IMG/VR virus record: IMGVR_UViG_3300034158_000023
Coordinates: 1 to 64,000 of that record
DNA length: 64,000 nt
Strand: one strand, 5' to 3'
In this document: piece by piece, positions 1 through 64,000 of the stretch
How the letters are laid out: the number at the start of each line of letters is the position of its first letter
Numbering within the stretch: position 1 is the first letter of the stretch
The notes under the pieces: model-generated
Told to the model about the DNA's origin: nothing
What the model saw: the letters and a program-made list of their open reading frames with translations, nothing else
Databases searched by the model: none
Position numbers and translations under genes: made by a program

Positions 1-104
1 TCATCGATGAGTTTGAAAACAATATGTCGGCTGAAGACAAATTGTTCTTTGTGGTACCACAGGATATCGTGGACTTTTTGACGGTTTGTAAAACTTACGT
101 CTAA
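1..104 (+). CDS. 3' end of a hypothetical protein (truncated by window start)
   Basis: Open frame from nt 3 (IDEFENNMSAEDKLFFVVPQDIVDFLTVCKTYV) to TAA 102-104, followed directly by a terminator. Confidence 0.7.
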   Translation, partial: IDEFENNMSAEDKLFFVVPQDIVDFLTVCKTYV

Positions 105-127
105 GCCCTTCGGGGCTTTTTTTTTTT
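103..127 (+). terminator. intrinsic terminator
   Basis: AAGCCC-TTCG-GGGCTT followed by a long T run. Confidence 0.9.
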
Positions 128-154
128 GCGGTCTTGTGCAACCTAATGAAGATA

Positions 155-162
155 TATATTAC
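155..162 (+). promoter_or_regulatory. phiKZ-type early (virion RNAP) promoter
   Basis: TATATTAC in a GATATATATTAC context, matching the phiKZ early promoter consensus; lies after a terminator and before an AATAAAAGGA leader. Confidence 0.75.
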
Positions 163-195
163 CTAAGTAGTAAACTACAATAAAAGGATTTCAAC

Positions 196-645
196 ATGGA
201 ACACGTCGATTCATTATTTTTACCTGCCGCTGCTGTACGGGAACTAGAGAAAATAAAGCAGAAACAACGAAACCACACCCTGTCGTATAATCAAAATTTA
301 CTACTGTTGTATTTGAGTGTGAATGACTATGGGTTTTTGGTACTACCCACAAAGTCATTTGCTCAGGTAGCAGAGAGACCTACCTGTGACCTTATCGATA
401 ATGTAACTCACAGGCATAATAAAGTCTTACAACTGATGCGTAACCTACTAAAAACGCAGGATGTTGACCGCACAGAGTTAGCCCAGATACTGTTATTAAC
501 TGGAGAAGCATTAATGACTTTGTTTTACGGCAAATGTGGAAGGTTACATTACCAGACTAGTTTGAGCGTTCTTCCTCCTGATCTTCGTGAGGTCGTTAGT
601 GCACTGGTAGCTGGTTGGATTACGTTAGTGGCCTCAATGGAATAA
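196..645 (+). CDS. hypothetical early protein; distant paralogue of 61288..61845 and 62234..62770
   Basis: AATAAAAGGA leader; LLLLYLSVNDYGFLVL..SFAQVAER resembles LLLLTLVDNGSLAF..GMQVVADKW. Confidence 0.75.
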   Translation: MEHVDSLFLPAAAVRELEKIKQKQRNHTLSYNQNLLLLYLSVNDYGFLVLPTKSFAQVAERPTCDLIDNVTHRHNKVLQLMRNLLKTQDVDRTELAQILLLTGEALMTLFYGKCGRLHYQTSLSVLPPDLREVVSALVAGWITLVASME

Positions 646-658
646 ACAAGGGGGAAGT

Positions 659-1207
659 ATGGAATTAACTGCAACTGCTAAAGAAGTACGTTCTAGAAAA
701 GAGGCTTGGAAAGCATACAAATCTTCAAAAGTAAAAAATGAAATTGACTTAACGGGGAAAAGAATATTAGGGTTTCGTAAATGTTGCACGCATGGCGGGT
801 ATGATCCGTATGTGCTAGAATACCTACACAATACTCGTCGTGTTAAAGTTAAAATGTTATTGACAGGTAAAGATAATTATCGAGAAATCTCAAAAAGTTT
901 AGGTAAGGGAACAAAAGGCACCATATATCGTGGAGCGATGTACTTTTTAGTTATGGATGGGGATGTTCTTTTGCAAGCTATACAGGAATGTACCGTTATC
1001 ACATATACTTACTGGGATAGCAAATTCGTTATACCAGGACTAGTTAAACTTTTTTACTCTTTAAGAGATCACCTTGCATCTGAAGATGTAGATGAAGAAT
1101 ATGTATTTGATCTACTTTTAAAAATAGCTAACCTAACCACAGATGAACTTTACTGGTTAGCTAAAACTAAATACCCATGGGTGTTTAAGGAGGAAGAACA
1201 GTTATAA
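659..1207 (+). CDS. hypothetical protein
   Basis: 182-aa ORF, AAGGGGG RBS, same operon as 196..645. Confidence 0.75.
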   Translation: MELTATAKEVRSRKEAWKAYKSSKVKNEIDLTGKRILGFRKCCTHGGYDPYVLEYLHNTRRVKVKMLLTGKDNYREISKSLGKGTKGTIYRGAMYFLVMDGDVLLQAIQECTVITYTYWDSKFVIPGLVKLFYSLRDHLASEDVDEEYVFDLLLKIANLTTDELYWLAKTKYPWVFKEEEQL

Positions 1208-1254
1208 ATTATTCATACGTAGTATGTAATGAATTCATTTATAGGACATCTGCC

Positions 1255-1992
1255 ATGTTCATGCCAAAACAAGTAAACGATATTCCGCCTAAGGCGCGAA
1301 TATTGATAGTAGGAGGACCACCTTTTGCAGAGTTAAATCTAATCGCTAGAAATCTTAGCAGCTTAATGAATGCTCATTTGTGTACCACGTTGTATGTGGG
1401 TTCTTTAACCTCATTAACTGAATACGATGCCCATGGTATCTTTCAAGGTGAAGTTATTGTAATAGCTTATGCGCATGAGTATAAATACCAGTCTACTGAA
1501 GCTAGGGAGTTTGATTTAGTTTTTTACATCAACCAACCGAATTTAGGTTTAACCGAGAACGTGTCTACTGAGGAACTTCATGAGCATCTAAGTGTGCACA
1601 TTTACTATCTAACACTTCAGTCGATTATGCCTGGAGTACATGTGGTGAATAACACACAACGTTCTATAAGTACTGTGGTAGATAAAATCTTAGACAAAGT
1701 TACAATAGAGTGGCCAACCATTATGCAAAAGGAATCTACTGTAGAAGAGTACCAAGAACGTCATAAGACCAACAGTGTGTTAGTGGGTACCATAGGTCAT
1801 GTTAGAACCCCTAGTGGGTTTAACAACATGGTTATCTATGAAGCTATTGCCAGACTTAATGAAAGGCAACCTGAGGTTGAACCACCTCCACCTGCTGAAC
1901 CACCTAAGCGCGCTGGCACTAATCGCAATGCTCCATGCTACTGCGGTAGCGGTCTCAAGTATAAAAAGTGTTGTTTAAATAATAAAGGGTGA
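1255..1992 (+). CDS. SEC-C motif protein with a degenerate NMP-kinase-like N-terminal region
   Basis: C-terminal RNAPCYCGSGLKYKKCC is a SecA-type metal-binding motif; N-terminal RILIVGGPP..FDLVFYIN resembles the kinase fold but lacks GK[ST]. Confidence 0.85.
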   Translation: MFMPKQVNDIPPKARILIVGGPPFAELNLIARNLSSLMNAHLCTTLYVGSLTSLTEYDAHGIFQGEVIVIAYAHEYKYQSTEAREFDLVFYINQPNLGLTENVSTEELHEHLSVHIYYLTLQSIMPGVHVVNNTQRSISTVVDKILDKVTIEWPTIMQKESTVEEYQERHKTNSVLVGTIGHVRTPSGFNNMVIYEAIARLNERQPEVEPPPPAEPPKRAGTNRNAPCYCGSGLKYKKCCLNNKG

Positions 1993-1995
1993 GGT

Positions 1996-2166
1996 ATGAT
2001 GACTAAGTATAGTAAAGAAGCAACTGCACTAAGTAGCCAATATACCCCACAACCAAAACCATATGTTGCATGGGAACCTCGCAAAGGTAAAATGCGTAAC
2101 ACGTCATGTGAATGTGGTAGTGGTCTCAAATACAAGAAATGTTGTCTCCATAAAAATAAAAGGTGA
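1996..2166 (+). CDS. 56-aa SEC-C microprotein (not in ORF track)
   Basis: Hand-translated MMTKYSKEATALSSQYTPQPKPYVAWEPRKGKMRNTSCECGSGLKYKKCCLHKNKR; GGTGAGG RBS overlaps the previous stop. Confidence 0.85.
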   Translation: MMTKYSKEATALSSQYTPQPKPYVAWEPRKGKMRNTSCECGSGLKYKKCCLHKNKR

Positions 2167-2172
2167 TTTGCG

Positions 2173-2334
2173 ATGGTAAAACTTAAAAAGCGTAAACTGT
2201 CTAGACAAAATAACAGTCTGTGGGAAACCCCTAATCGTCCGCATCACGCGATGTATCCAGGTGAGGGGACTATTAGGAACAAACCTTGTCGTTGCGGCAG
2301 TGGACTTAAGTACAAGAAATGCTGTTTAGTCTAA
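2173..2334 (+). CDS. 53-aa SEC-C microprotein (not in ORF track)
   Basis: Hand-translated MVKLKKRKLSRQNNSLWETPNRPHHAMYPGEGTIRNKPCRCGSGLKYKKCCLV; AAGGTG RBS; fills the gap to tmk exactly. Confidence 0.85.
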   Translation: MVKLKKRKLSRQNNSLWETPNRPHHAMYPGEGTIRNKPCRCGSGLKYKKCCLV

Positions 2335-2344
2335 GGAGAGGACA

Positions 2345-2953
2345 ATGGGACAAATTGCTATTGTCGATGGAGCTGACTATGTAGGTAAAAGTACTACGCT
2401 GGCAGCATTGGCTAAGATTTTAACAGACGCTGGTTATACTGTACACATATACAGAGAACCAGGCGGTCACCCATTTGCTGAAACTATTCGGGAATTGCTT
2501 TTTGATACCGCTGGTCTTAAGCAAGCAAAAAAGTACAAAGCGCTGCTCTTTTATGCGAGTCGGGATATTACCTTAAGAGAAAGCGTTCTGCCGTTATTGA
2601 AAGACGACAATACGATTGTACTGTACGACAGGTTCAATTTAACGTCACTCGTGTATCAAGGGTTGTTAGCCGACGACCTAAAGTACGTTCTCGCTCTAGA
2701 CGAGTTAGTAGTAGGGGACGTTTTTGCTGACATCAAGGTATCTAAGTTTTTACTGACGATTACCCCAGATGAAATGAAACGTCGTCTGGCTTGTAGTCGT
2801 GAGGGTAACTCTTATGACCCTAGTGATGCAGAAGAAGCTATGCGACGTCAGCAAGGGTTTAAAGTTATGGGTAGTACTAGAGGTTACATCGAAATAGATA
2901 ACACCATGGGTGGTGCTACTAAAGCTATATACGACCTATTGCAGGAGGGTTAG
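2345..2953 (+). CDS. tmk: thymidylate (dTMP) kinase
   Basis: P-loop DGADYVGKST, REPGG motif and DRF..TS..YQG motif. Confidence 0.93.
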   Translation: MGQIAIVDGADYVGKSTTLAALAKILTDAGYTVHIYREPGGHPFAETIRELLFDTAGLKQAKKYKALLFYASRDITLRESVLPLLKDDNTIVLYDRFNLTSLVYQGLLADDLKYVLALDELVVGDVFADIKVSKFLLTITPDEMKRRLACSREGNSYDPSDAEEAMRRQQGFKVMGSTRGYIEIDNTMGGATKAIYDLLQEG

Positions 2954-2954
2954 T

Positions 2955-3512
2955 ATGATTGTTCCAACGGTTATATTTGTCCCTTCTGTTATGTGCTCAG
3001 AAGTAGTAGATGCTGAAATCTTTGCTGGTGCTACATATGGGCCGAAAGCTAATGCCGTATCAATTACACCGTATGGGGCTATAGGACCTACTGAAACTGT
3101 GATGATGCTCAGAGAAGCTTTAAAAACTTCTCGTTTTGTTTTCTGTAGTTGGTCTGTGTTATCTGACATGGAAACTACTAACAGAAAAATCTTTATTATG
3201 GACTTAGCGTTAGATTGCTTAGTGATAGAGATTAAAGAGCATCAGCGTGTAAGGTTTGCTGGAAGAAAGGATAGTGTTCCTAGGGCAATGATACAAAAGC
3301 TTAAAGAACTTTATGAGATTCAACCTGCTGTTAAACTACCTCCGGACGTTAAACGTGATTACATTAACGTGTGGTCTGGGTGGACAGATAAGCAAAACAA
3401 TGCCGCTGCAACTGCACCTTCTGATATCATTGACCTGATACCTCAGAAGCCAGTTACTCCAGTTACCATTATTATAAAAGACAGTCTAAAGGCTAAACTA
3501 GCTAGACTTTAA
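2955..3512 (+). CDS. hypothetical protein, possibly a degenerate kinase-like fold
   Basis: Start reassigned to ATG 2955 behind GGAGG; lid-like RFAGRKDSVPRAMIQK; no intact P-loop. Confidence 0.7.
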   Translation: MIVPTVIFVPSVMCSEVVDAEIFAGATYGPKANAVSITPYGAIGPTETVMMLREALKTSRFVFCSWSVLSDMETTNRKIFIMDLALDCLVIEIKEHQRVRFAGRKDSVPRAMIQKLKELYEIQPAVKLPPDVKRDYINVWSGWTDKQNNAAATAPSDIIDLIPQKPVTPVTIIIKDSLKAKLARL

Positions 3513-3548
3513 GTAACATGGTGTGATTTACTCACGAGGATTCACGCC

Positions 3549-4097
3549 ATGAAAGTTAGACAGCTATTAGAATTAATCAATGTTCAACCATTATCTATAG
3601 TTAAACCAGAAGGACAACAAGTGCTGGAGCTTATTAACAAATATAGCCCTAACACTTATGACATTGTTCATTTCACTGGGTCATCTGCCTTAGAGATGAT
3701 ATCCGACTTACCACCCACAGAAGCCAACTTGATATTGGAGACAGAACTCAATGATGGATTAGATTTAACGAGTTACAGGAAAGAGTTACAGAATGTTGTA
3801 GATGGTTCTAAGTCTGGACTATCTAGAAGTATCGTTGTAGCTATTATGACGTTCTTGGTATTTGCTAGTTCCATTACCTACATCCTCTGTATGGCATACG
3901 TAAGTTACCATATGAAAACGTTACCTGGATGGACAGAGATAGCTCTACCCTTCGGTGTACCAGGTATGGTTATATGGAAATACTTCGGTATCATTAACAA
4001 AGAAAGAACTGAGCTCTTGATGGCAGCTATAGGAAGAACACCTCCTACTCCAGTAAGTGTTTTCTCTGAGGTTTCTAGGAGAGTCAGGAACGACTAA
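3549..4097 (+). CDS. membrane protein with two C-terminal TM segments
   Basis: Hydrophobic IVVAIMTFLVFASSITYILCMAYV and IALPFGVPGMVIWKYFG; GAGGA RBS. Confidence 0.75.
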   Translation: MKVRQLLELINVQPLSIVKPEGQQVLELINKYSPNTYDIVHFTGSSALEMISDLPPTEANLILETELNDGLDLTSYRKELQNVVDGSKSGLSRSIVVAIMTFLVFASSITYILCMAYVSYHMKTLPGWTEIALPFGVPGMVIWKYFGIINKERTELLMAAIGRTPPTPVSVFSEVSRRVRND

Positions 4098-4116
4098 TTC
4101 GAAATACCCCAAGATA

Positions 4117-4124
4117 TATATCAC
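4117..4124 (+). promoter_or_regulatory. early promoter variant TATATCAC
   Basis: Intergenic GATATATATCAC, followed by a 10-bp hairpin (4128-4153) and a TAAAAGGA leader. Confidence 0.65.
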
Positions 4125-4175
4125 CCTTAGGATATAGACTTAACTATATCCTATTATTCTAAAAGGAAATGTTCA

Positions 4176-5048
4176 ATGGAAGCTTCACAAAACGTTCCAG
4201 TGTCTACACCACAAATCACTACCGCAATTCAAATCAATGGTAACCAGATGGTAGCATTTGGTACAGACATCGATTGGGCTGAGTCGATGTCACTCACCGT
4301 TGAATCGCCAGATGCTGCGCAATGTATTAAGCGTGTAAGCGAATGGTTAGGCGAACTAGAGATTTACCCTTGGGGCAATTTAGCAGATTACCAAGAGTAT
4401 GCTAACCAAACTCAAGCAGCTCTAACTGACCCACTGATTTATGCACAAATCCGTGAGTATGTTTTAAATGCTCACAGCCAAGCGTTTACGTATTTGCCAA
4501 TGAACATTGGTTACTTAACCGTGGCGTTCACTTTCCGCCGTGTAGACTTAACGTTTACATTGGAAGAAGAGTCTGAAGCTGACATTCAAAATCAGATTGC
4601 TAAGGTAGAAACTGAGTTTGACTTAGATGTGCGTGAGTCAGAGCGAGCTGCTCGTGAGCAAGCAGCGAAAGCAGCGGCCAAGGAGTTTGACTTCGTCGTT
4701 AATCTGCAAAGTACCAAAATGCCGTTCTTAGTATCTGACTTCATTAACGAGGACGGTGTCCTTGTAACCAACATGAAGAAACCTGAAATGCGTGGTGAGC
4801 TTAAACAGGCTACAGTAACCGAGTTGCTCTCGTTCCTGTTAACTGTAGGGACTACCATTACAGCCCCAGATGAAACTACTACTGCCGTAGCACTAGCACA
4901 ACACGCACAAGCGTTTACTCGCCTTAAAGAGCGTTTCTTTGCTCGTGTGCCAGGTGTAGGTACTACGTTCACTGAAAACTGTGAAATCGTAGAAGTTGAT
5001 GATGACCACGGCTTGTCTATTTCAATCCGTGTTACTTTAATCGACTAA
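4176..5048 (+). CDS. acidic hypothetical early protein
   Basis: 290-aa ORF with its own promoter, strong RBS and terminator. Confidence 0.85.
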   Translation: MEASQNVPVSTPQITTAIQINGNQMVAFGTDIDWAESMSLTVESPDAAQCIKRVSEWLGELEIYPWGNLADYQEYANQTQAALTDPLIYAQIREYVLNAHSQAFTYLPMNIGYLTVAFTFRRVDLTFTLEEESEADIQNQIAKVETEFDLDVRESERAAREQAAKAAAKEFDFVVNLQSTKMPFLVSDFINEDGVLVTNMKKPEMRGELKQATVTELLSFLLTVGTTITAPDETTTAVALAQHAQAFTRLKERFFARVPGVGTTFTENCEIVEVDDDHGLSISIRVTLID

Positions 5049-5061
5049 CTATTATGGTTTA

Positions 5062-5090
5062 TAGGGAGAGGGAAACCTCTCCCTAGTTTT
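5062..5090 (+). terminator. hairpin terminator
   Basis: TAGGGAGAGG-GAAA-CCTCTCCCTA-GTTTT. Confidence 0.8.
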
Positions 5091-5102
5091 GGGGATTGTG
5101 TC

Positions 5103-5363
5103 ATGCCATTAGAATTAGAATACTGGAAAAACATAGCTGCTCTCATATTTGCTTCTTATGAGAACGTAGACTGGGATTTAATAGGGGAAGACATTAAAGT
5201 AGCTAAAAGTATGCATGAACCTTATGCAGCTGCTGAACTAGTAGTGTGGGGATTTGCTGATAAGTCTTATACCGCTAAGGTGGATAAACAGGTAATCCGT
5301 GCTAGACTTTTACATATTCAACTCAATAGTGGTTTGTTTAAAATGGTTCCACTCTCGCTCTGA
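5103..5363 (+). CDS. hypothetical protein
   Basis: 86-aa ORF with GGGGA RBS. Confidence 0.65.
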   Translation: MPLELEYWKNIAALIFASYENVDWDLIGEDIKVAKSMHEPYAAAELVVWGFADKSYTAKVDKQVIRARLLHIQLNSGLFKMVPLSL

Positions 5364-5392
5364 CATTTACCTATAATAAAAGGAATACCGAT

Positions 5393-6094
5393 ATGCGCAA
5401 GTTAAAAGATTTCTTACACATAAAACAAATGCCTTTACTGCTAGGCTTCATTGGGTACATAGTACTCTTGCATTTTATTTTCCAGAATACCTTTAACGCA
5501 GGTTACATCCTCTTCACTATCCTAGGGATGGTTGCAGTTCTTGTTATTGCAGTAGCGCAGCTCTTACCTCATGAGTTTGGCGCTGTGTGGGTTAAGGTAT
5601 CCCTATCTCGCAAACAGCTGTTAGATATCCGTAACCAAGGACATGCGGTTCCAGGGATTAACATAGTTGGACACTTTAGAAACAGTACTGAATTCTATAA
5701 CTTCTGTTACAGTCCACTAGATCAGTACACCGACGTTTACGTAAAAGTGCCAGTCTATAATTATTGTTTTGCCAGATTCGATTACGGAGTTACTGGGATT
5801 TTCTTATGGGACGTGGAAGTTAAGAAAATGATTATGGATGCTTTACGATTAGCGTTACGTAATGAGGAACCAGATCCAGAAAACCGTATTGATGTAATGG
5901 TATCACCTACCTCTTTAGAACTAGTTAAAAGCTACCCTATTGAAGTAGTGTATTGTAAAGTACCCGAAGACTACTACGGGTGGCGACAAAGCGCTCTGCG
6001 CATTATATTCACCATAGCTGCACAGATACCTATCTGGAGCTTTGCTGATATTTGGGACATGTGTAAAGAAAAAGTTGGATCATGGATAAAATAA
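5393..6094 (+). CDS. membrane protein with two N-terminal TM helices
   Basis: LLLGFIGYIVLLHFIF and YILFTILGMVAVLVIAVA; AATAAAAGGA leader. Confidence 0.8.
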   Translation: MRKLKDFLHIKQMPLLLGFIGYIVLLHFIFQNTFNAGYILFTILGMVAVLVIAVAQLLPHEFGAVWVKVSLSRKQLLDIRNQGHAVPGINIVGHFRNSTEFYNFCYSPLDQYTDVYVKVPVYNYCFARFDYGVTGIFLWDVEVKKMIMDALRLALRNEEPDPENRIDVMVSPTSLELVKSYPIEVVYCKVPEDYYGWRQSALRIIFTIAAQIPIWSFADIWDMCKEKVGSWIK

Positions 6095-6099
6095 TTTAG

Positions 6100-6132
6100 T
6101 TAGGGAGAGGTTGACTCTCCCTAATATGCCGT
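6100..6132 (+). terminator. hairpin followed by TATGCCGT
   Basis: TTAGGGAGAG/CTCTCCCTAA stem, then TATGCCGT at 6125-6132; no U-tract. Confidence 0.7.
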
Positions 6133-6160
6133 TTACCTATTAAAATAAAAGGATTCTGTA

Positions 6161-7000
6161 ATGGAACTTACTAAAATGATTTCTGATGATTATGCAGCAA
6201 CAGTAGTAGCACTTAACCAAGTGTCTAAGCATGCTACTTGTATTGAAAGAGCAATTTCTTTATATGTGGCAAAACCTTGGTTAGCCCCATTTGCTAAGTT
6301 AGATATGCCTACCATGCTGCATTTAGCTAAGGAATATTTAGTACACTGCACGATGATGAACTCAGTGTCTACAGCTAAAGCTACTGGGGATTGGTCTGAG
6401 GTTACCTATGAGGGTTACGCGTGGCTAGTAAAAACCTTTGATGAGTATTATCGCTACTCAGAGGACTCTACAGTTTACCGTAATGGCGAACTTACGGAAA
6501 TGGGGATTAGAGCCTGTAGGCTAGCTCATCCTGAATATGTGGAACTGGCTAAGGTTAAGTCGCTAGACGAGATTATCACACCTAACCCTGTTGGGGATTT
6601 CTGGAAAGCGTTAGAAGTTGCTATGCCTACTGATATCTGGTCTATGTTATTTGATCTACCTGTCCATCAGGTTGATGCAGTGTTAGAGTTGCGTTTAACT
6701 TTAGATGCGTTTGATGCAAGTACTAAGCAGCTTAAAACTCGTGCTAAGGTGCGATTCATTCACACTAAAAACACCAATAACAAAACCCCAGTGTTAGCAC
6801 TATCTGCACAACAAAAACGTTGGGTTGAAATTATACTCAGCCACCTTGATGTAATCAATACTTTACCTGACCGAGTCACCTGTCAGTTAAAGCACATTGG
6901 TTTATCTACAGTAGATGTCCCTGAAGGTGGTTCGTTCATCAAGAAAAGTGCATTAACTTGGGTTCGTAACTACGATACAGCTTGGGCGTTGATTCTGTAA
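6161..7000 (+). CDS. hypothetical protein
   Basis: 279-aa ORF with AATAAAAGGA leader. Confidence 0.8.
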   Translation: MELTKMISDDYAATVVALNQVSKHATCIERAISLYVAKPWLAPFAKLDMPTMLHLAKEYLVHCTMMNSVSTAKATGDWSEVTYEGYAWLVKTFDEYYRYSEDSTVYRNGELTEMGIRACRLAHPEYVELAKVKSLDEIITPNPVGDFWKALEVAMPTDIWSMLFDLPVHQVDAVLELRLTLDAFDASTKQLKTRAKVRFIHTKNTNNKTPVLALSAQQKRWVEIILSHLDVINTLPDRVTCQLKHIGLSTVDVPEGGSFIKKSALTWVRNYDTAWALIL

Positions 7001-7004
7001 CTTA

Positions 7005-7039
7005 ACGGCATAAGGAGGGAGCTAATGCTCCCTCCTTTT
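7005..7039. terminator. bidirectional terminator with ACGGCATA flank
   Basis: ACGGCATA + AAGGAGGGAGC-TAAT-GCTCCCTCCTT between convergent genes. Confidence 0.85.
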
Positions 7040-7638
7040 CACCGCTTTTCTAAAGCACTTATTTTTTTGTTAAGTTCTACTAGGTTAGTGTAGTACTTAG
7101 CAGATACAGCTTGACATGCAGTTAACTGTAGAACTACTTCGTCTGCTCTATCGGCTTCGGTGATAAGAAATCCAGCAGCCGCGTCCGAAAGTTCTGCTCT
7201 CTCGGTATCATCACTGAGGCCGGAGGTGGTGGCACTACCATTGGAGTCAGTATCACAACTGGTTCTAACTTTGGCTCGCTTGAGGTCGATTGACAACCGC
7301 TTATTAGCAGCAGCATACTCAGCAATAATAGCTTCAGGTTTCTTCTTCCCATCTTGTAACCCCTTTTGGTAACTTTCATCTATATGGTTAAATGCTACAT
7401 TCAGTTGATCAGCAAAATCATTAGTCAGCTTAGTAACCTCTTGTTGCAACTTCAGGTTCTTTTCCAAGTTAACTGTCTTTTCGTTTTCCAGCGCAGTTAT
7501 GATCGGTGATAACTCCATGTACTTTTCTAAGTTACCGAACGTCTTACCTAAATTATAAGCACTTGCGACCATTGCCGCAACCGCTAAGCAAATGAATATG
7601 GTCAACCAGTTGTCTTTTAAAAACTTAAGGAGTATCAT
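7039..7638 (-). CDS. Rz: i-spanin (Rz-like)
   Basis: N-terminal TM, coiled coil, C-terminal RAELS..AA.FL...A..AD....QL.ACQ typical of Rz-like proteins; start reassigned to ATG 7638 behind GAGG; contains an embedded lipoprotein gene. Confidence 0.88.
   Translation of the reverse strand: MILLKFLKDNWLTIFICLAVAAMVASAYNLGKTFGNLEKYMELSPIITALENEKTVNLEKNLKLQQEVTKLTNDFADQLNVAFNHIDESYQKGLQDGKKKPEAIIAEYAAANKRLSIDLKRAKVRTSCDTDSNGSATTSGLSDDTERAELSDAAAGFLITEADRADEVVLQLTACQAVSAKYYTNLVELNKKISALEKR
7134..7352 (-). CDS. Rz1: o-spanin lipoprotein (Rz1-like), embedded in Rz
   Basis: MGRRNLKLLLLSMLLLISG|C lipobox, Pro-rich mature part, alternative frame inside the i-spanin, AAAAGGGG RBS before ATG 7352. Confidence 0.88.
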   Translation of the reverse strand: MGRRNLKLLLLSMLLLISGCQSTSSEPKLEPVVILTPMVVPPPPASVMIPREQNFRTRLLDFLSPKPIEQTK

Positions 7639-8875
7639 CAACAGGAACCTCAATCGTTTTAGAAATAATTAAGAACCTAGCTAACGCTGGTAGTTTAGGT
7701 TCGGTAGTAACTCTATGCATTGGCGTACCAGTCCAACCAGCACGATCGGTCAGCTCAAAGGCAAACTGATCTTGTAAGTACTTAGCCGTACGAAGCACCC
7801 AACCGTTACGTTGGTCAGAGATACTATATTCAGCTATTTTACCATCACCTAGGATTAATGGGTATCTAGGTTTCGTGTAAGTGTAGTACACTCCAGGTAA
7901 CCCAGAGTATTCAACTTCCATAGTACTTACGTTCAAGTCTTTGGTATCTATCAATACAATAAAGGACTGTGATAAACTAAACCATTCTGCAATAACTGCG
8001 TCGCTCATTAAGCTAGCGTAAGCATACGTGCCATTAGGTAAAACTTCTACCTTAAGTGGCGATAGATCAATATCTTTTTTGGCTAAGTTAAAACGTTTAA
8101 CCCAGCTGTAGCGATAGAAATCAAACTTCAATACGTTATCACTAACAGCAGAATAGAGTCCATCTAGTGCGTGTAGGAAGCCACCTAACACTAGGAATGG
8201 AGTTTTGCCTGCCATGCTAACTGGTGACTTGATATAAACGCTTTCTTTATAAGACGCCGACTCAGAGCGTTTAAATAACATGCTCTTAGTTATTGGATAA
8301 CACTTAATAGCACCGATAGATTGGAAATCTAAGAGACCTACCTGAGTATCATCGCCAATACGTCCAGTCTTACAACCGTCATAAATACAGACCCCTTCAG
8401 CTACAGTATCAGCTAAGTGCACAAACCCGTTAACTGTGAATAACCCATACTTAGTTAGGTTATCTTTATTACCTGTAGGATGAGTACCATAAAGGTCTCT
8501 CTGTTGGTCCCAGGAGATATCCATATCTGGATGCATGGATCTGTTCATAGGCTTAAAACTAAAACCACAGTTCCATAACTGCAAAGACCTAACCGTTTTA
8601 TAATCTAAAGCGACCTCAGTAGGTTCTACAGGTAAAGTAGTATTACCGATAGATTGTAAATACTGCGTTAAAGTATAATGCTGGATTTTAACTTCAGGTG
8701 GCAGTTTAGCCATGTTGAGAATGAACTTACCACTTACAACCGAATGGGTTAAGGTAAGATACACACTAACGTATTTAGTGTAAATGTCAGCCATTGACAT
8801 GTTGCCAACATCAACTGGATGGTACTTACCATCTAGGTTATCTAGCAGACCTACGGCTGAAAGCATTTGATACAT
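7625..8875 (-). CDS. virion structural protein (phiKZ-like conserved)
   Basis: Start at ATG 8875 behind AAGGAG; LFTVNGFVH and PFLVLGGFLH motifs as recalled for phiKZ-like virion proteins; divergent from the tail fibre genes. Confidence 0.7.
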   Translation of the reverse strand: MYQMLSAVGLLDNLDGKYHPVDVGNMSMADIYTKYVSVYLTLTHSVVSGKFILNMAKLPPEVKIQHYTLTQYLQSIGNTTLPVEPTEVALDYKTVRSLQLWNCGFSFKPMNRSMHPDMDISWDQQRDLYGTHPTGNKDNLTKYGLFTVNGFVHLADTVAEGVCIYDGCKTGRIGDDTQVGLLDFQSIGAIKCYPITKSMLFKRSESASYKESVYIKSPVSMAGKTPFLVLGGFLHALDGLYSAVSDNVLKFDFYRYSWVKRFNLAKKDIDLSPLKVEVLPNGTYAYASLMSDAVIAEWFSLSQSFIVLIDTKDLNVSTMEVEYSGLPGVYYTYTKPRYPLILGDGKIAEYSISDQRNGWVLRTAKYLQDQFAFELTDRAGWTGTPMHRVTTEPKLPALARFLIISKTIEVPVDDTP

Positions 8876-9012
8876 AAGTAGCTCCTTCGTAAAATGATAA
8901 AATCTCTTCGGTACCACAGCTACTGTATGAGTAAGTGTCAGTACAATATAGGGAAGAAGTCGTGTTCAATTGTATGCGACCCTTTAATCTCCAAAAGTGA
9001 GGCAACCAGATT

Positions 9013-11205
9013 ATGACTCCTAAAGTTTTTACTTATCCATTCGATCCGTCTGGATTAGCATTCAGTAATAAAATCCCATCAGAATCACATACCATAACCC
9101 CGGCTAATGGTAGAGATTTTAGATTCATCGTTCCAAAAGCAGCCCCTTATTTTGCTCGCAGTATGGTAGTCAAACATCCAGGTACTGGTAAGACTTTACA
9201 GAAAGGGATTGATTGGGTTCCAGGACATCGTTTTGTTGCTGCTTCTAATACATCCCCATACCCAGAGGTTTATGGGTCTATCATACTTTTAGATAACACC
9301 TTAGATGGCACATTTAAACTAGAGCCTTATCAAACGCTGGGTGGTGAATATACCATCGATGAAACTACAGCGTTAGAAGTACTGGCTAACAAACTGTTAG
9401 ACCCACGTTTAACTACTTGGGATAAAGTTGTTGATGCGCCGTTAGTGTATGATGTACTAACTCACTTACATCACGTGAGTGGTAGTGTCGGTTATGACGC
9501 TATGGTTACAGCTTTGCAAAACTTAGTAACAGCCTTCACTTTAGAATCTTCAAAACTAAACGACCGTATCTCTGCTCATGCTGGCGACAGTTTAAACCCG
9601 CATAAGTTATCGTTGGTGCAATTAGGCATTGATCGTTTTGCTAACGTGTATCGTGAAAGTTTAGAGGCAGTGTTAAAGGGTGAAGGTAACATTAACTATG
9701 TTACTGCTTATCAGTTAGCACAAAAGATATCTAAAGAGATTGACATAGTAGGTAAGTCTGGTCAGGAAGGACAGTTAGCTTATTACACAGGTGCAGCAGC
9801 AGCCTTCAGTACGATCAGCGATTACGTTTTAAACAACGTAGCTGTAGTAGAAAATGCTGCTGATCTAACTACGCAGTTAGCCGCTCGTGAGAATTTCCTT
9901 CAGGTGTATAACTCATGGCAACGTATCGCAATGAGTGGTAACAGTCTGACTGGTACTCCAGGTGAGTTGACTGGTTGGAGTTATGACGCTGCATCAGATG
10001 CGGTGCTCAGTACTATTAACTCTAACAGTTTGATTGGGTTAGTGTGTCCTGAGCAAGTCAGTGGTGACTACGTCTTTGAAGTGGAAGTAAGTTCTACTAA
10101 TGCTGATGATGACTATATCGGTATCTCTCTGGGCTTAGCCGTTGTAGAGGGCAAGATGCGTAACTTATCTTTGCTGAGATCTGCATCTAACCCTACATCA
10201 TCAGGGGCTCCTACAGCTATTGCTAGTATGACTTTAACTTATGACTTTGGTGGTCAAGGAGCTACGGCTCTAGCTACTATTCCAGGTCTGTTAAACTACC
10301 CTAATGGTTGGGCAGGCTATACAGCAGGTGTGGTTAAGTTGCGAGTGCGCCGAGTAGGTACTGTTCTGTATATGTCTACCACTAACCCAGGTGGCGACTA
10401 TTTACCAGAAGTTGCTTATGACCTAAACTCTAAAGTGCAAACTCAAGTATTTGCTGGTGCAGTTAACTTAGGTTATGTCTCTTTCTCTCAAGCGGCAGCT
10501 AAGTGGAAAACTTTACGTAGAACAGGTGCTAACCCAGTTATCGTAGCCACTCACAACCAGCAAGTATCTGAGTGGAACGGTACTACGTATGTATTAACTG
10601 CTAAGACACCTAAAGACATTCTGAAGAAAGGTCGTTTCTATAAGAACCACCATTTCTCTCGAGTGTATTACTGTCCAGCTCCAGGCACTGTAAACATAGT
10701 CACTAATGCTATTGCCACATATGAACCTACTACTACTGCTAAGCAACGCGGTAGAGCTGCTGTGGTGTTAGACGATGGGGTTGTTTGGACTGGTCATAAG
10801 TTACAGTTAACTAGTGCTGATGGTACTCCAGCTGGTGCTATCCAAGTAACTAATGGTAAAATGGAGTTTGTTAACGCAGCTGGTCAAGTCATGGCCTACT
10901 TCGATACCAACAAACAGTTTATGCATAGTGGTTCTACCTTTATGTCTGATAAACGTTTTAAGGACATCACCCAAATGATTTCTAATAAGGGTGCATTACC
11001 TTACTACGAATGGGTGTGGAAGAAACATCCATGTGTACCAGAACATTTCTGGGGCACTAAAGGTTGGGGTGTACTAGCGCAAGATGTACAAAAAGTGCTG
11101 CCGCAGTTTGTCCATGAATCCCCAGAACACGGATTCCTTTCAGTGGACGAAACTAAACTAGCTCTATACCTGAGTTTAGTAGGTGGTTGTTCTAAGGTTG
11201 ATTAA
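9013..11205 (+). CDS. tail fibre protein with lectin-like domain and C-terminal intramolecular chaperone (peptidase S74)
   Basis: N-terminal YPFDPSG..N.I..E.H anchor shared with 15765..16418; central VEVSSTNADDDYIG; C-terminal SDKRFKDI...GVLAQDVQKVLP..V. Confidence 0.85.
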   Translation: MTPKVFTYPFDPSGLAFSNKIPSESHTITPANGRDFRFIVPKAAPYFARSMVVKHPGTGKTLQKGIDWVPGHRFVAASNTSPYPEVYGSIILLDNTLDGTFKLEPYQTLGGEYTIDETTALEVLANKLLDPRLTTWDKVVDAPLVYDVLTHLHHVSGSVGYDAMVTALQNLVTAFTLESSKLNDRISAHAGDSLNPHKLSLVQLGIDRFANVYRESLEAVLKGEGNINYVTAYQLAQKISKEIDIVGKSGQEGQLAYYTGAAAAFSTISDYVLNNVAVVENAADLTTQLAARENFLQVYNSWQRIAMSGNSLTGTPGELTGWSYDAASDAVLSTINSNSLIGLVCPEQVSGDYVFEVEVSSTNADDDYIGISLGLAVVEGKMRNLSLLRSASNPTSSGAPTAIASMTLTYDFGGQGATALATIPGLLNYPNGWAGYTAGVVKLRVRRVGTVLYMSTTNPGGDYLPEVAYDLNSKVQTQVFAGAVNLGYVSFSQAAAKWKTLRRTGANPVIVATHNQQVSEWNGTTYVLTAKTPKDILKKGRFYKNHHFSRVYYCPAPGTVNIVTNAIATYEPTTTAKQRGRAAVVLDDGVVWTGHKLQLTSADGTPAGAIQVTNGKMEFVNAAGQVMAYFDTNKQFMHSGSTFMSDKRFKDITQMISNKGALPYYEWVWKKHPCVPEHFWGTKGWGVLAQDVQKVLPQFVHESPEHGFLSVDETKLALYLSLVGGCSKVD

Positions 11206-11220
11206 AAAGAGGACTGTTTA

Positions 11221-14200
11221 ATGTCAGGTTACCTATTACGCGTAATTGACCTAGACACCATATTTGAACCTCTAGCTCCAGGGGATGCTCGTTATCCCCT
11301 GGACACTGGTTTCTTTAGTGAAAACAATGTAGATGCTAAAGACAAATACGCGCAATTAGCGCTAGGTGATCGTTACCATGAAAACGTTGGTCACGTTAGA
11401 CTAGATACTGACTTGCGTGACATTTTTGCCGCTTTAGGTTCAGTACCTCGTTTTAATCCTTTACCATGGTTAGACAATACTGGCCCTATAACTACTCCGG
11501 TAATTTATAGACAGCCATCAAGAGCACTGTTAACCAAAGTGGATTTAGCTTGCCGTATTTTAGCAGATGGCCGTTGTGAGATAACTGCACAATCCCCTGA
11601 TATCCACAGCAACCCCAATGCAAGAAAAAATGACGTGCTGTATTCATTAGCCCAACCACCGTTGTGGGATGAAGCTAAGGTGCCAGCAGGTGTAGACTTC
11701 GAAGTACGTTACGAGTTAGTTAGTGGGACTGGTTGGACTCTAGATGGGGGCATTCCTTTTGATGCATGGACCAGACTTACCGTTGGGCATCCAGGGACTA
11801 CTTTACGTGGTCAGTTAGTTTACAACCATGCTACTCAAGCTGAAGGGTCAATCGTATCTCAACCTAAAGTCAGAATACATTTACGTAGAACTGACTTCCC
11901 TAACACTAACAAAACCTCTGGGGTTATCACAGCGAATCTAACGTTGTCAGTTAATCCTAGTTTATTCATTCCTGTTAGTGCATGGACTAAAACTATTAGT
12001 AGTACTAACAATGCTGCTACTAACTATCACAATCCAGATGGTAACACTGGTAGTTTCCCTGCTAACGCCAAAGCTGAGTTTAACCTAAACGGTACTTTAA
12101 ACTTCTTCACGATGAACCACACTGGAGCATGGGTTTTAGTTTTAAGTACTAGATGGAGAAGAGATGACGCAGAGACAGCAACAACTGACTATGATGTTTT
12201 ATGTGAAGTAGTCGGCATAACGGGTGGCGGTTCATTAGGTAACCCAGTTGCTGCGTGGACTCAAGTGACGCAAGGTTATGTGATTATGTTGTCTAGTGCA
12301 GCTGCTAACAGCGCTGCTCCAGGTACATACACAGACACCCGCACCATTCGATTAAGCGTTCGTCAAAGATCTACTCGTGGTTATAGAGAAGGTGGTGCGC
12401 TGTTACCAGATAACTTTGTGTCTGGTGATTTCGTACTATCTAACACTGTGGTTGTTAAACCGCCTCTACCTTTAGAGTGGCCTAGTATTGCTGGTTGGAG
12501 TGGGGATTTCAGTGAGACTAAAACTGTTGAACTCAACCCAGGTGTATCGGGGGCGTTAAGTGAAGCCATTAGACTTACATTTGATGCCAGCGGTTCTGTG
12601 ATTGTAGGTAGCACCCAGAAACAACTAGGTAGCGGTAGTTGGTTACCGCCTGGCGTTAACCCTAGCCAAATAGAAATGCGGTCAGTAATGACGGCGTCTG
12701 GAACTGGAGCAGGACATGCTACTGGTTCTGAGTGGGATGAACTGAAAGCTAATTGGGTTTCATTTGCAGCTGGTACTAAAGTGTTGCAATCTTCTATTGC
12801 TATCACTCCAGCCGTAGGTTCAGCTTACCGACAGTATCAGGGTTCTATCCAGATGCGTAGAAAATCATATCCTAGTGATGTGGTTACTATACCTTTACGT
12901 TTATGGTCTCAGGTAGAGTATGGTGCACCACCTGCTTATCAGTGGCCTGCTACTAACTGGGCAGGGGTTAGAACTGCTAAACACTCTGTACCTTTCACAC
13001 CGGAGAACCCTAACGCTATTGCTGAAATGATTGGTATTTATTTTAGCAGTAACGGTAACGTTTCTATTAACCGTAGTGTGCATGGCTCAGCTGACAACAC
13101 TCAGTTAAGTGCTGGTAAATGGTTACCTACTGGGATTGCTGCTAGTGATGTAGAAATTTTAGTAAGTGGTAATTTCTCTGGTTCTGCTGGTGCTGATGTT
13201 AACCAATTGGGGACATGGACACAAGTTTTAACTGGCTCTAAGTATCTGATGGTACAGGTTAGTCACAACTCTGCTGTATCTGGGTTAGGGGCCTCATCTC
13301 GTAACTTTACAGGCACGATCTCATTGCGTCGTAAGTTATACCCTAGTGATGTCATTACGTTTAACGTGGATTTAACTCCCACTGCTGAAATCACTGCCCC
13401 AGTTGCTCCTAACTGGACTGGTATGACGTTACCAGATTTGGTTTACACGGTAACTAAAGACTTAGACCATTTGAGACCGAATTTGTTTGAAACTGTTATG
13501 GTTAGCTACATCATGCATTATGGTACTGGCACCTCAGCTAAGAACGTGGTAGGTCATCACCTTTACGACACTCAGATATCTGGTGCTCCGGATGGCATAG
13601 ATTCTGATATAGTGGTAGTTAACACGCGGATCACTCCAGATGGTTGGAGTCCAGCTGACTTTGAATGGTCTTTCCGTGTAATCTCTGGTAATGTGGATAA
13701 CGTTGATCCAGGGGTTTGGAAAGGGATGTCTAATGCGTCTTATAGCGTACAGTTAGGTGTTACCACTAACCACGGTATGGGTGCAGGTACTTATAAACGT
13801 TCTGGTGTTATAGCCATCGACGTTAGACGTAAAGCCTATCCTAGTCAAATGTATACGTTTACCTGTAAGTTAGAACCAACTATTGTACTTGTGCAAAATG
13901 GTCCTGCTTGGGGGATGATTACTTTACCTGACCATGCTACTACGGTTAACGCAGGTGCGGGGCAAAACTATCCAGGAGAGTCTGATGCTGACGTTTGTTC
14001 AACTGGTTACCAAATTGCTGTAAACGATAGCGGGGTAAACAGTTTCTTAAACAAACACAGTTACTATGGCTCTGATGTGGTACCAGGTAAAATTGACAAC
14101 GTTGTGGATGCTAGGTTCACTCCAAGTAACTGGGATGTGGATGACCTCGAATGGAAATATGATATTGTTTCTGAGGTAGGCGGGAAATTCCAAGCAGGGT

Positions 14201-14895
14201 ATTATCTCCCTGGTGCGGTATTGCCGCCTGGCACATGGGCTAACGTAACTGACCTGAAGTTTGTGGCGTTCTATAGTGCTAACCGCACCACTAAGAATGT
14301 GGGGGATGTTGTAACTGGCGTAGGTAAGTTGAATATATCAGTACGAGTGAAATCTCAACCAGCTTTAATGTTCACTTACCCTACTGTTACATTTACTAAC
14401 CGCATTAACTACGTTGCTCCTAATCTAACCCTGTGGCCTAGACCTGATTTTCAGAATTGGGCTGGCACTTACTATCACACCACATCTGTGGAAGTGCAAA
14501 CTTCTTACAAGAACTGGATTGGTAGTTTTCGGGGTGATACTTACGGGTTAGTGGCAGACTGGGAATTTACATTCTTTAGTGACGGGACCTGGTCCTGGGC
14601 TGGTAATGGAATGAATACTCAGCAACATGATGGACGATGGGCTGCTGCCCCAACCTCTGGTAACGATTACTCCATTAGAGCCACTGGTATAGCCACGTAT
14701 GGTTCAACGGCTACGATTAATGGTACTTGGCAGTCACTGATCGCTAAACGGATAATTACATTTTCTATTAACCGTCCGCCTGCTGGTGAACCGGATAACA
14801 ACGGTCGTTGGGCTGGCACAGTAGAAATCCGTAACAACGTTAGCGGTGAGATAATTACTGGTCAATTGGTGGTTGCAGCTACCTCACACAGATAA
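11221..14895 (+). CDS. putative tail-fibre tip adhesin with about 7 tandem beta-rich repeats
   Basis: Follows the S74 fibre; repeats of about 155-175 aa, each opening with a Pro/Trp linker and containing W(L)P and IRRK.YP-like motifs. Confidence 0.75.
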   Translation: MSGYLLRVIDLDTIFEPLAPGDARYPLDTGFFSENNVDAKDKYAQLALGDRYHENVGHVRLDTDLRDIFAALGSVPRFNPLPWLDNTGPITTPVIYRQPSRALLTKVDLACRILADGRCEITAQSPDIHSNPNARKNDVLYSLAQPPLWDEAKVPAGVDFEVRYELVSGTGWTLDGGIPFDAWTRLTVGHPGTTLRGQLVYNHATQAEGSIVSQPKVRIHLRRTDFPNTNKTSGVITANLTLSVNPSLFIPVSAWTKTISSTNNAATNYHNPDGNTGSFPANAKAEFNLNGTLNFFTMNHTGAWVLVLSTRWRRDDAETATTDYDVLCEVVGITGGGSLGNPVAAWTQVTQGYVIMLSSAAANSAAPGTYTDTRTIRLSVRQRSTRGYREGGALLPDNFVSGDFVLSNTVVVKPPLPLEWPSIAGWSGDFSETKTVELNPGVSGALSEAIRLTFDASGSVIVGSTQKQLGSGSWLPPGVNPSQIEMRSVMTASGTGAGHATGSEWDELKANWVSFAAGTKVLQSSIAITPAVGSAYRQYQGSIQMRRKSYPSDVVTIPLRLWSQVEYGAPPAYQWPATNWAGVRTAKHSVPFTPENPNAIAEMIGIYFSSNGNVSINRSVHGSADNTQLSAGKWLPTGIAASDVEILVSGNFSGSAGADVNQLGTWTQVLTGSKYLMVQVSHNSAVSGLGASSRNFTGTISLRRKLYPSDVITFNVDLTPTAEITAPVAPNWTGMTLPDLVYTVTKDLDHLRPNLFETVMVSYIMHYGTGTSAKNVVGHHLYDTQISGAPDGIDSDIVVVNTRITPDGWSPADFEWSFRVISGNVDNVDPGVWKGMSNASYSVQLGVTTNHGMGAGTYKRSGVIAIDVRRKAYPSQMYTFTCKLEPTIVLVQNGPAWGMITLPDHATTVNAGAGQNYPGESDADVCSTGYQIAVNDSGVNSFLNKHSYYGSDVVPGKIDNVVDARFTPSNWDVDDLEWKYDIVSEVGGKFQAGYYLPGAVLPPGTWANVTDLKFVAFYSANRTTKNVGDVVTGVGKLNISVRVKSQPALMFTYPTVTFTNRINYVAPNLTLWPRPDFQNWAGTYYHTTSVEVQTSYKNWIGSFRGDTYGLVADWEFTFFSDGTWSWAGNGMNTQQHDGRWAAAPTSGNDYSIRATGIATYGSTATINGTWQSLIAKRIITFSINRPPAGEPDNNGRWAGTVEIRNNVSGEIITGQLVVAATSHR

Positions 14896-14905
14896 GGAGT
14901 AACGT

Positions 14906-15754
14906 ATGTCGCGTATCATGGGCACGCACTGTAGTGTTGAATATTCTTATTACAAGGATGTTCTCATCACCATGAGCAACACACAGAAAAAACAGGCCGC
15001 CTTAATACCAACAAATGCTACTTCAAGTGACTATGAATATCAGATTTCCGCTCTGACTTCATCTGGCTCCATACTAACGTTTGGAGCCGTTAACCTCTGG
15101 TCTACATTGCCAGACTTATCTTCTTTCGATCAAAAAGCCTTGCTTTATAGCATGGAAATTAACGTAGATGAATCTGCACCCACCGGGGACACCACTTGTT
15201 GGGTGCAGTTCACTTTAACGGTAAGAAAGAAAAGTAATCACTTGGATTATGCATCTGGAGTTATTAAACTGGTACCCACGTTGAGTATAGTGGGACCTCC
15301 ACCTCCACCTCCTGGATTGTGGGCTAGCCCTGAAGGGCAGTACACATATGGGATACAGTCGTATGTGGCGGTTAACAACAACGGGGAGGCTTGGACACTT
15401 AAAGAAACCTTCTTTAATACTGATGGTACTTGGCAAGACGTTAATAACGTTAACGCTGGATTTAACCGATCTGGACGGTGGTTACCAGCCGGAGCTAATG
15501 CGGCTAACTATTCCTTACGTTGTAGGGATGTAACCACAATAATAGTTGGTAGTCAAGATGTAAACATTACCTCCGTTTGGCAGAAGGCTAACGTTAGACG
15601 GTATGTTAGAATTGAATGCAGGATTCCCAGGAATAATTCTCCGGGTACTCGTGAAACTAGATGGTACGGTATCATCGATGTCCGTAACGACCTTACTGGA
15701 GAGATTGTGTACTCTGGATGGTTATGGACTCGTGCAATTGTTACATTAACTTAA
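14906..15754 (+). CDS. adhesin-repeat protein (two repeats of the 11221..14895 family)
   Basis: FFNTDGTW..SGRW..NYSLR..RW.G.IDVRN..TGEI matches the last repeat of the upstream gene; own AAGGAG RBS. Confidence 0.75.
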   Translation: MSRIMGTHCSVEYSYYKDVLITMSNTQKKQAALIPTNATSSDYEYQISALTSSGSILTFGAVNLWSTLPDLSSFDQKALLYSMEINVDESAPTGDTTCWVQFTLTVRKKSNHLDYASGVIKLVPTLSIVGPPPPPPGLWASPEGQYTYGIQSYVAVNNNGEAWTLKETFFNTDGTWQDVNNVNAGFNRSGRWLPAGANAANYSLRCRDVTTIIVGSQDVNITSVWQKANVRRYVRIECRIPRNNSPGTRETRWYGIIDVRNDLTGEIVYSGWLWTRAIVTLT

Positions 15755-15764
15755 GAGGCCCACG

Positions 15765-16418
15765 ATGGCAGATATATTAAAATACCCAGAGGATCTAACT
15801 GGTATTAACCCTACCAACTTAGTATCCAATGAGGTTAAACTTCTACCCAGAATTAATAACCGTGGTTTTGCTCCTAGCTATGGGCCATTCTTTGCTGAGT
15901 CGTTCAAGTTATGGCATGTGGCTACTGGGAAACTGTTAGAGCCAGGGGTAGATTATCAGATTCTGGTAATGAACCAAAAAGCCACACGGGTTAGTGGCAA
16001 ATTAGTCTGTAGTTTGATCTACGTAAATAATCCTTTATACGCAGATGAGTTCCGGTATACTTACCAGACCATCGGTGATAACTGGACTATGAACGTAGAA
16101 GCCATTCAGCAGATGATTGACGCTCTACAGTTAGATGGTCGAAGCATTATCTGGGATGACATTCTAGATAAGCCTGTACTGTTCCCTCCTGCTCCTCATC
16201 TACATGACGTAGCAGACTGGTACGGTATGGAAGCAGTAGTTGACTCCATCGACAACTTAACTGAGGCTGTCAAGTATGGAGATGTGGCTTTGAAAGAACA
16301 ACTCTTAGCTCAGTTAGCTAACGTCCAAGCCCAAATTTTAGCACTACTGTCGGCCTCGACTCAAACTAACTTGGCTCTTGGTTCGTTACAAGACCGAGTT
16401 ACCACATTGGAGCAGTAA
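15765..16418 (+). CDS. short tail-fibre-family virion protein
   Basis: YPEDLTG.NPTNLV..E N-terminus and W..I.DKP..FPP..HLH motif paralogous to the N-terminus of 9013..11205. Confidence 0.75.
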   Translation: MADILKYPEDLTGINPTNLVSNEVKLLPRINNRGFAPSYGPFFAESFKLWHVATGKLLEPGVDYQILVMNQKATRVSGKLVCSLIYVNNPLYADEFRYTYQTIGDNWTMNVEAIQQMIDALQLDGRSIIWDDILDKPVLFPPAPHLHDVADWYGMEAVVDSIDNLTEAVKYGDVALKEQLLAQLANVQAQILALLSASTQTNLALGSLQDRVTTLEQ

Positions 16419-17018
16419 ATGGCAAAATTAACTAAATGGGAAATCATCAAAGACAAAACAGCTGTAGAAGCTGGTCATGTGGATGACCCTGATGACCTAG
16501 GTAAAGCTACCCATCATGGTATCACCCAAGAAACTTCATTAGAGTGGAAACACTTGTGGCCTAAGTACAACTGGAATGGTGACATGCGTACCATGCCACG
16601 TGAATTGGCTTATGAGATTTATGATTTGGGTTGGTGGCAAAGACTGGGACTGGATAGTGTGCTTATCCTCTCTGATTCGCTCGCAGAGCGCATGTTCGAC
16701 TTTGGGATTAACGCAGGTAGGGCAAATGCTGTTCGTTCGTTACAGCGCATCCTAAACGTTATGAACAAGCGTGGAAGCTTGTGGCCAGATCTTAATCCTG
16801 ATGGAGGATGGGGGGATAAGACATACCGGACGCTAGAAACGTGTTTGAGGATGTCTGATGAAAACTTAAGTAACGTTGAGTATGTGATGTTCTGCATGCA
16901 GACGTATCACTACGTAGACATCAGTGAGAAACGTGAAGCTAATGAGAAGTTCACTAACGGTTGGTTCAATCGGGTACGACGCGATTGTCGAACATACTGG
17001 CAGCGTTACTTTAGTTAG
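16419..17018 (+). CDS. endolysin, glycoside hydrolase family 108 with C-terminal peptidoglycan-binding domain
   Basis: EAGHVDDPDDLGKATHHGIT (the EGGY..P.D.GG.T..GIT motif), FDFGINAG, LQR.LN and F..GWFNR. Confidence 0.9.
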   Translation: MAKLTKWEIIKDKTAVEAGHVDDPDDLGKATHHGITQETSLEWKHLWPKYNWNGDMRTMPRELAYEIYDLGWWQRLGLDSVLILSDSLAERMFDFGINAGRANAVRSLQRILNVMNKRGSLWPDLNPDGGWGDKTYRTLETCLRMSDENLSNVEYVMFCMQTYHYVDISEKREANEKFTNGWFNRVRRDCRTYWQRYFS

Positions 17019-17059
17019 ACAGCATAATTAGGAGGAGCTTAGCTCCTCCTGTATGCCGT
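17019..17059 (+). terminator. hairpin flanked by ACAGCATA and TATGCCGT
   Basis: AGGAGGAGCT/AGCTCCTCCT stem at 17030-17050. Confidence 0.8.
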
Positions 17060-17078
17060 TTGCAAATATATGCAAGTA

Positions 17079-17086
17079 TATATTAT
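17079..17086 (+). promoter_or_regulatory. early promoter variant TATATTAT
   Basis: GTATATATTAT after the terminator and before a TATAAAAGGA leader. Confidence 0.6.
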
Positions 17087-17123
17087 TTTGGTGTACTACC
17101 CTAATTATAAAAGGAACACTTAG

Positions 17124-17447
17124 ATGCAAACCACTCCGTTAACAATACTATTAGTTTTATCTTACCTGATCGTCTGTTGGTACAACATTAAAACAGCTTA
17201 TTCTGATGTGCGCCTTAGATCTTCTCCTATGGTAGGAGCAGTAGTTATAGCACTTTTCTTATTACCCTTACTATCGTGGTCAGTGAGTTTTAAGTTGCTG
17301 TTCTGTCTTTTCCTTATGTCTAATACCTTAGCTGTTTTGAATCCAAAGATGATGGCTACTAAGATTGGGCAACTGTGGCTTAAGTATATTAACAGTTTTA
17401 CTTATATGGTAATCCCAATTGCGTTTATTTTCTATTTAATAGATTAA
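17124..17447 (+). CDS. small multi-pass membrane protein
   Basis: Three to four hydrophobic segments in 107 aa. Confidence 0.75.
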   Translation: MQTTPLTILLVLSYLIVCWYNIKTAYSDVRLRSSPMVGAVVIALFLLPLLSWSVSFKLLFCLFLMSNTLAVLNPKMMATKIGQLWLKYINSFTYMVIPIAFIFYLID

Positions 17448-17623
17448 AATGTAAAATGTGTTTTATTTTACACAGAGTCTCTATATTTATGTATCTTTAT
17501 ATCTTGAAGGCTCTCCTACGACGTAGTCGTCTATGCTGTTTATATATAAAGAGAGATTTAAAACTAATACTAGAGGGAGGGGATAAACCCTCCCGTTATC
17601 TCTAAAAACAAAAGGAATGTACC

Positions 17624-18898
17624 ATGAACCCACAAGTAAATAGAGCAAAGAAATTAGCAGCTCGAATCAAACAAAGCCTGATATCAGAGAAAGTGATACT
17701 AGACACTACTAGAGCGATAGGAACACTACTGCATCCACTACGTGCTCCTAAATCCTCTTTAGAGGAATATCTAAAAACCTTCACTCTAGGTATAAGTGTT
17801 AGCGAAGTCCACAAGCTGATAGATTTACTTCCATATGCCCACCCTCAGGTGAAAAGTTACATTTCATACGAGTTAGGTAATCACTCACCTGAATTAAAAG
17901 GTTGCTACAAATATCTTAGAAGTGAGGGTACTGTTACTATTCATACACCACCGACCCAAATACGTGTTGTTGTGCATCCTCCAACCAGACCAGTCGATGC
18001 AGTAACTATCACCCAGCTCGATGAAAAACAACGCACGTTACTAAAAGGAAATCTACCTGTGGACAAAGTACAAATTGCAGAAGAAATAATTAACACCACC
18101 AATGACGCTATTGGGATTATGTTCTATCAAGCCGATAAACCAAAGTGCCTAATGGAACACTTTCTAAGAGACTTCGATCTACAGTTAAGTGTTACTAACG
18201 TAATCGAGTTTTTAAATGCGCAGTATCCAGGTTGGGAAAAAAGTGGTGCTAGATGTTATTATGAACTTGGTAACATTTCCCCAACTACTACCACTCGTTT
18301 CATTTACAACCCAGATAACGGAGCTAGCGATATAGTTCCAATCCAGATGGTAGTCGATCTTAAGCGTGAGTCTAGCCCAGATTGGTTGTGTGCAAATATG
18401 CAACCTAAACCAGGCCCAGAAATTAAGTTGGAATTCACGGTCCCAGAAGGTATGGAACGTACACCATACTTTATGCGAGCTGTCCCTAAAACCGATCCTG
18501 TTAACCAAGGGGCTGCTGCTTTGGCTAACCAATTAGATACCATCGAACAAAAACTAAAGAATCAACTAGATTCTTTAGCGGCGCTCTTTTGGTTAGCCGA
18601 ACTTCCTAACGTAAGTTTAGCTCAGTATATCAGTGAGTTTAAATGGCCTACGGAAAAAGTAAAAATTAAGATTAACAAAGCTCCACTAACGTATAATGAT
18701 ACCCTCGAGATCTATCGACTCATGGCAGACACTTTACCTGTGGTTAATAATCTGTTTGTTAGAATAGAACAGGTGCGCTATAATCCACACTTAAAAGGTA
18801 AAATTGTCTTCCGTCCAGAACTCGACATCTGTGAGATTAAGACTAAGGTTGTTCCTAGTTTTGCACCAACCCCACATCAACATGATGGCAAGATTTGA
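17624..18898 (+). CDS. hypothetical protein with internal repeats
   Basis: Two copies of T..AIG.......PK...E.(Y/F)L..F.L..SV..V...YELGN.SP; CAAAAGGA leader. Confidence 0.8.
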   Translation: MNPQVNRAKKLAARIKQSLISEKVILDTTRAIGTLLHPLRAPKSSLEEYLKTFTLGISVSEVHKLIDLLPYAHPQVKSYISYELGNHSPELKGCYKYLRSEGTVTIHTPPTQIRVVVHPPTRPVDAVTITQLDEKQRTLLKGNLPVDKVQIAEEIINTTNDAIGIMFYQADKPKCLMEHFLRDFDLQLSVTNVIEFLNAQYPGWEKSGARCYYELGNISPTTTTRFIYNPDNGASDIVPIQMVVDLKRESSPDWLCANMQPKPGPEIKLEFTVPEGMERTPYFMRAVPKTDPVNQGAAALANQLDTIEQKLKNQLDSLAALFWLAELPNVSLAQYISEFKWPTEKVKIKINKAPLTYNDTLEIYRLMADTLPVVNNLFVRIEQVRYNPHLKGKIVFRPELDICEIKTKVVPSFAPTPHQHDGKI

Positions 18899-18927
18899 TA
18901 AACACAATTAAAATAAAAGGTTCGTGT

Positions 18928-19386
18928 ATGGAAGCTTTAGTAATGCATCTAGGTAAGGATGACTTACCTAGATTTATAGGGTTAGCGCACAAGTTCTTTC
19001 TAGCTAAAGACTTCGATAGCATTAATGAAGTCACTCGTCAAGCGCTAGATAAAGGTGGTGATGTTATTTTCTGGAGAGACCTCAGAAGAGCTAGTTCTGA
19101 ACGAGCTGGTTGGATAGCTGTACCTTATCGCAAGCCTAAGTTTTTACATCGTGACTTGGGCTCGTATAAATACGCTAGTTGGTGGGATAGTGCTAAAAGC
19201 TTAATAGAAGCTGGCGCTGAAGCTAACTACATGGGGGTTAGTAAAATCTTTATAGCCAACATCGCAAAACTGCTAGACACAGTGGATCGTTATGATCTAT
19301 TGCAGATATCTATTGTTTTTAAATCGGTGTCTCGTTCAAGTGTATCTTGTACGTTCACCTTCCACGAAGAAACGTTTGTCCATTAA
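18928..19386 (+). CDS. hypothetical protein
   Basis: Start reassigned to ATG 18928 behind AATAAAAGG. Confidence 0.75.
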   Translation: MEALVMHLGKDDLPRFIGLAHKFFLAKDFDSINEVTRQALDKGGDVIFWRDLRRASSERAGWIAVPYRKPKFLHRDLGSYKYASWWDSAKSLIEAGAEANYMGVSKIFIANIAKLLDTVDRYDLLQISIVFKSVSRSSVSCTFTFHEETFVH

Positions 19387-19395
19387 GGAGCAGTC

Positions 19396-19761
19396 ATGAG
19401 CTTAATCCATATACCGCGATCTATTGAGACTAATGTGCTTATGGCTGTACTTAAAGCCTTACTAGGTCAAAATGCTATTGCCGTAGAACAAGCGCAAGAA
19501 GCTATGCGTAAAGTAAAAGTGATTAACATTTTACGCGTAGTGGTTAACACGAAGAAGACTGAGGTTACGGTTTATGTCAATCGTAAAAAAGTACTTACTT
19601 ATACAGGGTTTGTTGCCTTACCTAGAGTAGCTACTTTAGAAGCTCATGCTTTAGTGAGCTCATCTGTCCCTCACGAAATTGCAACTAGTGAATTATTCAA
19701 TAAAGCCGATACCGTCCTGTCTAGACAAGGTGGTGGGTATTGGACATTCTCTGGTAAATAA
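19396..19761 (+). CDS. hypothetical protein
   Basis: 121-aa ORF, AAGGAG RBS. Confidence 0.75.
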   Translation: MSLIHIPRSIETNVLMAVLKALLGQNAIAVEQAQEAMRKVKVINILRVVVNTKKTEVTVYVNRKKVLTYTGFVALPRVATLEAHALVSSSVPHEIATSELFNKADTVLSRQGGGYWTFSGK

Positions 19762-19767
19762 TCCCTG

Positions 19768-19795
19768 GGGAGACTTCGGTCTCCCTCTATGCCGT
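19768..19795 (+). terminator. hairpin followed by TATGCCGT
   Basis: GGGAGAC-TTCG-GTCTCCC-TC-TATGCCGT. Confidence 0.75.
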
Positions 19796-19817
19796 CACAT
19801 CAAATTAGGAATCTATA

Positions 19818-20201
19818 ATGGAAAATCAAAACACTCCCGAAAAAGCGTCTGACACAGATCTATTTTTAGCCGCAGTCTGGGCACTTGCAGTAAAGTCTAT
19901 AACCAAAGAAGAAGCTTTAGCCAACATACAGCAATTAGATAAATTGCACTGTACTTCATTTACGATCTCTGTAGATGACCCGCGTGATATGACAAGTGAG
20001 GATTGGATTGCATTCTTTGCTTACGTACACACTTTAAATTGTGTAATTTCCAATAAAAATGCATTGGAACTACATGAGCAATACCGTGCTATGGTAAGTG
20101 ATATTGGCGAGGAAGTAGGTGCTCAATACCGATATACCTGCGAGCTACAGATATTTCCAGACGCTATGTTTGCAGATTTTAACCACGAGTTGTTAGATTA
20201 G
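19818..20201 (+). CDS. hypothetical protein
   Basis: 127-aa ORF, AGGA RBS. Confidence 0.75.
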   Translation: MENQNTPEKASDTDLFLAAVWALAVKSITKEEALANIQQLDKLHCTSFTISVDDPRDMTSEDWIAFFAYVHTLNCVISNKNALELHEQYRAMVSDIGEEVGAQYRYTCELQIFPDAMFADFNHELLD

Positions 20202-20235
20202 TTTTGTCATGTATTAAAATAAAAGGAATGCCGTT

Positions 20236-21597
20236 ATGTCTCTTGGTAACACGTTGGTGCTTGACCTTAACCGTAACAATCCACGCTTCACAGAAGCCCA
20301 GCTTAAATTTGTGGAAGACTCAATCTTACCTAAGTTAGAGTTTTGGGAAATCTGCCAGAATTACATCATTGTCAAACCAGAGTATAAAAATAAACGGTAC
20401 CGTAATAGTGGAATCTTATCGCTGCCGTTTAAATTATGCAAATTAATTTTATCTACCGCCAATCAAACAGAGGAGCAAGATTTTCTAGCGGAAGTAAATT
20501 GCAAACACCCAAATAACACTATTGGTTTAGTTAGTGTCTGTATAAAACCAGGCAGCATAGAGTTAAAAAATTATGCTCCAATTAAATGCACTATTACCGT
20601 AATATGTAGAATAGAGGTTATGCATTACGGTGGGGAGCATACTAAATCACATCTTGTTACCATGGAATACCCATGGGTAGCACAAGAAACTCAAAATAAT
20701 AAAAGGAATACTGAAGTGGCTACTAAAATTGTTAAACCGCACACTCGTAAAAACATCCCAGTTGTAGTAAACTTAGATAACTTCACAGCCGAAGACATCG
20801 GAGCGTTAGATGCTGAGTTATCTAACAATTTCCCATGTTGGAGACGTGACCACGGGTTAGTCTCCGTAGACGTGGAAAACTTCCCAGTGTACAAAAACAC
20901 GGGCACTCGTACAGACGTGTCTTTAAATTTAGCAATCGGTCATGGGGTGAAGTTACGTCCAGAAGACGATGCTATTCGTACAGGAATAGTAGATGAAACT
21001 ATTGCTCTGGTAAGCATTGATCTATTACCTACTAGACAACTGTGTTTCCGATTCATCATTAGTTATTACAAAAACAATCACTCTAAAGCTAAAAGTCTGC
21101 ATCACATGGAGTATATGGTTGACTTAGAACCAGAAACGTCAGATGTGCGTATCACTAGTTCTACAGTGAATGATAACGGTAAACTAATCCTCACAACTTC
21201 TGAAAGGGAGCAAATAAACACAGAGGTTGTAGTTGAAACTCCATTAACAGATGAAGACATTTGGTTAAAGTTAGTAAGCGTGCTGCTTTGGTACTGTGCA
21301 CAACCTACGGATTTAAATGTGTACATGAACAGTTTAAAAGCTGCTTTTAATATAACGCCAACTATTAAAACTGTGTTCTATTGCCATGTGAGTAAAATCC
21401 CAGATGATGTATCCGTAGCTATAGAACTATTTGCCAAGTGGCGGGATAAGTTTCCTTTGTTAACCGCTTTATTCTACATGTTAGAAATTCGTCGTTTAAA
21501 TGGAAAAGAGCAGTACGGCATATTTCCAGATCTAGAATTCACGTTTACTCTTGACCGCATGCGAGCAAGCTTTACCGAAATCAAACGCATAAGTTAA
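20236..21597 (+). CDS. hypothetical repeat protein, paralogue of 21657..22955
   Basis: Two internal repeats (F/C-W... and TI(G/A)LVS), plus a C-terminal DIW..LV..L...F.ITP domain shared with the next gene. Confidence 0.8.
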   Translation: MSLGNTLVLDLNRNNPRFTEAQLKFVEDSILPKLEFWEICQNYIIVKPEYKNKRYRNSGILSLPFKLCKLILSTANQTEEQDFLAEVNCKHPNNTIGLVSVCIKPGSIELKNYAPIKCTITVICRIEVMHYGGEHTKSHLVTMEYPWVAQETQNNKRNTEVATKIVKPHTRKNIPVVVNLDNFTAEDIGALDAELSNNFPCWRRDHGLVSVDVENFPVYKNTGTRTDVSLNLAIGHGVKLRPEDDAIRTGIVDETIALVSIDLLPTRQLCFRFIISYYKNNHSKAKSLHHMEYMVDLEPETSDVRITSSTVNDNGKLILTTSEREQINTEVVVETPLTDEDIWLKLVSVLLWYCAQPTDLNVYMNSLKAAFNITPTIKTVFYCHVSKIPDDVSVAIELFAKWRDKFPLLTALFYMLEIRRLNGKEQYGIFPDLEFTFTLDRMRASFTEIKRIS

Positions 21598-21607
21598 ATA
21601 CCACTCC

Positions 21608-21636
21608 GTGGGTTAGACACAACTAACCCACTTTTT
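21608..21636 (+). terminator. intrinsic terminator
   Basis: GTGGGTTAG-ACACAA-CTAACCCAC-TTTTT. Confidence 0.75.
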
Positions 21637-21656
21637 ATAATAAAAGGAATACCACA

Positions 21657-22955
21657 ATGACAAAAGTAACAGATGCTTTAGTTTTACAAATGACTTCACC
21701 TGCGGAATTAGCAGCTGTAAACAAAATATTAAAAGCGCATTTTCCCTTATGGGAACTGGTAGGTAATAAAGTTTACGTGGCACAATCTGCTCAGAGCCAA
21801 GCTAAAGTAAATTGGAAATGGATTACATTACCAGTAGATGCCTGGTTAGTCCGCGCGCTAATAAAGTTGGATAGTCTAATTGGGGTTGGTGCCCCTGTAG
21901 ACATCGACGTCGATTTAACTAACCCAAATAACACCGTAGCTTTAATGGATATACGTTTATACGCAGATGACAATGACGTAATGTGTATTGGTTTTACCTT
22001 TAGACTAAGTTTTGTACCTACAGGTAAGAAAGGTAATAAAGTAGTTAACTTAAGCGCGTCATTTGTATTAACCGAAGTACAAGCAGATGTCCAGCACGTA
22101 ACTGACCCATTAGATATACCAGGGTTAGCTTCAGGCGCTATAGGAAAAGAATTATTTGAAGTGGTAGCAAACGTCCTACAGCGCGACTACCCTATGTGGG
22201 AGCTAGAAGATGGTAAAGTTTACATAACCGAAAATTTCCAATCTGTGGCGGAAGTAATTTATGTATACAAAGGTGCTGGTGCACCAGTAGAAGAGATCAT
22301 TAGTTTACCAATTAATGCATATACGTTACATCAACTACTACGTCGTAACCACGACTCCGAAGTAGGCGTTTTAGTAGATGCCGATTTCGATATAGATAAC
22401 CCTAACCATAAAATCCACTTACTAGACATTTACATATGTTCGGAAAGTGACACTCCGCAGATAGGTTTTATATTCCAGGTTAATTTGGCTACACGTAACT
22501 CTTCTACAAGAAAACCAGTTAACTTACACGCGTTATATCCACTGCCAGTATTACCCCTACTGCCGTTGCCATCAGCTAGTTTCGATGGAGATGAATTCAC
22601 AGATTCCATCAAAACCACAAAAACTGATAGTATCTGGGAAAACTTAGTAGCTGCACTGATCTTTAGTTGCACCGACTATGGTACTTTAGAAGAGTTTATA
22701 ATTAACATTAAAGGTTCGTTTTTCATAACCCCAATTGTTAATGTGGAAGGTACTGCATTGGTACGTACAGATGCAGAAATGGATGATGTGGTTAACATGT
22801 TCCAGGATGTAGGGTATAAATATCCAGATCTGTTGGCTATTTTCCACCTGATCCAATATCTACGACTCTCTAATGACAACAAACTTAAGTTGGCGTCTGT
22901 GAGTTTTAACTATCCGGATAAAACCTCCAGATACATATTAAGCCAACCATTCTAG
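21657..22955 (+). CDS. hypothetical repeat protein, paralogue of 20236..21597
   Basis: Duplicated P.WEL...KVY...I.LP..A...NPN....L.DI...IGF.F...VNL.A unit. Confidence 0.8.
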   Translation: MTKVTDALVLQMTSPAELAAVNKILKAHFPLWELVGNKVYVAQSAQSQAKVNWKWITLPVDAWLVRALIKLDSLIGVGAPVDIDVDLTNPNNTVALMDIRLYADDNDVMCIGFTFRLSFVPTGKKGNKVVNLSASFVLTEVQADVQHVTDPLDIPGLASGAIGKELFEVVANVLQRDYPMWELEDGKVYITENFQSVAEVIYVYKGAGAPVEEIISLPINAYTLHQLLRRNHDSEVGVLVDADFDIDNPNHKIHLLDIYICSESDTPQIGFIFQVNLATRNSSTRKPVNLHALYPLPVLPLLPLPSASFDGDEFTDSIKTTKTDSIWENLVAALIFSCTDYGTLEEFIINIKGSFFITPIVNVEGTALVRTDAEMDDVVNMFQDVGYKYPDLLAIFHLIQYLRLSNDNKLKLASVSFNYPDKTSRYILSQPF

Positions 22956-22963
22956 GAGGGGTT

Positions 22964-24115
22964 ATGGATTACGGAATAATTAATGAACTTCAGAGAATGC
23001 GCCCTGGGGAATCTCTATGTCTTGACGAAGGTATCTCAGTTAGAGACTTAGATTACGTCATGGCGTTATTTATGTTTAACCCAACGTTATCTGGGGTTAA
23101 TGTTCTACGTAAATTAGGACAAGACAAATTTAAACGAGGTGAGTACGGTTGTAACTACCATTATGATGTATTTCTTTTATACTGCTATGGTAGCACAGAA
23201 GTAGTTGGATACGCTTTGCGCTTTTTCGGCGGGTTATTTCCAACTGCTACATACTCTAACACTGAGTGGTTAGCTGGTTTTGCTGTTCAGGATACTTTAG
23301 ACTTAGTGGGTAAGTTCTTACCTACGGTACTCAGGAAGTCAGGTGCGGTTAGAAGTTGTGAGTATTACTGGGGAGATGCCCTAAACTCAAAACTAGCTAG
23401 CAATCGACTAACACTAGATTTTAAATCTAATGCCAAAGAACACTTAGTGTTTTCTGAGTTTATCACTAAATACCCGGACATACAAAACGCTCAGAGTTTA
23501 GATTTATTGCCGACTGATAAAGTTCTGATAAAAGTGCAGGAAGTAGCGTTTACTGGTTATGCTGCTGAGTGTACATATGAACTGTCTGGGAATACATTCC
23601 CTACTGTGACTGGTGTACTTAGTATCCAACTAATGATACCACTGCGAGAAGCTATCATTACCCAAATTAATGAATTGGTTAATGTGGTGGCTAAACGAAC
23701 ACTAGGGGATGCAGAGATGCCCAAATTAGAAATACGAGCAGAGCCGATGGGGTATAATCCTCCCATTAACCTTACAACAACTGTTAATGATGCAGTAGCA
23801 GCATTGGTTTGGAGAGCTAATCCTAACCATAGCTTGCAAGAAACGGTTGATAACGTTTCTAATATGGTGAACTACATGCCATTCATTAGTGTTGCATGTG
23901 CCCTTGAAAAGAGGGCACCTTGCAGCGATATGAACGTATCTGATTATCATGCCATGTTTAACGTAGTTGGGTTACCTGACTGGGTTGTGATAGCTTACCA
24001 TCAATTAGAATTAGTGTTACTACAGTCTCCTAAAGTGACTACTAACCTAATTATTGATACTGGCGGCAAATCTGTTACAGTAAGATCTAACCCAACCATA
24101 CCTTCTAACTTCTAA
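22964..24115 (+). CDS. hypothetical protein
   Basis: AGGAGG RBS; TVNDAVAALVWRA segment resembles motifs in neighbouring genes. Confidence 0.8.
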   Translation: MDYGIINELQRMRPGESLCLDEGISVRDLDYVMALFMFNPTLSGVNVLRKLGQDKFKRGEYGCNYHYDVFLLYCYGSTEVVGYALRFFGGLFPTATYSNTEWLAGFAVQDTLDLVGKFLPTVLRKSGAVRSCEYYWGDALNSKLASNRLTLDFKSNAKEHLVFSEFITKYPDIQNAQSLDLLPTDKVLIKVQEVAFTGYAAECTYELSGNTFPTVTGVLSIQLMIPLREAIITQINELVNVVAKRTLGDAEMPKLEIRAEPMGYNPPINLTTTVNDAVAALVWRANPNHSLQETVDNVSNMVNYMPFISVACALEKRAPCSDMNVSDYHAMFNVVGLPDWVVIAYHQLELVLLQSPKVTTNLIIDTGGKSVTVRSNPTIPSNF

Positions 24116-24124
24116 AGTTAAGAG

Positions 24125-24160
24125 ACGGCAAAAATAGGAGCATTGCGCTCCTATTTTTTT
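24125..24160. terminator. bidirectional terminator
   Basis: ACGGC-AAAAATAGGAGC-ATTGC-GCTCCTATTTTT between convergent genes. Confidence 0.85.
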
Positions 24161-25139
24161 AGATTGAATCACGAGGTCCTTGGATGGTTTTACTAGAGGT
24201 AATACCATTTGCAGTCATTGGCCCCTCAAAGGTACTAGAGCCAGCTATGTCCAGACCAGCACCTCCTGTAATCCCCCCAGTCACCTTTAGAGAACCAGTA
24301 AACTCAGCAGTAGGACTGTCTACTAAAAACGTATCAGACTTATTAAACCAGTCAACGCATCTATAAGTTACGTTACCTTCTACGATGTTTTTGTAATTAC
24401 CACCGACAGTAGTCGTAAAGTCACCACCTACGTCTAGAGTGTAATTAGCATCACACTTAAAGATGAAGTCATCCGGTGCGTACATGTGGATATTTCTTTT
24501 ATTAAGAGAGACCTCGGTTAAATCTCTATTATGTAAAGTTATCTTAGTCTCAGAGCTGTCTAATTCGATCCAGGTATCGTCGTCATCCGATAAAGTTACG
24601 CAACTTTCAGCTAAGTTAAACTGGAAAGTATATTTAAACGCTTCACCATTAGATTTGGACGTAGTTAAGTTGATCAGCTTCTTATGGGAATTGATCTCAA
24701 ACACGTGACAGTTGTCAATATCTAGTTTGTCATCACTTAAACCATCAGGTAAGTTACTGAACCTGTATATAACAGTCTCTAAACGTCGTAGGTGATCGTC
24801 TAAGCCCAAACTAACCCAATAGAATAAGTCGCTATCGGCAAATCTATAAATCGCTACACGCTCGTCTCTACGCACGTCAGGAGACGACTTGCGGTTACTA
24901 CCCCATTGCAACCATTTACATTTAATAGCTTGTCTAGTGACAATCTTAACTGTATAAGTTTTCCCTTCTTCATCTACACCAGTTGTTTCTAGTTCGGTGT
25001 CTTCTACTGCTAACTCCCCATCTAATAATGGTAGAATCTCAATAGGGATAACTAACGCCACATCTGTACTGGTAGGTTTATTTTCAGCCACTCTGCCGTA
25101 AGAGTATAATCTGAGTTTAGATTGATTTTCAGCAGTCAT
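24159..25139 (-). CDS. baseplate central spike protein (gp5/VgrG-like; phiKZ gp164-like)
   Basis: OB-fold-like N-terminus (PDVRRDERV) and octapeptide beta-helix repeats YTLDVGGD/FTTTVGGN/YKNIVEGN. Confidence 0.75.
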   Translation of the reverse strand: MTAENQSKLRLYSYGRVAENKPTSTDVALVIPIEILPLLDGELAVEDTELETTGVDEEGKTYTVKIVTRQAIKCKWLQWGSNRKSSPDVRRDERVAIYRFADSDLFYWVSLGLDDHLRRLETVIYRFSNLPDGLSDDKLDIDNCHVFEINSHKKLINLTTSKSNGEAFKYTFQFNLAESCVTLSDDDDTWIELDSSETKITLHNRDLTEVSLNKRNIHMYAPDDFIFKCDANYTLDVGGDFTTTVGGNYKNIVEGNVTYRCVDWFNKSDTFLVDSPTAEFTGSLKVTGGITGGAGLDIAGSSTFEGPMTANGITSSKTIQGPRDSI

Positions 25140-25205
25140 CGCTGTCTCCTATCATAATTTATTAGACGTCCACATTAAATGTAACCTTTCACATAGGTAT
25201 CTGTA

Positions 25206-27668
25206 ATGTCTATATTAAAAATTCTATATTTGCGTTTAGTTAAAAACCGTCGTTTGTTGTCTAAAGGTACTATGGAGGTTGTCTACACACCAGAGTCACC
25301 CATGCAGTTGATCTTAGGATCCAACGGTTATGGTAAAAGTACCTTAGCAGAAGAAATGTCCGTGTTACCAGGGGTTCCCAAGAACTATAGGAAAGGAGGT
25401 TCCAAGCACGTCATTGCTGAATTTAACGAATCTAAGTATGAGCTCATAAGTAACTTCGAAAGCTCGCCATACCATTCGTTCTTAAAAGATGGCGTAGAAC
25501 TTAACGATGGTCACACCTTTTCCGTACAGAAAATGTTAGTAGAACAGCATTTCCAATACACCAGCGATATACATGCGCTACTGTTAGGAAAACTAAAATT
25601 TACTCGCATGACTACGGCACAAAGAAAAGACTGGTTAGTTAAACTGTCGCCTAACGATGTGAGTTATGCTATCAACTTATATAAAGACTTATTGGTACAG
25701 TCTAGAAACGTTGCAGGAGCTTCTAAGCACACCGCTACGAAGATAGTAGAGACTACCGCAGCACTACTACCTCCTGAAGTCGTTGAATCCTTACAAGAGC
25801 AGTCACAAGCTTTAATCGCTACTATCCAGCAACTGCATAACTTAAAAACTAACAGTCCTGTGGATCCTTCCACTGAGGTAACTATAAGTAACTTTAAAGG
25901 CTCTGCGGAAAGCCTGAGAAAGACTTTAGTAGCACAGAAGGCCATGGTAAGGGAAAAGTATAATCCAGCGTTAGAATTGGAATTAGATGCCATTACGATA
26001 GCTCACGCTAAAGCATCTCAAGCATTGACTAGTGAGCTAAAGGAGTTTGAACGTTGTGAAGAAATTCTGAGTAACATAGTTTACTCCGATGGGCGTACTA
26101 ACGAAGAGATAGAAGAAGAAACTGAGACCTTCCGTAGATTTCTCAAGTGTGGTTATGATCGCAAAGGTTTCATCAAACCTAAGTTGCCAGTTCAAGGAGA
26201 GAAAACGCTTCTAGCTATCATGGGCGGGTTCTTAGATAACCTAAGTGATGTAACTCCTAACCCAGATAAAACGTTGTTTAATCCAGAGAAGGAAAAAGGT
26301 AATCGATTAGCTGCTCATCAGTTGGGTATAGAGATAGCTAAGAATGAAAACTTCTTACTTAGAGCTCACTCCAAACTAGATGAACTTAACAATGCCATTA
26401 AAGTTAACTGTGGTAAGTGCGGTCACGAATGGTTGTTAAATCATGATGAGACTGAAAAGGCTAGAGTGGAAGCTTTCATCAAAGGCACTACTAGTTTAAT
26501 AGAAAACCAAAAGTTAGAGTTAGCTGACATTGAAGTCTGGATAACTGATTGTGCTAAATGGAACCGTCAGTTTGAATATCTGTTAGGGTTAGAAAGGAAT
26601 TTCCCTGAGTTAGATTTTCTTATTGACTACGTGTTAACTAGCGGGATGTTTTTCAATACTCCAGAGCAACTTAGGTATATATTACCTAAGTGTGTATCAT
26701 ACGTACAAAAACGAGTAGAAGAACTTGAGTTAGAGGAAAAAATAAAACTTAACACCAGTATTCTAGAACGTCGTCGTAGTGAAGAGCAGTCTAATACTGT
26801 ATCTGTTCGCACTAGGTTACAAGAACTAGAAAAAGAAATTGAACAAGGCCATTTACAAGTAGATGTCTTAGCTAAACAAAAAGTACAAGTAGAGGATACC
26901 TTACGCAATTATAAAACTTTGAAACAAACTTACCAGTCTACTCTAGTAGCTATGGATAAGTTCATAGAGGCTAGTAAGAAAAAGCTTCTAACTGATTTAG
27001 ATGTAATGTTGACAGCAGAGCTAGATGTGTTATACGGACAACTAGCTAAACTGAATGAAACCATTTCAGATGTTAAGTCCAAGGAAGCTATCTTAAAACA
27101 TTTAAACGCTTCAAAAGTAGAGCTAGAAGAAGATAATGAAATATATAAAATGTTGATCGAACATATCTCACCCTCAAGTGGTTTGATCGCCGACGTGTTA
27201 TTAGGATTCATTAAAACTCTTACTGCTCAACTAAATGACTTGATCAGAAAAGTATGGACTACCCCACTGTTTATTATGCCGTGTGGTATGGACTCTACTG
27301 ATCTTAATTACAAGTTCCCATTACAGTCTAAGGATAATCAAAATGGAAGTGCCGATGTATCTGAAGCTAGTGAAGGTGAGTTGGAGTTAATCGACTTTGT
27401 GTTTATGATGGTGGCCAGACACTACCTAGGTTATGGTAAGTATCCATTATACCTAGATGAAGTCGGTAGATGTTTCCATGAAACCCATAGAGCCAACTTG
27501 TACAACTATGTTAAGCTGTTAATAGAAGCAGGGCTAGTATGTCAAGTATTTGTTATTAGTCACTTTGAATCCACTTATAAAACTTTAACCCATGCAGATG
27601 TTAACGTGATGGATCCTACAGGTGTATTAGTCACCCCTGGAGCCAACAAATGTCTGCAAATTAAATAG
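25206..27668 (+). CDS. sbcC: SbcC/Rad50-like SMC ATPase
   Basis: Walker A GSNGYGKST, coiled coils, central CGKC zinc hook, signature ASEGE, Walker B LYLDE, H-loop ISH. Confidence 0.93.
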   Translation: MSILKILYLRLVKNRRLLSKGTMEVVYTPESPMQLILGSNGYGKSTLAEEMSVLPGVPKNYRKGGSKHVIAEFNESKYELISNFESSPYHSFLKDGVELNDGHTFSVQKMLVEQHFQYTSDIHALLLGKLKFTRMTTAQRKDWLVKLSPNDVSYAINLYKDLLVQSRNVAGASKHTATKIVETTAALLPPEVVESLQEQSQALIATIQQLHNLKTNSPVDPSTEVTISNFKGSAESLRKTLVAQKAMVREKYNPALELELDAITIAHAKASQALTSELKEFERCEEILSNIVYSDGRTNEEIEEETETFRRFLKCGYDRKGFIKPKLPVQGEKTLLAIMGGFLDNLSDVTPNPDKTLFNPEKEKGNRLAAHQLGIEIAKNENFLLRAHSKLDELNNAIKVNCGKCGHEWLLNHDETEKARVEAFIKGTTSLIENQKLELADIEVWITDCAKWNRQFEYLLGLERNFPELDFLIDYVLTSGMFFNTPEQLRYILPKCVSYVQKRVEELELEEKIKLNTSILERRRSEEQSNTVSVRTRLQELEKEIEQGHLQVDVLAKQKVQVEDTLRNYKTLKQTYQSTLVAMDKFIEASKKKLLTDLDVMLTAELDVLYGQLAKLNETISDVKSKEAILKHLNASKVELEEDNEIYKMLIEHISPSSGLIADVLLGFIKTLTAQLNDLIRKVWTTPLFIMPCGMDSTDLNYKFPLQSKDNQNGSADVSEASEGELELIDFVFMMVARHYLGYGKYPLYLDEVGRCFHETHRANLYNYVKLLIEAGLVCQVFVISHFESTYKTLTHADVNVMDPTGVLVTPGANKCLQIK

Positions 27669-27681
27669 AAGAGAATGTAGT

Positions 27682-28041
27682 ATGCTAAAACGATTGATCG
27701 CATTTTTTACCCGTAAGAAGATCCCCATCCCTAAACTTAATCTGGTTTCTCCTAAGGAGCTGGAGAACTATCGGAAACCTGTGTTAACACCTACGCAGGC
27801 TAAGCGTTTGTTTAACATGTTACACGCTACCCTAGTAAGCCACACAGTAAACGAATCAGATACTTTGGCAAAGTACTTATTTACTTATTGCCAATTACCA
27901 TCTGGTGTGTACGACACAGATAAAGTTATCACGACGGCCAATTATTTACTAAAGCAGATTTGGTATGCTGATGGTAAGTTCCACTGTTACGATAAAGCCC
28001 TAACCGCAACTTATCTGAAATTCAGAGGCATCCCTAAGTAA
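27682..28041 (+). CDS. hypothetical protein
   Basis: 119-aa ORF in operon context. Confidence 0.7.
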   Translation: MLKRLIAFFTRKKIPIPKLNLVSPKELENYRKPVLTPTQAKRLFNMLHATLVSHTVNESDTLAKYLFTYCQLPSGVYDTDKVITTANYLLKQIWYADGKFHCYDKALTATYLKFRGIPK

Positions 28042-28052
28042 GGAGATTTGCT

Positions 28053-28862
28053 ATGCAACTGCTATCTAAATTCTTTGTGTGCCTATGGCACACTTTGATG
28101 CGCAATGATTTTGCTATTGAACAAAGCTACCAAGAGTTTGTTGCAATTGAAGAGCAAAAACAAAAACGCAAATCAGAAAAGAAAGCACGACGTAATGTTA
28201 AATCGGCTTTAGAAAATGTTTATTATTCATTCTCTAAAAGTAGACGCCCTTGTCCAAGTAGATCTGGTTTAGTGTACTTAGGGTTTCCAATTCCTTTTTT
28301 TATAGTACACTTGAATCAGGTTATGGTAGGTACTAAAACTGTTACTAAAAGTTCTTACCTATATGACCTGTTTGTAAACTGCAAGACTAAAAAACAAGTG
28401 ATCGCTACAGCTGAGTATTACCTTTCTTTATTAGACAACCCTAGCCAGTGGAATGATACTATCACGTTGTGGGTTAGGGATAGAGAAGAACAAGTGAAAT
28501 GTGAAATTACCGAGTTAGACAACATAACCGATCATATCTACATTCACACGTATGCCAGGCCAATAGCCATCGCCGAAGACCTTGAACCTCCCAGCTATAA
28601 AAAGTTAGGTTTCGTGCACGACAGTGGGGATTCTAAATCTCTACAGGAGTACTTCGTTTTATGTAACACTCCACTAGAACGGCATTATACCGCTGCGTGG
28701 TATATGGAGCATTTCTGTGTAGTTGAGGTGGAAGTAGACGCACGGACTACTCCACCTAACAGCATAGCAGATTTAATTAGAACGTTTACATCCGAAGGTA
28801 TGGAGAACTCGATAACTTCTAAAGAACCACCTAAAACATTTTTATCCTACTGGGGGCAGTAA
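28053..28862 (+). CDS. hypothetical protein, tandem paralogue of 28866..30125
   Basis: FFVCLWHTL.RNDFA, IVHLNQ, ATAEYYL and HYTA.WY shared with the next gene. Confidence 0.8.
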   Translation: MQLLSKFFVCLWHTLMRNDFAIEQSYQEFVAIEEQKQKRKSEKKARRNVKSALENVYYSFSKSRRPCPSRSGLVYLGFPIPFFIVHLNQVMVGTKTVTKSSYLYDLFVNCKTKKQVIATAEYYLSLLDNPSQWNDTITLWVRDREEQVKCEITELDNITDHIYIHTYARPIAIAEDLEPPSYKKLGFVHDSGDSKSLQEYFVLCNTPLERHYTAAWYMEHFCVVEVEVDARTTPPNSIADLIRTFTSEGMENSITSKEPPKTFLSYWGQ

Positions 28863-28865
28863 TTA

Positions 28866-30125
28866 ATGGATATATTAACTACTTTCTTTGTGTGCCTATG
28901 GCACACTTTGTTACGTAATGACTTTGCTAGAGATAAAAGCTATAACAAGTTTTTATCCTTAGAAGAGCAAAAACAAAAGCGTAAATCAGAAAAGTTAAGA
29001 ATGCAAAACGTAAAGTCTACGTTACCTATGATTAAGGAAAACTCGTCTAATAATGTTAGACGTTCCTTGAGTGATCCTCCTAAAGAAACTTGGAACTTTA
29101 GGGATCCTGTACCAATGGTGATAGTACACTTAAATCAGATCGTAAGTGGTGCTAAGGTGGTAGACAATGATACTTATCTAGGTTCATTGTTTATCCTCTG
29201 TAGAACCCACGAGCAGGTTAAAGCTACAGCTGAGTATTACCTTACGGTGTTCTATGAATGTGAGGTATATGCCCCTTGTTTAGTAGCGTGGTGTTGTAAT
29301 AGGAAACTGTATATTGCGGATCAATCTACTAAGGAAGATAAATGTGCTTTAGATGTATATGTGGATATATATGCTAAGCCTAGTAGTGGGGCAATGGAAG
29401 TGTTGGAAGTGCCTTATAAAACTATGCAGTATATAGCAGACACAGGTAACCCTAAAGCGCATCCAGAACTGTTCACATTCTGTACCAACCCAATAGAATG
29501 CCACTACACGGCTAAGTGGTATTTACGGATGTATAAACACGTACAGGAAGAGCATGAAGTTAATCCAGAGGATACTTTACGCGAGGTTATGAGTAATATA
29601 TCCTTTATAAATGGTAGTGGGGACAAGGACGATTCCGCGGAACTCAACTCAGCCAATGAGATGATAGAAGATGTATCGTCTTATGTGCAGAGAGAACTCC
29701 CCCGACGTAAACTCAGATTAATAAGGACAGCAAATCACGAGCTTACCACTAAACAGATTATGCAGCAAAAGCGCTGGGGGGTTAATCAGCTGTTAAATAC
29801 CTCGTTAGGGCGTATCCATAAATCTATATCTTTGTCTTGGAATGAGCTAGCCCACATGTTGCAGAAAGGGCGCAATTACAGTCTACCAAAGTGCATAAGC
29901 ACTAGGAAAATAATAGGAGAAATGTTAGTTGAACTACAGCTTTTAATTCAGCAGCATAAAAAACTTGGGGAAATTGCCGAGACAAACGATTCTTTTTTAA
30001 TAGAGTATCAAGAAACGTTAACCTTACTATGGGTATTGGAAACTTGGTTAAAACATCAACCCTTCACTGATGCCTCTACTGAACCTTGTCCAGAGGAAGT
30101 AGACGCACCTGACCTAGAGTACTAG
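28866..30125 (+). CDS. hypothetical protein, tandem paralogue of 28053..28862 with C-terminal extension
   Basis: Same motifs as 28053..28862 plus an extra helical C-terminal region. Confidence 0.8.
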   Translation: MDILTTFFVCLWHTLLRNDFARDKSYNKFLSLEEQKQKRKSEKLRMQNVKSTLPMIKENSSNNVRRSLSDPPKETWNFRDPVPMVIVHLNQIVSGAKVVDNDTYLGSLFILCRTHEQVKATAEYYLTVFYECEVYAPCLVAWCCNRKLYIADQSTKEDKCALDVYVDIYAKPSSGAMEVLEVPYKTMQYIADTGNPKAHPELFTFCTNPIECHYTAKWYLRMYKHVQEEHEVNPEDTLREVMSNISFINGSGDKDDSAELNSANEMIEDVSSYVQRELPRRKLRLIRTANHELTTKQIMQQKRWGVNQLLNTSLGRIHKSISLSWNELAHMLQKGRNYSLPKCISTRKIIGEMLVELQLLIQQHKKLGEIAETNDSFLIEYQETLTLLWVLETWLKHQPFTDASTEPCPEEVDAPDLEY

Positions 30126-30135
30126 TAACAGATAA

Positions 30136-30177
30136 ACGGCATAAGAGGAGCTCCTAGGAGCTCCTCTGCTATGCTGT
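30136..30177. terminator. bidirectional hairpin flanked by ACGGCATA and TATGCTGT
   Basis: AGAGGAGCTCC-TA-GGAGCTCCTCT between convergent genes. Confidence 0.85.
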
Positions 30178-30792
30178 CTATGGAGGTAATAAGCCATTGT
30201 CTCGGAGGATTTGAATCAATACCAGATTCTGCTCTTCTAAGGCAATGCGTTTATTTTTTTCTTTCAATAACTCAGATCTTTCACTTGTACGCATAACGAT
30301 AGCTGCTGTTCTAGCTGCTTCTGCTAACTCATGTTGCTCTGGAGTTACCAATGATCTACTTGGCCCGATGTGTTCTGATACTACGTTACTGACACCGATC
30401 ATGTCACTAGCTAGAGAACTAATCATCTGTTTAAGTGCATCTAACGGCACGTATTCAGGAATAGCTCCCATGCTTATGGATAAGATAACATGTTGGTATT
30501 TTACATCCCCCATGTCTGGGTATCTTACGATATATGTATCAGGTACATAAATGTAATTACCCACTTCATCCACTAGAGTTACAATAACCGCACCATCTCT
30601 GGCATCAGCAGCATAGTCAGTTCTAGATAGGAGCATTGGTTCATAATAGAGTTCAAAGACATCGTCTCCTAACTCTTCTATGTCCCTGAACTTCCTTAGA
30701 GCTATGGTAGTGTACACCATTGTAGGAACTGCTTCCCAAGGAGTTCTTAGGACGTAACGCCCCCTACATTGTATCGGTGGTGTCATTCTCAT
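30178..30792 (-). CDS. conserved phiKZ-like hypothetical protein (probable virion protein)
   Basis: YVPDTYI..YP and LS.S.G..P motifs; co-oriented downstream of a structural gene; AGGAG RBS. Confidence 0.7.
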   Translation of the reverse strand: MRMTPPIQCRGRYVLRTPWEAVPTMVYTTIALRKFRDIEELGDDVFELYYEPMLLSRTDYAADARDGAVIVTLVDEVGNYIYVPDTYIVRYPDMGDVKYQHVILSISMGAIPEYVPLDALKQMISSLASDMIGVSNVVSEHIGPSRSLVTPEQHELAEAARTAAIVMRTSERSELLKEKNKRIALEEQNLVLIQILRDNGLLPP

Positions 30793-30802
30793 GAGTTAAC
30801 TC

Positions 30803-32125
30803 CTACTGAGGACCAGGTACTTCAGGTTCAGGTTCTGTTACTGGGTTAGACTTTAGTGCCACCAAGTACATTACCTTGTTGTAACTAGAAGCCAAATAAC
30901 GAATACCTTCACGAGTGATACGTGTCATCCCTGTTGGTATCTCAGAGTACTCAGTTAAATTCTCTGCTGTTTCTAGCATGGTGATTAACTTAATGATGAA
31001 CTTCTGAGTTACTGGAGGGATACGATCAAAGTCACCATGGCTAGTACTCAAGTTAATGTAGTTAGGCCATAGGTCTTCAAAGCGGAACAGGTTACCACGG
31101 TTACGTGGGTTACCAATAGCAATAAACGCTAAACCTTTAAAGACAGTCGTACTTGTAGCTACGTTAGCATCTAAGTACGCTTTGTCCATCGCTGGGAAGA
31201 AACTACCAGCGTATTTAGCAGTATCACGAATCGGGAACACAGGACTAAACAAACCAGCAGAGATTGTGTTATTAGGTAAACTATAACGATCCCAAATAGG
31301 CCCAATGTAAAATTCCGTAGGCCGGAACAAATCAGGAAAAATCTTTTCCCATTCATCTCTATCAAATGCACTGTTAGCTAAAATGTGATCGATTAATGCT
31401 TGACGAATCAAGTCATCGTTAATACCACTGGCACCATAAATGGCAACCATAAATGGAGTAGGTACACGAATAGATGGATCGTTCTTATCTACCCAATCGT
31501 ACTCTACAGTGTGCAGTTTAGTTTCTGGGATCTCACCAGTTAGAATACCCTCACGAGTAATCATATCGTGAATGCTGATGCCATCTAACTTAGCTAATGC
31601 AATAGCACGCTCTTTATGTAAGTCATCCATAGGGATCACTGGAGGGATCACCATGATTTCATTGATGTCATACTGAGCACGGAAAGCTGGATCACTAAAC
31701 CAAACACGACAGAGGTTGTCACTACCTAAAACTTTAAAGAAAACGTAAGTAGGTAACCAGTAGATACCGTTAGTTTCCATAGCGCCAACAGTTAGAACTT
31801 CGAGGTCTGTAGCGAACTCAGCAGTAATTGCTTGTTGACAACTTTCTTTATTGTCTGATAGACTGCCGTCTATAGAAGTGTTGAAAAGAAACTGCCCCAT
31901 GGCCAGAATCTTAGCAACCATCGCATCGGGGACAACGGAGTGGACGCCATCCAGCTTGCTATCGAACGAGTGCATAAATACATCAGGGTAAGCTACTTTA
32001 CCGTATTTGCCTACTTCACGGCTAAAGGTTGTGGCATAGCTTGACAGTTCACCTATAGGAGAGGTTACGCCTAATAGGTTTACATTCATTGCGTTCATTG
32101 AGATAAACGCACTAAGATTGCGCAT
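30803..32125 (-). CDS. virion structural protein (phiKZ gp157-like)
   Basis: SPIGELS and W..IFPDLF..TEF motifs; synteny with RNase H and UvsX as in phiKZ-like phages. Confidence 0.7.
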   Translation of the reverse strand: MRNLSAFISMNAMNVNLLGVTSPIGELSSYATTFSREVGKYGKVAYPDVFMHSFDSKLDGVHSVVPDAMVAKILAMGQFLFNTSIDGSLSDNKESCQQAITAEFATDLEVLTVGAMETNGIYWLPTYVFFKVLGSDNLCRVWFSDPAFRAQYDINEIMVIPPVIPMDDLHKERAIALAKLDGISIHDMITREGILTGEIPETKLHTVEYDWVDKNDPSIRVPTPFMVAIYGASGINDDLIRQALIDHILANSAFDRDEWEKIFPDLFRPTEFYIGPIWDRYSLPNNTISAGLFSPVFPIRDTAKYAGSFFPAMDKAYLDANVATSTTVFKGLAFIAIGNPRNRGNLFRFEDLWPNYINLSTSHGDFDRIPPVTQKFIIKLITMLETAENLTEYSEIPTGMTRITREGIRYLASSYNKVMYLVALKSNPVTEPEPEVPGPQ

Positions 32126-32186
32126 GGTCTGCTCCTAGAAGAAAATTTTGAAATTTCATACTAATTACCTATAAAAGGGTTTACTT

Positions 32187-32648
32187 ATGGCTGCTATACT
32201 GTTTAAATTATTTCCTACATTGTGGCCTTTCTTAATCGAGCTTATAGTTGGAGGTAAAGATCACCCTCATTCATTTGAAAGAGATGACGTTAAACGACCA
32301 GGATTAGTTACTGTCCTGTTATTTATAATCACTGCATTGGGATATATTCTGGCTACTACTATAGAAGACAGAGATAAGATATCCAAAGAGCTACAAGAAG
32401 CACACAAACCATCATCTAAGGTACAAGACTTGAGTGTATCCTTATACGTTTGTGAAAAAGCTAGAAAAGATTTAGATGATGAAATCATTTCATTAGAAAC
32501 AAAGTTGAGCATGACCTCATCTGATTTGCTAGTATGTAATGCTAAGCCGATGCCCACATGTTCAACTAACACTGTTACTCCTACATTACCGCAGTCCTTA
32601 GCTGAAAAAGCTAGACAACGTTTGGAAAGTATGAGAACTAAGGACTAG
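32187..32648 (+). CDS. membrane-anchored coiled-coil protein, candidate i-spanin
   Basis: TM VTVLLFIITALGYILA, then a coiled coil with three Cys; immediately followed by a lipoprotein gene. Confidence 0.6.
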   Translation: MAAILFKLFPTLWPFLIELIVGGKDHPHSFERDDVKRPGLVTVLLFIITALGYILATTIEDRDKISKELQEAHKPSSKVQDLSVSLYVCEKARKDLDDEIISLETKLSMTSSDLLVCNAKPMPTCSTNTVTPTLPQSLAEKARQRLESMRTKD

Positions 32649-32651
32649 CGT

Positions 32652-33083
32652 ATGCGTCATTGGATATTGTTTTTTTGTTTTGTTTTATGTGGGTGTATCT
32701 CTACACCCACCGCTAGACCTACTTTTCCAACCCTATCTGCTCCACCTAAGTCAGAAGACTATGTAGTACTGACACAAAAAGAAACGGTGGAGCAGTACCA
32801 TGCCATGTTGACGATCTACCACGTGTATCTAGGTGAGTACATCGACTTCATAGCTAAGCAGTACAAGTTAAAGACCACTCCTGATCCTAAGCCTTGCCTT
32901 ACGGTACTGAAGCAGAATCGCATAGTGATTACTAAACTCCCTGAGCTGGTAGGCTATTCAGATGATAAAGTAGTAGATGCTTTAATCGACCATTTAGCCG
33001 CGGTACTAAAAGAGATTAGACATTACAATGCTGCCGTAGATAGACACAACCAAAAGATAGATGAAATGTGTTCTGGGTTATAA
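32652..33083 (+). CDS. lipoprotein, candidate o-spanin
   Basis: MRHWILFFCFVLCG|C lipobox, Pro/Thr-rich linker, two further Cys. Confidence 0.65.
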   Translation: MRHWILFFCFVLCGCISTPTARPTFPTLSAPPKSEDYVVLTQKETVEQYHAMLTIYHVYLGEYIDFIAKQYKLKTTPDPKPCLTVLKQNRIVITKLPELVGYSDDKVVDALIDHLAAVLKEIRHYNAAVDRHNQKIDEMCSGL

Positions 33084-33135
33084 ATTATTCGGATAGCATA
33101 TTAAATGTAGTCCTGCAACTTTTATAGGTGAGTAA

Positions 33136-34647
33136 ATGACAGACAAAAACGAACAACCGCTAACTGATGTGGGTGTAGTCCTTTATACGGATGGCGGTTG
33201 TAAGCCATCTCGTGGTATTGGCGGTTGGGGAGTCCATGGCTATAGTTATAATCTAGAGCCTCTTAACAAAGCTAATCGTAAAGTAAATGCAATCACTAAT
33301 CTAGGGTACTATGATACTAATGGTGCAACGGTTAGATATAAAGAGGATGGTACCTGGAGCGCTGATAAGAAAGGTGAAATAGTTACCTGTCACCAACCCA
33401 TCACTTATGTAGATAGCTTCGGTAGTTTGATTCCTGAGTCTACCAACAACATAGCTGAACTTACAGCTGCTCAAAAAGCATTAAGTATCATTGCCGAGAT
33501 CAAACCTAAGCAAGCTCATCTGCTGTTAGACAGTGAGTATGTGTTAAAAGGCATAACCGAATGGTACCCTAAATGGGAATCCATGGGTTGGGTTAAAATG
33601 GATGGTACTCCTACTCCGAATGCCGATTTATGGAAAGGTTTAATAGCTAAGCATAATGATGTTAAATCTTATGTGGATCTGTCGTGGGCGTACGTACGTG
33701 GACATAGTGGGGATTTAGGTAACGATAATGCTGATCGTCTAGCTAGTCGTGCCATCATAGCTGGCAGAAAAGGTATCGAGTTTGAAGATACGATGTTGTC
33801 CAGTCCTGTTGGTTATGAAAATAAATCTTCTTGCCACAATCGTATTTTTGCGTACCCTAGGTGGTATTTCGTGTGCAATACGCATACCGACAACACGACT
33901 AGTACCGGACACTACGCTTATCACATTGGTACTAATACCAAAGAAGATGAGATAGATGGGAAAGCCGCTAACGATACATCCTTCGCTGTTCTTTATTTGA
34001 AAGACCGTGAAGCTGTATTGGACAAAGTCAGGGAATACCACAACGAGACAACGCAACACGCTTACACTAACGTAGTTAAGGTATCTTTGGATGCCGCGTT
34101 TAATCCTTATAATTATGACGATATCCTTAAAAACGGATGTACTTACTTAGAAAGGAAAGGCGCAGCCATCTACGATTGTGAAGATCGTGTTATATCAGTT
34201 GAGCGCAGTACTCCTCATTTGGTGTTCCGTACTCAAGGTATTTTCAGTTCTTTAGAAGCGTTGTTAGAAGATTTCATAAACGGTTCTCATAAGCTCAGCA
34301 CCAGTATGGATATTACGGGTGAGTTATATGAGATGGTAACCAGCAAGAAGAAGGAGATATCGCAATTAAGAAAAGACTTCAAACAGTCCACTAAGTCTAA
34401 GGACGTGCTGGTAAGTTGTATTCTGTCAGGTGTAGAACAACAGATGAAGGTTAAATTAACCGTTGGTCTGGATATGCCTAACCGAAATACCTTAGTTGCG
34501 TTAGCAGCCGAGGACCCCAAGGTTTATTTGTTAACACAAACCGAAGGGCCAAACGCGTTCCGAGTTCACGTGGTTATCAAAACGGTGGATGACATTAGTA
34601 TATGGTCGTCCGTGTATTCTAACCTTTATGTTAATTTGGATTTATGA
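33136..34647 (+). CDS. rnhA: ribonuclease HI with long C-terminal extension (phiKZ gp155-like)
   Basis: YTDGGC, TNNIAEL, DSEYV..GI..W, NADLW and VRGHSG..GN..ADRLA. Confidence 0.92.
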   Translation: MTDKNEQPLTDVGVVLYTDGGCKPSRGIGGWGVHGYSYNLEPLNKANRKVNAITNLGYYDTNGATVRYKEDGTWSADKKGEIVTCHQPITYVDSFGSLIPESTNNIAELTAAQKALSIIAEIKPKQAHLLLDSEYVLKGITEWYPKWESMGWVKMDGTPTPNADLWKGLIAKHNDVKSYVDLSWAYVRGHSGDLGNDNADRLASRAIIAGRKGIEFEDTMLSSPVGYENKSSCHNRIFAYPRWYFVCNTHTDNTTSTGHYAYHIGTNTKEDEIDGKAANDTSFAVLYLKDREAVLDKVREYHNETTQHAYTNVVKVSLDAAFNPYNYDDILKNGCTYLERKGAAIYDCEDRVISVERSTPHLVFRTQGIFSSLEALLEDFINGSHKLSTSMDITGELYEMVTSKKKEISQLRKDFKQSTKSKDVLVSCILSGVEQQMKVKLTVGLDMPNRNTLVALAAEDPKVYLLTQTEGPNAFRVHVVIKTVDDISIWSSVYSNLYVNLDL

Positions 34648-35027
34648 TGGTAACAATTACTCGCTTTTTCAAAAGTGCCATATACGCTCTTCTAGCCTTT
34701 GCTATTCCTAGGCACATGAAGAGAATTATGTTCATAATGGCGTTGTACCAAAGTACTATCAAAGGGGAAGAGTTGACCTACAAGGATTTAGTGGAGCTTA
34801 ACGATGCACTTAAGTTAGCCAAAACTAATCCAGCGGCCTTACGCTTTCCAGCCAAGCTAGCTAAGGGTAATTTTCTTGGATTGACATGTAAGTCGATATG
34901 TGATGTTTCAGAAGATGAGATATCACAATTGTTAGAAAAGTTGCCCTCTTGGATGCGGTATGCTCGAAGTGATGATCTTAAGAAAGACGTGTTGAAATTG
35001 CGGAAGTATTCCGTACAACACGCATAA
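34644..35027 (+). CDS. hypothetical protein
   Basis: ATGA overlap with the RNase H stop (translational coupling). Confidence 0.75.
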   Translation: MMVTITRFFKSAIYALLAFAIPRHMKRIMFIMALYQSTIKGEELTYKDLVELNDALKLAKTNPAALRFPAKLAKGNFLGLTCKSICDVSEDEISQLLEKLPSWMRYARSDDLKKDVLKLRKYSVQHA

Positions 35028-35030
35028 AGT

Positions 35031-35074
35031 AGAGTAGGGTGTCCTAGGACACCCTACTCTCTTATATTTGCCGC
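35031..35074. terminator. bidirectional hairpin
   Basis: 14-bp stem AGAGTAGGGTGTCC/GGACACCCTACTCT, then TTTGCCGC; between convergent genes. Confidence 0.85.
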
Positions 35075-35075
35075 T

Positions 35076-35918
35076 TTACAGTTCTTTTACCAGTAATGCT
35101 TCACCATCTTTCATGGCTTTACTAGCCTGATTTAGAAGGTTTACGAACACTGCGTACATAGTAACTTCTTCTGCTAAACCTTCGATGAGTTTAACAAATT
35201 CAGTTATTACGACTGAAGTAGGTTGGTAGTTAGTACCTGGATCTTGAATGGCTTTAAACAACTTACGTAAAACACCATTGATCTCAGAGACCTTCTCATC
35301 CACTAATTCAGGAGGTACAGATTTAGCTTTTTCTAAGATCACATTTAAGCGAGTTCTGGCTAAACCCCAATCCGCATTACGTGAAACTAAGTTACCATAT
35401 GTAGTTTTAGCAGCCCCACCATCACGGATTAGATGACCGTAATCAGCTTTTAGTTTAGCTGTGTCTGCAACGCGTAAAGCAGATCGGAAAGTAACAGAGT
35501 TCAGCTTAGTAGGATCATTCAAAGCACTGCCTACATAAACTGCAAATGGTTGGAAGATACGTTCCGGCATTTCCAGTATCAATTGTAGGTGATGTTCAAA
35601 CTGAGACATCATGGTATTCCAGTCAGCACTCTGACCTGAGATACATGGTAACTCAATATCCATAATTTCTGTATAGGGATACTTTTGAAGAAGTCTGTCA
35701 ATCTTAGACATAGTTAGAACACTAGCTATGTTAGACAACCCGTTCAATTGATCATTCATGTAGCTAATGACGCCTTCGTAGGTATCGCTTAGTTTATTAA
35801 TGATTTTGATATTAGGGTGGTAAGCTGCCATAGCTTCATTGCCAATACACAGCAAAGTGTAATGCATTTTGTCTATCGGGATGGGCTTCGCAATACGAAA
35901 TTGTGGTCTAAGGGCCAT
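35076..35918 (-). CDS. probable head/virion protein (phiKZ gp153-like by position)
   Basis: Divergent from uvsX as in phiKZ-like phages; possible G-N-E protease site near the N-terminus. Confidence 0.6.
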   Translation of the reverse strand: MALRPQFRIAKPIPIDKMHYTLLCIGNEAMAAYHPNIKIINKLSDTYEGVISYMNDQLNGLSNIASVLTMSKIDRLLQKYPYTEIMDIELPCISGQSADWNTMMSQFEHHLQLILEMPERIFQPFAVYVGSALNDPTKLNSVTFRSALRVADTAKLKADYGHLIRDGGAAKTTYGNLVSRNADWGLARTRLNVILEKAKSVPPELVDEKVSEINGVLRKLFKAIQDPGTNYQPTSVVITEFVKLIEGLAEEVTMYAVFVNLLNQASKAMKDGEALLVKEL

Positions 35919-35992
35919 GATAAATTCCTTGATTGGGATAATATGTACGGATCAAAACATCTCATACAGTAAACATTAATGTAGGATAAAGC

Positions 35993-37501
35993 ATGCATAA
36001 ATTATCATTTAGTAATAACGTTCAAACTGCTCCAGAAATTCGGCCATTGTTCAACGTAGGTTGCTTGATGGACATACAGTGCGGTCGTTACACCATGGGT
36101 GCATATGGCGAAAGTATTCTGAATGGTGGCTTAGCTCGTATCACTGGTATCGGCGGTCGTGCTAACACATACAAGTCTACTTTAGCGCATTTCTTTTTAC
36201 TGCGTATTGTGGATCGTTATTTTAGTTCTGCTGGTATTGTATACGATGCAGAGCTCTCAATGAGCCGTCAGCGCCTGATCGATCTATTCAGTAGCTTGAG
36301 TCCTGAAGCAGCAGAAATCGCCGTAGAACTCTTCTCAAGCGGTCGTCTAGCCCTTACTGACGCTAACGTAATGTCTGGTGATAAGTTCTTTGATCAAATC
36401 AAAGATTACGCCAAAGAAAAGTGTAGCGCTGCCAAATCTAAAACTTGGGGTACTACACCTTTTGTGGATAGTAACGGTGTTCCATTCAAAGCAATGTTCC
36501 CTACTCCAGTAGAGATAGATTCGGTATCACGTTTTCCAATCACAGCAGTCGATACTATCTTGGATGCTAACGCTATTGGTGAAAGTGGTAACAACATCGA
36601 AGCTCTGCGTAGCTCACATGCTAAGAACCAGATGTTGATTCAGTTGCCTGTGTTGACTGAAGAGGCGTGCATGCCATTTATTATGACGGCACACGTAGAT
36701 GATGCTTTAAGTTTAGACCCTTATGCTCCACCACAAGCTAAGTTAGCATTCTTAAACAGTAAGCTAAAATTTAAATACGTGCCTAACCAGTTCTTGTTCC
36801 TACCGAACAACCTGTGGTATTGTTTTAGTGCTCACCCATTGAACAACAAAACTACCAAACTGGCTGAGTATCCATACTCTTCTGACAATGCTGGATCTGC
36901 TAGTGACTTAATGCAAGTTACAATTCAGAACTTGCGTGGTAAGTATGGTGCTAGTGGTGTACCGTACAAACTGTTAATGTCTCAAACTGAAGGTTTGTTA
37001 GTAGGACTCTCTGAGTTCGATTACTGTAAAGACAATGGTCGTTTTGGTATCGAAGGTAATGATCGCAATTACTACATGGCATTGGCTCCTGAGATCAAAC
37101 TACAGCGCACCACAGTGAGACAAAGAATTCGTGAATCTACTAAACTAGCACGCGTGATGGAAATCACTAGTGAATTAGCGCAGATTCAATCCTTGATCAT
37201 TAACCTACCTAGAGCAGCTATTTGCACTCCACAACAACTATATGACGATTTAATCGCCATGGGTTATGACTGGGATGTCTTATTAAACACTCGTGGGTAT
37301 TGGATCTTTAAAGAAGATGAGACTAAATTCACTAAACCGTTCTTAAGTACGATGGATTTAATTCGTATGCGTTTAGGCTTATACGTACCTTACTGGTTAC
37401 CTAAAGACGCCAAAGCCAAGATTAAACCTGCCGTTAGTAATGTTGTACAAATCGGCGCTGTCCATACAGCTGTTTCTAAGGATTTGGAAAAAGCTGCGTA
37501 G
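35993..37501 (+). CDS. uvsX: UvsX/RecA-like recombinase (phiKZ gp152-like)
   Basis: Walker A GRANTYKST, YDAE, Walker B EIDS; long C-terminal extension typical of phiKZ-like UvsX. Confidence 0.88.
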   Translation: MHKLSFSNNVQTAPEIRPLFNVGCLMDIQCGRYTMGAYGESILNGGLARITGIGGRANTYKSTLAHFFLLRIVDRYFSSAGIVYDAELSMSRQRLIDLFSSLSPEAAEIAVELFSSGRLALTDANVMSGDKFFDQIKDYAKEKCSAAKSKTWGTTPFVDSNGVPFKAMFPTPVEIDSVSRFPITAVDTILDANAIGESGNNIEALRSSHAKNQMLIQLPVLTEEACMPFIMTAHVDDALSLDPYAPPQAKLAFLNSKLKFKYVPNQFLFLPNNLWYCFSAHPLNNKTTKLAEYPYSSDNAGSASDLMQVTIQNLRGKYGASGVPYKLLMSQTEGLLVGLSEFDYCKDNGRFGIEGNDRNYYMALAPEIKLQRTTVRQRIRESTKLARVMEITSELAQIQSLIINLPRAAICTPQQLYDDLIAMGYDWDVLLNTRGYWIFKEDETKFTKPFLSTMDLIRMRLGLYVPYWLPKDAKAKIKPAVSNVVQIGAVHTAVSKDLEKAA

Positions 37502-37589
37502 TATTCCATGGGGCAGTTCTCTGCCCCTAATATTCAATGGGTAATTAAAATGCAAATACAAACAAAAGTCAATAAAATTTGGAGTATGT

Positions 37590-38030
37590 ATGGAAATTAT
37601 TTTAGTAGTAGTAGGAAACCGCGATTACGATAACTATGAGTTCTTTTGTAAGACCATGGATCGTTACATCGCTCACTTTGGTTATGACATTCGCAAGGTC
37701 TACAGTGGTGATGCTCCTGGTATTGATCAGATGACAGAAGACTGGGCTTTATCACGTGGCCATAAATTCGAAGCTATCCCAGCGGTATGGCAATTACCAG
37801 ACGGTACAACTGATCGTGGTGCAGGTATGAAGCGCAATGAAATATTGGTAGCTAAAGGCACTCACGTAGTAGCATTCTGGGATGGTAAATCAACTGGTAC
37901 TAAACACTCTAGTGGCCTAGCCAAAGAGTTAAATAAAACGCGCATGATCGTACCTATCGTGGCGACTAAGAAGCGTTATTATTGTGCTCGTTGGAAAACA
38001 ATTTACGCAGAACGTAATAAGGCGGCATAA
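37590..38030 (+). CDS. SLOG-superfamily protein (DUF2493/YspA-like)
   Basis: VVGNRDY, VYSGDAPGID...WA, AGMKRN and VAFWDGKSTGT. Confidence 0.85.
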   Translation: MEIILVVVGNRDYDNYEFFCKTMDRYIAHFGYDIRKVYSGDAPGIDQMTEDWALSRGHKFEAIPAVWQLPDGTTDRGAGMKRNEILVAKGTHVVAFWDGKSTGTKHSSGLAKELNKTRMIVPIVATKKRYYCARWKTIYAERNKAA

Positions 38031-38698
38031 TGGGCAATCGCGCAGCATTCGTTAAATCTTTTTTAGCCGACCTGGATGCTATCTGTCCAGGTCATGGGAA
38101 TGAAACTTTCTATGTGCCGTTCTTTGATAGTTTAGATGATAAACAATTCGAAGCTATGGTTGATGCCATTGTAGCCGAGGACTTGGTATTACCGTTAGTG
38201 TTACCTAACGGGAAAGATGCTAACCTAGATGCTAAACGCAACATCGCGCTAGGTCGTAAGTGGGGGCATGAATTCAGAGAGCAGGTATGGCTTACAGATC
38301 CTGTTAATCCAGGGTTAGTTAAACTAACACCACTGAAGTACCTGATCATCAAACTACCAGTACGCCGTCAAGCTCAGACTTTAGAAGATAAACAAAGTAT
38401 CCCTAAAGATGACCATTCGATCGATGACTTGACTGGCCAAGTTTCTAATGAGTCTAAAGGTAGTGGTATCTCTGGCCCAGAAGCACAGATCCTTTACTCG
38501 CATGACTTAAAGGCTGTGTTAATAGAGTATTTGAAAGTCCGTGGTGGTGATGAAACGGCGTATCGTAAGATGTCTTCAGATCTCATCAACTCAGGGGTAG
38601 CATCACTTACTGATGCGGTTAGTCAAGACAGTAGACCTACCTCAGTGGTTAACTTATCCACGATGTTAACCTGTGCACACATAGGGAATAACTTATGA
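38030..38698 (+). CDS. virion RNA polymerase beta subunit, C-terminal part (phiKZ gp149-like)
   Basis: LPVRRQAQ...K.SIP....IDDLTGQV...SKGS.IS.PE and E.LKVRGGD, corresponding to beta region I (TQQP..G.A..GG; E.LT.KSDD). Confidence 0.85.
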   Translation: MGNRAAFVKSFLADLDAICPGHGNETFYVPFFDSLDDKQFEAMVDAIVAEDLVLPLVLPNGKDANLDAKRNIALGRKWGHEFREQVWLTDPVNPGLVKLTPLKYLIIKLPVRRQAQTLEDKQSIPKDDHSIDDLTGQVSNESKGSGISGPEAQILYSHDLKAVLIEYLKVRGGDETAYRKMSSDLINSGVASLTDAVSQDSRPTSVVNLSTMLTCAHIGNNL

Positions 38699-39210
38699 TC
38701 GATACACGTAGATTAGTAGAGATCTGTGATTGGATTATCAATCGTCGAGCAGTGAATCCTGAACACGAGCATCAGCTAAATTTCGTTGCACTCATTCGTG
38801 GTTTGCGTGAAGGCACTTACATAGCCAGCGTAATCAGTGATTCAGGGCTAAAGGAACTGTGGGCTAAGTTAGACGAGTATGAAGAAGGTCAAGCTACTAT
38901 ACTTGAATGTACAGCTGAGCTTAAAGTACTGAGTGGGTTATCTGTGGATGACTGGAGTGATTTGTGTCGTCATATCGGTAGTAGCTGTACATACAACACT
39001 ATCGTGAAAGGTCGCTATCAAGACGCAGTTGAACCAGATAAACTCTATGCTGCTATCCCCACAGATACCAGAACTCAGGTTTTCCCTACGCAGCAAGCAG
39101 AAGCTTTAGTGGAAGCAAACCACTGGTTTGTGTTTATAGTACTGATGTCCTATGGCACTAGTCGACTGGGAGTAAATCTAAATGGTAAAGTTAAGTCCAT
39201 TAGTAAGTAA
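38695..39210 (+). CDS. hypothetical protein
   Basis: ATGA overlap with the upstream stop. Confidence 0.75.
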   Translation: MIDTRRLVEICDWIINRRAVNPEHEHQLNFVALIRGLREGTYIASVISDSGLKELWAKLDEYEEGQATILECTAELKVLSGLSVDDWSDLCRHIGSSCTYNTIVKGRYQDAVEPDKLYAAIPTDTRTQVFPTQQAEALVEANHWFVFIVLMSYGTSRLGVNLNGKVKSISK

Positions 39211-39934
39211 CTACTTACTAGATCTAGATAGCTTATTCGATACCAGACTAGGGGTACTTAGTTTGTTAGGGGATGATGCAGTAGATTCACTAACGCATGA
39301 TAACTATGCTAAACGTGAAGACGAAAGTTTCCTAATGGCTATCCCAGGGTACAAGGAACGATGGGAGGCAAGAGACATAGAAGTGTTGCAATCCTCCCAA
39401 GTATCTAAGTTCTTTGCTACGGCAATGCAGTTGATTCTAGATGACGTTCATGATGTCAACGTGTCACTACCAGATAGAAAGTTCTTTCTGTACATAAACA
39501 CGTATCCGTATAAATTGAACGATATCGAGAAAGAAGATCTTGTGTTAATGGTATCTGCTCAGCTACACGGTAGAGTTAAAGTTACCACTAGGAGTTTTAG
39601 TCTAGGGGCATTATCTCCTAGAACTATAGCTTCGAACTGCTATGGTCTAGTGTCGATATATGAGTTTGAGAAATGGGTAAAGCTGCACATAGATGCACTT
39701 TATAAACTGTCTTTAAGTGAGGTAGTTGTAGTAGCTCCAGAGTTAAAGGAAATAGGTGCTAAAGTAATTGAAAAACCTACGGAACTTATGTTACAACTAT
39801 TAGAACGATACTCTAAGTGGGAATGCTTAGAGTTAGCGCTAATGGAAGTACTAGCTTTGAAGTATTACCCAGTCGCCGAGTATTGCAGTTTGCTTTATTT
39901 AGCGCACATAACCGAGCAAAAAGAGGAAGGGTAA
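39182..39934 (+). CDS. conserved phiKZ-like hypothetical protein with HAD-like N-terminal motif
   Basis: LLDLDSLFDTRLG (DxD) and INTYPY.L. Confidence 0.7.
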   Translation: MVKLSPLVSNYLLDLDSLFDTRLGVLSLLGDDAVDSLTHDNYAKREDESFLMAIPGYKERWEARDIEVLQSSQVSKFFATAMQLILDDVHDVNVSLPDRKFFLYINTYPYKLNDIEKEDLVLMVSAQLHGRVKVTTRSFSLGALSPRTIASNCYGLVSIYEFEKWVKLHIDALYKLSLSEVVVVAPELKEIGAKVIEKPTELMLQLLERYSKWECLELALMEVLALKYYPVAEYCSLLYLAHITEQKEEG

Positions 39935-39956
39935 CCCCTTCCTCTTCATATGTCGT
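39921..39956. terminator. hairpin followed by TATGTCGT
   Basis: AAGAGGAAGGG-TAAC-CCCTTCCTCTT between convergent genes. Confidence 0.8.
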
Positions 39957-39957
39957 T

Positions 39958-40398
39958 TTATTCTTCACCACTGTCTTTTGCCGCTTCACGCTGCGCAGCC
40001 ATGAATTCGTCGTACATCAATGTAGAATGTCCTTTATCCATCTGACCTTCCACTAGATTGATAGCTGGTAAGGCGGCGTGATCCACAACACCGTCGATCG
40101 CAGCGCGAGCATTGCCAGCAGTACGTTCAAAGATGTTACCAGTAGTACGTTGCAAGTCTTCCAAGATTTTGTTTTGTTGTAATAACAAATCTCTATCTTT
40201 ACCAGCAGAATCTTCTTCTTGCTCTAAACGCTTAAGGCTGATTTCCTGCGAGTCCATGTCTTTTAATGCCGATAAGAAGGTCTTACCCATCTTAGGATCG
40301 TTGACAACATCGCCTCTGATTTTGCCGTCTACCATCAACTCTTCAACGAATGATTTTCTTATACGTTGAGTGAAACTAAGATTACTTTCAACACTCAT
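39958..40398 (-). CDS. hypothetical protein
   Basis: Start reassigned to ATG 40398 behind GGAGGGG. Confidence 0.75.
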   Translation of the reverse strand: MSVESNLSFTQRIRKSFVEELMVDGKIRGDVVNDPKMGKTFLSALKDMDSQEISLKRLEQEEDSAGKDRDLLLQQNKILEDLQRTTGNIFERTAGNARAAIDGVVDHAALPAINLVEGQMDKGHSTLMYDEFMAAQREAAKDSGEE

Positions 40399-40422
40399 AG
40401 CCCCTCCAATGAATTCAATGTA

Positions 40423-40430
40423 TATATTAT
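40423..40430 (+). promoter_or_regulatory. early promoter variant TATATTAT
   Basis: GTATATATTAT in the divergent spacer upstream of 40461. Confidence 0.55.
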
Positions 40431-40460
40431 CTAATTGCATAAACATCTATAGGATTAGTT

Positions 40461-40946
40461 ATGTTAACAGTGATACGTGAGTTCTTTTTAAAAAGAACCT
40501 ACAATAAAATAAAAGGATTAGATATATTAGGAGCTATTGCTAAATTAGAAATTTTGATTAAACTAACCCCTAATGTAAATGTAAGTACCTTTGTTAAAGA
40601 TAGATTTAATGTTGAGGCTCATTGCGATAACGTTGTAGAACTCCCCGTTATGTTGATGAGTGTAAAGGACGATGTAGAAGTACAACGCTCCTTGTATATC
40701 CCCACTAAGTACACCACGTTAAAAGGAGGTTCAGTTTCCGAATGGTGCTTAACCACAGAAGATGAATATGTGTCACTATTAGAGATGGCACCTAAGATCT
40801 TAAAAGCCCTAAAGGAGCTACAATCCGCATTAGATAAAAGTAAAGATGAAGATGATTTCTATGTGGACTATGTGAAAAGAAAGAGCAGCTACTTTATAAG
40901 TGATGTCCATCAATTCATATCAGCATTGAAAGCTATTCATTATTAA
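40461..40946 (+). CDS. hypothetical protein
   Basis: 161-aa ORF, AGGA RBS. Confidence 0.75.
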   Translation: MLTVIREFFLKRTYNKIKGLDILGAIAKLEILIKLTPNVNVSTFVKDRFNVEAHCDNVVELPVMLMSVKDDVEVQRSLYIPTKYTTLKGGSVSEWCLTTEDEYVSLLEMAPKILKALKELQSALDKSKDEDDFYVDYVKRKSSYFISDVHQFISALKAIHY

Positions 40947-40963
40947 TATAAAAGGAATACCAC

Positions 40964-41368
40964 ATGAACGATAATGAAGAAGGAAAAGAAAAAGGAATAT
41001 ACGAATTACTTAAGACTAGAGATAAAGGTATACATTCCTCTCAGGGTGTTCTAAGTAAACTTTTCCGCATAATGCTTGTGAACTACAACATAAGTCCAGT
41101 CGTATACGACAGACTATTAAGCAGTTATATAAAACGTCACAACTTACCAGCATCTGAACGAGGTAACTTTAACAAGTCAATCCTCAGGGATATTATGAGT
41201 ATCAAGACGTGGTTAAAAGGTTTAGATTTCTTAGCCATCACAGATATTAAAATTACTGTGGAGGCCAGACGAGTAAGAGAGAAGACACCTTTAACTCATG
41301 TGCTGGAAGTAAACAACATTCAGTCCTTGCTTAAAAGAAGGAGGACTAAAGACGACAATTACCTGTAG
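40964..41368 (+). CDS. conserved phiKZ-like hypothetical protein
   Basis: GVLSKLFR..L, RGNF.K and MS.K.W.KGL.FL motifs; TAAAAGGAATAC leader. Confidence 0.75.
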   Translation: MNDNEEGKEKGIYELLKTRDKGIHSSQGVLSKLFRIMLVNYNISPVVYDRLLSSYIKRHNLPASERGNFNKSILRDIMSIKTWLKGLDFLAITDIKITVEARRVREKTPLTHVLEVNNIQSLLKRRRTKDDNYL

Positions 41369-41376
41369 GAGTGGAT

Positions 41377-42420
41377 ATGGCTAGTAAAATTGCCAAAGGT
41401 ACAGCATCTACTGGGCCAGATGATTCGCTAATAGCAGTAGATGCTAATGGCACTACAACAGACATGGTGTTAAGTAAAGTTTTAAGTACTTCTAACACTG
41501 TCGGTGGTACCATTATAGACACCGCTAAAAAGACAGCTCTTGACCCAAAAGCTTTAGCTAAAGCCATATCAGTTGAAGATGGTAAATTTTCATTATCTAC
41601 CAAGTCATTAAAAGATATAATGACTAAAGGGTTATTGAAAAAGGGACTAGGAGCTCGAGTAGGTGGAGTAGCTGGTCCTAACTTGACTGGGATACCTGGA
41701 TTAAGTAAAACCCAAACTGGGTTAGCTGAAAAGTATTTAGGGGAGTTAATCGGTAGTGATAATACTGACCTTGTAAACAAAGCTGGTAAGCTATTCAAGA
41801 TCGGTAATGGGATTGACACCTCAAGTGCATCAGGGTTAATGAAAGGTATAGCTAAGCTTGCAGATTTCCCAGACTTTGCAAACATAGCTGACCAACACTC
41901 ATTCACCGCAAGTGCGTTAGCTTATCTAGATACTGCAATATCAATGGGGATTCCTGATGCTATTGATGTACTCTTAGGTAAAATCAAAGACGATAAGTTA
42001 AAGCGTAAACGCATCTTAGCTAACGTCAGAGGTGCAGTCCTTAGAGCAGACATTCCAATCATCAAGAAAATCATTTCTTATATTGGAGCTAGAGCAGTAG
42101 TAGATCAAGTTCCTGACGCTTGCGTGTATATTCTAGCAGCGTACAATTTCCCTCGTGGAACGCTCCCTAAGGACTATCCAGGTTTAAGGGCAGAGTTACT
42201 AGGGTTATTGGAAGAACTCGATTCTGAGTGGGATAGAGAGCGTCGTAATGGGGTTCTAGTGAGTAAGTTAGATCCGTTCACTAGAATATCCAGAGCAGCT
42301 AAGTCTATATTGCAATTACAGCCTGACTATGATGTACCTATGGCCATGGCATTGACTTATAAGAAAGTGGATTTGAATGCTGTACTTAAGAAGTCATACC
42401 CGCTAATGGTTAAGTTATAA
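41377..42420 (+). CDS. hypothetical protein, probably virion-associated
   Basis: ATG 41377 behind AGGAG; TGPDD.L..VD N-terminal motif. Confidence 0.75.
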   Translation: MASKIAKGTASTGPDDSLIAVDANGTTTDMVLSKVLSTSNTVGGTIIDTAKKTALDPKALAKAISVEDGKFSLSTKSLKDIMTKGLLKKGLGARVGGVAGPNLTGIPGLSKTQTGLAEKYLGELIGSDNTDLVNKAGKLFKIGNGIDTSSASGLMKGIAKLADFPDFANIADQHSFTASALAYLDTAISMGIPDAIDVLLGKIKDDKLKRKRILANVRGAVLRADIPIIKKIISYIGARAVVDQVPDACVYILAAYNFPRGTLPKDYPGLRAELLGLLEELDSEWDRERRNGVLVSKLDPFTRISRAAKSILQLQPDYDVPMAMALTYKKVDLNAVLKKSYPLMVKL

Positions 42421-42469
42421 CGGCATAGGGAGAGAGCTTTCGCTCTCTCCCGTTATGCTCTTTTTTTTT
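42420..42469. terminator. bidirectional terminator with ACGGCATA flank
   Basis: GGGAGAGAGC-TTTC-GCTCTCTCCC, then TATGCTC and a T run. Confidence 0.85.
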
Positions 42470-42470
42470 G

Positions 42471-44480
42471 CTATCCTCGGTCTGTGGCGTTCCAGAAACC
42501 TGAGATGGCTCTAGAAACATCCCAACCCCCTACCCAGTTAGCAGCGTGTGTAGCACTAAACCAGTCATCTAAGTTAGCCATGGTTTTATTATAATTCCGT
42601 TTTAGTTTACGCCAAGGATAAACTTGGTTTGCTAAAGAGGAACTTGCTAATACCGCCATGTAGTCAGAAAACGCAGAGTCATCCGTAGTTAACCAACCAG
42701 CTAAACCTTCTCCCAGTATTGTAGTCACTGGGTTAAAGTTCATAGTAAGTGGCATGTGCATGATGGTAGACATGTCAATAATACTAAACTGTACGTTGAT
42801 CGACAACGGACGACCATCACGTGTAAACTCACTACGAGTAATAGCTAAACTGTCGATGATACCAGTACGAGTTTGTGCTCTACCCTGACAGTATGCTTCT
42901 ACTAAGAAAGGACTAGTATAAGAAGCACCACCAGTGGATAAAGGTAAAGCTGCTGCCAGTAACGCAAACAGTGGAACCATCAACGTCTGCATACGTACTA
43001 ACTCAGACTGATACGGAGCTTTAAGATCAAAGCTGTAGGTCTGTCTAGGTAAGTTTGCCGTAGAACTATCCCAGTACTTAGGGATGTCGATATTAGCATT
43101 ACCAGCTAGAGCGGCTAACCCAGAGATACCAACAGCAGAAGCGGCTCCTGATATAAACGATGTAACTGCACCTACAGCACCTTCCAACATTTCAACGACC
43201 ATGTTATCAGACATGTTACCGTTCGCAAAGTTGAATTTAAACGCTCTAGACGCATTAGACATACCGTTGATAGTAGAAGCTAAATCAGACTCTCTGGTGG
43301 AGTTTGAGAAGCTCTCAGAGCCATCACCAGGATCATCTACCCTGAAAGAGATAAACTGAGAACCATCTCGCATCTCTGCTTTTAACAAGTCAAAGAAAGA
43401 TGTAGTAGAACCAGCAAATGGGGCAGCCGTGCCAGGGGTACCTAATATGCTACTAGTGTTTTCTGCTACCACGTCGTACAACGTATAGTTCTGCTCTAGT
43501 GGCTTGCCCTCTTTATCAGTTAAAGCCTTTTCAGTGTTAGCATCAGTTTTACCACCTGGATTATTAGCCCACAGTTTTAGGATGTCAGATAAAGCTGCAC
43601 TTCTGTTTCTAAGATCGATAGGTCCACTCATAGCCGCGTTAAATGACTTAGCAGCTTCGGCAGAACCAAAATTACCTTGATAACTATCCCGCCAGTTTTT
43701 AGCTTTCACGTATTGAGCGTTAGCTAAAACTTGATATCTGTTGGCAACTGCATAAATGTCGATACCTTGATACAGCTGTCCATCTTCTCCTTTCACCCCT
43801 GAATACACAGAAGGGAACATCAAGTTAAGATAATCCGCAGCTCCTGCATCCCGCTTAGCTATAGCCGCAGATGAGGTAGGATCTACTTCAGAGCCATCTT
43901 GCATACCGCGTTCAGCAGCATACGAGTTCACTAACCCGTTCAGGGCGTTCCAATAAACAGGCATAGATGGTTTTAGGTAATAGAACTTGGTACGTTGTTT
44001 ACCCACCATGAAGTTCCACATATCACCTAAAAGCATAAACGGTTTGAATGGCAGAGTTAAAACTGTACCACCCAGTAAGCCTAGGTTAAAGAATAACCCT
44101 TGTGCTCTACCTGTTCTAGCCATATACGCTGCTTGAGAGTTATAGAAGATCCCAAAGAAATCAGATAACGCAGTGTGGGTTGGGTGACCACAACGTACAT
44201 TTAAAATAACTTGGTTGTCGTCGTGTATCTCAGAGTAACATCTCCCCATGGGATATGACACCTGGGAAAATATACGTTCCTCTTCTATATCACAAAAACG
44301 AGTACTTTGAGGAATAGGGTTAATTGCAGCATTGCCACCCAATGTAGTATCGGAGAATTTAGTTCTGCCTTTACTATACATTCGGCGTTCTTTATCGATG
44401 TTATCGATCATGTCTGGTGGCAGTAAGAAAGCCTGCCTCATCCAATGCCTGTCTTTAATTCTTGGCGAAACCATATACAC
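42471..44480 (-). CDS. baseplate/tail-tube-initiator-like virion protein (phiKZ gp182-like)
   Basis: Downstream of the tape measure gene; KFSDTTLGGN.AINP, IDIPKYW.SS and GIIDSL.ITR motifs. Confidence 0.75.
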   Translation of the reverse strand: MYMVSPRIKDRHWMRQAFLLPPDMIDNIDKERRMYSKGRTKFSDTTLGGNAAINPIPQSTRFCDIEEERIFSQVSYPMGRCYSEIHDDNQVILNVRCGHPTHTALSDFFGIFYNSQAAYMARTGRAQGLFFNLGLLGGTVLTLPFKPFMLLGDMWNFMVGKQRTKFYYLKPSMPVYWNALNGLVNSYAAERGMQDGSEVDPTSSAAIAKRDAGAADYLNLMFPSVYSGVKGEDGQLYQGIDIYAVANRYQVLANAQYVKAKNWRDSYQGNFGSAEAAKSFNAAMSGPIDLRNRSAALSDILKLWANNPGGKTDANTEKALTDKEGKPLEQNYTLYDVVAENTSSILGTPGTAAPFAGSTTSFFDLLKAEMRDGSQFISFRVDDPGDGSESFSNSTRESDLASTINGMSNASRAFKFNFANGNMSDNMVVEMLEGAVGAVTSFISGAASAVGISGLAALAGNANIDIPKYWDSSTANLPRQTYSFDLKAPYQSELVRMQTLMVPLFALLAAALPLSTGGASYTSPFLVEAYCQGRAQTRTGIIDSLAITRSEFTRDGRPLSINVQFSIIDMSTIMHMPLTMNFNPVTTILGEGLAGWLTTDDSAFSDYMAVLASSSLANQVYPWRKLKRNYNKTMANLDDWFSATHAANWVGGWDVSRAISGFWNATDRG

Positions 44481-44485
44481 TCCTT

Positions 44486-44512
44486 AAAAAATGAGGGACC
44501 GAAGTCCCTCAT
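44486..44512 (-). terminator. intrinsic terminator after the tape measure gene
   Basis: Minus strand ATGAGGGAC-TTCG-GTCCCTCAT-TTTTT. Confidence 0.75.
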
Positions 44513-44517
44513 CAGTT

Positions 44518-47500
44518 TCACACGTTGCGAGCCATAGAGACCGCAGGTTTAGGCGCATCACTCGGTTGTCTTGCTGAGTTAGGCTTAGACGGTGGAGCCA
44601 CTCCAGATAAAGCCGCAACCATTTTATCCAAACTAGCCGCCATGCTTTTCTGCACACTCAAGCTCTCTGTAAGAACAGAGTGTACTTGTTGGACAGTTTC
44701 AGCCATAGCTGTACTAGATAGAGTTTGCTGCGAAGCAGCTTGGTTACGTCTTAACTCTTCCCGCTGATCAATCGCGGCAAGTCTGGAAGGAGCAGTAGGT
44801 CTTGATGGTTGTTGTGGAGCAGGCGCTCTAGTAGCCGAAGCTGCTTGAACTGCCTCTGCTGTTGTATTACGAGGATTCCCTCTTTCAGGAGCAGCCATAG
44901 CTACCGCTGTGTCTTCTGCTTGGGGTTTAACCTTAACAGATGCACTAGGGCTAACCCCAGCTGACTTACGGCTTGCTACTTGTCCAGTTGCACCACTAAC
45001 CTTAGCATTTAAGATTTGATAAACTTCATCCACTGTACGCTGACGTGCACCATCGAAGAAGATGGCTTGGTTAGCAGCACTAGCCGCAGGCATCACCATA
45101 GCAGCAGAAGCATTACGATCAGCATTTAAGAACTTAGTTGCACCACCTGCACCAAAGAAATGCGCAGCGTACAACTCAGTATCACCAACTGACTTACCTG
45201 TAGTTCTTTCTAGATAAGCTTTGTTGGACTTCAGATACTCCGCACCTAACAAACTGTTTGCAACAGGATCATCAGGTGTAGCGTTCTTAGGAATCCCATA
45301 CTTCTCAGCATGTTTACCCATTTGCTCTTTCCAGGTGTCCTTAGTGAATTGGAATAACCCAACTGCACTACTAGCGATTTTACCGTTCTTATCTCTAGAT
45401 TGAACACCTATGCGGTAACTAGATTCTACCCCAGCTACTGATAATGCTATCTTCTCATCAAACCCTACGGCATTAGCTGCCGCACTGATAGTAGGTTGTA
45501 CCCGTACATAACCATCACCTGTAGGAACTGGGATGTTTCTGTAGATACCACCTTCACCATTACCTGTATCACCTACCTGCGTTATAGCCTCCTGTACCGT
45601 GTCCTGTACCGACTTAGGTGGAGCAACTGGTACGTTAGGTGGTAACAATGGAGAGTTGGGAGTAAACGCTTTCTTAGCAGCCGCATCAGCTTGGTTCTTA
45701 AGCACGTAGGCTTCGGCTTGTGACTTAAGACCAGTGTTAGTAGACATAGCTTTCTGTGACTCTGAACGCTTACGCATCATCTCAATGTTTTTCTCCTCCG
45801 CGCTACGGGTGTCCTTGGTAGGAACATTACCGATTTGGTTAGTCTTAGTTGTGGCTTTAGGATCACTTGTAAGTTTGATTTTCTCTAAGAGACCTTCAAT
45901 CACACTAGTCCCTCGTTGAATCTCACTATCTGGGAATATGTTCTTGGCGTAAACATAATAAGGACCCATGAACCCAGTAGAAGACATAGTCTTCTGAGCA
46001 TAGGCGTACTTAGTAGCTTCCACTAGTTTACTATCCACATCTAGCAACTCACATGCAGCGTCGTGTATCTTTAACGCAGCAAGGTTACTTAAGAACACTG
46101 GTTTAAAGCGCCCTTCGTACCAATCACTTAAAGCTTTAACGTTAACTGGGTTAGAAGTATCGCAACCCATAACCTCCAGGATTTTATTCCCTTCAGATTT
46201 ATCGATTGAAATCCGTACAGGTTTATTACCTTCCCATACTACCTTCTTCGCCAACAACCGTTCTAGTTCAGCCACACGAGTACACGCATCTTTATCCTCT
46301 AGACTAACACCATACTGAGCCATACGTAACTGATTCAGTAATCCGATTTGTCCTTTGAAGTATTTATACGTGTAATAACCAGCCACTGCTAAAGCACCTA
46401 CAGCCACCGCTCCTAGCACTACAGGGACGCTTACCACAGAGGCAATAGCACCAGCAGCCCAGATACCACCACGCAAAGCCCAACCTCCAGCTGATAGTAA
46501 ACCACGACCTACACCCATAGCACCACGACCTAAGCGTTTTAGCAACCCAGCTTTACCTTTAGGTTTCTTCTTAGTCTTATCCCCATCAGGGCCATCGCCT
46601 AATTCACCTAAAGCATCCGCAGCTGCACCAGCACCTTTAGCTGCCACTAGCGCAGCACCAATACCTTTTACGGTACTCCATATACCAGATAAAGTACTGA
46701 CGATACCCATTAAAGGCATCATTAAGCCATTACCTTCCTTAACGTCTGGTCTATGTGGCCCTGTGAACGCAGGATTAGCCTTCTCAGCCTGTTTTACTTT
46801 ACGCGCAGCCATGACTGAGGCATAGCTATTTGCTCTCGTAGAATCGCTTGCTAGGCGGTCTTTGATACGATCACGAATAGACGTATAAGGCTTAGAGGTT
46901 TTAGTTTGGTCTTTCAAGCTACCATATAAACTTTTCAGTTTATCTAGGTTACCATAACCTTCACCTTTCTCTTTACGGTCAGATGCCATTCTACGCATGA
47001 CTCTACCACGAATACCTTTAACTGTATTCCCAACAGTGTCTTCCATCCCGATTTTATCTTTGATGGCTTGCGCAGTTTTAGCTCTCTTCTCTCTAAGGCT
47101 TGCTACAGTAACATCTATGTTAGCACGATACTGTCCTAGCTTTTCGTCGTCAAATCCATGCTCTGCTAACTTAGCCTTACCTTCTGCTATTTTAGCATCC
47201 TTAAACTCTTTAGCTTTAGTCTTCAGGTTGTCACGTATTCTTTTAGTGCGACGCCACTTCTTAAGTCCATCTTTAAACCCTTTCTTAACTCCAGCGAAGA
47301 CCCCTTTGATTCCGGGACCTTTTGGGCCGTCAGAACCATCGCTAGGAGTAGGCTCCATGGGATCACCCATTCCGTACTTTGAACAAAGTAAGTTATAGAT
47401 GGCTTTTAGTACGTTGATGTTCTCTATCTGGTAATGAGTGCTTGCACGCCCAGGACCAAAGATCCCACCACCTAGACCACCAAAGCCTCCTTTAATGCCT

Positions 47501-50500
47501 CCAAATAAGCCGGATAACGCGCCTCCTGCCTTATCCAATAACCATCCAGCACCACGCTTAGCGGCACCTAAAGCTTTACCTGCCAATTTAAACGGCGCAG
47601 ATAACACTCCAAGAGCTCGATCACCATTCGATCGTACTGGGTTCCCTTTGTAATCAACTACGCCTTTGACGAACTCGGAGTAGTACAGTACTGGTTTATC
47701 TGATTGATCTTTGTGGAATACATCTGTTTTAATCTCCCCTACGCTAGACAATGGTTTACCAGCTGTGTCGAAGTACGTTTGACCGCCATCCAACAACTTA
47801 CCAATAATCCTTGGACTAGTTTCACCTGGCACAAAGATGTCAGGAGCAGCTAGTACCTTATCCTTAATAGATTTTAAAACATTGTACATGCCTCTAGCAG
47901 GAGCAAAAGCTAAACTTACAGCTTTACCTCCAAGTCCTAAAGCCGTGTCAAATAACTTTGCAGCTCCAGTTTTGATGGGTTTCCAAGCGCTGTCATACAG
48001 ACCAGCTTTAAACTGTTCTAACGTAAGTACAGTTTCTTCTTTCCCATCAACTATTTTAACTACAGCCCCTTTGATATCATTAATGGACTTAATGACCTTC
48101 TTAGTTACCGCATCAAAATAAATGCCAGCTCTCATCCCCTCAGCAGTTAATGCAGGATCCTGTTTACCAGGGATCTTGATGTCCATTACCTTACCGAAAA
48201 GAGCACTACCAGCCCACTTAATTGCCTTAAGTGGTAACTTTGCTAAACCCCATGCACTTCTAGCACTAAACTTACTAGCACGCCATCCAGCACTACCAGC
48301 TCGTTTTGCACCTCTCCACCCTAATTTTGCAGCCCTTGAAAAGAAACCTCCCTTGGGCTTACCTATAGGTTTACCGTCACCAGTACCACCACCATTACCT
48401 TCTACCCCGATATTCATTACGGCAGCTAAGATATCATTTAGCGTTTGTAACATACTGACTGAAGTCTCTCTACTAGAAGCGGCTTCAATTGCTGTCACTA
48501 CACGATCAATGTGCGCGTCTAACTCCATGTTACCTGAAGCAACTGATTGCTGTTGAGTAGAGGTAGTACCAGGGGCATTGTCTGCACCTAGCATCCAAGT
48601 CTTTAACTTGTGGAAGATACCGCTAGCCACAACCTCCGAATCCACCGAAGGGCTAGCAGCGGCAGCTGGTATAGGAGAACTACCAGGACCCACGTTAGAA
48701 AGACCACCATGTCTGCTGTTATCAAAACTATCATCCACGCTGCGCTTAGCCAATAACGTATCAAGGACTTTCTCATAGTCTTGATCCTTATCGCGATAGT
48801 TTCTTTGAAATTCATTAACTGAGGATTCTTTTAACGATTCTCTCCCTTTGTCGTTTTCAAGTATCCCTAGCTTTCTGACAATATCTTGGTACCCTAAATT
48901 GTAATACAATGTCGCGTTAGCTTGAGCACCATTTTCAGTGGTGGCCATGTTACGATATAAAGTATCTAAAGAGGTATGTCGCTTTTGCGCTGCGACTGAA
49001 CCTATTTTGGTTTCTCCCTTTTCATCTAAATCTAGAGAAGTTAAGAATTGCTTGGCGATTGCTGCCGCATTCTCGTCCGTAGTGTACTTGGCAAAGTTAC
49101 CAGCCTTAATGAAGTCTAATGGATCGAATTCACTTTTCTCTGTTACTCTTTGCTGTAGATACGATTTAAGGGCTTTCTGTTGCTCTGGGGTAAATGCTTT
49201 CTCATCGAAATACTCAAGGAAAGAATTACTTTGCCATTCGCGGTTTTCTAAGTCGTCCTTCTTGAAAATCTTGCTAGCTATTTTCCTTGTTAATGCAGAT
49301 TCTCCAATGAACCCTCTACCCTCGTAATCCCAACGAGTTAATTCAGGAAGTTCACCTGTCCTAATACCTTCACTTGATTGTAAGATCCTAGATAGTAAAC
49401 CAGGGATAATGTCAACCAAGGTTAAGTGAGCTTTGTTAGTGAACATGCTAGGACCCATAAGGTCACTGATGTTACTTTGAGCCACTTCTCTGTTTCTACC
49501 TTGAGTAGGTACAGCTTGTTTCACTGCATCTACAATGCTACCCCACAAACCAAAGTTTTCAGTAGGACTCTGTGCCCACTTTCTGACTTTGTTAGGGATA
49601 GAACTTCTAAGTCTGGCTAACTGATGACCGCGACCTACCAGCTTCTCATTTTTTGCTAAGTATGGTCTAAGTTTGCTGCCTACCATTCCTGCTAGGCTCT
49701 GGCTAAGTACACCACCTACCATTTTACCAGTAGCTTCAGTTGAGTCCTCACCACCATCTACAGCCATTTGCTGCATTTGTTCGAACTGTTCTTTTAGATC
49801 AACTGCTGTTTGTACGTTACCTACGAAATTACGAATACCTGTTTGCCCAGCTGTCTTTAAGTTATTAAAGAACTGGGAAACGAAAGGTCTAAACCCACTA
49901 GTCATAGACTGCTGGATCTTACCTGTTAAAGCATCGCGGAATTGTTGTTTAACGGCTTCACTAGAAGACAGTTTAACAAACTCTGGTAACCCGGTGTTCT
50001 TAGCAATGTTTTGTAACAGTTCTAAGGTTTTACCAGTTGAGTCAGTAGCTATCTTCAGCATATCACGCTGAGCAAAATAACTTCTATAACCTAGCTCTAA
50101 AGATTTTCTTTGGAATGCATTAGTTACAGTGTCTTGATATGCTACGAGTTGGGCTAAATTACTTTGAATAGCAGAGCTAGATTCTAGCGTAGCTGAGTGA
50201 CGTTTAGTGTCTACCAAATCACGCATGGTATCACGAGCACGGTCTTCAGTCTGCGCTTCAGTCTGCGCTTTAAAGATCTCACCTAACTCAGTAGCTATCT
50301 TAGATTCATCAATCTGTTCTTGAGACAACGTAGGAGTGGAAGGACGGCTATCGTCTTCTATTAAGTGATCTAGTCGCTTAGAGAACCACTTAGGCATCAC
50401 AGGTTCGACTTTAGGTTTCACGTAACGCATGAAACGTTTCATCTGCCTAGTGGCTGGGCGTATCTCTTTCTTTAGCTCATTGTATAGTCCGACGCCTTCT

Positions 50501-50742
50501 GACGTAACGTCGTCAACTGAATCCCAAACGGAACCGTATTCTTTGGGTAAGGCATCTTTTAAAATAGATTTATAGAAAGAAGGTGTTTTCGCTTCTTCTA
50601 CGATACCTTTGAATATACCGCTACCCATTTTGGTAACTGGTTTTCTATCGTCTTTTGGTGGTGTACCACTATAGTCACCATCCCATTCATCGAAATCATC
50701 TAGACCAAAATCGTCTAAATCGGTATTCTTTTTCTTACTCAT
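44518..50742 (-). CDS. tape measure protein with C-terminal lytic transglycosylase (phiKZ gp181-like)
   Basis: About 2070 aa, helical and Gly/Lys-rich; SLT motifs AGVESSY, SSAVGLFQF..TW and LYAAHFFG.GG; start reassigned to ATG 50742 to avoid overlapping the divergent gene. Confidence 0.9.
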   Translation of the reverse strand: MSKKKNTDLDDFGLDDFDEWDGDYSGTPPKDDRKPVTKMGSGIFKGIVEEAKTPSFYKSILKDALPKEYGSVWDSVDDVTSEGVGLYNELKKEIRPATRQMKRFMRYVKPKVEPVMPKWFSKRLDHLIEDDSRPSTPTLSQEQIDESKIATELGEIFKAQTEAQTEDRARDTMRDLVDTKRHSATLESSSAIQSNLAQLVAYQDTVTNAFQRKSLELGYRSYFAQRDMLKIATDSTGKTLELLQNIAKNTGLPEFVKLSSSEAVKQQFRDALTGKIQQSMTSGFRPFVSQFFNNLKTAGQTGIRNFVGNVQTAVDLKEQFEQMQQMAVDGGEDSTEATGKMVGGVLSQSLAGMVGSKLRPYLAKNEKLVGRGHQLARLRSSIPNKVRKWAQSPTENFGLWGSIVDAVKQAVPTQGRNREVAQSNISDLMGPSMFTNKAHLTLVDIIPGLLSRILQSSEGIRTGELPELTRWDYEGRGFIGESALTRKIASKIFKKDDLENREWQSNSFLEYFDEKAFTPEQQKALKSYLQQRVTEKSEFDPLDFIKAGNFAKYTTDENAAAIAKQFLTSLDLDEKGETKIGSVAAQKRHTSLDTLYRNMATTENGAQANATLYYNLGYQDIVRKLGILENDKGRESLKESSVNEFQRNYRDKDQDYEKVLDTLLAKRSVDDSFDNSRHGGLSNVGPGSSPIPAAAASPSVDSEVVASGIFHKLKTWMLGADNAPGTTSTQQQSVASGNMELDAHIDRVVTAIEAASSRETSVSMLQTLNDILAAVMNIGVEGNGGGTGDGKPIGKPKGGFFSRAAKLGWRGAKRAGSAGWRASKFSARSAWGLAKLPLKAIKWAGSALFGKVMDIKIPGKQDPALTAEGMRAGIYFDAVTKKVIKSINDIKGAVVKIVDGKEETVLTLEQFKAGLYDSAWKPIKTGAAKLFDTALGLGGKAVSLAFAPARGMYNVLKSIKDKVLAAPDIFVPGETSPRIIGKLLDGGQTYFDTAGKPLSSVGEIKTDVFHKDQSDKPVLYYSEFVKGVVDYKGNPVRSNGDRALGVLSAPFKLAGKALGAAKRGAGWLLDKAGGALSGLFGGIKGGFGGLGGGIFGPGRASTHYQIENINVLKAIYNLLCSKYGMGDPMEPTPSDGSDGPKGPGIKGVFAGVKKGFKDGLKKWRRTKRIRDNLKTKAKEFKDAKIAEGKAKLAEHGFDDEKLGQYRANIDVTVASLREKRAKTAQAIKDKIGMEDTVGNTVKGIRGRVMRRMASDRKEKGEGYGNLDKLKSLYGSLKDQTKTSKPYTSIRDRIKDRLASDSTRANSYASVMAARKVKQAEKANPAFTGPHRPDVKEGNGLMMPLMGIVSTLSGIWSTVKGIGAALVAAKGAGAAADALGELGDGPDGDKTKKKPKGKAGLLKRLGRGAMGVGRGLLSAGGWALRGGIWAAGAIASVVSVPVVLGAVAVGALAVAGYYTYKYFKGQIGLLNQLRMAQYGVSLEDKDACTRVAELERLLAKKVVWEGNKPVRISIDKSEGNKILEVMGCDTSNPVNVKALSDWYEGRFKPVFLSNLAALKIHDAACELLDVDSKLVEATKYAYAQKTMSSTGFMGPYYVYAKNIFPDSEIQRGTSVIEGLLEKIKLTSDPKATTKTNQIGNVPTKDTRSAEEKNIEMMRKRSESQKAMSTNTGLKSQAEAYVLKNQADAAAKKAFTPNSPLLPPNVPVAPPKSVQDTVQEAITQVGDTGNGEGGIYRNIPVPTGDGYVRVQPTISAAANAVGFDEKIALSVAGVESSYRIGVQSRDKNGKIASSAVGLFQFTKDTWKEQMGKHAEKYGIPKNATPDDPVANSLLGAEYLKSNKAYLERTTGKSVGDTELYAAHFFGAGGATKFLNADRNASAAMVMPAASAANQAIFFDGARQRTVDEVYQILNAKVSGATGQVASRKSAGVSPSASVKVKPQAEDTAVAMAAPERGNPRNTTAEAVQAASATRAPAPQQPSRPTAPSRLAAIDQREELRRNQAASQQTLSSTAMAETVQQVHSVLTESLSVQKSMAASLDKMVAALSGVAPPSKPNSARQPSDAPKPAVSMARNV

Positions 50743-50774
50743 AATGACATTCCATATAAAGGGAGTAACATAGC

Positions 50775-52406
50775 ATGAACCATCCGCTACCACCATTTAA
50801 CGTTTGGTTGATTACGCCTGAAACTCAAGCATTAAAATCTACAAGGTCTGTAAGGGTATTAGACACCTTTGATAGTAGTGGTAGTCTGTTCCATCCCGAC
50901 GGTTTATTTAGTGTGGAGACCTTTGGTCGTCAAGGTTCCCCAGAGCGTGATAAAACTATTTCATACGTAGCATTAAACACTACGATTTTACATCCAGAAG
51001 TATTCGTAACACTAAAAAGACTTCGTGCCTTATATATAGGCATTATAAGTGGTAAGCGTTACGCTGTCTGGAACGAAGTAGATAAAGACTTTGATCCTAG
51101 TGACAGTGCAGATGCTAAAACTGGATTTAGCTTTTTTATTTCGCATTTTCCAGATATCGTATTTAAGCGTAACAACTCAGACGTACGTAACTTACGTATT
51201 GATCTAGTAGAGAAGTATCAAAACAAAGCGTTACTGACTAACCATTTGATTTTACCAGCTGGTTTACGTGATGCTTATGTAGCCCCTGATGGACAAGTAT
51301 CTGAAGATGAGATCAACGATCTTTATCGTAAACTGATTTCTACTTCGACTACTATATCTAACTTAGAAGAAAACAAAAACTCTCCTAACTTGGATACTTC
51401 AAGATGGTCTTTACAGTTAACTGCTAACTCTATCTTTGAGTATATCGTTAAACTTCAGATCTCTGGTAAGCGTGGATGGTTCCAACAGAAGTTTGGTAGC
51501 CGTAAGACTCGTAACGGCTCTGCAAGTGTTATCACTGCTATGACTACAGCTGTGCCTATGTTGGGTGCTCCTAGTGCTATATCAGTGACTGATACTGAGA
51601 TTGGTTTACTCCAGACTTTACGTAACAACATCCCTGAAGTAATCGGCTTATTAAAGCGTAATTGTTTTTCTAGGATCTTCAGTGAACAAGCTAGTGAAGC
51701 ATGGCTGATTAACCCTAAAACCTTACAACGAGAATTAGTAAACGTTTCCACCTATACGATGGACTTGTTTACCACGAACGAGGGGATAAACAAATTCGTT
51801 AACAGGTTCTTCCTAAGGGATATTCGTAATAACCCGGTCTTAGTAGAAAAACATTACTTAGGCTTAGTATATGTAGACAAACATAATTTTAAGTTGTTTT
51901 ATGACATTAACGAGTTACCTGAGCATTTGGATAAGTCTAATGTTTCTCCTGCTACGTTAGCTGACATATTACATTTAACTACGTATCAAGCTTTGAAATC
52001 AGCTTGTGGGACTATCACTCGTTATCCTATCACGGGTGACGGTTCTATTTACCCCACGTTTTATAAAACCAGAACAACCACTCTGACTAAATCTTTAATC
52101 CCCTTAGGGGATGATTGGCAACCTGTAACTGAGGAAGTGTGTTATAACTTCCACGACCGCAGTTCTAATGCAGAATGGATAGACAGTTTAACTCCTCACA
52201 TCACCAGACTTGTAGGTTTGGGTGCTGACTTTGACGGAGATAAAAACAACTCTCCTTCTGTTAATACCAAAGAAGCAAAAGCTGAAGTGAAGGCATACTT
52301 CTCTAAGAAAACTTCTTTCGTGGGTGCCAACGGTAGACTTTTAGTTTCAACCACAATCGATACTGTGGAACTGGTAGTTCGCAATTTAACAGGTGACGCA
52401 GAATGA
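50775..52406 (+). CDS. virion RNA polymerase beta-prime subunit, catalytic part (phiKZ gp180-like)
   Basis: DGLFSVETFG, LPAGLR, SGKRG, TRYP and catalytic GADFDGD. Confidence 0.93.
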   Translation: MNHPLPPFNVWLITPETQALKSTRSVRVLDTFDSSGSLFHPDGLFSVETFGRQGSPERDKTISYVALNTTILHPEVFVTLKRLRALYIGIISGKRYAVWNEVDKDFDPSDSADAKTGFSFFISHFPDIVFKRNNSDVRNLRIDLVEKYQNKALLTNHLILPAGLRDAYVAPDGQVSEDEINDLYRKLISTSTTISNLEENKNSPNLDTSRWSLQLTANSIFEYIVKLQISGKRGWFQQKFGSRKTRNGSASVITAMTTAVPMLGAPSAISVTDTEIGLLQTLRNNIPEVIGLLKRNCFSRIFSEQASEAWLINPKTLQRELVNVSTYTMDLFTTNEGINKFVNRFFLRDIRNNPVLVEKHYLGLVYVDKHNFKLFYDINELPEHLDKSNVSPATLADILHLTTYQALKSACGTITRYPITGDGSIYPTFYKTRTTTLTKSLIPLGDDWQPVTEEVCYNFHDRSSNAEWIDSLTPHITRLVGLGADFDGDKNNSPSVNTKEAKAEVKAYFSKKTSFVGANGRLLVSTTIDTVELVVRNLTGDAE

Positions 52407-55400
52407 TAGAGCCAGCTTTTGGTTTAGAAGATTTTTCTGACGGGTTAGAGTCCCTTCGCTATGAACACTACTATAGGAAGCATGGAGTCAAAACATTTAA
52501 GTCTTTGTTAGCTCCACGTTACTCCTCTATGGAAAACCTGGAGTTACCACTTAAATCAGTACTGCACTATTTACCTGAGTTGAGTTCAGAACTAGGTATT
52601 ATGCCAACTAACGTTTTCTTACGTAATCATAGTGGCATGATTCTAGTGCATAACGCCGAAGCGTATGTGGAGCCAGAAGGTACTCCTATGTTGGCTGCTG
52701 CTAAACCCACGCAGTTAACTTTGCAGTATCGTAAGGCAGCAAGATCACTACGTCCTATGCGCAGTTATGAAACTGCTTTCCGTAACGATAAAACCCTAGT
52801 GATAGAAAACTATTGTTTCTTAAATCACTTGTATCGTTATCGCAATACCTTTATGGCACGCATCTATAAGTTCAATAACTTGATGCGAGTATTTGTTGCT
52901 AAAGTAAATGAAATCGCTGAGATCTCTGATCGTAAGCAGTTCTTAGAACTACGTTTACCTAAGCAACAGATTCTATTGCAACGCTTTATAATGGGTAGTA
53001 AGAGAACCTCTCGTCAAACCTTAGGGTTCTTCCCAGATGATCACAGTTTGTTTCTTCTGGAACTGTGGAAGTTCATGGGTGAGAATCGTGAGACTAGTGC
53101 ACTAGCTGGACTTACACCAAAAGCTATAGCTTCTCTCCAGTTTGTGTTAATCGAGACTGGTAAGTACAACGTCCTTAGTTTAGGCTTACTAGAGAACTCT
53201 AGAGATGGCGCTAGTGAACCAGCATCCACTACTTATAAACCACGACAGATACAGTTAACGTTTTACAAGTATCTGAACTCTGGATATGAGTTACGTAACG
53301 TGGCTAACAAACAAGTAATCGAAGTTCGTGAAAACGAAAACGGGGAAGAAACTTTAGTTACTATCGGGGAAGATGGTGAAGAAACAGTTTTAGACGTTGA
53401 TTCAGTAGATGACTTAGATGTGATGACTGAAGCCGAAACTCAAGAAGCTATGGATGAATCTGAGTCTGGTCAAGAGATTGATTTTGATTTAGAGGATGAA
53501 CTCGATCCTGGGGTACAGGAAAGCGAAGTTTACATCCCTGTTGATGACAGTGACTTAGATGACGTACCAGTAGAAGTTACTGAGTTATCTGCTGGTGTAG
53601 TTGCTGAGTCTTTGAAGTTATTAGAGTTAGGGTTAATTTCTGCTGCTGCACATAAGCGCAATGAACAATTAGCCACTGCTTATAAGCGGATACCTAACCC
53701 ATGGGGTCAAGGTACTCTAGCTGATGCCATCGTGGTTGATCCTGCTAAGCTAGCTGTGCGTAATCCTAAATTCGTAGAAGACATATCGTTCGTTATGGAC
53801 AAGTCTATGTTGAAGTCTGGTCTTAAGAACTTCGACCGTGATTACGTAGATAACGTAATGAATTCTGACATTGCTGGTATGGTTGTTAACTTACAGAAAG
53901 CTGGAGTTATCATCCACAATTACCGAGTGGAAGAAAAGGAAGATGCTAACAACCACTTCGACGTACATTACGTACAGATGTCTTTAGTGGAAGGTAAAGT
54001 TTCTACTGTGGCGTTCCGTGTGCCTAGAGTAACCAAAGATGGTACCTTTAGAGCACGTGGTACTAACTATCGTTTACGTAAGCAGCGTGTAGATATCCCT
54101 ATTCGTAAAACTGCTGAGAACGAAGTTGGGTTAACGTCTTATGTGTCTAAGGTATTTGTAACCAGAAGCGTGATGAAAGTTCACGACTATACTTCTTGGT
54201 TACAGTCTCAGATTCTGCGTCAAGTGGAAGCTGGGGTTATCAAGCACGTCGACTATGGTAACGTATTCGACCGTACTGTTAAAACACCTAGAGCACATTC
54301 CACGATTGCTGCCAAATACACTATGTTTGCCGTAGGGGATCTTAATTTCGATTGGAACCTGAAAACGTTTACGGCTATGCCAGATATAGATGTGCCTGCG
54401 TTATTAAAAGAAGGTTTATGTCCTTGTGGTTTTAAAGGAAAGGAACTTTTGGTTATTGATACGTTAGGTGTAGTGTCACTGGGATCTACTTCTGAACCTA
54501 TTGGTAACATAGAAGAAATCCTAGGGATTGAATCGGCTAAAGCTCCAGTCGATACCATCTTTGTTAAGGTGTTAGATAAGCAGATACCCATTAGTGTTAT
54601 AATGGCGTACCACTTAGGTTTAACCAATTATCTTAAGTCGCTAAAGGTACCTTACCGTCTGGTGGCTAAAGGTAGTAAGTTAGATTTAACCCCAGATGAG
54701 TTTACGATCAAGTTCTCTGATACGACACTAATCTTAAACCGGAACCATCAGCGCAGTGCTTTAGCTGTAAGTGGTTTCAACGTGTTCAAGAAATCCATCT
54801 CTAAGTATCCGATGATGGAGTTCGACAGTGAAGACGTGTATGGTGCAGTGTTTGACCAAGAAGGACTGGGTGGTCGTTATTTACGTGAACTGAAGATCAC
54901 TAACGATTTATGGGTAGATCCTATTACGTTAGGTATTCTGGCTAAGCGTAAAGAACCTACTGAGTGGTTAGCTATCTTACGGTACAGTATTGAGTTGTTA
55001 ACTTCAGATACGCATCCTGCTGAAGGTGCTGGTACTATGCGTCGTACTCGTGGGTATGAACGTATCTCCGGTCACGTGTATTCTGAAATGGTTCGTAGTG
55101 TACGTAAAGCTAAATCTCGTCCACTTACTGCTAATGCTGCAATTGAACTGAACCCTAATGCCGTTTGGATGAACATTCAGAAAGACGCCAGCGTAGGTAT
55201 CGTCAACGAACTTAACCCAGTGGAGGAAACTAAAGAAGTCGAGTTAATGACGTTTGCTGGTAGCGGCGGTCGTACTGGCCGTACTATGGTACACTCTACT
55301 CGTGGTTTTGATCATGAAGACCTAGGTACTGTATCAGAAGCTGGTGTGGATAACTCGAACGTAGCAGTTAACACGTACTCAGTGCCTGATCCTAACATCG

Positions 55401-56608
55401 ACGACTTACGTGGTATGCGAGGAGACTGGATCTTCAACGTGGATGAAACTGCTCGCATTTTAAGTACCTCTACCTTATTAGGTGTTGGTGCAACTACCGA
55501 CGATATGAAACGCGCCGTGTTTAGTGGTGTGCAACATTCACACGTAGTTGCTACAGTAGGTTATGGAGTTTGTGCTGTACAGACTGGCTATGAAACTGTT
55601 TTAGCGCATCGGGTATCTGATACGTTTGCGGTTACTGTAGATAGTCCTGCAACTCTAGTCCATGTATCTAATGACCACATCGTTATTGAGTACGATGATC
55701 CTGATCGTCCTAACGATAAAATACCTATTGGTATCAAGTATGGTGTCAGTACAGGCCACGCTATCTTACATGATGTGATCTGTGATTTACCGCAAGGTAC
55801 TAAGTTGAAAGCTGGTCACGTGGTTGCATTCAACCGTGGGTTCTTTGCTCGTAACTATATAGATCCTTCACAGGTAACTTGGAAGACTGGTGCATATGCT
55901 ACCGTCATGTTGGTTGACGATGATGATACTCTAGAAGACTCCTCAGCAATCTCACCTGAGTTAGCTGGCAAACTCTTAAGACCGACTGTCGATTATCGTG
56001 AGGTAACTTTACGGTTTGATCAAGGGATTTTGGATCTAGTGAAGGAAGGGGATAAGGTAGAAGTTGACTCCATTCTATGTAGTATAGAGGATTCTGTCAC
56101 CAGTGGCGGTAACTTGTTTGATGACACCACCAAAGACTCTCTTAAATTACTAGCACGGAATACACCTAAAGCTAAAACTGTAGGGGTTATAGGTAAAGTA
56201 GAGGTTCTGTACTGTGGCGACACAGAAGATCTATCTCCTTCACTAGCCGAGTTAGTATTAGCTGCTGACAAGAAAAGAACCAAATATGCTAAGTCGATAG
56301 GTAGTAAAGTGTTGACTGGACAGGTAAACGATTTAGATCTAGATACTGTGAAAATCGGTATTTATATTAATCGTGAAACCAAGATGGCTGATGGCGATAA
56401 GTTGGTAGTTGGCAACCAGTTAAAATCCGTTGTTAAACGTGTTATGACTGGTAAGAATGAAACGCTGAGCGGCAAACGAATTGATGCTAAATTCGGCAAC
56501 CTAAGTGTTGACGCGCGGATAGTAGGTGGGCCTGCAAAAGCTGGAACTACTATAGTACTAGTAGAAATGGCAAACAAACGCGCCGCGTCTGCATATAGAA
56601 ACAAATGA
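52403..56608 (+). CDS. virion RNA polymerase beta subunit, large part (phiKZ gp178-like)
   Basis: LEDSSAIS, GDKLVVGNQLKSVV and D.KRA.F...Q..H beta motifs; ATGA coupling to the beta-prime gene. Confidence 0.92.
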   Translation: MIEPAFGLEDFSDGLESLRYEHYYRKHGVKTFKSLLAPRYSSMENLELPLKSVLHYLPELSSELGIMPTNVFLRNHSGMILVHNAEAYVEPEGTPMLAAAKPTQLTLQYRKAARSLRPMRSYETAFRNDKTLVIENYCFLNHLYRYRNTFMARIYKFNNLMRVFVAKVNEIAEISDRKQFLELRLPKQQILLQRFIMGSKRTSRQTLGFFPDDHSLFLLELWKFMGENRETSALAGLTPKAIASLQFVLIETGKYNVLSLGLLENSRDGASEPASTTYKPRQIQLTFYKYLNSGYELRNVANKQVIEVRENENGEETLVTIGEDGEETVLDVDSVDDLDVMTEAETQEAMDESESGQEIDFDLEDELDPGVQESEVYIPVDDSDLDDVPVEVTELSAGVVAESLKLLELGLISAAAHKRNEQLATAYKRIPNPWGQGTLADAIVVDPAKLAVRNPKFVEDISFVMDKSMLKSGLKNFDRDYVDNVMNSDIAGMVVNLQKAGVIIHNYRVEEKEDANNHFDVHYVQMSLVEGKVSTVAFRVPRVTKDGTFRARGTNYRLRKQRVDIPIRKTAENEVGLTSYVSKVFVTRSVMKVHDYTSWLQSQILRQVEAGVIKHVDYGNVFDRTVKTPRAHSTIAAKYTMFAVGDLNFDWNLKTFTAMPDIDVPALLKEGLCPCGFKGKELLVIDTLGVVSLGSTSEPIGNIEEILGIESAKAPVDTIFVKVLDKQIPISVIMAYHLGLTNYLKSLKVPYRLVAKGSKLDLTPDEFTIKFSDTTLILNRNHQRSALAVSGFNVFKKSISKYPMMEFDSEDVYGAVFDQEGLGGRYLRELKITNDLWVDPITLGILAKRKEPTEWLAILRYSIELLTSDTHPAEGAGTMRRTRGYERISGHVYSEMVRSVRKAKSRPLTANAAIELNPNAVWMNIQKDASVGIVNELNPVEETKEVELMTFAGSGGRTGRTMVHSTRGFDHEDLGTVSEAGVDNSNVAVNTYSVPDPNIDDLRGMRGDWIFNVDETARILSTSTLLGVGATTDDMKRAVFSGVQHSHVVATVGYGVCAVQTGYETVLAHRVSDTFAVTVDSPATLVHVSNDHIVIEYDDPDRPNDKIPIGIKYGVSTGHAILHDVICDLPQGTKLKAGHVVAFNRGFFARNYIDPSQVTWKTGAYATVMLVDDDDTLEDSSAISPELAGKLLRPTVDYREVTLRFDQGILDLVKEGDKVEVDSILCSIEDSVTSGGNLFDDTTKDSLKLLARNTPKAKTVGVIGKVEVLYCGDTEDLSPSLAELVLAADKKRTKYAKSIGSKVLTGQVNDLDLDTVKIGIYINRETKMADGDKLVVGNQLKSVVKRVMTGKNETLSGKRIDAKFGNLSVDARIVGGPAKAGTTIVLVEMANKRAASAYRNK

Positions 56609-56627
56609 CCTATATGGGAATTAGAAA

Positions 56628-56798
56628 ATGAATGAAAACACAGTAACACAGGTAGCAACAGTAGCCAACATCCAAGAAGCTACCTTACGTGTAATGGTCG
56701 CGGTTGTGGGTGAAGACATTGCTGCTAAACCAGAATCCGAAATGGCTGCTGATATCGCTGCTATGTTAAATCAAAAGTTGCAAGGAGTTAGAGCATGA
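56628..56798 (+). CDS. 56-aa hypothetical microprotein (not in ORF track)
   Basis: MNENTVTQVATVANIQEATLRVMVAVVGEDIAAKPESEMAADIAAMLNQKLQGVRA; fills the gap and its TGA overlaps the ATG at 56795. Confidence 0.7.
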   Translation: MNENTVTQVATVANIQEATLRVMVAVVGEDIAAKPESEMAADIAAMLNQKLQGVRA

Positions 56799-58201
56799 TT
56801 TCTGAAAACACTCGTCCTGGCATCGCCGCAGTTGTTTCTAATACACGTGACTCTAAGTTGATCCTAGAAGTCATGCCTAATACGCCATTGTCGCACTTGG
56901 TAGTTGAAACGACTCCTGTCGTAACTCCTACTGTAGGGTTAGAAGCAGAAGCCGTATACCAACAAACTGAACTTACTGATATCACTGGTGTTAACCGCCA
57001 TGAAATGGTCTTAGACGAAGTTGTAGGCACTCTAGGCGAAGCTATCGTCGAACAGATGCGTATGGTTCGCTGTGACGTTATCCCAATGGTTAAACGTGTC
57101 ACTAGCTTAGCTATTGACGCAGCCAATGAAGTTAAGTTGGGTGAATACGTTATTGAAACGTTCTTCTTGTCTGAGATCCATGACAACGAAGCTATTGTAG
57201 AGTTACTGTCACGTTGGGATAGTTTCCCTGCTGGTAAAGTTATTTCGCCTATCGGTTTCCAGAAACTGGAAGAGTCTGAGGTCATCGCGTTAGCTGCTAC
57301 AGGTAGCCCTCGTTTAGATGAACCTATGGCTGAGATGATTGGTAAACATCCTGCTGGTTGGGCAACAGCTGTTTATGAAGAGTACTTTGGTATTACTGAT
57401 GTGAAAACATTCACTCCAGTAGTGCAATTGAATTCCATGGATGAATGGTTGCTAGCGCATTTCATTGCGCGTAACTTAGCTGATAACCCACAAGAAGGTA
57501 GTGGTTTAAGTTTACTTAACCATAACAACTTCTGTGCTACTTTAATGGCACAGTTAGCTGTGGCAATGACTTCTACTCACAAGAACTGGGATTTCCTACG
57601 TACTTCAGGTAGTTTAGTATTAAGTTGGCCTATTGCTACTGATATCCCAATAGATGCAAAATCTGCTGTGATTCAAGTGATTGGTGACAACTACAACAAC
57701 TTCTTAGGTGCAGGTGGTAGTCCTGAGATCTTAATCGGTGCTAGCATGGACGATCGTCCTTACTCTGGTGCTGCGTTCACTACTAACTCTGAGCGTTATC
57801 AGAAGCAGTATGTGGCGTATAAGAACCGTTTAGCTATTTACCGTGAACGTCAGTTAGGCGGAGTATTACGTACTGCGCTAAATATTGAAATCGCTAAAGA
57901 GGTTCTGACTTTACCAGAAGGCCTATTAGAGAACAGCATCTCTATCGAGAAGATGCAAGCGCATGTAACTGGCTTACTGGGTTCTAAGTTAGACCATGAG
58001 TTAGTGGGTGATCTGTACATGGTGGCTCGTGAAGTTATCTGTAAGGTTATCTACGGACATACATCTGCATTAGAGATAGCGGAAAAGATTGACGCCGTTA
58101 TGACTAAGCGCTCATGTGATGGTCGACGTGCTGCTTATTACGTAGCGATTGATTTACTGTTAGAGTACTGGTTAAACCAGACTACGCCTAAATACCAATA
58201 A
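56795..58201 (+). CDS. head-module virion protein (phiKZ gp177-like by position)
   Basis: Between vRNAP beta and the protease cluster; N-terminal VGLE candidate processing site. Confidence 0.7.
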   Translation: MISENTRPGIAAVVSNTRDSKLILEVMPNTPLSHLVVETTPVVTPTVGLEAEAVYQQTELTDITGVNRHEMVLDEVVGTLGEAIVEQMRMVRCDVIPMVKRVTSLAIDAANEVKLGEYVIETFFLSEIHDNEAIVELLSRWDSFPAGKVISPIGFQKLEESEVIALAATGSPRLDEPMAEMIGKHPAGWATAVYEEYFGITDVKTFTPVVQLNSMDEWLLAHFIARNLADNPQEGSGLSLLNHNNFCATLMAQLAVAMTSTHKNWDFLRTSGSLVLSWPIATDIPIDAKSAVIQVIGDNYNNFLGAGGSPEILIGASMDDRPYSGAAFTTNSERYQKQYVAYKNRLAIYRERQLGGVLRTALNIEIAKEVLTLPEGLLENSISIEKMQAHVTGLLGSKLDHELVGDLYMVAREVICKVIYGHTSALEIAEKIDAVMTKRSCDGRRAAYYVAIDLLLEYWLNQTTPKYQ

Positions 58202-58216
58202 CACTAAGGGGTCACT

Positions 58217-58942
58217 ATGGACGTTACAAAACTGAAGCGTGACCCTAAAGTAGTTATAGCTAGTTTAAAAACCCTGCCAGATGGTAGGGTTGTGACTTTA
58301 ACTGGGTGTCACATGCATATTCCTGCGGAGTATGTAGATAAGCAAATTGCTTTCTTAAGTGGTGCTCAGAAGTCCACACTAGGTATTTTCGCTTTAGTGG
58401 TGGGTGACTCATATGGAGTGTGGTCTACGCCTAACATGTACACGATTGAACCACAAGAGTACAGTCGTATTATGATTGGCGAAGAAGAGTATATCGAATG
58501 CTATTTTCCAGAAGGGTCTACCGTATTTACAACGCTTAACGTAATTATGATGGACAGCTTAGCATATGAGATATATGACTTATACGCAGATACTGATATT
58601 AACCCTTGGTTTCTTAGTTACTTTGATAGGGCTGCCATTCTGGATGACACTAGCCACTATCTTGGTGCCTCATTTGGAGCGAAGTGGTCTATTCTAAAGA
58701 TGGTCTGGGCATTCACTGCAAGATCTTCCAAAGACAGAACTAAGTATTGGCGTAACCAAATAAAAACTCAGCAGGATACGATAACTATCAGGCCATCTTA
58801 CATCCCATTCAAAAGTGTTATCTATGGGCCTAAGACTACAACTGCTAAATTAATGGGTGCGTATTTTGACTTAGGTCTTAATGCTGCTTTAGTTAACCCT
58901 TCTGAGAAATCAGACGACATGGAAAAGATGCTGAGGTTATAA
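58217..58942 (+). CDS. conserved head-module protein (phiKZ gp176-like)
   Basis: LKRDP, PW..SY.D, T.AKL.G.YF..GL..AL.NP...E..LR motifs; synteny. Confidence 0.7.
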   Translation: MDVTKLKRDPKVVIASLKTLPDGRVVTLTGCHMHIPAEYVDKQIAFLSGAQKSTLGIFALVVGDSYGVWSTPNMYTIEPQEYSRIMIGEEEYIECYFPEGSTVFTTLNVIMMDSLAYEIYDLYADTDINPWFLSYFDRAAILDDTSHYLGASFGAKWSILKMVWAFTARSSKDRTKYWRNQIKTQQDTITIRPSYIPFKSVIYGPKTTTAKLMGAYFDLGLNAALVNPSEKSDDMEKMLRL

Positions 58943-59667
58943 TGGCTACTGAAAAACAATTGGAAGCATTTGCTCAGTACATCAAAACTGTGTTGGGGCC
59001 TAGAGCTAAACTAGTTAAACCTTACACTGGCACTAAACAGAACCCTAGCTTAATACACATATCCACCGATGGGAAAATCAAAGAGTTTATTCCCATGGTG
59101 TCTAAGCGTACTGCTAAAGCAGAAGATAGGACAGTGCCTCGGGTTTCTACCGCTCCGCATCTCTTGGGGTGTATTAATGGGTACGCAGCAACAGTTGAAG
59201 ATTTCTTAGGGAACTGGAAGTGTGACTGGGAAGGGGGTTATTACATTTACGATGTCCCTTATGCGGTAGCTGGGTCCCCTGAAGCGGAACTGTTGTACGA
59301 TGTAGGTTGGACTGATGAAAAGTGGATCGTTCCCTTCGACCCTAAACATCGTTCAATCGAGCCAAAGAAACTAGGTAAGTTGATCTTAGTCTCAGTGCAC
59401 ATAGAAAATGCTAAGGACACCAATAGGATATGGAGCCCCACATTCTTTGTGCAGGTTACTGATAAGACTCCGGTCTTCCTAACTGCAACTGTAGCTTTAA
59501 CACAAGGTTATTGGAGAGTCCAAATAGACTCAGCCACTGACACTGCCGCCTTCTCTGAGAACTCATTGTCCTTTTCTGAAATCTCCAGGACTGAGTTTAT
59601 GGCAGTGAAAAAAGTTACGGCTGGGTTACTTTCATACGAAGCCACTGCTCCTAGTGACAGTTGGTAA
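58942..59667 (+). CDS. hypothetical protein with ADP-ribosyltransferase-like motif pattern
   Basis: LIHIS...F.P...ED..VPRVSTA...YIY...V..TDEKWI; TAATG coupling to the upstream gene. Confidence 0.6.
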   Translation: MATEKQLEAFAQYIKTVLGPRAKLVKPYTGTKQNPSLIHISTDGKIKEFIPMVSKRTAKAEDRTVPRVSTAPHLLGCINGYAATVEDFLGNWKCDWEGGYYIYDVPYAVAGSPEAELLYDVGWTDEKWIVPFDPKHRSIEPKKLGKLILVSVHIENAKDTNRIWSPTFFVQVTDKTPVFLTATVALTQGYWRVQIDSATDTAAFSENSLSFSEISRTEFMAVKKVTAGLLSYEATAPSDSW

Positions 59668-59683
59668 TTAAATGGGGTAGTGT

Positions 59684-60442
59684 ATGTCTAAACAAACTAT
59701 CGCGTTTGGTTGTACTGCTTTAATGGGTACTAACAAAGGCGGGATCTTAAAGCCTGATGCTGATGGTTATTATACCGTTATCTTAGGCGCACTAGATTTT
59801 GAGAACTCTTATGGTGCCGTCTATCCTTTAGTCAGCGCTAAGGAAATCTTTAAAGAGTCTAGTGGCTTTATGCGTCGTTTGCGTAAAGGTTATTGTCGTG
59901 GTGAATACGGGCATCCTAAAAGACTGCCTGGACAAGATCACGATAGTTTCATTCGCCGCATTATGACGATTGAAGAAACTCGTATCTGTATGCATATTGC
60001 TGAGGCGTGGATCGATTATGATTCTGTGCAACATCAAGGCAAGAAGATAGTTACCATTTGGGGTAAGATTCGTCCAGAAGGCCCTTACGGTGCTTACCTG
60101 AAAGAGTCGTTAGATAATCCTAAGTGTAACGTAGCGTTCTCTCTGCGTAGTATCACTTTAGATGAATACATCAATGGTCGTTTACATAAGAACATCGATG
60201 ACATCGCTTGTTGGGATTTCGTGGTAGAACCTGGTCTAGCTGTAGCTAACAAGTACGCCAACCCTGCATTAGAAGAGTTCTCTACTGTTGCGGTACCTAT
60301 CAGCATGGTTAAACATTTAGTGGCGCAGGAAGATGGTCACTTCGGTTTAGAGTCTGCTGACATGTTACGAGAGTTAGTAACAAGGGTAGAAGCACAAAAT
60401 CCTAAGGCAGCTTATAAAGTTGCTCCTAGCGCAAACTGGTAA
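59684..60442 (+). CDS. prohead maturation protease (phiKZ gp175-like)
   Basis: GEYGHP (His), NVAFSLRS (Ser) and WDFVVEPG (Asp). Confidence 0.92.
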   Translation: MSKQTIAFGCTALMGTNKGGILKPDADGYYTVILGALDFENSYGAVYPLVSAKEIFKESSGFMRRLRKGYCRGEYGHPKRLPGQDHDSFIRRIMTIEETRICMHIAEAWIDYDSVQHQGKKIVTIWGKIRPEGPYGAYLKESLDNPKCNVAFSLRSITLDEYINGRLHKNIDDIACWDFVVEPGLAVANKYANPALEEFSTVAVPISMVKHLVAQEDGHFGLESADMLRELVTRVEAQNPKAAYKVAPSANW

Positions 60443-60445
60443 TCT

Positions 60446-60479
60446 TAGATGGATGGGGCAACCCATCCATCTATACCGT
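60446..60479 (+). terminator. hairpin followed by TATACCGT
   Basis: TAGATGGATGGG-GCAA-CCCATCCATCTA. Confidence 0.75.
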
Positions 60480-60510
60480 AATGTTATGGTCTCACCTAAA
60501 AGGAATCCCC

Positions 60511-61185
60511 ATGTCTAGAAAAATTATGTTAGTTACACCAGTTACGGTAACCAATGATCTACCTGTGTTATCTGCTGGTTCTGTACTAAAGAAACCAGAT
60601 GCTCCTATGTTTAATGAACCGTTAGACCATAACTACACTGGTGAAGAACTACTCGCAATAATGAAAAAGCATAACGTCGAGTTAGTAGGTGGAGTTAAGA
60701 TCCTTCCTGGAGTATTAAACAGTTTAAGCCCTGACTACGTGTTTGAGTTATATATGAACACACGTTACGGTTTGCCTACTTCTCCATCAGTAATGCCAGT
60801 GCGTGCTATGCAGGCATATTCCACATCGTATTTGGCACTGAAAGCTTACCCTGTAGTAAGTTTACTGTTTAGTAGTTTGTATCAAGAGAACATAGCTACG
60901 ATCAATCCACTAACTAAATATGAATCTGAGAACATGGTGCGTATCTTACGTCATGTTAACTACAGTTGGTTAGAGGCAGCTAAACGTTTTGAACTAGCCC
61001 CTCAGGACGCAGCTAAAGTGATTGTAAGTAAAGCATTAGAATCACAACGTCTAGGTACTCTAGTGGAAACTCATGACATCTATTACCTCAATGCCGATAA
61101 TGCTAACCCATTGCTCGTGAATGGCGTTACAGTCAACGATCTAGTTGACTACTATGAATCTACTGGCTTACAACCTACAGCTTAA
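60511..61185 (+). CDS. hypothetical protein
   Basis: Start reassigned to ATG 60511 behind TAAAAGGAATCCCC. Confidence 0.75.
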   Translation: MSRKIMLVTPVTVTNDLPVLSAGSVLKKPDAPMFNEPLDHNYTGEELLAIMKKHNVELVGGVKILPGVLNSLSPDYVFELYMNTRYGLPTSPSVMPVRAMQAYSTSYLALKAYPVVSLLFSSLYQENIATINPLTKYESENMVRILRHVNYSWLEAAKRFELAPQDAAKVIVSKALESQRLGTLVETHDIYYLNADNANPLLVNGVTVNDLVDYYESTGLQPTA

Positions 61186-61227
61186 CCAGCATACACAGGG
61201 AGCGTTTAAACGCTCCCTTTATGCCGT
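61186..61227 (+). terminator. hairpin flanked by CCAGCATA and TATGCCGT
   Basis: AGGGAGCGTT/AACGCTCCCT stem. Confidence 0.8.
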
Positions 61228-61246
61228 CTCCAAACTTAACTACGTA

Positions 61247-61254
61247 TATATTAC
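61247..61254 (+). promoter_or_regulatory. phiKZ-type early promoter TATATTAC
   Basis: GTATATATTACCCTT after a terminator and before AATAAAAGGA. Confidence 0.75.
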
Positions 61255-61287
61255 CCTTATGTCAATACACAATAAAAGGATTACATC

Positions 61288-61845
61288 GTGAATTCAGAAT
61301 TAGCTACTAAATTACACTTACTGCTGGAGTTGTATCAACCAGTTATTAAATATCGCTTTCACAGTGCCACCGCGCGGTCTTTAACTATCTTAGAAATTTG
61401 CACTATGTCTGATAACCACATGCTTACTGGTTTGCACCCAACTGGCTTGACTCAAGTGCAGTTACTCTTATTAACATTAGTGGATAACGGTAGCTTAGCC
61501 TTCACTAGTGGCGGCATGCAAGTTGTTGCCGACAAATGGTACCAATACGTTAAACGTGTTACCAACGACAATGATGAATACGTCAAGTTACGTAAAAACC
61601 TAGAGCGTCTGAGTAAAACGTTGGAAGAAGCTTCTCCTGATCGCAACGTTATGCACATGTACCAACAACTAGCGGGCAGAATCTTTTTACTTACATTAAA
61701 TTGGGAAGGATGTTGGTCGATATCTTATCACTACGTCGTTGCTACATTAGAAACATTTGAACAGTCTTACCCAAAAGATTTGTTCCAACATGTAGAAGAA
61801 CATCTAATGATCTTAGTAAATGGTTTATTAATCGAGGCGTTATAA
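61288..61845 (+). CDS. hypothetical early protein, paralogue of 62234..62770
   Basis: GTG start behind AATAAAAGGA; PTGL...LL.LVD.GSLAFT.GGMQ..AD.W. Confidence 0.8.
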   Translation: MNSELATKLHLLLELYQPVIKYRFHSATARSLTILEICTMSDNHMLTGLHPTGLTQVQLLLLTLVDNGSLAFTSGGMQVVADKWYQYVKRVTNDNDEYVKLRKNLERLSKTLEEASPDRNVMHMYQQLAGRIFLLTLNWEGCWSISYHYVVATLETFEQSYPKDLFQHVEEHLMILVNGLLIEAL

Positions 61846-61855
61846 CGAGGTATGT

Positions 61856-62218
61856 ATGGATCCACTGGACAGAGTGTTGATCATTGAGTGTCGCTACGGT
61901 GGCGGTTTTTATGCCAGCTACCTGAGAGACCACGAAAAAGACTTCTATTTAATCGATAGAGGGATTACTGGGGGTGATACTGACTGGGAACTTTTTAGTT
62001 GGTTAGCAGGCCTCGAATTTATACCCATCGCGTTTGGTGGTACTAGAGCCGAAGCTTTAACTAAGTTAGAACTTAAATGTGCAAACTTTACCTATGACAC
62101 ATATTCACAATTCCATTTCATTTTACAGAATTGGGATGTCTTCACTCGCAAAGTTCTACACAGAACACCTAGTGAAATCAGTGACTACCTAATCCAGTTC
62201 CGTCAAGAATTCATGTAA
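61856..62218 (+). CDS. hypothetical protein
   Basis: 120-aa ORF, GAGG RBS. Confidence 0.75.
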   Translation: MDPLDRVLIIECRYGGGFYASYLRDHEKDFYLIDRGITGGDTDWELFSWLAGLEFIPIAFGGTRAEALTKLELKCANFTYDTYSQFHFILQNWDVFTRKVLHRTPSEISDYLIQFRQEFM

Positions 62219-62233
62219 AAATAAGGAGGACTT

Positions 62234-62770
62234 ATGTCCCAATCGCTACAAGTAAAACTTAATGCTCTTTGTGCAATCCACGTGCACGTACAGCAGTTCC
62301 GAACTCAGCGTGGTATTCAACACGCGATGCAAGTGCTAAAGACCATAAGCTCTAGTTCCCCTAACCCAGTGGAAATCCCCCCTACAGGATTAGCACCCAA
62401 TGAGTTAGTGCTCTTAGCCTTGGTGGATGGCGGAAGTCTGGCATTTACTGTAGGTGGTATGCAAGCAATTGCTGATCATTGGTTTAACTTCGCGTCGCGT
62501 CTGGAATCCCCAGATAACGAATACACCCTACTCTGTGCTACTTTACTGCGTATCTCTGCTGAGTTAGAAGAGCAAGCCCCAGATAAAGATGTGATGCAAG
62601 TGTATCAAAAGTTGTCAGGTGATATGTTGCTAAGTGCACTGAACATGAGCGATTTATCTTTAGACTTCATTGATCAGTTATTAAATGCGTATCAACTGAC
62701 CTACCCAGATGAAACATATCCTAAAGCTCTAGAGCATCTAGACATTTTAGTAACGGCTTTGCTAAAGTAA
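62234..62770 (+). CDS. hypothetical protein, paralogue of 61288..61845
   Basis: Colinear similarity over the full length; AAGGAGG RBS. Confidence 0.8.
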   Translation: MSQSLQVKLNALCAIHVHVQQFRTQRGIQHAMQVLKTISSSSPNPVEIPPTGLAPNELVLLALVDGGSLAFTVGGMQAIADHWFNFASRLESPDNEYTLLCATLLRISAELEEQAPDKDVMQVYQKLSGDMLLSALNMSDLSLDFIDQLLNAYQLTYPDETYPKALEHLDILVTALLK

Positions 62771-62842
62771 CCGCGCTACAATTATACAACATTGCAAAAG
62801 TTTTATTAACTATCCCGCACGTAAAATAAAAGGAAGATTACC

Positions 62843-63763
62843 ATGATCGACATTATTAAGAACCGTACGTTAGATGCAAACTTTAAGAAACTGAAGTTGA
62901 TCACTAACGAAGAGTTAAAAGATTATCGCGTACAACTTAACGGTCCCTCTACATATATTCCGCATGTAGTAAATAAGAACACTGGTGAACCTGTCAGTGA
63001 CACGCATGTGGTTTTGTTAGATACTGTAACTAATGAACTCCGTGTGTTTGAGTGGACATCACCACCACCTGTTAACCCTGGCGTTGCACCAATGTACTAT
63101 GGCGTCGCGCCAATACTAATGGATTATTCTGGGCGTTATGTAGTTCCCCCAGTGGCAATGCATCCATCGTATATGCCTAATGGTCACAACTCGCCGCGCT
63201 ACACGCAAGACGTTATGCCAGATGATACGTATATAACCATGTTTCAACCACATGGTCCAGATACCATCGAACCGATGTTATCCATCGAAGGGCAGGTATT
63301 AAAAGACCAAACCAAGCTGAACACAGTCACGTTCAAACGCGTAACTTTACAAAACCAAATGGATGGCAAAGGGGTAACTTGGCGCTTACTTAACAACTAT
63401 TTATGTATTGTGCAAGAGTCTAGTGTGTGGTATCACTCCAATGCGGGGATGGCTCCATTAACTATTGATCAAGCAATTGAAATCGGTTTAAATCCGATTA
63501 TCGGTTTGTGTGATGCAAATGGGCTGCATGGGTTGGAAAGTAAATGGATAGCTCATGTTCCAACGTATAACCCCCTGATAGCATCGGAGAACGTGGTGAT
63601 TCCCTGTGATGGTAGCGGTGCCAACCAGTATCACTATCCTCAACCAGCACATGCGTTTCAAGAGGTTTTCCCGCAACATTTTCCGCACCCTAATCAAGTA
63701 GTGTTTGGAGAAGGTCAACCAGCAAGACCTATGCCTAAAGGGTACAGACGCGGTAATTACTAA
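62843..63763 (+). CDS. Pro-rich hypothetical protein
   Basis: 306-aa ORF with AATAAAAGGA leader. Confidence 0.8.
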   Translation: MIDIIKNRTLDANFKKLKLITNEELKDYRVQLNGPSTYIPHVVNKNTGEPVSDTHVVLLDTVTNELRVFEWTSPPPVNPGVAPMYYGVAPILMDYSGRYVVPPVAMHPSYMPNGHNSPRYTQDVMPDDTYITMFQPHGPDTIEPMLSIEGQVLKDQTKLNTVTFKRVTLQNQMDGKGVTWRLLNNYLCIVQESSVWYHSNAGMAPLTIDQAIEIGLNPIIGLCDANGLHGLESKWIAHVPTYNPLIASENVVIPCDGSGANQYHYPQPAHAFQEVFPQHFPHPNQVVFGEGQPARPMPKGYRRGNY

Positions 63764-63769
63764 GATGTT

Positions 63770-63807
63770 AAAATAAGGGGTGGGGAGTTACTCCCCCCTT
63801 ATTTTTT
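63770..63807 (+). terminator. intrinsic terminator
   Basis: AAAATAAGGGG(TG)GGGAG..CTCCCCCCTTATTTTTT. Confidence 0.75.
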
Positions 63808-63831
63808 GTATATTCAATTCATATGCAGGTA

Positions 63832-63839
63832 TATATTAC
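63832..63839 (+). promoter_or_regulatory. phiKZ-type early promoter TATATTAC
   Basis: GTATATATTACCCTT, same context as 61244-61258. Confidence 0.75.
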
Positions 63840-63877
63840 CCTTGTAGTGAAACCTAATAATAAAAGGATTGTAGTAG

Positions 63878-64000
63878 ATGTTAAAGCTAGTTAAATTAAA
63901 TGCTGATTATGGTACAACTTTAAACATGGCTAACAAAGGCGTAAGAAAAGTTGTAAGAATCCCACTGAAGTATTGGGAACTAAGAGCAGCACTATTTCCA
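63878..64000 (+). CDS. 5' end of a hypothetical protein (truncated by window end)
   Basis: ATG behind AATAAAAGGA; frame stays open to the window end. Confidence 0.7.
   Translation, partial: MLKLVKLNADYGTTLNMANKGVRKVVRIPLKYWELRAALFP

What the first reader, a model, noticed from the sequence alone, without database searches (positions are those of the whole stretch)
1255..2334. Three consecutive genes ending in a SecA-type SEC-C zinc motif, two of them unannotated microproteins
Seen: 1255..1992, 1996..2166 (56 aa) and 2173..2334 (53 aa) end in RNAPCYCGSGLKYKKCC, RNTSCECGSGLKYKKCC and RNKPCRCGSGLKYKKCC. Their N-termini are unrelated. The codons differ (ggtagcggtctc / ggtagtggtctc / ggcagtggactt) while CGSGLKYKKCC is invariant, which suggests selection at protein level. 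Known: this motif is the C-terminal metal-binding domain of SecA that engages SecB and ribosomes, and also occurs in YecA/YchJ. Inference: a phage cassette of SecA-tail mimics that titrates SecB or ribosome sites (secretion or translation takeover), neutralises SecB-like chaperone-dependent defences such as TAC toxin-antitoxin-chaperone systems, or sequesters metal. This is my best candidate for an undescribed system in the window.
Basis: partly seen in the sequence, partly recalled or inferred. Interest (0 to 1): 0.78.

Follow-up and report, generated by a model that had tools for sequence, protein, structure and literature searches.

The report
Jumbo-phage proteins with SecA-type metal-binding tails
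A nucleus-forming jumbo phage carries three adjacent genes, one 245-residue protein and two tiny very basic proteins, that all end in the metal-binding knob which bacterial SecA and YecA use to dock on ribosomes and the chaperone SecB. The genes are real and under selection, but what they do is untested.

Summary
Three tandem + strand ORFs (1255..1992; 1996/1999..2166; 2173..2334) each score above Pfam's cut-off for SEC-C (PF02810), and they are the only such hits in the 215-kb genome.

The genome is a chimallin-encoding (Chimalliviridae) jumbo phage from metagenomes.

- **ORF1** founds a small clade-specific family. It has a ~200-aa alpha/beta domain (possibly an NMP/thymidylate-kinase-like fold without a Walker A), a variable Pro/Glu linker and the metal-binding domain (MBD). 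It always lies directly upstream of thymidylate kinase (tmk).
- **The two microproteins** are not unrelated. They are two diverged alleles (types A and B) of one small MBD gene, net charge about +10.
- **Their slot** between ORF1 and tmk holds none, A, B, or (here) A+B in different relatives. Recombination breakpoints flank it.
- **Selection:** synonymous differences exceed non-synonymous ones (omega 0.2-0.4). Close strains keep all three frames open.

Binding to SecB or the ribosome is inferred only from motif identity with SecA and YecA. The one complex prediction gave no answer, and the anti-TAC and metal-sequestration ideas have no support. I file this as a new variant of a known domain kind, of moderate interest.

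The parts
1255..1992 (+). ORF1, 245 aa. Residues 1-~205 form a clade-specific alpha/beta domain, followed by a Pro/Glu-rich linker (~206-222) and a C-terminal SecA-type MBD (C-x-C-x8-C-C).
   Evidence: ORF; Pfam SEC-C 33.8 bits at residues 224-241. Full-length homologs at 85, 79, 53 and 50% identity and more distant ones. dN/dS 0.06-0.08 against close relatives. The linker varies in sequence and length while the domain and MBD are kept.
1255..1869 (+). N-terminal domain of ORF1. Possibly an NMP/thymidylate-kinase-like fold, with GGPPFAEL where a Walker A would sit (no GK[ST]).
   Evidence: Profile search of 1.84 billion representatives finds 5 clusters, one of them a spurious repeat protein; no match in cultured phages. 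AF2 model pLDDT 55, pTM 0.51. VIA-align top hits are all NMP kinases, four of the best six thymidylate kinases, at Z 7.6-7.9, which is borderline. ESM Atlas leads are AAA_18/SKI/cytidylate kinase, TM about 0.53. Foldseek not significant. hhalign against the neighbouring tmk not significant.
1924..1977 (+). MBD-coding stretch of ORF1.
   Evidence: Six-frame PF02810 hit, 37.5 bits.
1999..2166 (+). ORF2, type-A microprotein: 55 aa (56 aa if read from the ATG at 1996), pI 9.8, net charge about +9.5. Basic N-terminus, YVAWEPRKGKMRN, then the MBD. RBS GGTGAGG upstream.
   Evidence: Orthologs as the sole microprotein in L048-50 (49 aa) and L051 (53 aa). Excess of synonymous change, Fisher p 0.009-0.024. 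The 1996 ATG is ATA in strain L060.
2173..2334 (+). ORF3, type-B microprotein: 53 aa, pI 10.2, net charge about +10.6. MVKLKKRK..., then SLWETP..MYPGEGTIRN, then the MBD. RBS AAGGTGA upstream.
   Evidence: Ortholog (85% identity) as the sole microprotein in L059, dS 0.34, dN 0.066, omega 0.20, Fisher p 0.002. Intact in strain L060 and in the contigs of runs X5 and X9. Not in the protein collection, so never called as a gene.
2140..2172 (+). ORF2 tail (CCLHKNKR, stop) plus the intergenic RBS. This is a copy of the ORF1-tail/intergenic junction seen in relatives (CCL[NI]HNKR, stop, AAGGTAA...), and is the footprint of the duplication or recombination that put two microprotein genes in tandem.
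   Evidence: DNA alignment A4.
2345..2953 (+). Thymidylate kinase (tmk), the invariant downstream neighbour of ORF1 and the microprotein slot.
   Evidence: PF02223 73.9 bits and phrog_761. Adjacent in all nine lineages examined, the window's included.

Best explanation
**Shown**
- The three ORFs are genuine protein-coding genes of a chimallin-encoding (nucleus-forming) jumbo phage.
- ORF1 belongs to a small phage-clade-specific family with this build: a globular ~200-aa alpha/beta domain, a flexible Pro/Glu linker of variable length, and a canonical SecA-type metal-binding domain (MBD). This copies the 'flexible linker + MBD' tail of SecA and the 'domain + MBD' build of YecA/AscA. ORF1 always sits directly upstream of the phage thymidylate kinase.
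- Between ORF1 and tmk lies a recombination-prone slot for a stand-alone, very basic MBD microprotein. The microprotein exists as two diverged alleles, A and B. Relatives carry none, A or B. This phage carries A+B in tandem.
- ORF2 carries a copy of the ORF1 tail and intergenic junction. This fits unequal or homologous recombination through the conserved MBD-coding and junction sequences.

**Inferred mechanism**
- The MBDs fold around Zn or Fe and act as docking knobs for the host sites that bind SecA and YecA MBDs. These are the ribosome near the exit tunnel (uL23) and the acidic faces of SecB. Anionic membrane is a further possible site.
- ORF1 would thereby be tethered to the host translation and targeting machinery. 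Its N-domain may be a catalytically dead paralog of the neighbouring kinase.
- The free microproteins would occupy the same sites. They would either compete with host SecA, YecA or YchJ as part of host takeover, or tune how much ORF1 is docked.
For: **Coding and motif**
- Pfam hits above cut-off; the only three in the genome.
- RBS before each gene.
- Motif identity with the SecA peptide of 1OZB, with YchJ and with B. subtilis SecA.

**Phage type**
- Split RNAP beta subunits.
- Chimallin PF25677, 108 bits.
- Nearest isolates are Chimalliviridae at about 40% identity.

**ORF1 family**
- Architecture.
- tmk adjacency in all lineages.

**Slot polymorphism and mosaicism**
- Gene content of the slot in relatives.
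- L051 and L059 have 97-100% identical ORF1 but different microprotein alleles and about 70% identical tmk. The window is about 80% identical to L051 in ORF1 but 93-100% from the 3' end of ORF3 onward.
- Duplicated junction.

**Selection**
- ORF1 omega 0.06-0.08. Microproteins omega 0.20-0.43, with Fisher p 0.002-0.024.
- Frames are intact in strain L060 and across 1201-2998 in the contigs of runs X5 and X9. The fragmentary contigs of runs X2 and X4 lay with no gaps.

**Shared constraint**
- In a distant lineage both ORF1 and its microprotein carry the same altered ligand pattern, C-x-C-G-C...C-P. The two DNA copies are only 34/54 identical, so this is not a recent gene conversion.

**Established knowledge for the inference**
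- The SecA MBD binds SecB and ribosomes near uL23 (PMC6620043; PMC4257090).
- The YecA/AscA MBD binds SecB and ribosomes (bioRxiv 10.1101/2020.07.21.215244).
- MBDs bind Fe or Zn, and a conserved Ser matters (bioRxiv 10.1101/613315).
- phiKZ-like phages are known to deploy ribosome-binding proteins (PMC10914614, PMC11849849).
Against: - There is no direct evidence of translation. The 'RNA' runs that hold the locus are probably DNA.
- There is no evidence of any binding. The complex prediction with E. coli SecB gave score 0.00, which the tool says is neither for nor against.
- The host is unknown, so the presence of SecB in it is assumed from the hosts of the nearest isolates.
- The phage motif has Leu where SecA has the first Lys of GSG-KK-YK. 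A contact residue might therefore differ.
- SEC-C motifs occur in many architectures. At least one (YchJ) is reported as a DNA-binding, redox-sensing regulator (PMC13377102), so motif identity does not fix the partner.
- The kinase-like fold of the N-domain rests on a low-confidence model and borderline Z scores.
- Two lineages do without any microprotein, so the microproteins are accessory.
Confidence: 0.45

Rival explanations
1. The microproteins, and the ORF1 tail, are general polyanion or nucleic-acid binders: small basic zinc knuckles that bind phage or host RNA or DNA, for example as regulators or RNA chaperones. On this view they do not mimic SecA tails at SecB or the ribosome exit site.
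For: Net charge about +10 and pI about 10, with KKRK-type N-termini. YchJ, which carries the same motif, is reported to bind a promoter palindrome and to sense ROS (PMC13377102). The MBD's known partners are all polyanionic surfaces.
Against: The motif matches the SecA/YecA MBD at nearly every position, including residues conserved for SecB binding. The YchJ paper links DNA binding to a positively charged surface region and to Cys149-mediated dimerisation, not to the isolated knob. ORF1 has the same linker + MBD build as SecA and YecA.
Confidence: 0.2
2. The MBD tethers a pseudo-thymidylate-kinase (ORF1) to the membrane or to Tmk-containing nucleotide-synthesis complexes. The cluster would then serve phage nucleotide metabolism, with the microproteins as regulators of that tether, and not host takeover of secretion or translation.
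For: Invariant ORF1-tmk adjacency. NMP/thymidylate-kinase-like fold leads from three methods. [quoted passage not shown]
Against: The fold assignment is borderline (Z below 8, pLDDT 55). There is no Walker A. hhalign between the ORF1 domain and tmk is not significant. No heterodimer test could be run.
Confidence: 0.15
3. Anti-defence decoys: the free MBDs neutralise a host defence that depends on a SEC-C/MBD interaction or on SecB-like chaperones, such as TAC systems or SEC-C-bearing systems like Rugutis.
For: The slot is hypervariable, mosaic and shows presence/absence polymorphism, as counter-defence loci often do. A lactococcal antiphage protein, Rugutis, has an N-terminal SEC-C motif (PMC11381338).
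Against: No defence system is known to be controlled through the MBD-binding face of SecB. In the TAC system the review describes, the chaperone acts on the antitoxin (PMC4257090). There is no homology to any known anti-defence protein. Rugutis comes from an unrelated Gram-positive host.
Confidence: 0.1
4. The microproteins are functionless by-products of recombination between MBD-coding repeats, that is, duplication debris.
For: Copy number varies from 0 to 2 and two lineages lack them. ORF2 carries a duplicated ORF1 tail and junction.
Against: Synonymous differences significantly exceed non-synonymous ones. Each has its own RBS. Both alleles persist as intact ORFs in separate lineages and strains. 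A distant lineage keeps a microprotein with a co-varying ligand pattern.
Confidence: 0.07

Closest known systems
C-terminal tail of SecA (flexible linker domain + metal-binding domain; Pfam SEC-C PF02810; structures 1OZB, 1SX1, 1TM6)
   Same: Same C-x-C-G-S-G-x-K-Y-K-x-C-[CH] knob preceded by R-N. ORF1 also has a flexible linker before it. The knob matches the SecB-bound SecA peptide at 13 of 16 positions.
   Different: No SecA ATPase domains. The phage proteins are 53-245 aa. There is Leu in place of the first Lys after GSG, and the ending is C-C, not the C-H of E. coli SecA.
YecA/AscA (UPF0149 domain + MBD) of E. coli
   Same: A globular domain followed by a terminal MBD with a C-C-L ending. 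The YecA MBD binds SecB and ribosomes in vitro (bioRxiv 10.1101/2020.07.21.215244).
   Different: ORF1's N-domain is unrelated. The NCBIfam YecA model scores 23-26 bits against a cut-off of 149, on the motif only.
YchJ (UPF0225; MBDs at both ends)
   Same: Best PDB match of the microprotein profile is the YchJ C-terminal peptide 9L6B (E 1.5e-6).
   Different: No NTF2-like core and only one MBD. YchJ-family models score far below their cut-offs.
Small stand-alone SEC-C proteins (for example the PBPRA1643 family TIGR04102, and 'SEC-C motif protein' of Vibrio phages D4 and Virtus and Croceibacter phage P2559Y)
   Same: Short proteins that are little more than an MBD. They are abundant: 1,632 hits of 31-98 aa. 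They occur in many viral contigs and in another chimallivirus-like Vibrio jumbo phage.
   Different: Only motif-level similarity (27-31 bits against a cut-off of 68). None of 43 other viral loci has two copies within 10 kb. None is paired with an ORF1-type gene. None has a known function.
Ribosome-binding early proteins of phiKZ-like phages (phiKZ gp014, Churi homolog)
   Same: Precedent that nucleus-forming jumbo phages send small proteins to host ribosomes (PMC10914614, PMC11849849).
   Different: The comparison is by concept only; no sequence comparison with gp014 was run. Binding here is not shown.

Membership tests
Pfam SEC-C / SecA-like metal-binding domain (PF02810) | Profile match at or above the gathering score | tested here: met
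   33.8, 27.4 and 29.8 bits against 20.4; 37.5, 27.7 and 30.2 bits in the six-frame scan.
Pfam SEC-C / SecA-like metal-binding domain (PF02810) | Four metal ligands C-x-C-x8-C-[CH], plus the conserved Ser, Gly and aromatic residue | tested here: met
   C-x-C-G-S-G-L-K-Y-K-K-C-C in all three proteins, aligned to the SecA and YchJ peptides.
Pfam SEC-C / SecA-like metal-binding domain (PF02810) | Actual Zn/Fe binding and binding to SecB or ribosomes | not testable with these tools
   The complex prediction gave no answer. This needs biochemistry.
SecA translocase | DEAD-like motor, preprotein cross-linking and helical scaffold domains | tested here: not met
   Pfam finds only SEC-C in the three proteins.
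YecA/AscA (NF007704) | Whole-protein score above the curated cut-off (UPF0149 domain + MBD) | tested here: not met
   23.4-26.1 bits against 149, motif only.
YchJ family (NF002486, PRK01617 and relatives) | Whole-protein score above the cut-off; NTF2-like core with two MBDs | tested here: not met
   16-26 bits against 120-158.
PBPRA1643 SWIM/SEC-C family (TIGR04102) | Whole-protein score of at least 68 bits | tested here: not met
   27.6-30.8 bits, last ~20 profile positions only.
P-loop NMP kinases (thymidylate, cytidylate, adenylate, shikimate kinase fold), for the ORF1 N-domain | Walker A G-x4-G-K-[ST] | tested here: not met
   The corresponding loop reads GGPPFAEL, or GSSFSRDI in the most distant homolog. 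Only G20 is invariant and there is no Lys.
P-loop NMP kinases (thymidylate, cytidylate, adenylate, shikimate kinase fold), for the ORF1 N-domain | Three-layer alpha/beta fold superposable on NMP kinases | tested here: inconclusive
   VIA-align top 9 hits are all nucleotide kinases, at Z 7.2-7.9, which is the tool's noise ceiling. ESM Atlas TM 0.53-0.55. Foldseek E at or above 0.03. Model pLDDT 55. hhalign against phage tmk gives probability 0.3%.
Chimalliviridae (nucleus-forming jumbo phages), for the genome | Chimallin shell protein and split multisubunit RNA polymerases | tested here: met
   PF25677 108 bits at G000:126134-127972. phrog_3148 and phrog_2986 RNAP beta subunits.

The most novel reading that the evidence does not exclude
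A nucleus-forming jumbo phage deploys free SecA-tail microproteins, together with an MBD-tethered pseudo-kinase, to occupy the MBD receptor sites on host ribosomes and SecB. This would be the first viral interference with that docking site. The microproteins would act as competitive decoys derived from the same module as the larger protein, and their allele and copy number would be shuffled by recombination through the MBD-coding repeats.
Probability: 0.25. Interest if true: 0.8.

Novelty: new variant of a known kind. Interest (0 to 1): 0.55.

Why it matters
The SecA-type metal-binding domain is a well-defined docking knob for SecB and the ribosome exit region. Its many stand-alone and fused copies outside SecA are almost unstudied, and none has been studied in a virus.

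**What this locus offers**
- A compact natural experiment: one tethered MBD protein plus 0-2 free MBD microproteins.
- Clear signs of selection, of allele swapping, and of co-variation of the metal ligands.
- All of this sits in a phage family already known to manipulate host ribosomes.

**If the MBDs bind ribosomes or SecB**
- It would reveal a new host-takeover route, namely blocking or hijacking co- and post-translational targeting.
- It would give small genetically encoded probes or inhibitors of the SecA-SecB-ribosome interface.

**The ligand-swap variant**
- In the variant, Ser becomes Cys while the last Cys becomes Pro.
- This independently supports the published proposal that the conserved Ser position lies in the metal's coordination sphere.

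Tried and rejected
1. Megablast and tblastn of the region and of ORF1 against 50,697 phage records found no relative.
2. IMG/VR and JGI metagenome scans with the N-domain profile found no further relatives. The first IMG/VR scan returned only motif-level hits.
3. The complex prediction of an E. coli SecB tetramer with Zn and ORF2 scored 0.00. The tool's verdict was 'no answer', so it is not used as evidence either way.
4. AF2 of full-length ORF1 failed (pLDDT 36.6). The N-domain model is modest (pLDDT 55). Foldseek against the PDB gave nothing significant.
5. The idea that ORF1's domain is a recognisable paralog of the neighbouring tmk was not supported by profile-profile comparison. It is kept only as a fold-level lead.
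6. No phage-encoded SecB was found.
7. Rfam found no RNA family in 1-6000. Sigma-70-like promoter matches are no more frequent than in shuffles.
8. Laying RNA runs for transcription evidence failed, because the 'RNA' wastewater runs look like DNA.
9. Recent gene conversion, as an explanation for identical peptides, was rejected. Motif copies are only 63-70% identical at the DNA level with saturated synonymous sites.
10. Minus-strand ORFs overlapping the locus (1938..2135, 2104..2247) were judged to be shadows of the + strand genes. They were not looked for in relatives.
Full report
**1. The observation**

The window has three consecutive + strand ORFs at 1255..1992 (245 aa), 1996..2166 (56 aa) and 2173..2334 (53 aa). 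Each carries R-N-x-x-C-x-C-G-S-G-L-K-Y-K-K-C-C-L two to six residues before its stop.

All three score above Pfam's gathering threshold for SEC-C (PF02810): 33.8, 27.4 and 29.8 bits against 20.4. A six-frame scan of the whole 215,386-bp genome finds exactly these three hits. The motif copies are only 35-38 of 54 nucleotides identical to one another. The repeated peptide is therefore not a recent DNA repeat.

Each gene has a Shine-Dalgarno-like sequence. No Rfam family lies in 1-6000.

In a 98%-identical strain the ATG at 1996 is ATA. ORF2 therefore probably starts at 1999 (55 aa), the form JGI/IMG called. ORF3's sequence is absent from a 15-billion-protein collection, so it has never been called as a gene.

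**2. The genome**

The record is an IMG/VR viral genome with 41% G+C. Its 127-bp terminal repeat looks like an assembly overlap.

It encodes split multisubunit RNA polymerase beta subunits. It also encodes a chimallin: PF25677, 108 bits, at G000:126134-127972.

Its nearest cultured relatives are Chimalliviridae of Enterobacterales and Vibrio, at only about 40% protein identity. It is therefore a nucleus-forming jumbo phage with an unknown, probably gammaproteobacterial, host.

Near-identical sequence occurs in peat (probably the source sample), biofilm, groundwater, gut, freshwater, food and wastewater runs.

**3. ORF1 is a conserved, clade-specific protein**

A word-indexed search found full-length homologs at 85, 79, 53 and 50% identity. 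An exhaustive profile search with the N-terminal domain against 1.84 billion representatives found five clusters, one of them a spurious repeat protein. Cultured phages, IMG/VR and JGI metagenomes gave nothing more.

- All homologs but one share the same build: a conserved ~200-aa domain, a linker of variable sequence and length that is Pro/Glu-rich in the window's clade (about 20 to about 190 residues), and a terminal MBD.
- The exception, a 164-aa homolog, lacks the tail.
- dN/dS against close relatives is 0.06-0.08.
- In every lineage the gene lies directly upstream of thymidylate kinase.

The domain has no sequence match in the PDB. The best AF2 model is modest (pLDDT 55). Three independent looks point the same way:

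- ESM Atlas features and structure give AAA_18, shikimate kinase and cytidylate kinase, TM about 0.53.
- Weak Foldseek hits include Fap7, guanylate kinase and thymidylate kinase.
- An exhaustive VIA-align search puts nucleotide monophosphate kinases in all top nine places, four of the best six being thymidylate kinases, at Z 7.2-7.9.

That Z range is the tool's stated noise ceiling. The loop where a Walker A would sit reads GGPPFAEL, with no Lys. A profile-profile comparison with the neighbouring tmk is not significant. A 'dead NMP-kinase-like domain' is therefore a lead, not a finding.

**4. The microproteins are two alleles of one gene in a variable slot**

| Lineage | Between ORF1 and tmk |
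|---|---|
| L048-50 (ORF1 85% identical) | one 49-aa SEC-C gene |
| L051 | one 53-aa SEC-C gene |
| L059 | one 55-aa SEC-C gene |
| L052/53 | nothing |
| L054/55 | nothing |
| L056 | nothing |
| L057 | one 88-aa gene |

- Window ORF2 is the ortholog of the L048 and L051 genes. This is type A...[YF][VI]AWEPR[KE]GK[IM]RN followed by the MBD.
- Window ORF3 is the ortholog of the L059 gene. This is type B, 85% identical, dS 0.34, dN 0.066.
- Types A and B align end to end: 53% identity over 53/55 residues between L051 and L059. ORF2 and ORF3 align from residue ~20 onward.

Both are extremely basic, with pI about 10 and net charge about +10. Synonymous differences significantly exceed non-synonymous ones in every orthologous pair (Fisher p 0.002-0.024; omega 0.20-0.43).

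A 98% strain (L060) keeps all three frames. So do a 40-kb contig from a gut run and a contig from a wastewater run, both of which span 1201-2998 without gaps. Fragmentary contigs from biofilm and groundwater runs also lay without gaps.

**5. How the tandem pair arose**

The locus is a mosaic.

- L051 and L059 are 97-100% identical across ORF1. They drop to about 45% in the microprotein and about 70% in tmk.
- The window is about 80% identical to L051 in ORF1, but 93-100% identical from the last codons of ORF3 through more than 1.7 kb downstream.

The breakpoints therefore flank the slot. They lie at the conserved MBD-coding and junction sequences.

ORF2's tail and the following intergenic stretch (CCLHKNKR, stop, AAGGTGA...) match the ORF1 tail and intergenic junction of relatives (CCL[NI]HNKR, stop, AAGGTAA...). 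This is what unequal or homologous recombination between an ORF1 MBD and a microprotein MBD would leave. Such an event would place an A allele and a B allele in tandem.

None of 43 other viral loci with the GLKYKKCC peptide has a second SEC-C copy within 10 kb.

**6. Shared constraint on the metal site**

Two distant ORF1 homologs end in C-x-C-G-C-G-x-K-x-K-x-C-P-N. Here the conserved Ser has become Cys and the last Cys has become Pro.

In the one such lineage that has a microprotein (L057), that microprotein carries the same altered pattern. The two coding stretches are only 34/54 identical.

The number of Cys ligands stays at four while the position of one moves. The large and small proteins change together. 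This argues that metal binding, and probably a common partner, is what selection maintains.

It also fits the published proposal that the conserved Ser position contributes to metal coordination (bioRxiv 10.1101/613315).

**7. Mechanism**

*Established knowledge:*
- The SecA MBD binds the acidic faces of the SecB tetramer (PMC4257090; structure 1OZB).
- It also binds 70S ribosomes near uL23, in a Cys-dependent way (PMC6620043).
- YecA/AscA, a chaperone domain with a nearly identical MBD, binds SecB and ribosomes through the MBD (bioRxiv 10.1101/2020.07.21.215244).
- MBDs bind Fe or Zn.
- phiKZ-like phages send proteins to host ribosomes (PMC10914614, PMC11849849).

*Inference:*
- ORF1 is tethered by its linker and MBD to these host sites.
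- The free, highly basic MBD microproteins occupy the same sites. They would displace SecA, YecA or YchJ, or tune ORF1's docking.

I put about 0.35-0.45 on MBD-mediated docking to ribosome or SecB. None of it is shown. The single complex prediction (SecB tetramer with Zn and ORF2) returned 'no answer'. The phage encodes no SecB of its own.

*Rivals:*
- General nucleic-acid binding, with YchJ as precedent (PMC13377102).
- A nucleotide-metabolism role linked to tmk.
- Anti-defence decoys. The only hints are the hypervariable slot and a SEC-C motif in the lactococcal antiphage protein Rugutis (PMC11381338).
- Duplication debris, which the selection data contradict.

**8. Comparison and novelty**

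At domain level the three proteins are members of Pfam SEC-C. They are not members of SecA, YecA, YchJ or the PBPRA1643 family, whose curated models match only the motif and score far below their cut-offs.

Small stand-alone SEC-C proteins are common: 1,632 hits of 31-98 aa. They are already annotated in some phages. One example is a 104-aa protein at another genomic position in the chimallivirus-like Vibrio jumbo phage pVp-JHP1101.

The literature searches found no functional study of a phage SEC-C protein. A 2026 review of jumbo phages does not mention SecA, SecB or SEC-C.

*What is new here:*
- The ORF1 family.
- Its fixed pairing with tmk.
- The allelic, copy-number-variable microprotein slot.
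- The co-varying ligand swap.

I rate it a new variant of a known kind, with interest 0.55.

Noticed in passing
window 2330-4150 compared with L051 and L059: tmk and more than 1.7 kb downstream are 93-100% identical between the window and L051, while ORF1 just upstream is only about 80% identical. L051 and L059 show the opposite pattern. This is sharp mosaicism among closely related jumbo phages, with breakpoints at the microprotein slot.
   Followed up: yes
window 1198-1201: A 40-kb contig from a gut-metagenome run (X5) carries 544 extra bases here. Relatives (L048, L051, L059) have an additional ~179-aa gene before ORF1 that this genome lacks.
   Followed up: partly
L056:5001-5642, L057:778-1821 and L057:1825-2091: Distant homologs carry a variant metal motif, C-x-C-G-C-x-x-K-x-K-x-C-P-N (Ser to Cys, last Cys to Pro), in both the large protein and the microprotein. 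This is a ligand-position swap that keeps four Cys.
   Followed up: yes
L058:334-828 and L058:803-1810: The most distant ORF1 homolog (164 aa) has no linker or MBD. Its neighbouring thymidylate kinase is extended to 336 aa by an unknown C-terminal region.
   Followed up: no
L061 (G000:66161-68080, just outside the window): A 639-aa protein whose residues 338-639 are thymidylate synthase (PF00303). The ~337-aa N-terminal part has no Pfam match.
   Followed up: no
window 103-118 and 4128-4153: Two terminator-like hairpins. The first is a strong G+C stem followed by a run of ten T. They bracket the + strand gene block 196..4097 that contains the SEC-C genes and tmk, so the block may be one transcription unit.
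   Followed up: no
window 2910-3512: The listed GTG-start ORF overlaps the end of tmk. An ATG at 2955 preceded by GGAGGG gives 185 aa, which matches the 185-186-aa gene that follows tmk in L051, L059 and L060.
   Followed up: partly
L047:3854-4168 (Vibrio phage pVp-JHP1101, gp165): Another jumbo phage, one of the nearer relatives by vRNAP subunit, encodes a 104-aa protein with a Lys-rich N-terminus, a SecA-like C-x-C-x8-C-H knob and an acidic tail. It lies near the big transglycosylase gene, so it is not syntenic with this locus and probably reflects an independent acquisition.
   Followed up: partly
whole genome G000 (ends): The 'direct terminal repeat' is exactly 127 bp, the size of an assembler k-mer overlap. 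The position of the locus near the 'left end' therefore has no biological meaning.
   Followed up: partly
window 600-3000: Near-identical phage sequence occurs in runs from peat, biofilm, groundwater, gut, freshwater, food and wastewater, and in two runs labelled as single organisms (names coded). Those two might point to the host.
   Followed up: no

What the first reader, a model, noticed from the sequence alone, without database searches (positions are those of the whole stretch)
6100..61227. Intergenic hairpins carry a conserved flanking motif TATGCCGT instead of, or as well as, a U-tract
Seen: exact TATGCCGT or its reverse complement ACGGCATA lies 0-3 nt from hairpins with unrelated stems at 6125, 7005, 17052, 19788, 30136, 42420 and 61220. 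Variants with 1-2 mismatches occur at 17019, 17532, 24125, 30170, 35067, 39949, 42454, 60472 and 61186. The motif usually lies 3' of the stem relative to an incoming gene, and on both sides at some junctions (17019/17052, 30136/30170, 42420/42454, 61186/61220). Several of these stems (6100, 19768, 30144, 60446) have no U-tract. Inference: a sequence-specific termination or RNA-processing signal read by the phage's own RNAPs or a phage factor. Alternatives are an mRNA 3'-end tag for export from the phage nucleus, or re-initiation, since TATG is also the phiKZ late-promoter core.
Basis: partly seen in the sequence, partly recalled or inferred. Interest (0 to 1): 0.68.

Follow-up and report, generated by a model that had tools for sequence, protein, structure and literature searches.

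The report
phiKZ-type terminator box after hairpins
The TATGCCGT word next to intergenic hairpins is real and far from random, but it is the conserved transcription-terminator motif already mapped by RNA 3'-end sequencing in the related giant phages phiKZ and 201phi2-1, here found in a distant relative.

Summary
TATGCCGT occurs 9 times in the window (1.6 expected) and 25 times in the 215-kb genome. All 17 intergenic copies lie 0-2 nt 3' of a GC-rich hairpin on the motif strand; none of the 8 coding copies has a hairpin.

The window belongs to a divergent phiKZ-like jumbo phage. The box tracks the upstream gene: 27 of 33 hairpin+box sites lie 15-47 nt past the stop of a co-oriented gene, and 18 face an oncoming gene. 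It is therefore not a promoter in general.

The same element (GC hairpin + TTATKYYGT) was published as the conserved terminator motif of phiKZ, and a similar one in 201phi2-1. I placed the eight TTS coordinates printed for 201phi2-1 on its genome. All eight fall in one register, hairpin-TTTATGY[Y]GT, 7-8 nt after the stem. The box therefore stands where a U-tract would, and GT lies just downstream. Those terminators also work in uninfected host cells.

T-run terminators in this genome end in the same GCYGT.

Verdict: a new member of a known kind. Why the box is conserved (a pause signal for the phage RNA polymerases?) remains open.

The parts
6100..6132 (+). Terminator after the gene at 5393-6094: hairpin 6100-6124 (10 bp), then box TATGCCGT 6125-6132. 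Predicted RNA 3' end near 6130.
   Evidence: orientation
7005..7037 (-). Terminator of the minus-strand gene 7039-7653: hairpin 7012-7037, box on the minus strand 7012->7005. Convergent with 6161-7000(+), for which the same hairpin is followed by TTTTCACC.
17019..17059 (+). Terminator after 16419-17018: 5' half-copy ACAGCATA 17019-17026, hairpin 17030-17050, box 17052-17059. The half-copy pairs with the box and lengthens the stem. An early-promoter-like TATATATT starts 17 nt after the box.
   Evidence: In the relative contig the stem changes on both arms while the box is unchanged
17516..17602 (+). Non-coding unit: weak hairpin + TATGCTGT (17532-17539) + TATATATA + short leader + hairpin 17575-17594 + degenerate box gTTATCTCT.
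   Evidence: two paralogous copies elsewhere in the genome
19768..19795 (+). Terminator after 19396-19761: hairpin 19768-19785 (UUCG loop), spacer TC, box 19788-19795. The next start codon is 23 nt downstream.
   Evidence: the relative contig has TATGCCGC here
24125..24158 (.). Two-way terminator between 22964-24115(+) and 24159-25139(-): hairpin 24130-24158. On the minus strand it reads T-run + GCCGT (TTTTTGCCGT, 24134->24125).
30136..30177 (.). Two-way terminator between 28866-30125(+) and 30178-30792(-): ACGGCATA 30136-30143, palindromic hairpin 30144-30167, TATGCTGT 30170-30177.
   Evidence: identical in the relative contig
35031..35074 (+). Terminator after 34644-35027: hairpin 35031-35060, CTTATA, then TTTGCCGC 35067-35074. 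Faces 35076-35918(-).
39921..39956 (+). Terminator at the end of 39182-39934: hairpin about 39921-39946, box variant TATGTCGT 39949-39956. Faces 39958-40446(-).
42420..42461 (.). Two-way terminator between 41371-42420(+) and 42471-44480(-): ACGGCATA 42420-42427, hairpin 42428-42451, gTTATGCTCT + T-run from 42453.
60446..60479 (+). Terminator after 59684-60442: hairpin 60446-60473 overlapping the box variant TATACCGT 60472-60479.
61186..61227 (+). Terminator after 60481-61185: 5' half-copy CCAGCATA 61186-61193, hairpin 61197-61218, box 61220-61227. TATATATT starts 17 nt after the box.
103..132 (+). T-run form of the same design: hairpin 103-118, T9, then GCGGT 128-132.
21515..21522 (-). Exact copy inside an ORF with no hairpin: background occurrence.
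27275..27282 (+). Exact copy inside an ORF with no hairpin: background occurrence.

Best explanation
These are transcription terminators of the type conserved in phiKZ-like jumbo phages: a GC-rich RNA hairpin followed by a short U/A-rich stretch and the box G-C-Y-G-U (here mostly UAUGCCGU).

The box occupies the place of the U-tract. By analogy with the mapped ends in 201phi2-1, the RNA should end at the second pyrimidine after the G (TATGC[C]GT), about 6-9 nt past the stem. The last GT would then be the next template bases.

Inferred mechanism: the hairpin forms while the polymerase sits on a weak proximal hybrid (UAU) and hesitates at a pyrimidine(-1)/G(+1) step, the rule known for the elemental pause of multisubunit RNAPs. 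The hairpin then strips the transcript. Where a 5' copy ACGGCATA is present, it pairs with the box and lengthens the stem. At convergent junctions it also supplies the box for the other strand.

Shown: placement, orientation, enrichment, conservation across phages, and RNA ends in a relative. Inferred: the pause step, and which polymerase reads it.
For: - All 17 intergenic exact copies follow a hairpin; none of the 8 coding copies does.
- 27 of 33 hairpin+box sites lie 15-47 nt after the stop of a co-oriented gene.
- The phage is phiKZ-like: two vRNAP beta-type genes (PHROG 2986 and 3148) lie at 50775-56608, and a homologue of the nvRNAP subunit gp123 is present.
- Published motif at 61 phiKZ terminators predicted intrinsic, among 133 ONT-mapped termination regions: BCCYCCCCHWWDGGGRRGGBYTTATKYYGT (PMC10914365). 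In 201phi2-1, motif A at 59 of 132 TTS resembles it (PMC11512511).
- All 8 TTS coordinates printed for 201phi2-1 fall at hairpin-TTTATGY[Y]GT, 7-8 nt after the stem, with G at -10 and Y-1/G+1.
- The same hairpin+TATGYYGT is seen in phiKZ, Xoo-sp14, LucasX, Eowyn, PhiEaH1, Ea35-70, Proteus phage 10 and Goslar, at GC 37-58%.
- In a relative contig (81% aa identity) the stem at 17030 changes on both arms while the box stays the same.
- Strand polarity: UUCG loops 7 against CGAA 0, and the 5' arm is purine-rich in 25 of 26 one-way sites.
- T-run terminators share the GCYGT ending.
Against: - There are no RNA data for this phage, so the 3' ends here are predicted, not observed.
- ONT-cappable-seq has about 2-nt resolution and cannot tell termination from 3' processing.
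- The G at -10 of the pause consensus is absent here, because the 3' arm is pyrimidine-rich.
- The sequence-specific conservation of GCCGT goes beyond what a generic intrinsic terminator needs and is not explained by the model.
- A few boxes (17019-, 68081-, 113880-, 152673-, 155441-) lie on a strand with no incoming gene in my crude gene calls.
Confidence: 0.8

Rival explanations
1. The box is a late promoter or re-initiation site. TATG is the phiKZ late-promoter core, with G as +1. nvRNAP would start a new transcript right behind the terminator hairpin.
For: - TATG is necessary for phiKZ nvRNAP initiation (PMC4666361) and is bound as non-template strand in a pocket of gp123 (PMC12809450).
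- This phage has a gp123 homologue in which 8 of 14 pocket residues are identical at 30% overall identity.
- TATG without a hairpin lies 30-45 nt upstream of genes in most divergent regions.
- At tandem junctions such as 6125, 19788, 77785 and 84036 the box lies 23-35 nt before the next start codon with no other promoter-like motif between.
Against: - 18 of 33 sites face an oncoming gene.
- The CCGT extension and the hairpin are absent from the late-promoter-like sites and from phiKZ P119L.
- No conservation downstream of TATG is reported for phiKZ late promoters.
- The published data place 3' ends, not 5' ends, at the motif.
Confidence: 0.15
2. The box is an upstream element of the AT-rich early promoter, and the hairpin merely sits beside it.
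For: The end of GCYGT lies exactly 17 nt before TATATAT[T/A/C] at 17052, 61220, 87692, 188126 and at the T-run sites 69324 and 82399. The spacing is 19-20 nt at 153, 154551 and 177434. Terminator-then-early-promoter cassettes with similar spacing also occur in 201phi2-1.
Against: - Most boxes have no such promoter downstream, including all those at convergent junctions.
- About half of the TATATATT sites (4115, 74979, 85449, 112646, 126069, 139516) have no box.
- The fixed spacing is equally explained by a terminator packed against the upstream edge of a promoter about 35 nt long, or by duplicated cassettes.
Confidence: 0.07
3. The box is an RNA-level site for a protein or a nuclease: 3'-end processing or protection, or an export tag for leaving the phage nucleus. 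Transcription would end further downstream.
For: The sequence-specific conservation over phages of 37-58% GC exceeds what a plain intrinsic terminator needs. 3'-end sequencing cannot separate termination from trimming.
Against: - 201phi2-1 terminators of this type cut downstream reporter expression in uninfected cells, six of eight at least as well as lambda T0.
- The mapped 3' end lies inside the box, so the full word is not kept in the RNA.
- The 7-8 nt distance from the stem is that of ordinary hairpin termination.
- No candidate factor was identified.
Confidence: 0.1
4. Chance, or sequencing-adapter contamination. TATGCCGT is part of the Illumina P7 adapter TCGTATGCCGTCTTCTGCTTG.
For: A full-text search for the word is swamped by adapter sequences. 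At 188126 the match to the adapter runs 11 nt.
Against: - 0 of 100 shuffles reach the observed count.
- Every intergenic copy sits in the same place relative to a hairpin and a gene end.
- The flanks differ from the adapter.
- The motif is present in independently sequenced phages.
Confidence: 0.01

Closest known systems
Conserved terminator motif of phiKZ (Putzeys et al. 2024, microLife, PMC10914365)
   Same: A GC-rich stem-loop directly followed by TTAT-K-Y-Y-G-T, lying behind genes. It was found at 61 phiKZ terminators predicted intrinsic, among 133 mapped termination regions. The phage family and the pair of multisubunit RNAPs are the same.
   Different: Here the box is more rigid (TATGCCGT against TTATKYYGT). 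Often only 0-2 nt precede TATG, rather than TT. The arm polarity is reversed: the 5' arm is purine-rich here (GGGAGAG) and pyrimidine-rich in phiKZ (CCYCCCC). RNA ends have not been mapped in this phage.
201phi2-1 terminator motifs A and A/B (PMC11512511)
   Same: Motif A resembles the phiKZ motif, and adding motif B lengthens the stem. This matches the ACGGCATA...TATGCCGT pairs seen here at 17019/17052, 30136/30170, 42420/42454 and 61186/61220. The TTS falls inside the box.
   Different: The stem polarity is as in phiKZ. G-10 of the pause consensus is present there and not here.
Canonical intrinsic (Rho-independent) terminator
   Same: GC-rich hairpin; RNA end 7-9 nt after the stem; works without a phage factor in the relative; an upstream complement of the tract strengthens it and makes it two-way.
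   Different: Only two or three U's are present. A conserved G-C-Y-G-U word replaces the distal U-tract.
T7 RNAP class II termination or pause signal (ATCTGTT, own knowledge)
   Same: A sequence-specific word that stops a phage polymerase.
   Different: Class II works without a hairpin and with a single-subunit RNAP. Here a hairpin is always present, and host RNAP also terminates at the relatives' elements.
Consensus elemental pause G-10 Y-1 G+1 of bacterial RNAP (Larson 2014 and Vvedenskaya 2014, own knowledge)
   Same: In 8 of 8 mapped 201phi2-1 ends the 3' base is C or U, the next base is G, and G stands at -10. The box here offers two Y|G steps (U|G and C|G).
   Different: Pausing at these sites has not been measured for any jumbo-phage RNAP. 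G-10 is missing in this phage.
phiKZ late promoter TATG (Yakunina 2015; gp123 pocket, PMC12809450)
   Same: It shares the four bases TATG, and the gp123 pocket residues are largely kept in this phage.
   Different: Late promoters have no hairpin and no conserved bases after the G, and they point at the gene they serve.

Membership tests
phiKZ-type conserved terminator | GC-rich stem-loop | tested here: met
   Perfect stems of 7-13 bp, -15 to -28 kcal/mol
phiKZ-type conserved terminator | Stem directly followed by (T)TAT-K-Y-Y-G-T | tested here: met
   17 exact TATGCCGT plus 11 intergenic one-mismatch variants within 0-3 nt of the stem; anchored matrix T-[A/T]-T-G-C-Y-G-T
phiKZ-type conserved terminator | Lies downstream of genes in sense orientation | tested here: met
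   27 of 33 sites lie 15-47 nt after the stop of a co-oriented gene
phiKZ-type conserved terminator | Host genome is a phiKZ-like phage with its own multisubunit RNAPs | tested here: met
   PHROG 3148 and 2986 RNAP beta subunits; gp123 homologue; 313 jumbo-phage records match at no more than 43% identity
phiKZ-type conserved terminator | RNA 3' ends pile up at the element | not testable with these tools
   No RNA run holds this phage. Met in 201phi2-1 for 8 of 8 printed TTS.
Canonical intrinsic terminator | U-tract of about 6-8 U after the hairpin | tested here: not met
   The TATG class has 2-3 T's; a separate T-run class does meet this feature
Canonical intrinsic terminator | Works without accessory factor | not tested
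   Only indirect evidence: relatives' elements terminate in uninfected P. chlororaphis
phiKZ late promoter | TATG pointing at the gene it serves, with no need for a hairpin | tested here: not met
   18 of 33 sites face an oncoming gene; a hairpin is always present
T7 class II terminator | Hairpin-independent conserved word | tested here: not met
   None of the 8 hairpin-less copies is intergenic

The most novel reading that the evidence does not exclude
TATG(YYGT) may be a polymerase-specific signal used twice by Chimalliviridae. The beta-lobe pocket of nvRNAP (gp123) fixes the start site at late promoters by holding the non-template strand TATG. The same pocket might capture TATG during elongation behind a hairpin. 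This would give a sequence-specific pause that replaces the U-tract, and at tandem junctions it would let the enzyme re-start at the G it has just passed. It would explain why the word is kept from 37% to 58% GC phages.
Probability: 0.15. Interest if true: 0.7.

Novelty: new member of a known kind. Interest (0 to 1): 0.3.

Why it matters
The result gives a ready rule for annotating transcription-unit ends in phiKZ-like phages that standard terminator finders miss, because there is no U-tract.

It shows the box is kept across distant lineages of the family.

It places the published RNA ends of 201phi2-1 in one register inside the box (Y|GT). That makes the role of each base testable with purified vRNAP and nvRNAP.

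It does not reveal a new kind of element.

Tried and rejected
- A megablast of 6 kb against the phage collection gave no match.
- IMG/VR held no relative of the 453-aa protein.
- The word search found one relative contig (Logan SRR9850948, 81% aa identity). Only half of it may be held, so only five or six orthologous sites could be compared.
- The search for sequencing runs found two wastewater runs with 5% of the words, kept as contigs and not on record as RNA. Read laying was therefore not used, because contigs cannot show RNA ends.
- The supplementary TTS tables of both ONT-cappable-seq papers are not held. I used the eight coordinates printed in the main text instead.
- Full-text search for the word itself is useless, because it is part of the Illumina P7 adapter. 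Adapter contamination was rejected.
- Rfam finds nothing in the window.
- The difference in MFE between the terminator strand and its complement is not significant (p = 0.13).
- The 29 sites were aligned for a covariance model. The stems came out of register, so no model was built, and the direct lists stand instead.
- A roadblock protein bound to the box was considered and set aside. A block at the box would stall the polymerase inside the stem, not 7-8 nt after it.
Full report
**1. The observation**

TATGCCGT or its complement occurs 9 times in the window, against 1.58 expected; no shuffle of 100 reaches 9. It missed two further exact copies, 21515(-) and 27275(+), which lie inside ORFs and have no hairpin. 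The nine variants are all present as described. The stems fold at -15 to -28 kcal/mol, except the weak one at 17532.

The window is the first 64 kb of a 215,386-bp genome with 41% GC and a 127-bp terminal direct repeat. In the whole genome there are 25 exact copies:
- 17 lie in the 4.7% of the genome that my rough gene calls leave non-coding, and every one sits 0-2 nt 3' of a perfect GC-rich hairpin on the strand that reads TATGCCGT.
- None of the 8 coding copies has a hairpin.

TATGC lies within 5 nt 3' of a GC-rich hairpin in 31 of 126 intergenic flanks, against 1 of 90 coding flanks (Fisher p = 2.6e-7). TATGCCGT is among the most enriched intergenic 8-mers of the genome.

**2. What the genome is**

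The long ORFs match PHROG families of phiKZ-like jumbo phages: two RNAP beta-type genes at 50775-52406 and 52403-56608, a giant tail fiber/lysin, and an SbcC-like protein. The best protein matches among 50,697 phage records are Chimalliviridae-type phages, at only 33-43% identity. This is therefore a distant lineage of that group. A homologue of the nvRNAP subunit gp123 lies at genome 184024-185634.

**3. Orientation**

I tabulated 33 hairpin+box sites with at most one mismatch.
- 27 lie 15-47 nt after the stop codon of a gene on the same strand.
- 18 point into a gene on the other strand; 12 of these are plain convergent junctions.

The box therefore follows the incoming gene, as a terminator does, and cannot in general be a promoter.

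Strand-specific details agree with an RNA-level role. UUCG loops occur 7 times on the terminator strand and CGAA never. The 5' arm is purine-rich in 25 of 26 one-way sites.

**4. A wider consensus**

A second class of hairpins carries a T-run, and that T-run is followed by GC in 9 of 21 cases, against 35 of 412 T-runs genome-wide. Anchored on the G, both classes give T-[A/T]-T-G-C-Y-G-T-y-T. TATGCCGT is thus the short-T form of the design: hairpin, U/A-rich stretch, then GCYGU.

**5. It is already described in relatives**

Putzeys et al. 2024 mapped 133 termination regions in phiKZ by ONT-cappable-seq. They report that 61 of them, predicted to be intrinsic terminators, share BCCYCCCCHWWDGGGRRGGBYTTATKYYGT, a stem-loop followed by TTAT and KYYGT (PMC10914365). 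The 201phi2-1 study found a motif A at 59 of 132 TTS that "strongly resembles" it. It also found a motif B that lengthens the stem when both are present (PMC11512511).

I read 90 kb of phiKZ and saw hairpins followed by TTATGTCAT, TATGTCGT, TTTATGTTGT and TTTATGCTGA, with ACGGCATAT and ACAGCATAA on the 5' side.

In 30-50-kb samples of other phages the distribution was as follows:
- The same design is present in Xanthomonas Xoo-sp14 (58% GC) and LucasX, Klebsiella Eowyn, Erwinia PhiEaH1 and Ea35-70, Proteus phage 10 and E. coli Goslar.
- It is weaker in Ralstonia RSL2.
- In EL, SEGD1 (SPN3US-like), Vibrio pVa-21 and Bacillus PBS1 I saw only TTAT or T-runs.

**6. Where the RNA ends**

The supplementary tables are not held. 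The 201phi2-1 paper does print eight TTS coordinates, all with more than 99% termination efficiency. Placed on NC_010821, all eight fall in one register: stem, TTTATG, Y, [Y], GT. The 3' end is the second pyrimidine after the G, 7-8 nt after the stem. The next base is G, and G stands at -10.

This is the usual distance for hairpin termination, so the box is the stretch that would be in the RNA:DNA hybrid. The Y(-1)/G(+1) and G(-10) pattern is the consensus of the elemental pause of bacterial RNAP (my own knowledge: Larson 2014, Vvedenskaya 2014).

In the same paper all eight elements terminated in uninfected P. chlororaphis, six of them at least as well as lambda T0. Those with the lengthened stem were the strongest. 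No phage factor is therefore needed for them to act on host RNAP.

**7. Comparison with a close relative**

One metagenomic contig (81% aa identity in the 453-aa protein) is syntenic with window 9-33 kb. The orthologous sites compare as follows:
- At 17030 the stem differs on both arms (AGGAGGAGC/GCTCCTCCT against AGGAGAGC/GCTCTCCT) and the loop differs, while TATGCCGT is unchanged.
- At 19788 the last T is a C.
- The 30136/30170 element is identical.
- At 24130 the loop is inverted.

**8. The TATG coincidence**

phiKZ nvRNAP starts at the G of TATG (PMC4666361). It holds the non-template TATG in a pocket of gp123 (PMC12809450). In this phage's gp123 homologue, 8 of 14 pocket residues are identical at 30% overall identity.

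TATG without a hairpin and without CCGT lies 30-45 nt upstream of genes in most divergent regions, so TATG late promoters probably exist here too. phiKZ P119L itself has no hairpin. The terminator box and the late promoter are therefore different elements that share four bases.

At a few tandem junctions (6125, 19788, 77785, 84036) the box is the only promoter-like word before the next gene. Re-initiation there is not excluded.

**9. Relation to early promoters**

An AT-rich TATATATT(ACC) motif, probably the early promoter, lies 17 nt after the end of GCYGT at 17052, 61220, 87692 and 188126, and at the T-run sites 69324 and 82399. About half of these promoter-like sites have no box, and most boxes have no such promoter. 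I read this as terminators packed against the upstream edge of the promoter.

**10. Verdict**

The motif is, however, the known phiKZ-type terminator motif.

- its presence in a distant lineage;
- its spread over many genera;
- the shared GCYGT ending of the T-run terminators;
- the fixed register of the published 3' ends inside the box.

Whether the phage polymerases read the box base-specifically remains open. No RNA data exist for this phage.

Noticed in passing
window 17450-17625; genome 83890-84075 and 152540-152745: Three paralogous non-coding units share one layout: AT-rich hairpin, small hairpin + TATGCTGT (TTTGCCGT in the 83890 copy), TATATATA, a leader of about 25-45 nt (AAGAGAGAT...), then hairpin GGGAGGGgataaaCCCTCCC + TTATG. 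This looks like a promoter followed at once by a terminator, as for a short non-coding transcript. The window copy is 93% identical to the relative contig, whereas the neighbouring protein is 81% identical.
   Followed up: partly
genome-wide, e.g. window 17077, 61245, 63830: An AT-rich motif TATATATT(ACC), probably the early (vRNAP) promoter, lies 17 nt after the end of the terminator box at six sites, including two T-run terminators.
   Followed up: partly
window 30144-30167; genome 111319-111340 and 162285-162308: The same perfect palindrome GAGGAGCTCCTAGGAGCTCCTC serves as the terminator stem at three separate junctions. Near-copies lie at 124820 and 188103.
   Followed up: no
window 24130-24158 vs L008 about 12850-12880: The loop of this terminator hairpin is inverted between the two phages (ATTGC against GCAAT), while the stem and the flanks are kept.
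   Followed up: no
intergenic regions genome-wide: ATAAAAGG (within AATAAAAGGAAT) is the commonest intergenic 8-mer, with 42 copies. It sits about 8-12 nt before start codons and looks like an unusual extended ribosome-binding context.
   Followed up: no
window 32140-32170: ACTAATTACC upstream of 32187 resembles the phiKZ middle-promoter motif AAanTTACc.
   Followed up: no
genome 1-127 and 215260-215386: A 127-bp direct terminal repeat, which includes the first terminator hairpin (103-118 = 215362-215377).
   Followed up: yes
genome 188126-188136: TATGCCGTCTT matches 11 nt of the Illumina P7 adapter. Adapter trimmers set to a short minimum overlap could clip reads at these terminators.
   Followed up: no
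this genome vs phiKZ, 201phi2-1, LucasX, Goslar: Stem polarity comes in two forms. The 5' arm is purine-rich here and in Xoo-sp14, Eowyn, PhiEaH1 and Ea35-70. It is pyrimidine-rich, with a 3' arm ending GGC + TTTATG, in phiKZ, 201phi2-1, LucasX and Goslar.
   Followed up: partly

What the first reader, a model, noticed from the sequence alone, without database searches (positions are those of the whole stretch)
11221..15754. Seven-repeat tip adhesin plus a separate two-repeat companion gene
Seen: after a ~80-aa N-terminal module (GY....DLD.IF...TGF...YA.L..G....VGH....DL.DIFAA.GS) the protein has diverged repeats starting near nt 11461, 11977, 12475, 12940, 13411, 13906 and 14431. Repeats 3/4 and 5/6 are pairwise closer (GSWLPPG/GKWLPTG and RRKSYPSDV/RRKLYPSDV; W..(M/I)TLPD and R(I/F)TP..W). 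The next gene lacks the N-terminal module, starts within a repeat and ends in a repeat most like repeat 7. Inference: a gp38-style separately encoded tip that docks on the chaperone-cleaved fibre and grows by duplication. The second gene may be a spare C-terminal cassette for recombinational host-range change, a second subunit, or a soluble receptor blocker.
Basis: partly seen in the sequence, partly recalled or inferred. Interest (0 to 1): 0.6.

Follow-up and report, generated by a model that had tools for sequence, protein, structure and literature searches.

The report
Multi-domain tail-fibre tip protein with companion
A jumbo phage encodes, just after a self-cleaving tail fibre, a 1224-aa protein made of a small docking module and seven beta-sandwich domains, plus a two-domain companion; both belong to a widespread, unstudied phage family that probably sets host range.

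Summary
Gene 11221-14895 (1224 aa) has a conserved N-terminal module of about 76 aa and seven homologous domains of 150-175 aa. Gene 14906-15754 (282 aa) has one repeat lacking its first strand, a poly-proline linker, and a full repeat closest to repeat 7.

AlphaFold2 folds repeat 4 as an Ig-like beta-sandwich (pLDDT 94) with no close PDB relative. No part matches Pfam or NCBIfam. The only named family is PHROG 11610 (function unknown), which equals the N-module plus one domain.

Three findings are new:
- The N-module is itself three repeats of about 25 aa.
- Genes carrying it lie just downstream of a tail-fibre gene ending in an S74-type self-cleaving chaperone. This holds for 32 of 35 IMG/VR clusters, and for every other context examined (sipho-, myo- and jumbo phages).
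- Domain number ranges from 1 to 8, and some giant fibres carry 6-12 domains fused directly.

Among close relatives one block (repeats 6-7 plus the first companion domain) is replaced as a unit.

The best reading is a separately encoded distal receptor-binding extension of the fibre, with the companion as a co-varying second subunit. It works like gp38 but is not a gp38 relative. Docking is inferred only. The "spare cassette" idea is not supported.

The parts
9013..11205 (+). Tail fibre (730 aa). It has an N-terminal baseplate-anchor domain (phrog_2163 type), a body, and a C-terminal S74 intramolecular chaperone.
   Evidence: PHROG tail-fibre and virion-structural families; Pfam Peptidase_S74 at 29.3 bits against a cut-off of 22, aa 645-700. 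tblastn finds relatives in phiKZ-like jumbo phages.
10945..11205 (+). S74-type self-cleaving chaperone domain of the fibre (aa 645-730). It begins with the Ser-x4-Lys motif SDKRFK, the presumed cleavage site.
   Evidence: Actual cleavage is inferred from what is known of the S74 family.
11221..11448 (+). N-terminal module of the 1224-aa protein (aa 1-76). It consists of three internal ~25-aa repeats of the type G-x4-G-V-D-L-x2-L-F/Y-x-P and is the presumed docking adaptor.
   Evidence: Conserved alignments A2 and A5. Internal repeats by hhalign, 89-95%. Matches phrog_11610 positions 3-72.
11449..11967 (+). Repeat 1 (aa 77-249), beta-sandwich domain. Its position is conserved in all relatives.
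11965..12471 (+). Repeat 2 (aa 249-417).
12478..12936 (+). Repeat 3 (aa 420-572), of the 'R3/4' type.
12943..13407 (+). Repeat 4 (aa 575-729), of the 'R3/4' type. This is the repeat that was folded.
   Evidence: AlphaFold2 pLDDT 94.1, pTM 0.87, eight-strand beta-sandwich. phrog_11610 hit at aa 603-704, E 3e-13.
13399..13899 (+). Repeat 5 (aa 727-893), of the 'R5/6' type.
13891..14427 (+). Repeat 6 (aa 891-1069), of the 'R5/6' type. The hypervariable block starts here.
14440..14892 (+). Repeat 7 (aa 1074-1224), the terminal type, hypervariable.
14906..15754 (+). Companion protein (282 aa). It has domain C1 (aa 2-135, lacking the first strand), a poly-Pro linker (aa 131-136, nt 15296-15313), and domain C2 (aa 133-282, closest to repeat 7). 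Its own Shine-Dalgarno site AAGGAG lies at 14894-14899.
   Evidence: (AlphaFold2 pLDDT 86, two beta-sandwiches).
13920..15200 (+). Mosaic hypervariable block: repeats 6-7 plus the first ~100 aa of the companion, replaced as one unit between close relatives.
   Evidence: Window against L008: 94% identity over aa 1-900 of the large protein, then 32-52%. The companion is 52-72% over aa 1-100, then 90-94%. Contigs of relatives from other metagenomes leave the reference in the same block.
15765..16418 (+). Anchor-only protein (217 aa). It is a paralogue of the fibre's N-terminal 190 aa and has no distal part. It is conserved in the block in all relatives whose contig covers the position, and its partner is unknown.
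   Evidence: phrog_2163 positions 7-205, E 7e-55. BLASTP against the fibre N-terminus gives 27% identity, E 2e-20. Synteny.

Best explanation
The 1224-aa protein is a separately encoded distal extension of the upstream tail fibre. It is probably the phage's main host-specificity element.

Shown:
- The fibre (9013-11205) ends in an S74 self-cleaving chaperone.
- The next gene starts with a conserved 76-aa module made of three ~25-aa repeats, followed by seven Ig-like beta-sandwich domains.
- The same module-plus-domain family (PHROG 11610) sits right after S74-terminated fibre genes in many unrelated phages.
- Domain number varies from 1 to 8.
- The last two domains and the first companion domain form one hypervariable, exchangeable block.

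Inferred:
- After the fibre trimer folds and sheds its three chaperone domains, one copy of the protein docks on the exposed tip. Its three N-module repeats each contact one fibre chain, giving a three-fold to one-fold adaptor.
- The seven domains then form a flexible string of roughly 30 nm, and its far end (repeats 6-7) contacts the receptor.
- The 282-aa companion, which has no docking module, binds that far end as a second subunit through its first domain. This would explain why the two vary together.
For: 1. Repeats are real and share one fold.
2. The N-module is the best-conserved part of the protein (94% against 32-52% distally). That is expected of an attachment site. It has three-fold internal symmetry.
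3. The gene pairing 'S74-fibre then N-module gene' recurs widely:
   - the window lineage (nine loci)
   - a lambda-like siphovirus, L009
   - four myoviruses, L010-L013, including a P2-like phage
   - Xanthomonas phage FoX1 and jumbo phage LucasX
   - 32 of 35 clusters among 80 IMG/VR loci
   In that sample Ser and Lys of the S-x4-K dyad are nearly invariant. Thirteen of 34 pass Pfam S74 at E <= 0.01. The rest are homologous to S74 by hhalign, 95%, E 2e-8.
4. Fusion proteins support a distal place on a fibre. Giants of 2600-3100 aa carry 6-11 of these domains directly behind a T4 gp34-like fibre shaft.
5. The large protein and the companion diverge faster than their neighbours: 81/82, 71/68 and 46/53% identity against 95, 89 and 65% for the fibre.
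6. One replaced block spans repeats 6-7 and companion domain 1.
7. All four genes are tightly packed, each with its own ribosome-binding site.
Against: - There is no direct evidence that either protein is in the virion or binds the fibre.
- The single complex prediction (three fibre tips plus N-module/repeat 1) gave no answer.
- The IMG/VR sample is not phylogenetically independent. One cluster holds 38 of the 80 loci.
- No background frequency of S74 fibres was computed.
- FoX1 has an 87-aa ORF consisting of the N-module alone. The module may therefore have a role of its own, such as a cap or assembly factor, rather than only anchoring a payload.
- A second possible anchor, the 217-aa stub, lies in the same block.
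- The fold is a generic Ig-like sandwich (best PDB Z 6.2), which says nothing about the ligand.
Confidence: 0.55

Rival explanations
1. The N-module family is a fibre-tip cap or assembly factor, a functional analogue of Tfa, P2 gpG or Mu gpU that stays on or transiently covers the tip. The beta-sandwich array would be an accessory decoration and not the primary receptor binder.
For: The single-domain members occupy the gene position of tail-fibre assembly proteins; in the P2-like locus L012 this is right after the H-like fibre. FoX1 has an ORF with the N-module alone. LucasX joins the module to a different C-terminal part.
Against: The partner fibres already carry their own intramolecular chaperone. 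There is no match to Caudo_TAP or any Pfam/NCBIfam model. Arrays of up to 8 domains with a hypervariable distal end, and fusion to fibre shafts, are hard to explain for a chaperone.
Confidence: 0.15
2. The 1224-aa protein, the companion or both dock on the 217-aa anchor-only protein and not on the 730-aa fibre. That would form a second, split fibre on the baseplate.
For: The stub has the baseplate-anchor domain but no distal part. It is conserved in the block wherever the contig covers it. Its C-terminal ~65 aa are also variable between close relatives, 68-82% against 96-100%.
Against: In the five outside contexts whose neighbouring genes were listed (L009-L013) there is no such stub, while an S74 fibre lay upstream in every outside context examined. 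The N-module is conserved between the window and L008 (94%), where the stub's C-terminus is not. This argument does not apply to the companion, so a stub-companion pair remains open.
Confidence: 0.15
3. The proteins are not fibre parts. They might be a Hoc-like surface decoration of the capsid or tail that binds environmental polymers, or soluble proteins released at lysis that block receptors.
For: Strings of Ig-like domains on phages are often decorations (established knowledge of T4 Hoc). The companion has no docking module. Lysis genes flank the block.
Against: The linkage to fibre genes holds across unrelated phages. Fusions to fibre shafts exist. Neither protein has a visible signal-peptide-like N-terminus.
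Confidence: 0.08
4. The companion gene is a silent spare cassette for recombinational replacement of the C-terminal repeat.
For: Its second domain is the closest relative of repeat 7.
Against: It has its own AAGGAG ribosome-binding site 6 nt before the ATG. It is an intact ORF of conserved length (265-300 aa) in all nine syntenic relatives, down to 26% identity. Only 30% amino-acid identity to repeat 7 remains, and there is no DNA repeat longer than 23 nt between them. Companion-like two-domain proteins form 22 separate clusters of their own.
Confidence: 0.03

Closest known systems
PHROG 11610 (phage protein family of unknown function, profile of about 219 aa)
   Same: Its profile is exactly the N-module (positions 3-72) plus one beta-sandwich domain (positions 82-199). 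The window's proteins and the single-domain relatives all match it.
   Different: Typical members have one domain and are 205-230 aa long. The window protein has seven domains and a module-less two-domain companion. No function has been recorded for the family.
T-even gp38 adhesins (T2, T6 and S16 type)
   Same: Both are encoded separately just downstream of the distal fibre gene. The presumed working is the same: an N-terminal attachment part on a trimeric fibre tip and a hypervariable distal part that sets host range. The description of gp38 is established knowledge, not tested here.
   Different: There is no sequence match. The fold is an Ig-like beta-sandwich array, not gp38's polyglycine sandwich. 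The protein is much larger and modular, and it has an added companion subunit.
Tail-fibre assembly proteins Tfa, P2 gpG and Mu gpU (Pfam Caudo_TAP)
   Same: They hold the same gene position after the fibre gene. Mu-type Tfa also remains bound to the fibre tip (cited in PMC11990801).
   Different: There is no Caudo_TAP match. The partner fibres here fold with their own S74 chaperone.
Branched receptor-binding systems in which one protein docks on another through an N-terminal adaptor (DT57C LtfA/LtfB, G7C gp66 on gp63.1, CBA120 tailspikes)
   Same: They use the same principle: a conserved N-terminal docking module carries an exchangeable distal payload.
   Different: Those partners are trimers that dock on trimers. 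Here the adaptor is a three-repeat module within one chain, which suggests one chain per trimer. There is no sequence relation.
Separately encoded chaperone 'caps' of Alteromonas phages V22 and A5 (PMC10579305)
   Same: A small protein is encoded after the fibre gene and is proposed to sit on the fibre tip.
   Different: Those chaperones resemble the intramolecular chaperone domain itself and replace it. Here the fibre keeps its own chaperone and the downstream protein is something else.
Chaperone-usher pilins and fimbrial adhesins (CfaB, CooA, FimH/F17-G); ASH/PapD-like domains
   Same: These are the best, though weak, structural neighbours: Ig-like sandwiches arranged in strings.
   Different: Z is at most 6.2 and TM at most 0.34, which is within the range of chance for common folds. 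There is no evidence of donor-strand exchange.

Membership tests
PHROG 11610 | Match to the family profile covering the N-module and/or the beta-sandwich domain | tested here: met
   P0001 E 3.3e-13 (aa 603-704 on profile 100-199) and P0002 E 3.5e-5. The N-module of the related L009 gene matches profile positions 3-72. Single-domain relatives cover 1-216 of 219 positions, E 1.7e-57.
T-even gp38 adhesin | Sequence similarity to gp38 or a curated model for it | tested here: not met
   No Pfam, NCBIfam or PDB sequence match for any part.
T-even gp38 adhesin | Polyglycine type II sandwich with glycine-rich motifs separating hypervariable segments | tested here: not met
   The AlphaFold2 models are ordinary beta-strand sandwiches. 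No glycine-rich motifs appear in the sequence.
T-even gp38 adhesin | Encoded directly downstream of the distal fibre gene | tested here: met
   There is a 15-nt gap after the fibre's stop codon.
T-even gp38 adhesin | Binds the tip of the trimeric fibre and the receptor | tested here: inconclusive
   The complex prediction gave no answer. Receptor binding cannot be tested with these tools.
Tail fibre assembly protein (Caudo_TAP / Tfa) | Match to the Caudo_TAP model | tested here: not met
   No Pfam hit for P0001, P0002 or ten family members, even at E <= 1.
Peptidase_S74 intramolecular chaperone (applies to the upstream fibre) | Pfam PF13884 above the gathering score at the C-terminus | tested here: met
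   29.3 bits against a cut-off of 22, aa 645-700.
Peptidase_S74 intramolecular chaperone (applies to the upstream fibre) | Ser-x4-Lys catalytic dyad at the start of the domain | tested here: met
   SDKRFK at aa 645-650. Ser and Lys are nearly invariant in 34 partner fibres.
Peptidase_S74 intramolecular chaperone (applies to the upstream fibre) | Autocleavage and release after trimerisation | not testable with these tools
   Needs expression of the wild type against a Ser645 mutant.
Curated Ig-like domain families (Big, PKD, FN3, Hoc-type) | Sequence match to a curated Ig-like model | tested here: not met
   No Pfam hit. The only trace is Big_9 at E 0.18 in one distant family member.
Curated Ig-like domain families (Big, PKD, FN3, Hoc-type) | Ig-like beta-sandwich fold | tested here: inconclusive
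   The domain is a two-sheet sandwich, but the best Z is 6.2 (ASH/PapD-like) and 4.5-4.9 for pilins, Big and PKD. That is within the range of common arrangements.
Chaperone-usher pilins | Incomplete Ig fold completed by a donor strand from the next subunit | tested here: inconclusive
   The companion's first domain lacks strand A, yet it folds with pLDDT above 90 on its own. No spare strand is seen at the C-terminus of repeat 7. The fold similarity is weak.

The most novel reading that the evidence does not exclude
The three-repeat N-module may be a general, so far undescribed docking device. One chain with three-fold internal symmetry would take the place vacated by the three released S74 chaperone domains on a trimeric fibre tip. 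It would convert three-fold into one-fold symmetry and allow any payload to be plugged on: 1-8 beta-sandwich domains, or other domains as in LucasX. This would be a second layer of modular host-range exchange shared by sipho-, myo- and jumbo phages. The window's phage would be an extreme case, with a seven-domain arm and a co-evolving second subunit.
Probability: 0.35. Interest if true: 0.75.

Novelty: new variant of a known kind. Interest (0 to 1): 0.6.

Why it matters
Fibres that end in S74 chaperone domains are usually read as complete receptor-binding proteins once the chaperone is shed. If a further protein regularly docks on them, host-range prediction and receptor-binding-protein engineering for many phages are looking at the wrong tip.

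The family is large: at least 567 clusters at 50% identity. It has no curated model. It offers a simple, testable design of a conserved adaptor plus 1-8 exchangeable domains. The window's phage shows the expansion, the natural cassette exchange at the distal end, and a companion subunit in one place, which makes it a good system for experiments.

Tried and rejected
Searches that found nothing:
- megablast of 9000-16500 and tblastn of the 1224-aa protein against 50,697 phage records gave no match.
- IMG/VR scans with the two whole proteins gave no relatives. The relatives came from the word search and its Logan contigs.
- Pfam and NCBIfam gave nothing for any part of either protein or for family members.
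- PDB sequence profiles of the repeat and of the N-module gave nothing below E 0.4.
- Foldseek and VIA against the PDB gave only generic Ig-like neighbours. The ESM Atlas gave only unnamed phage clusters and generic sandwiches.
- Literature searches found no paper on this family. The Alteromonas 'chaperone cap' system is a different thing. The LucasX paper has no virion proteomics.

Complex prediction of three copies of the fibre tip (aa 501-644) with N-module plus repeat 1 gave no answer (score 0.04, mark 0.32). It is not evidence either way.

Ideas considered and dropped:
- Read-through or frameshift fusion of the two genes. They are in different frames, I saw no slippery site in the 10-nt gap, and the companion has its own strong ribosome-binding site.
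- Donor-strand completion of the companion's first domain. No supporting feature was found.
- Recent tandem duplication. DNA similarity between the repeats is almost gone.

Caveats:
- The E-values are circular, because the HMM was trained on the same domains. They were used only for domain boundaries.
- Read laying was given 5,601 letters.

Full report
**Setting**

The window is the first 64 kb of a 215,386-bp virus record with direct terminal repeats. Its fibre and an RNA-polymerase beta-like protein (52403-56608) find only distant relatives, about 35% identity. These are phiKZ-like jumbo phages of Xanthomonas, Erwinia, Serratia, Klebsiella and Pseudomonas. The run that holds the whole stretch is a peat metagenome and may be the source of this DNA.

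Around the finding the + strand carries a tight block:
- fibre, 9013-11205 (730 aa)
- large protein, 11221-14895 (1224 aa)
- companion, 14906-15754 (282 aa)
- a 217-aa protein, 15765-16418
- a GH108/PG_binding_3 endolysin, 16419-17018

Upstream on the minus strand lie a 430-aa protein (phrog_3337) and an Rz-like spanin. The first four genes of the block each have their own Shine-Dalgarno site, and the gaps between them are 10-15 nt.

**The observation**

The repeats are real.
- An HMM from R3-R7 alone recovers R1 (weakly), R2 and two domains in the companion.
- Profile-profile comparison of orthologue groups does not reuse training data. It links every class to the R3/4 type at 93-97% probability, and the terminal repeat to the companion's second domain at 99.7% (E 1e-25).
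- The companion's first domain begins at profile position 26 of 150, so it lacks the first strand.
- At the DNA level only a 34-nt patch remains alike between repeats. The duplications are therefore old.

**Fold**

With an alignment of 61 repeats, AlphaFold2 folds repeat 4 as an eight-strand beta-sandwich (pLDDT 94.1, pTM 0.87). The companion folds as two such sandwiches joined by a poly-proline linker (pLDDT 86).

The PDB holds no close relative. The best match is Z 6.2 to ASH/PapD-like domains, and Z 4.5-5 to pilins, fimbrial lectin domains, Big, PKD and cadherin domains. Such values are common for unrelated sandwiches. Among predicted viral structures the good matches are unnamed phage proteins (TM 0.69-0.72). 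Pfam, NCBIfam and PDB sequence searches find nothing.

**The family**

PHROG 11610 (function unknown) matches one repeat of the large protein and one of the companion. Its profile turns out to be the N-module plus one domain.

A profile of the 61 repeats, searched against 1.84 billion representative proteins, finds 567 clusters at E <= 0.001. Among the best 150:
- 28 clusters have the N-module plus one domain (205-230 aa)
- 22 have the N-module plus 2-8 domains
- 22 are companion-like two-domain proteins without the module (265-313 aa)
- several are giants of 2350-5174 aa

Four giants of 2600-3100 aa carry 6-11 domains at their C-terminal end. In the two scanned against PHROGs, the N-terminal part is a T4 gp34-like fibre shaft (phrog_972). 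These fusions place the domain array on the far side of a fibre.

**The N-module**

Residues 1-76 are the best-conserved part of the protein among relatives. Aligned with single-domain members, the module resolves into three units of about 25 aa, each of the type G-x4-G-V-D-L-x2-L-F/Y-x-P. The three units are homologous to each other (hhalign 89-95%, E 2e-6 to 2e-8). A single chain with three like units is what one would expect of an adaptor that sits on a three-fold symmetric partner. This is an inference.

**What it sits next to**

The fibre upstream passes the Pfam gathering score for Peptidase_S74, and the domain starts with SDKRFK at aa 645. Every other context examined shows the same pairing:
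- A high-GC lambda-like siphovirus (L009). After the tape measure and J-like genes comes a 363-aa fibre with S74. The module gene follows it, starting 4 nt before the fibre ORF ends.
- Four myoviruses (L010-L013), one of them P2-like, where the gene sits where gpG normally lies.
- Xanthomonas phage FoX1, where an 87-aa ORF with the module alone starts at the fibre's stop codon.
- Jumbo phage LucasX, where an S74 fibre (LUCX_307) is followed by a 448-aa protein with a diverged module and a different C-terminal part.

A scan of IMG/VR gave 80 loci in 35 clusters. In 28 clusters the ORF directly upstream carries S-x4-K about 85-125 aa from its end. In four more it does so after one small intervening gene. 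Three are unresolved.

In the alignment of these C-termini Ser and Lys are nearly invariant. Thirteen of 34 pass Pfam S74 at E <= 0.01. The remaining 'GSSRKLK...PYGL' type is homologous to the S74 type (hhalign 95%, E 2e-8).

The sample is not phylogenetically independent, since one cluster holds 38 loci, and no background rate was computed. Even so, the pairing spans very different tail types.

**Variation among relatives**

Nine further loci share the block of fibre, large protein, companion, stub and endolysin, as far as each contig reaches. The large protein has 4, 5, 6, 7 or 8 domains.

Positions 1 and 2 and the terminal domain are orthologous throughout. The changes are in the middle: L004 and L006 have four R3/4-type domains where the window has two. 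So the gene order is fixed while the repeat number is not.

The large protein and the companion diverge faster than their neighbours. Between the window and its closest relative (L008):
- identity is about 94% over aa 1-900 of the large protein
- it drops to 32-52% over repeats 6-7
- it stays low (52-72%) over the first 100 aa of the companion
- it returns to 90-94% after that

For repeat 6 the otherwise more distant L005 is the closer one (82% against 48%). The block has therefore been exchanged. Low-depth contigs of relatives from food and freshwater metagenomes follow the reference elsewhere but leave it between about 13.9 and 15.4 kb.

**Reading**

The protein most likely works like a gp38-type adhesin, without being related to one. 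It would be a separately made distal piece that docks on the matured fibre and carries the specificity at its far end. The companion would be a second subunit bound there, which explains the joint exchange of repeats 6-7 and companion domain 1.

Docking, stoichiometry, virion presence and receptor binding are all inferred. The one complex prediction gave no answer and counts for nothing.

Rivals:
- a cap or assembly role for the module, supported by FoX1's module-only ORF and the gpG-like position
- docking on the 217-aa stub, which cannot be excluded for the companion
- a role off the fibre

The 'spare cassette' reading is rejected. The companion has its own AAGGAG site and intact, length-conserved orthologues down to 26% identity. 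It has no DNA homology to repeat 7.

**Novelty**

The kind, a separately encoded fibre-tip protein, is known. The family, its three-repeat adaptor, its regular pairing with S74 fibres, its 1-8-domain scaling and the companion subunit are, as far as the libraries and papers searched here show, undescribed. I rate it a new variant of a known kind, with interest 0.6.

Noticed in passing
window 15765-16418 (+): A 217-aa protein is a paralogue of only the N-terminal anchor (about 190 aa) of the 730-aa fibre. It has no distal part. It is conserved after the companion in all relatives whose contig reaches that far. What it carries is unknown; the companion, which lacks a docking module, is a candidate.
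   Followed up: partly
window about 16215-16570 (end of the 217-aa gene and start of the endolysin gene): A second, smaller mosaic patch between the window and its closest relative. The stub's aa 151-217 are 68-82% identical and the endolysin's aa 1-50 are 80%, against 96-100% beside them.
   Followed up: no
L014 (Xanthomonas phage FoX1, MT161381.1) 4001-4264: An unannotated 87-aa ORF consisting of the N-module alone starts at the stop codon of tail fibre gp17. The deposited gp18 CDS (4056-4358) overlaps it in another frame. It may be a mis-annotation, a degraded gene or a minimal family member.
   Followed up: partly
L013 6627-7001; L021, L022, L044, L049 (ORFs just upstream of the module gene): In some myoviruses a small gene of about 115-125 aa (phrog_25696, function unknown) is inserted between the S74 fibre gene and the N-module gene.
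   Followed up: no
proteins P0013, P0018, P0023, P0026 (2600-3100 aa) and P0068 (5174 aa): Giant proteins carry 6-11 of these domains. In the two scanned (P0013, P0018) the array sits behind a T4 gp34-like fibre shaft. P0068 shows 12 partial matches at an exact 339-aa period, which points to a very recent tandem array.
   Followed up: partly
window 7039-8917 (-) and 16419-17018 (+): Lysis genes flank the fibre block: an Rz-like spanin on the minus strand and a GH108/PG_binding_3 endolysin on the plus strand. A conserved 430-aa protein of unknown function (phrog_3337) lies between the spanin and the fibre. LucasX has a 'virion structural' gene at the same place.
   Followed up: no
window 15295-15312: The only tandem DNA repeat in the region is ACCTCC x3. 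It encodes the poly-proline linker between the companion's two domains.
   Followed up: yes
L015 (jumbo phage LucasX, MW825358.1) 4868-8332: LUCX_307 (702 aa) ends in an S74 domain. LUCX_306 (448 aa) begins with a diverged N-module, but its remainder does not match the beta-sandwich profile. The adaptor therefore seems to carry other payloads as well.
   Followed up: partly
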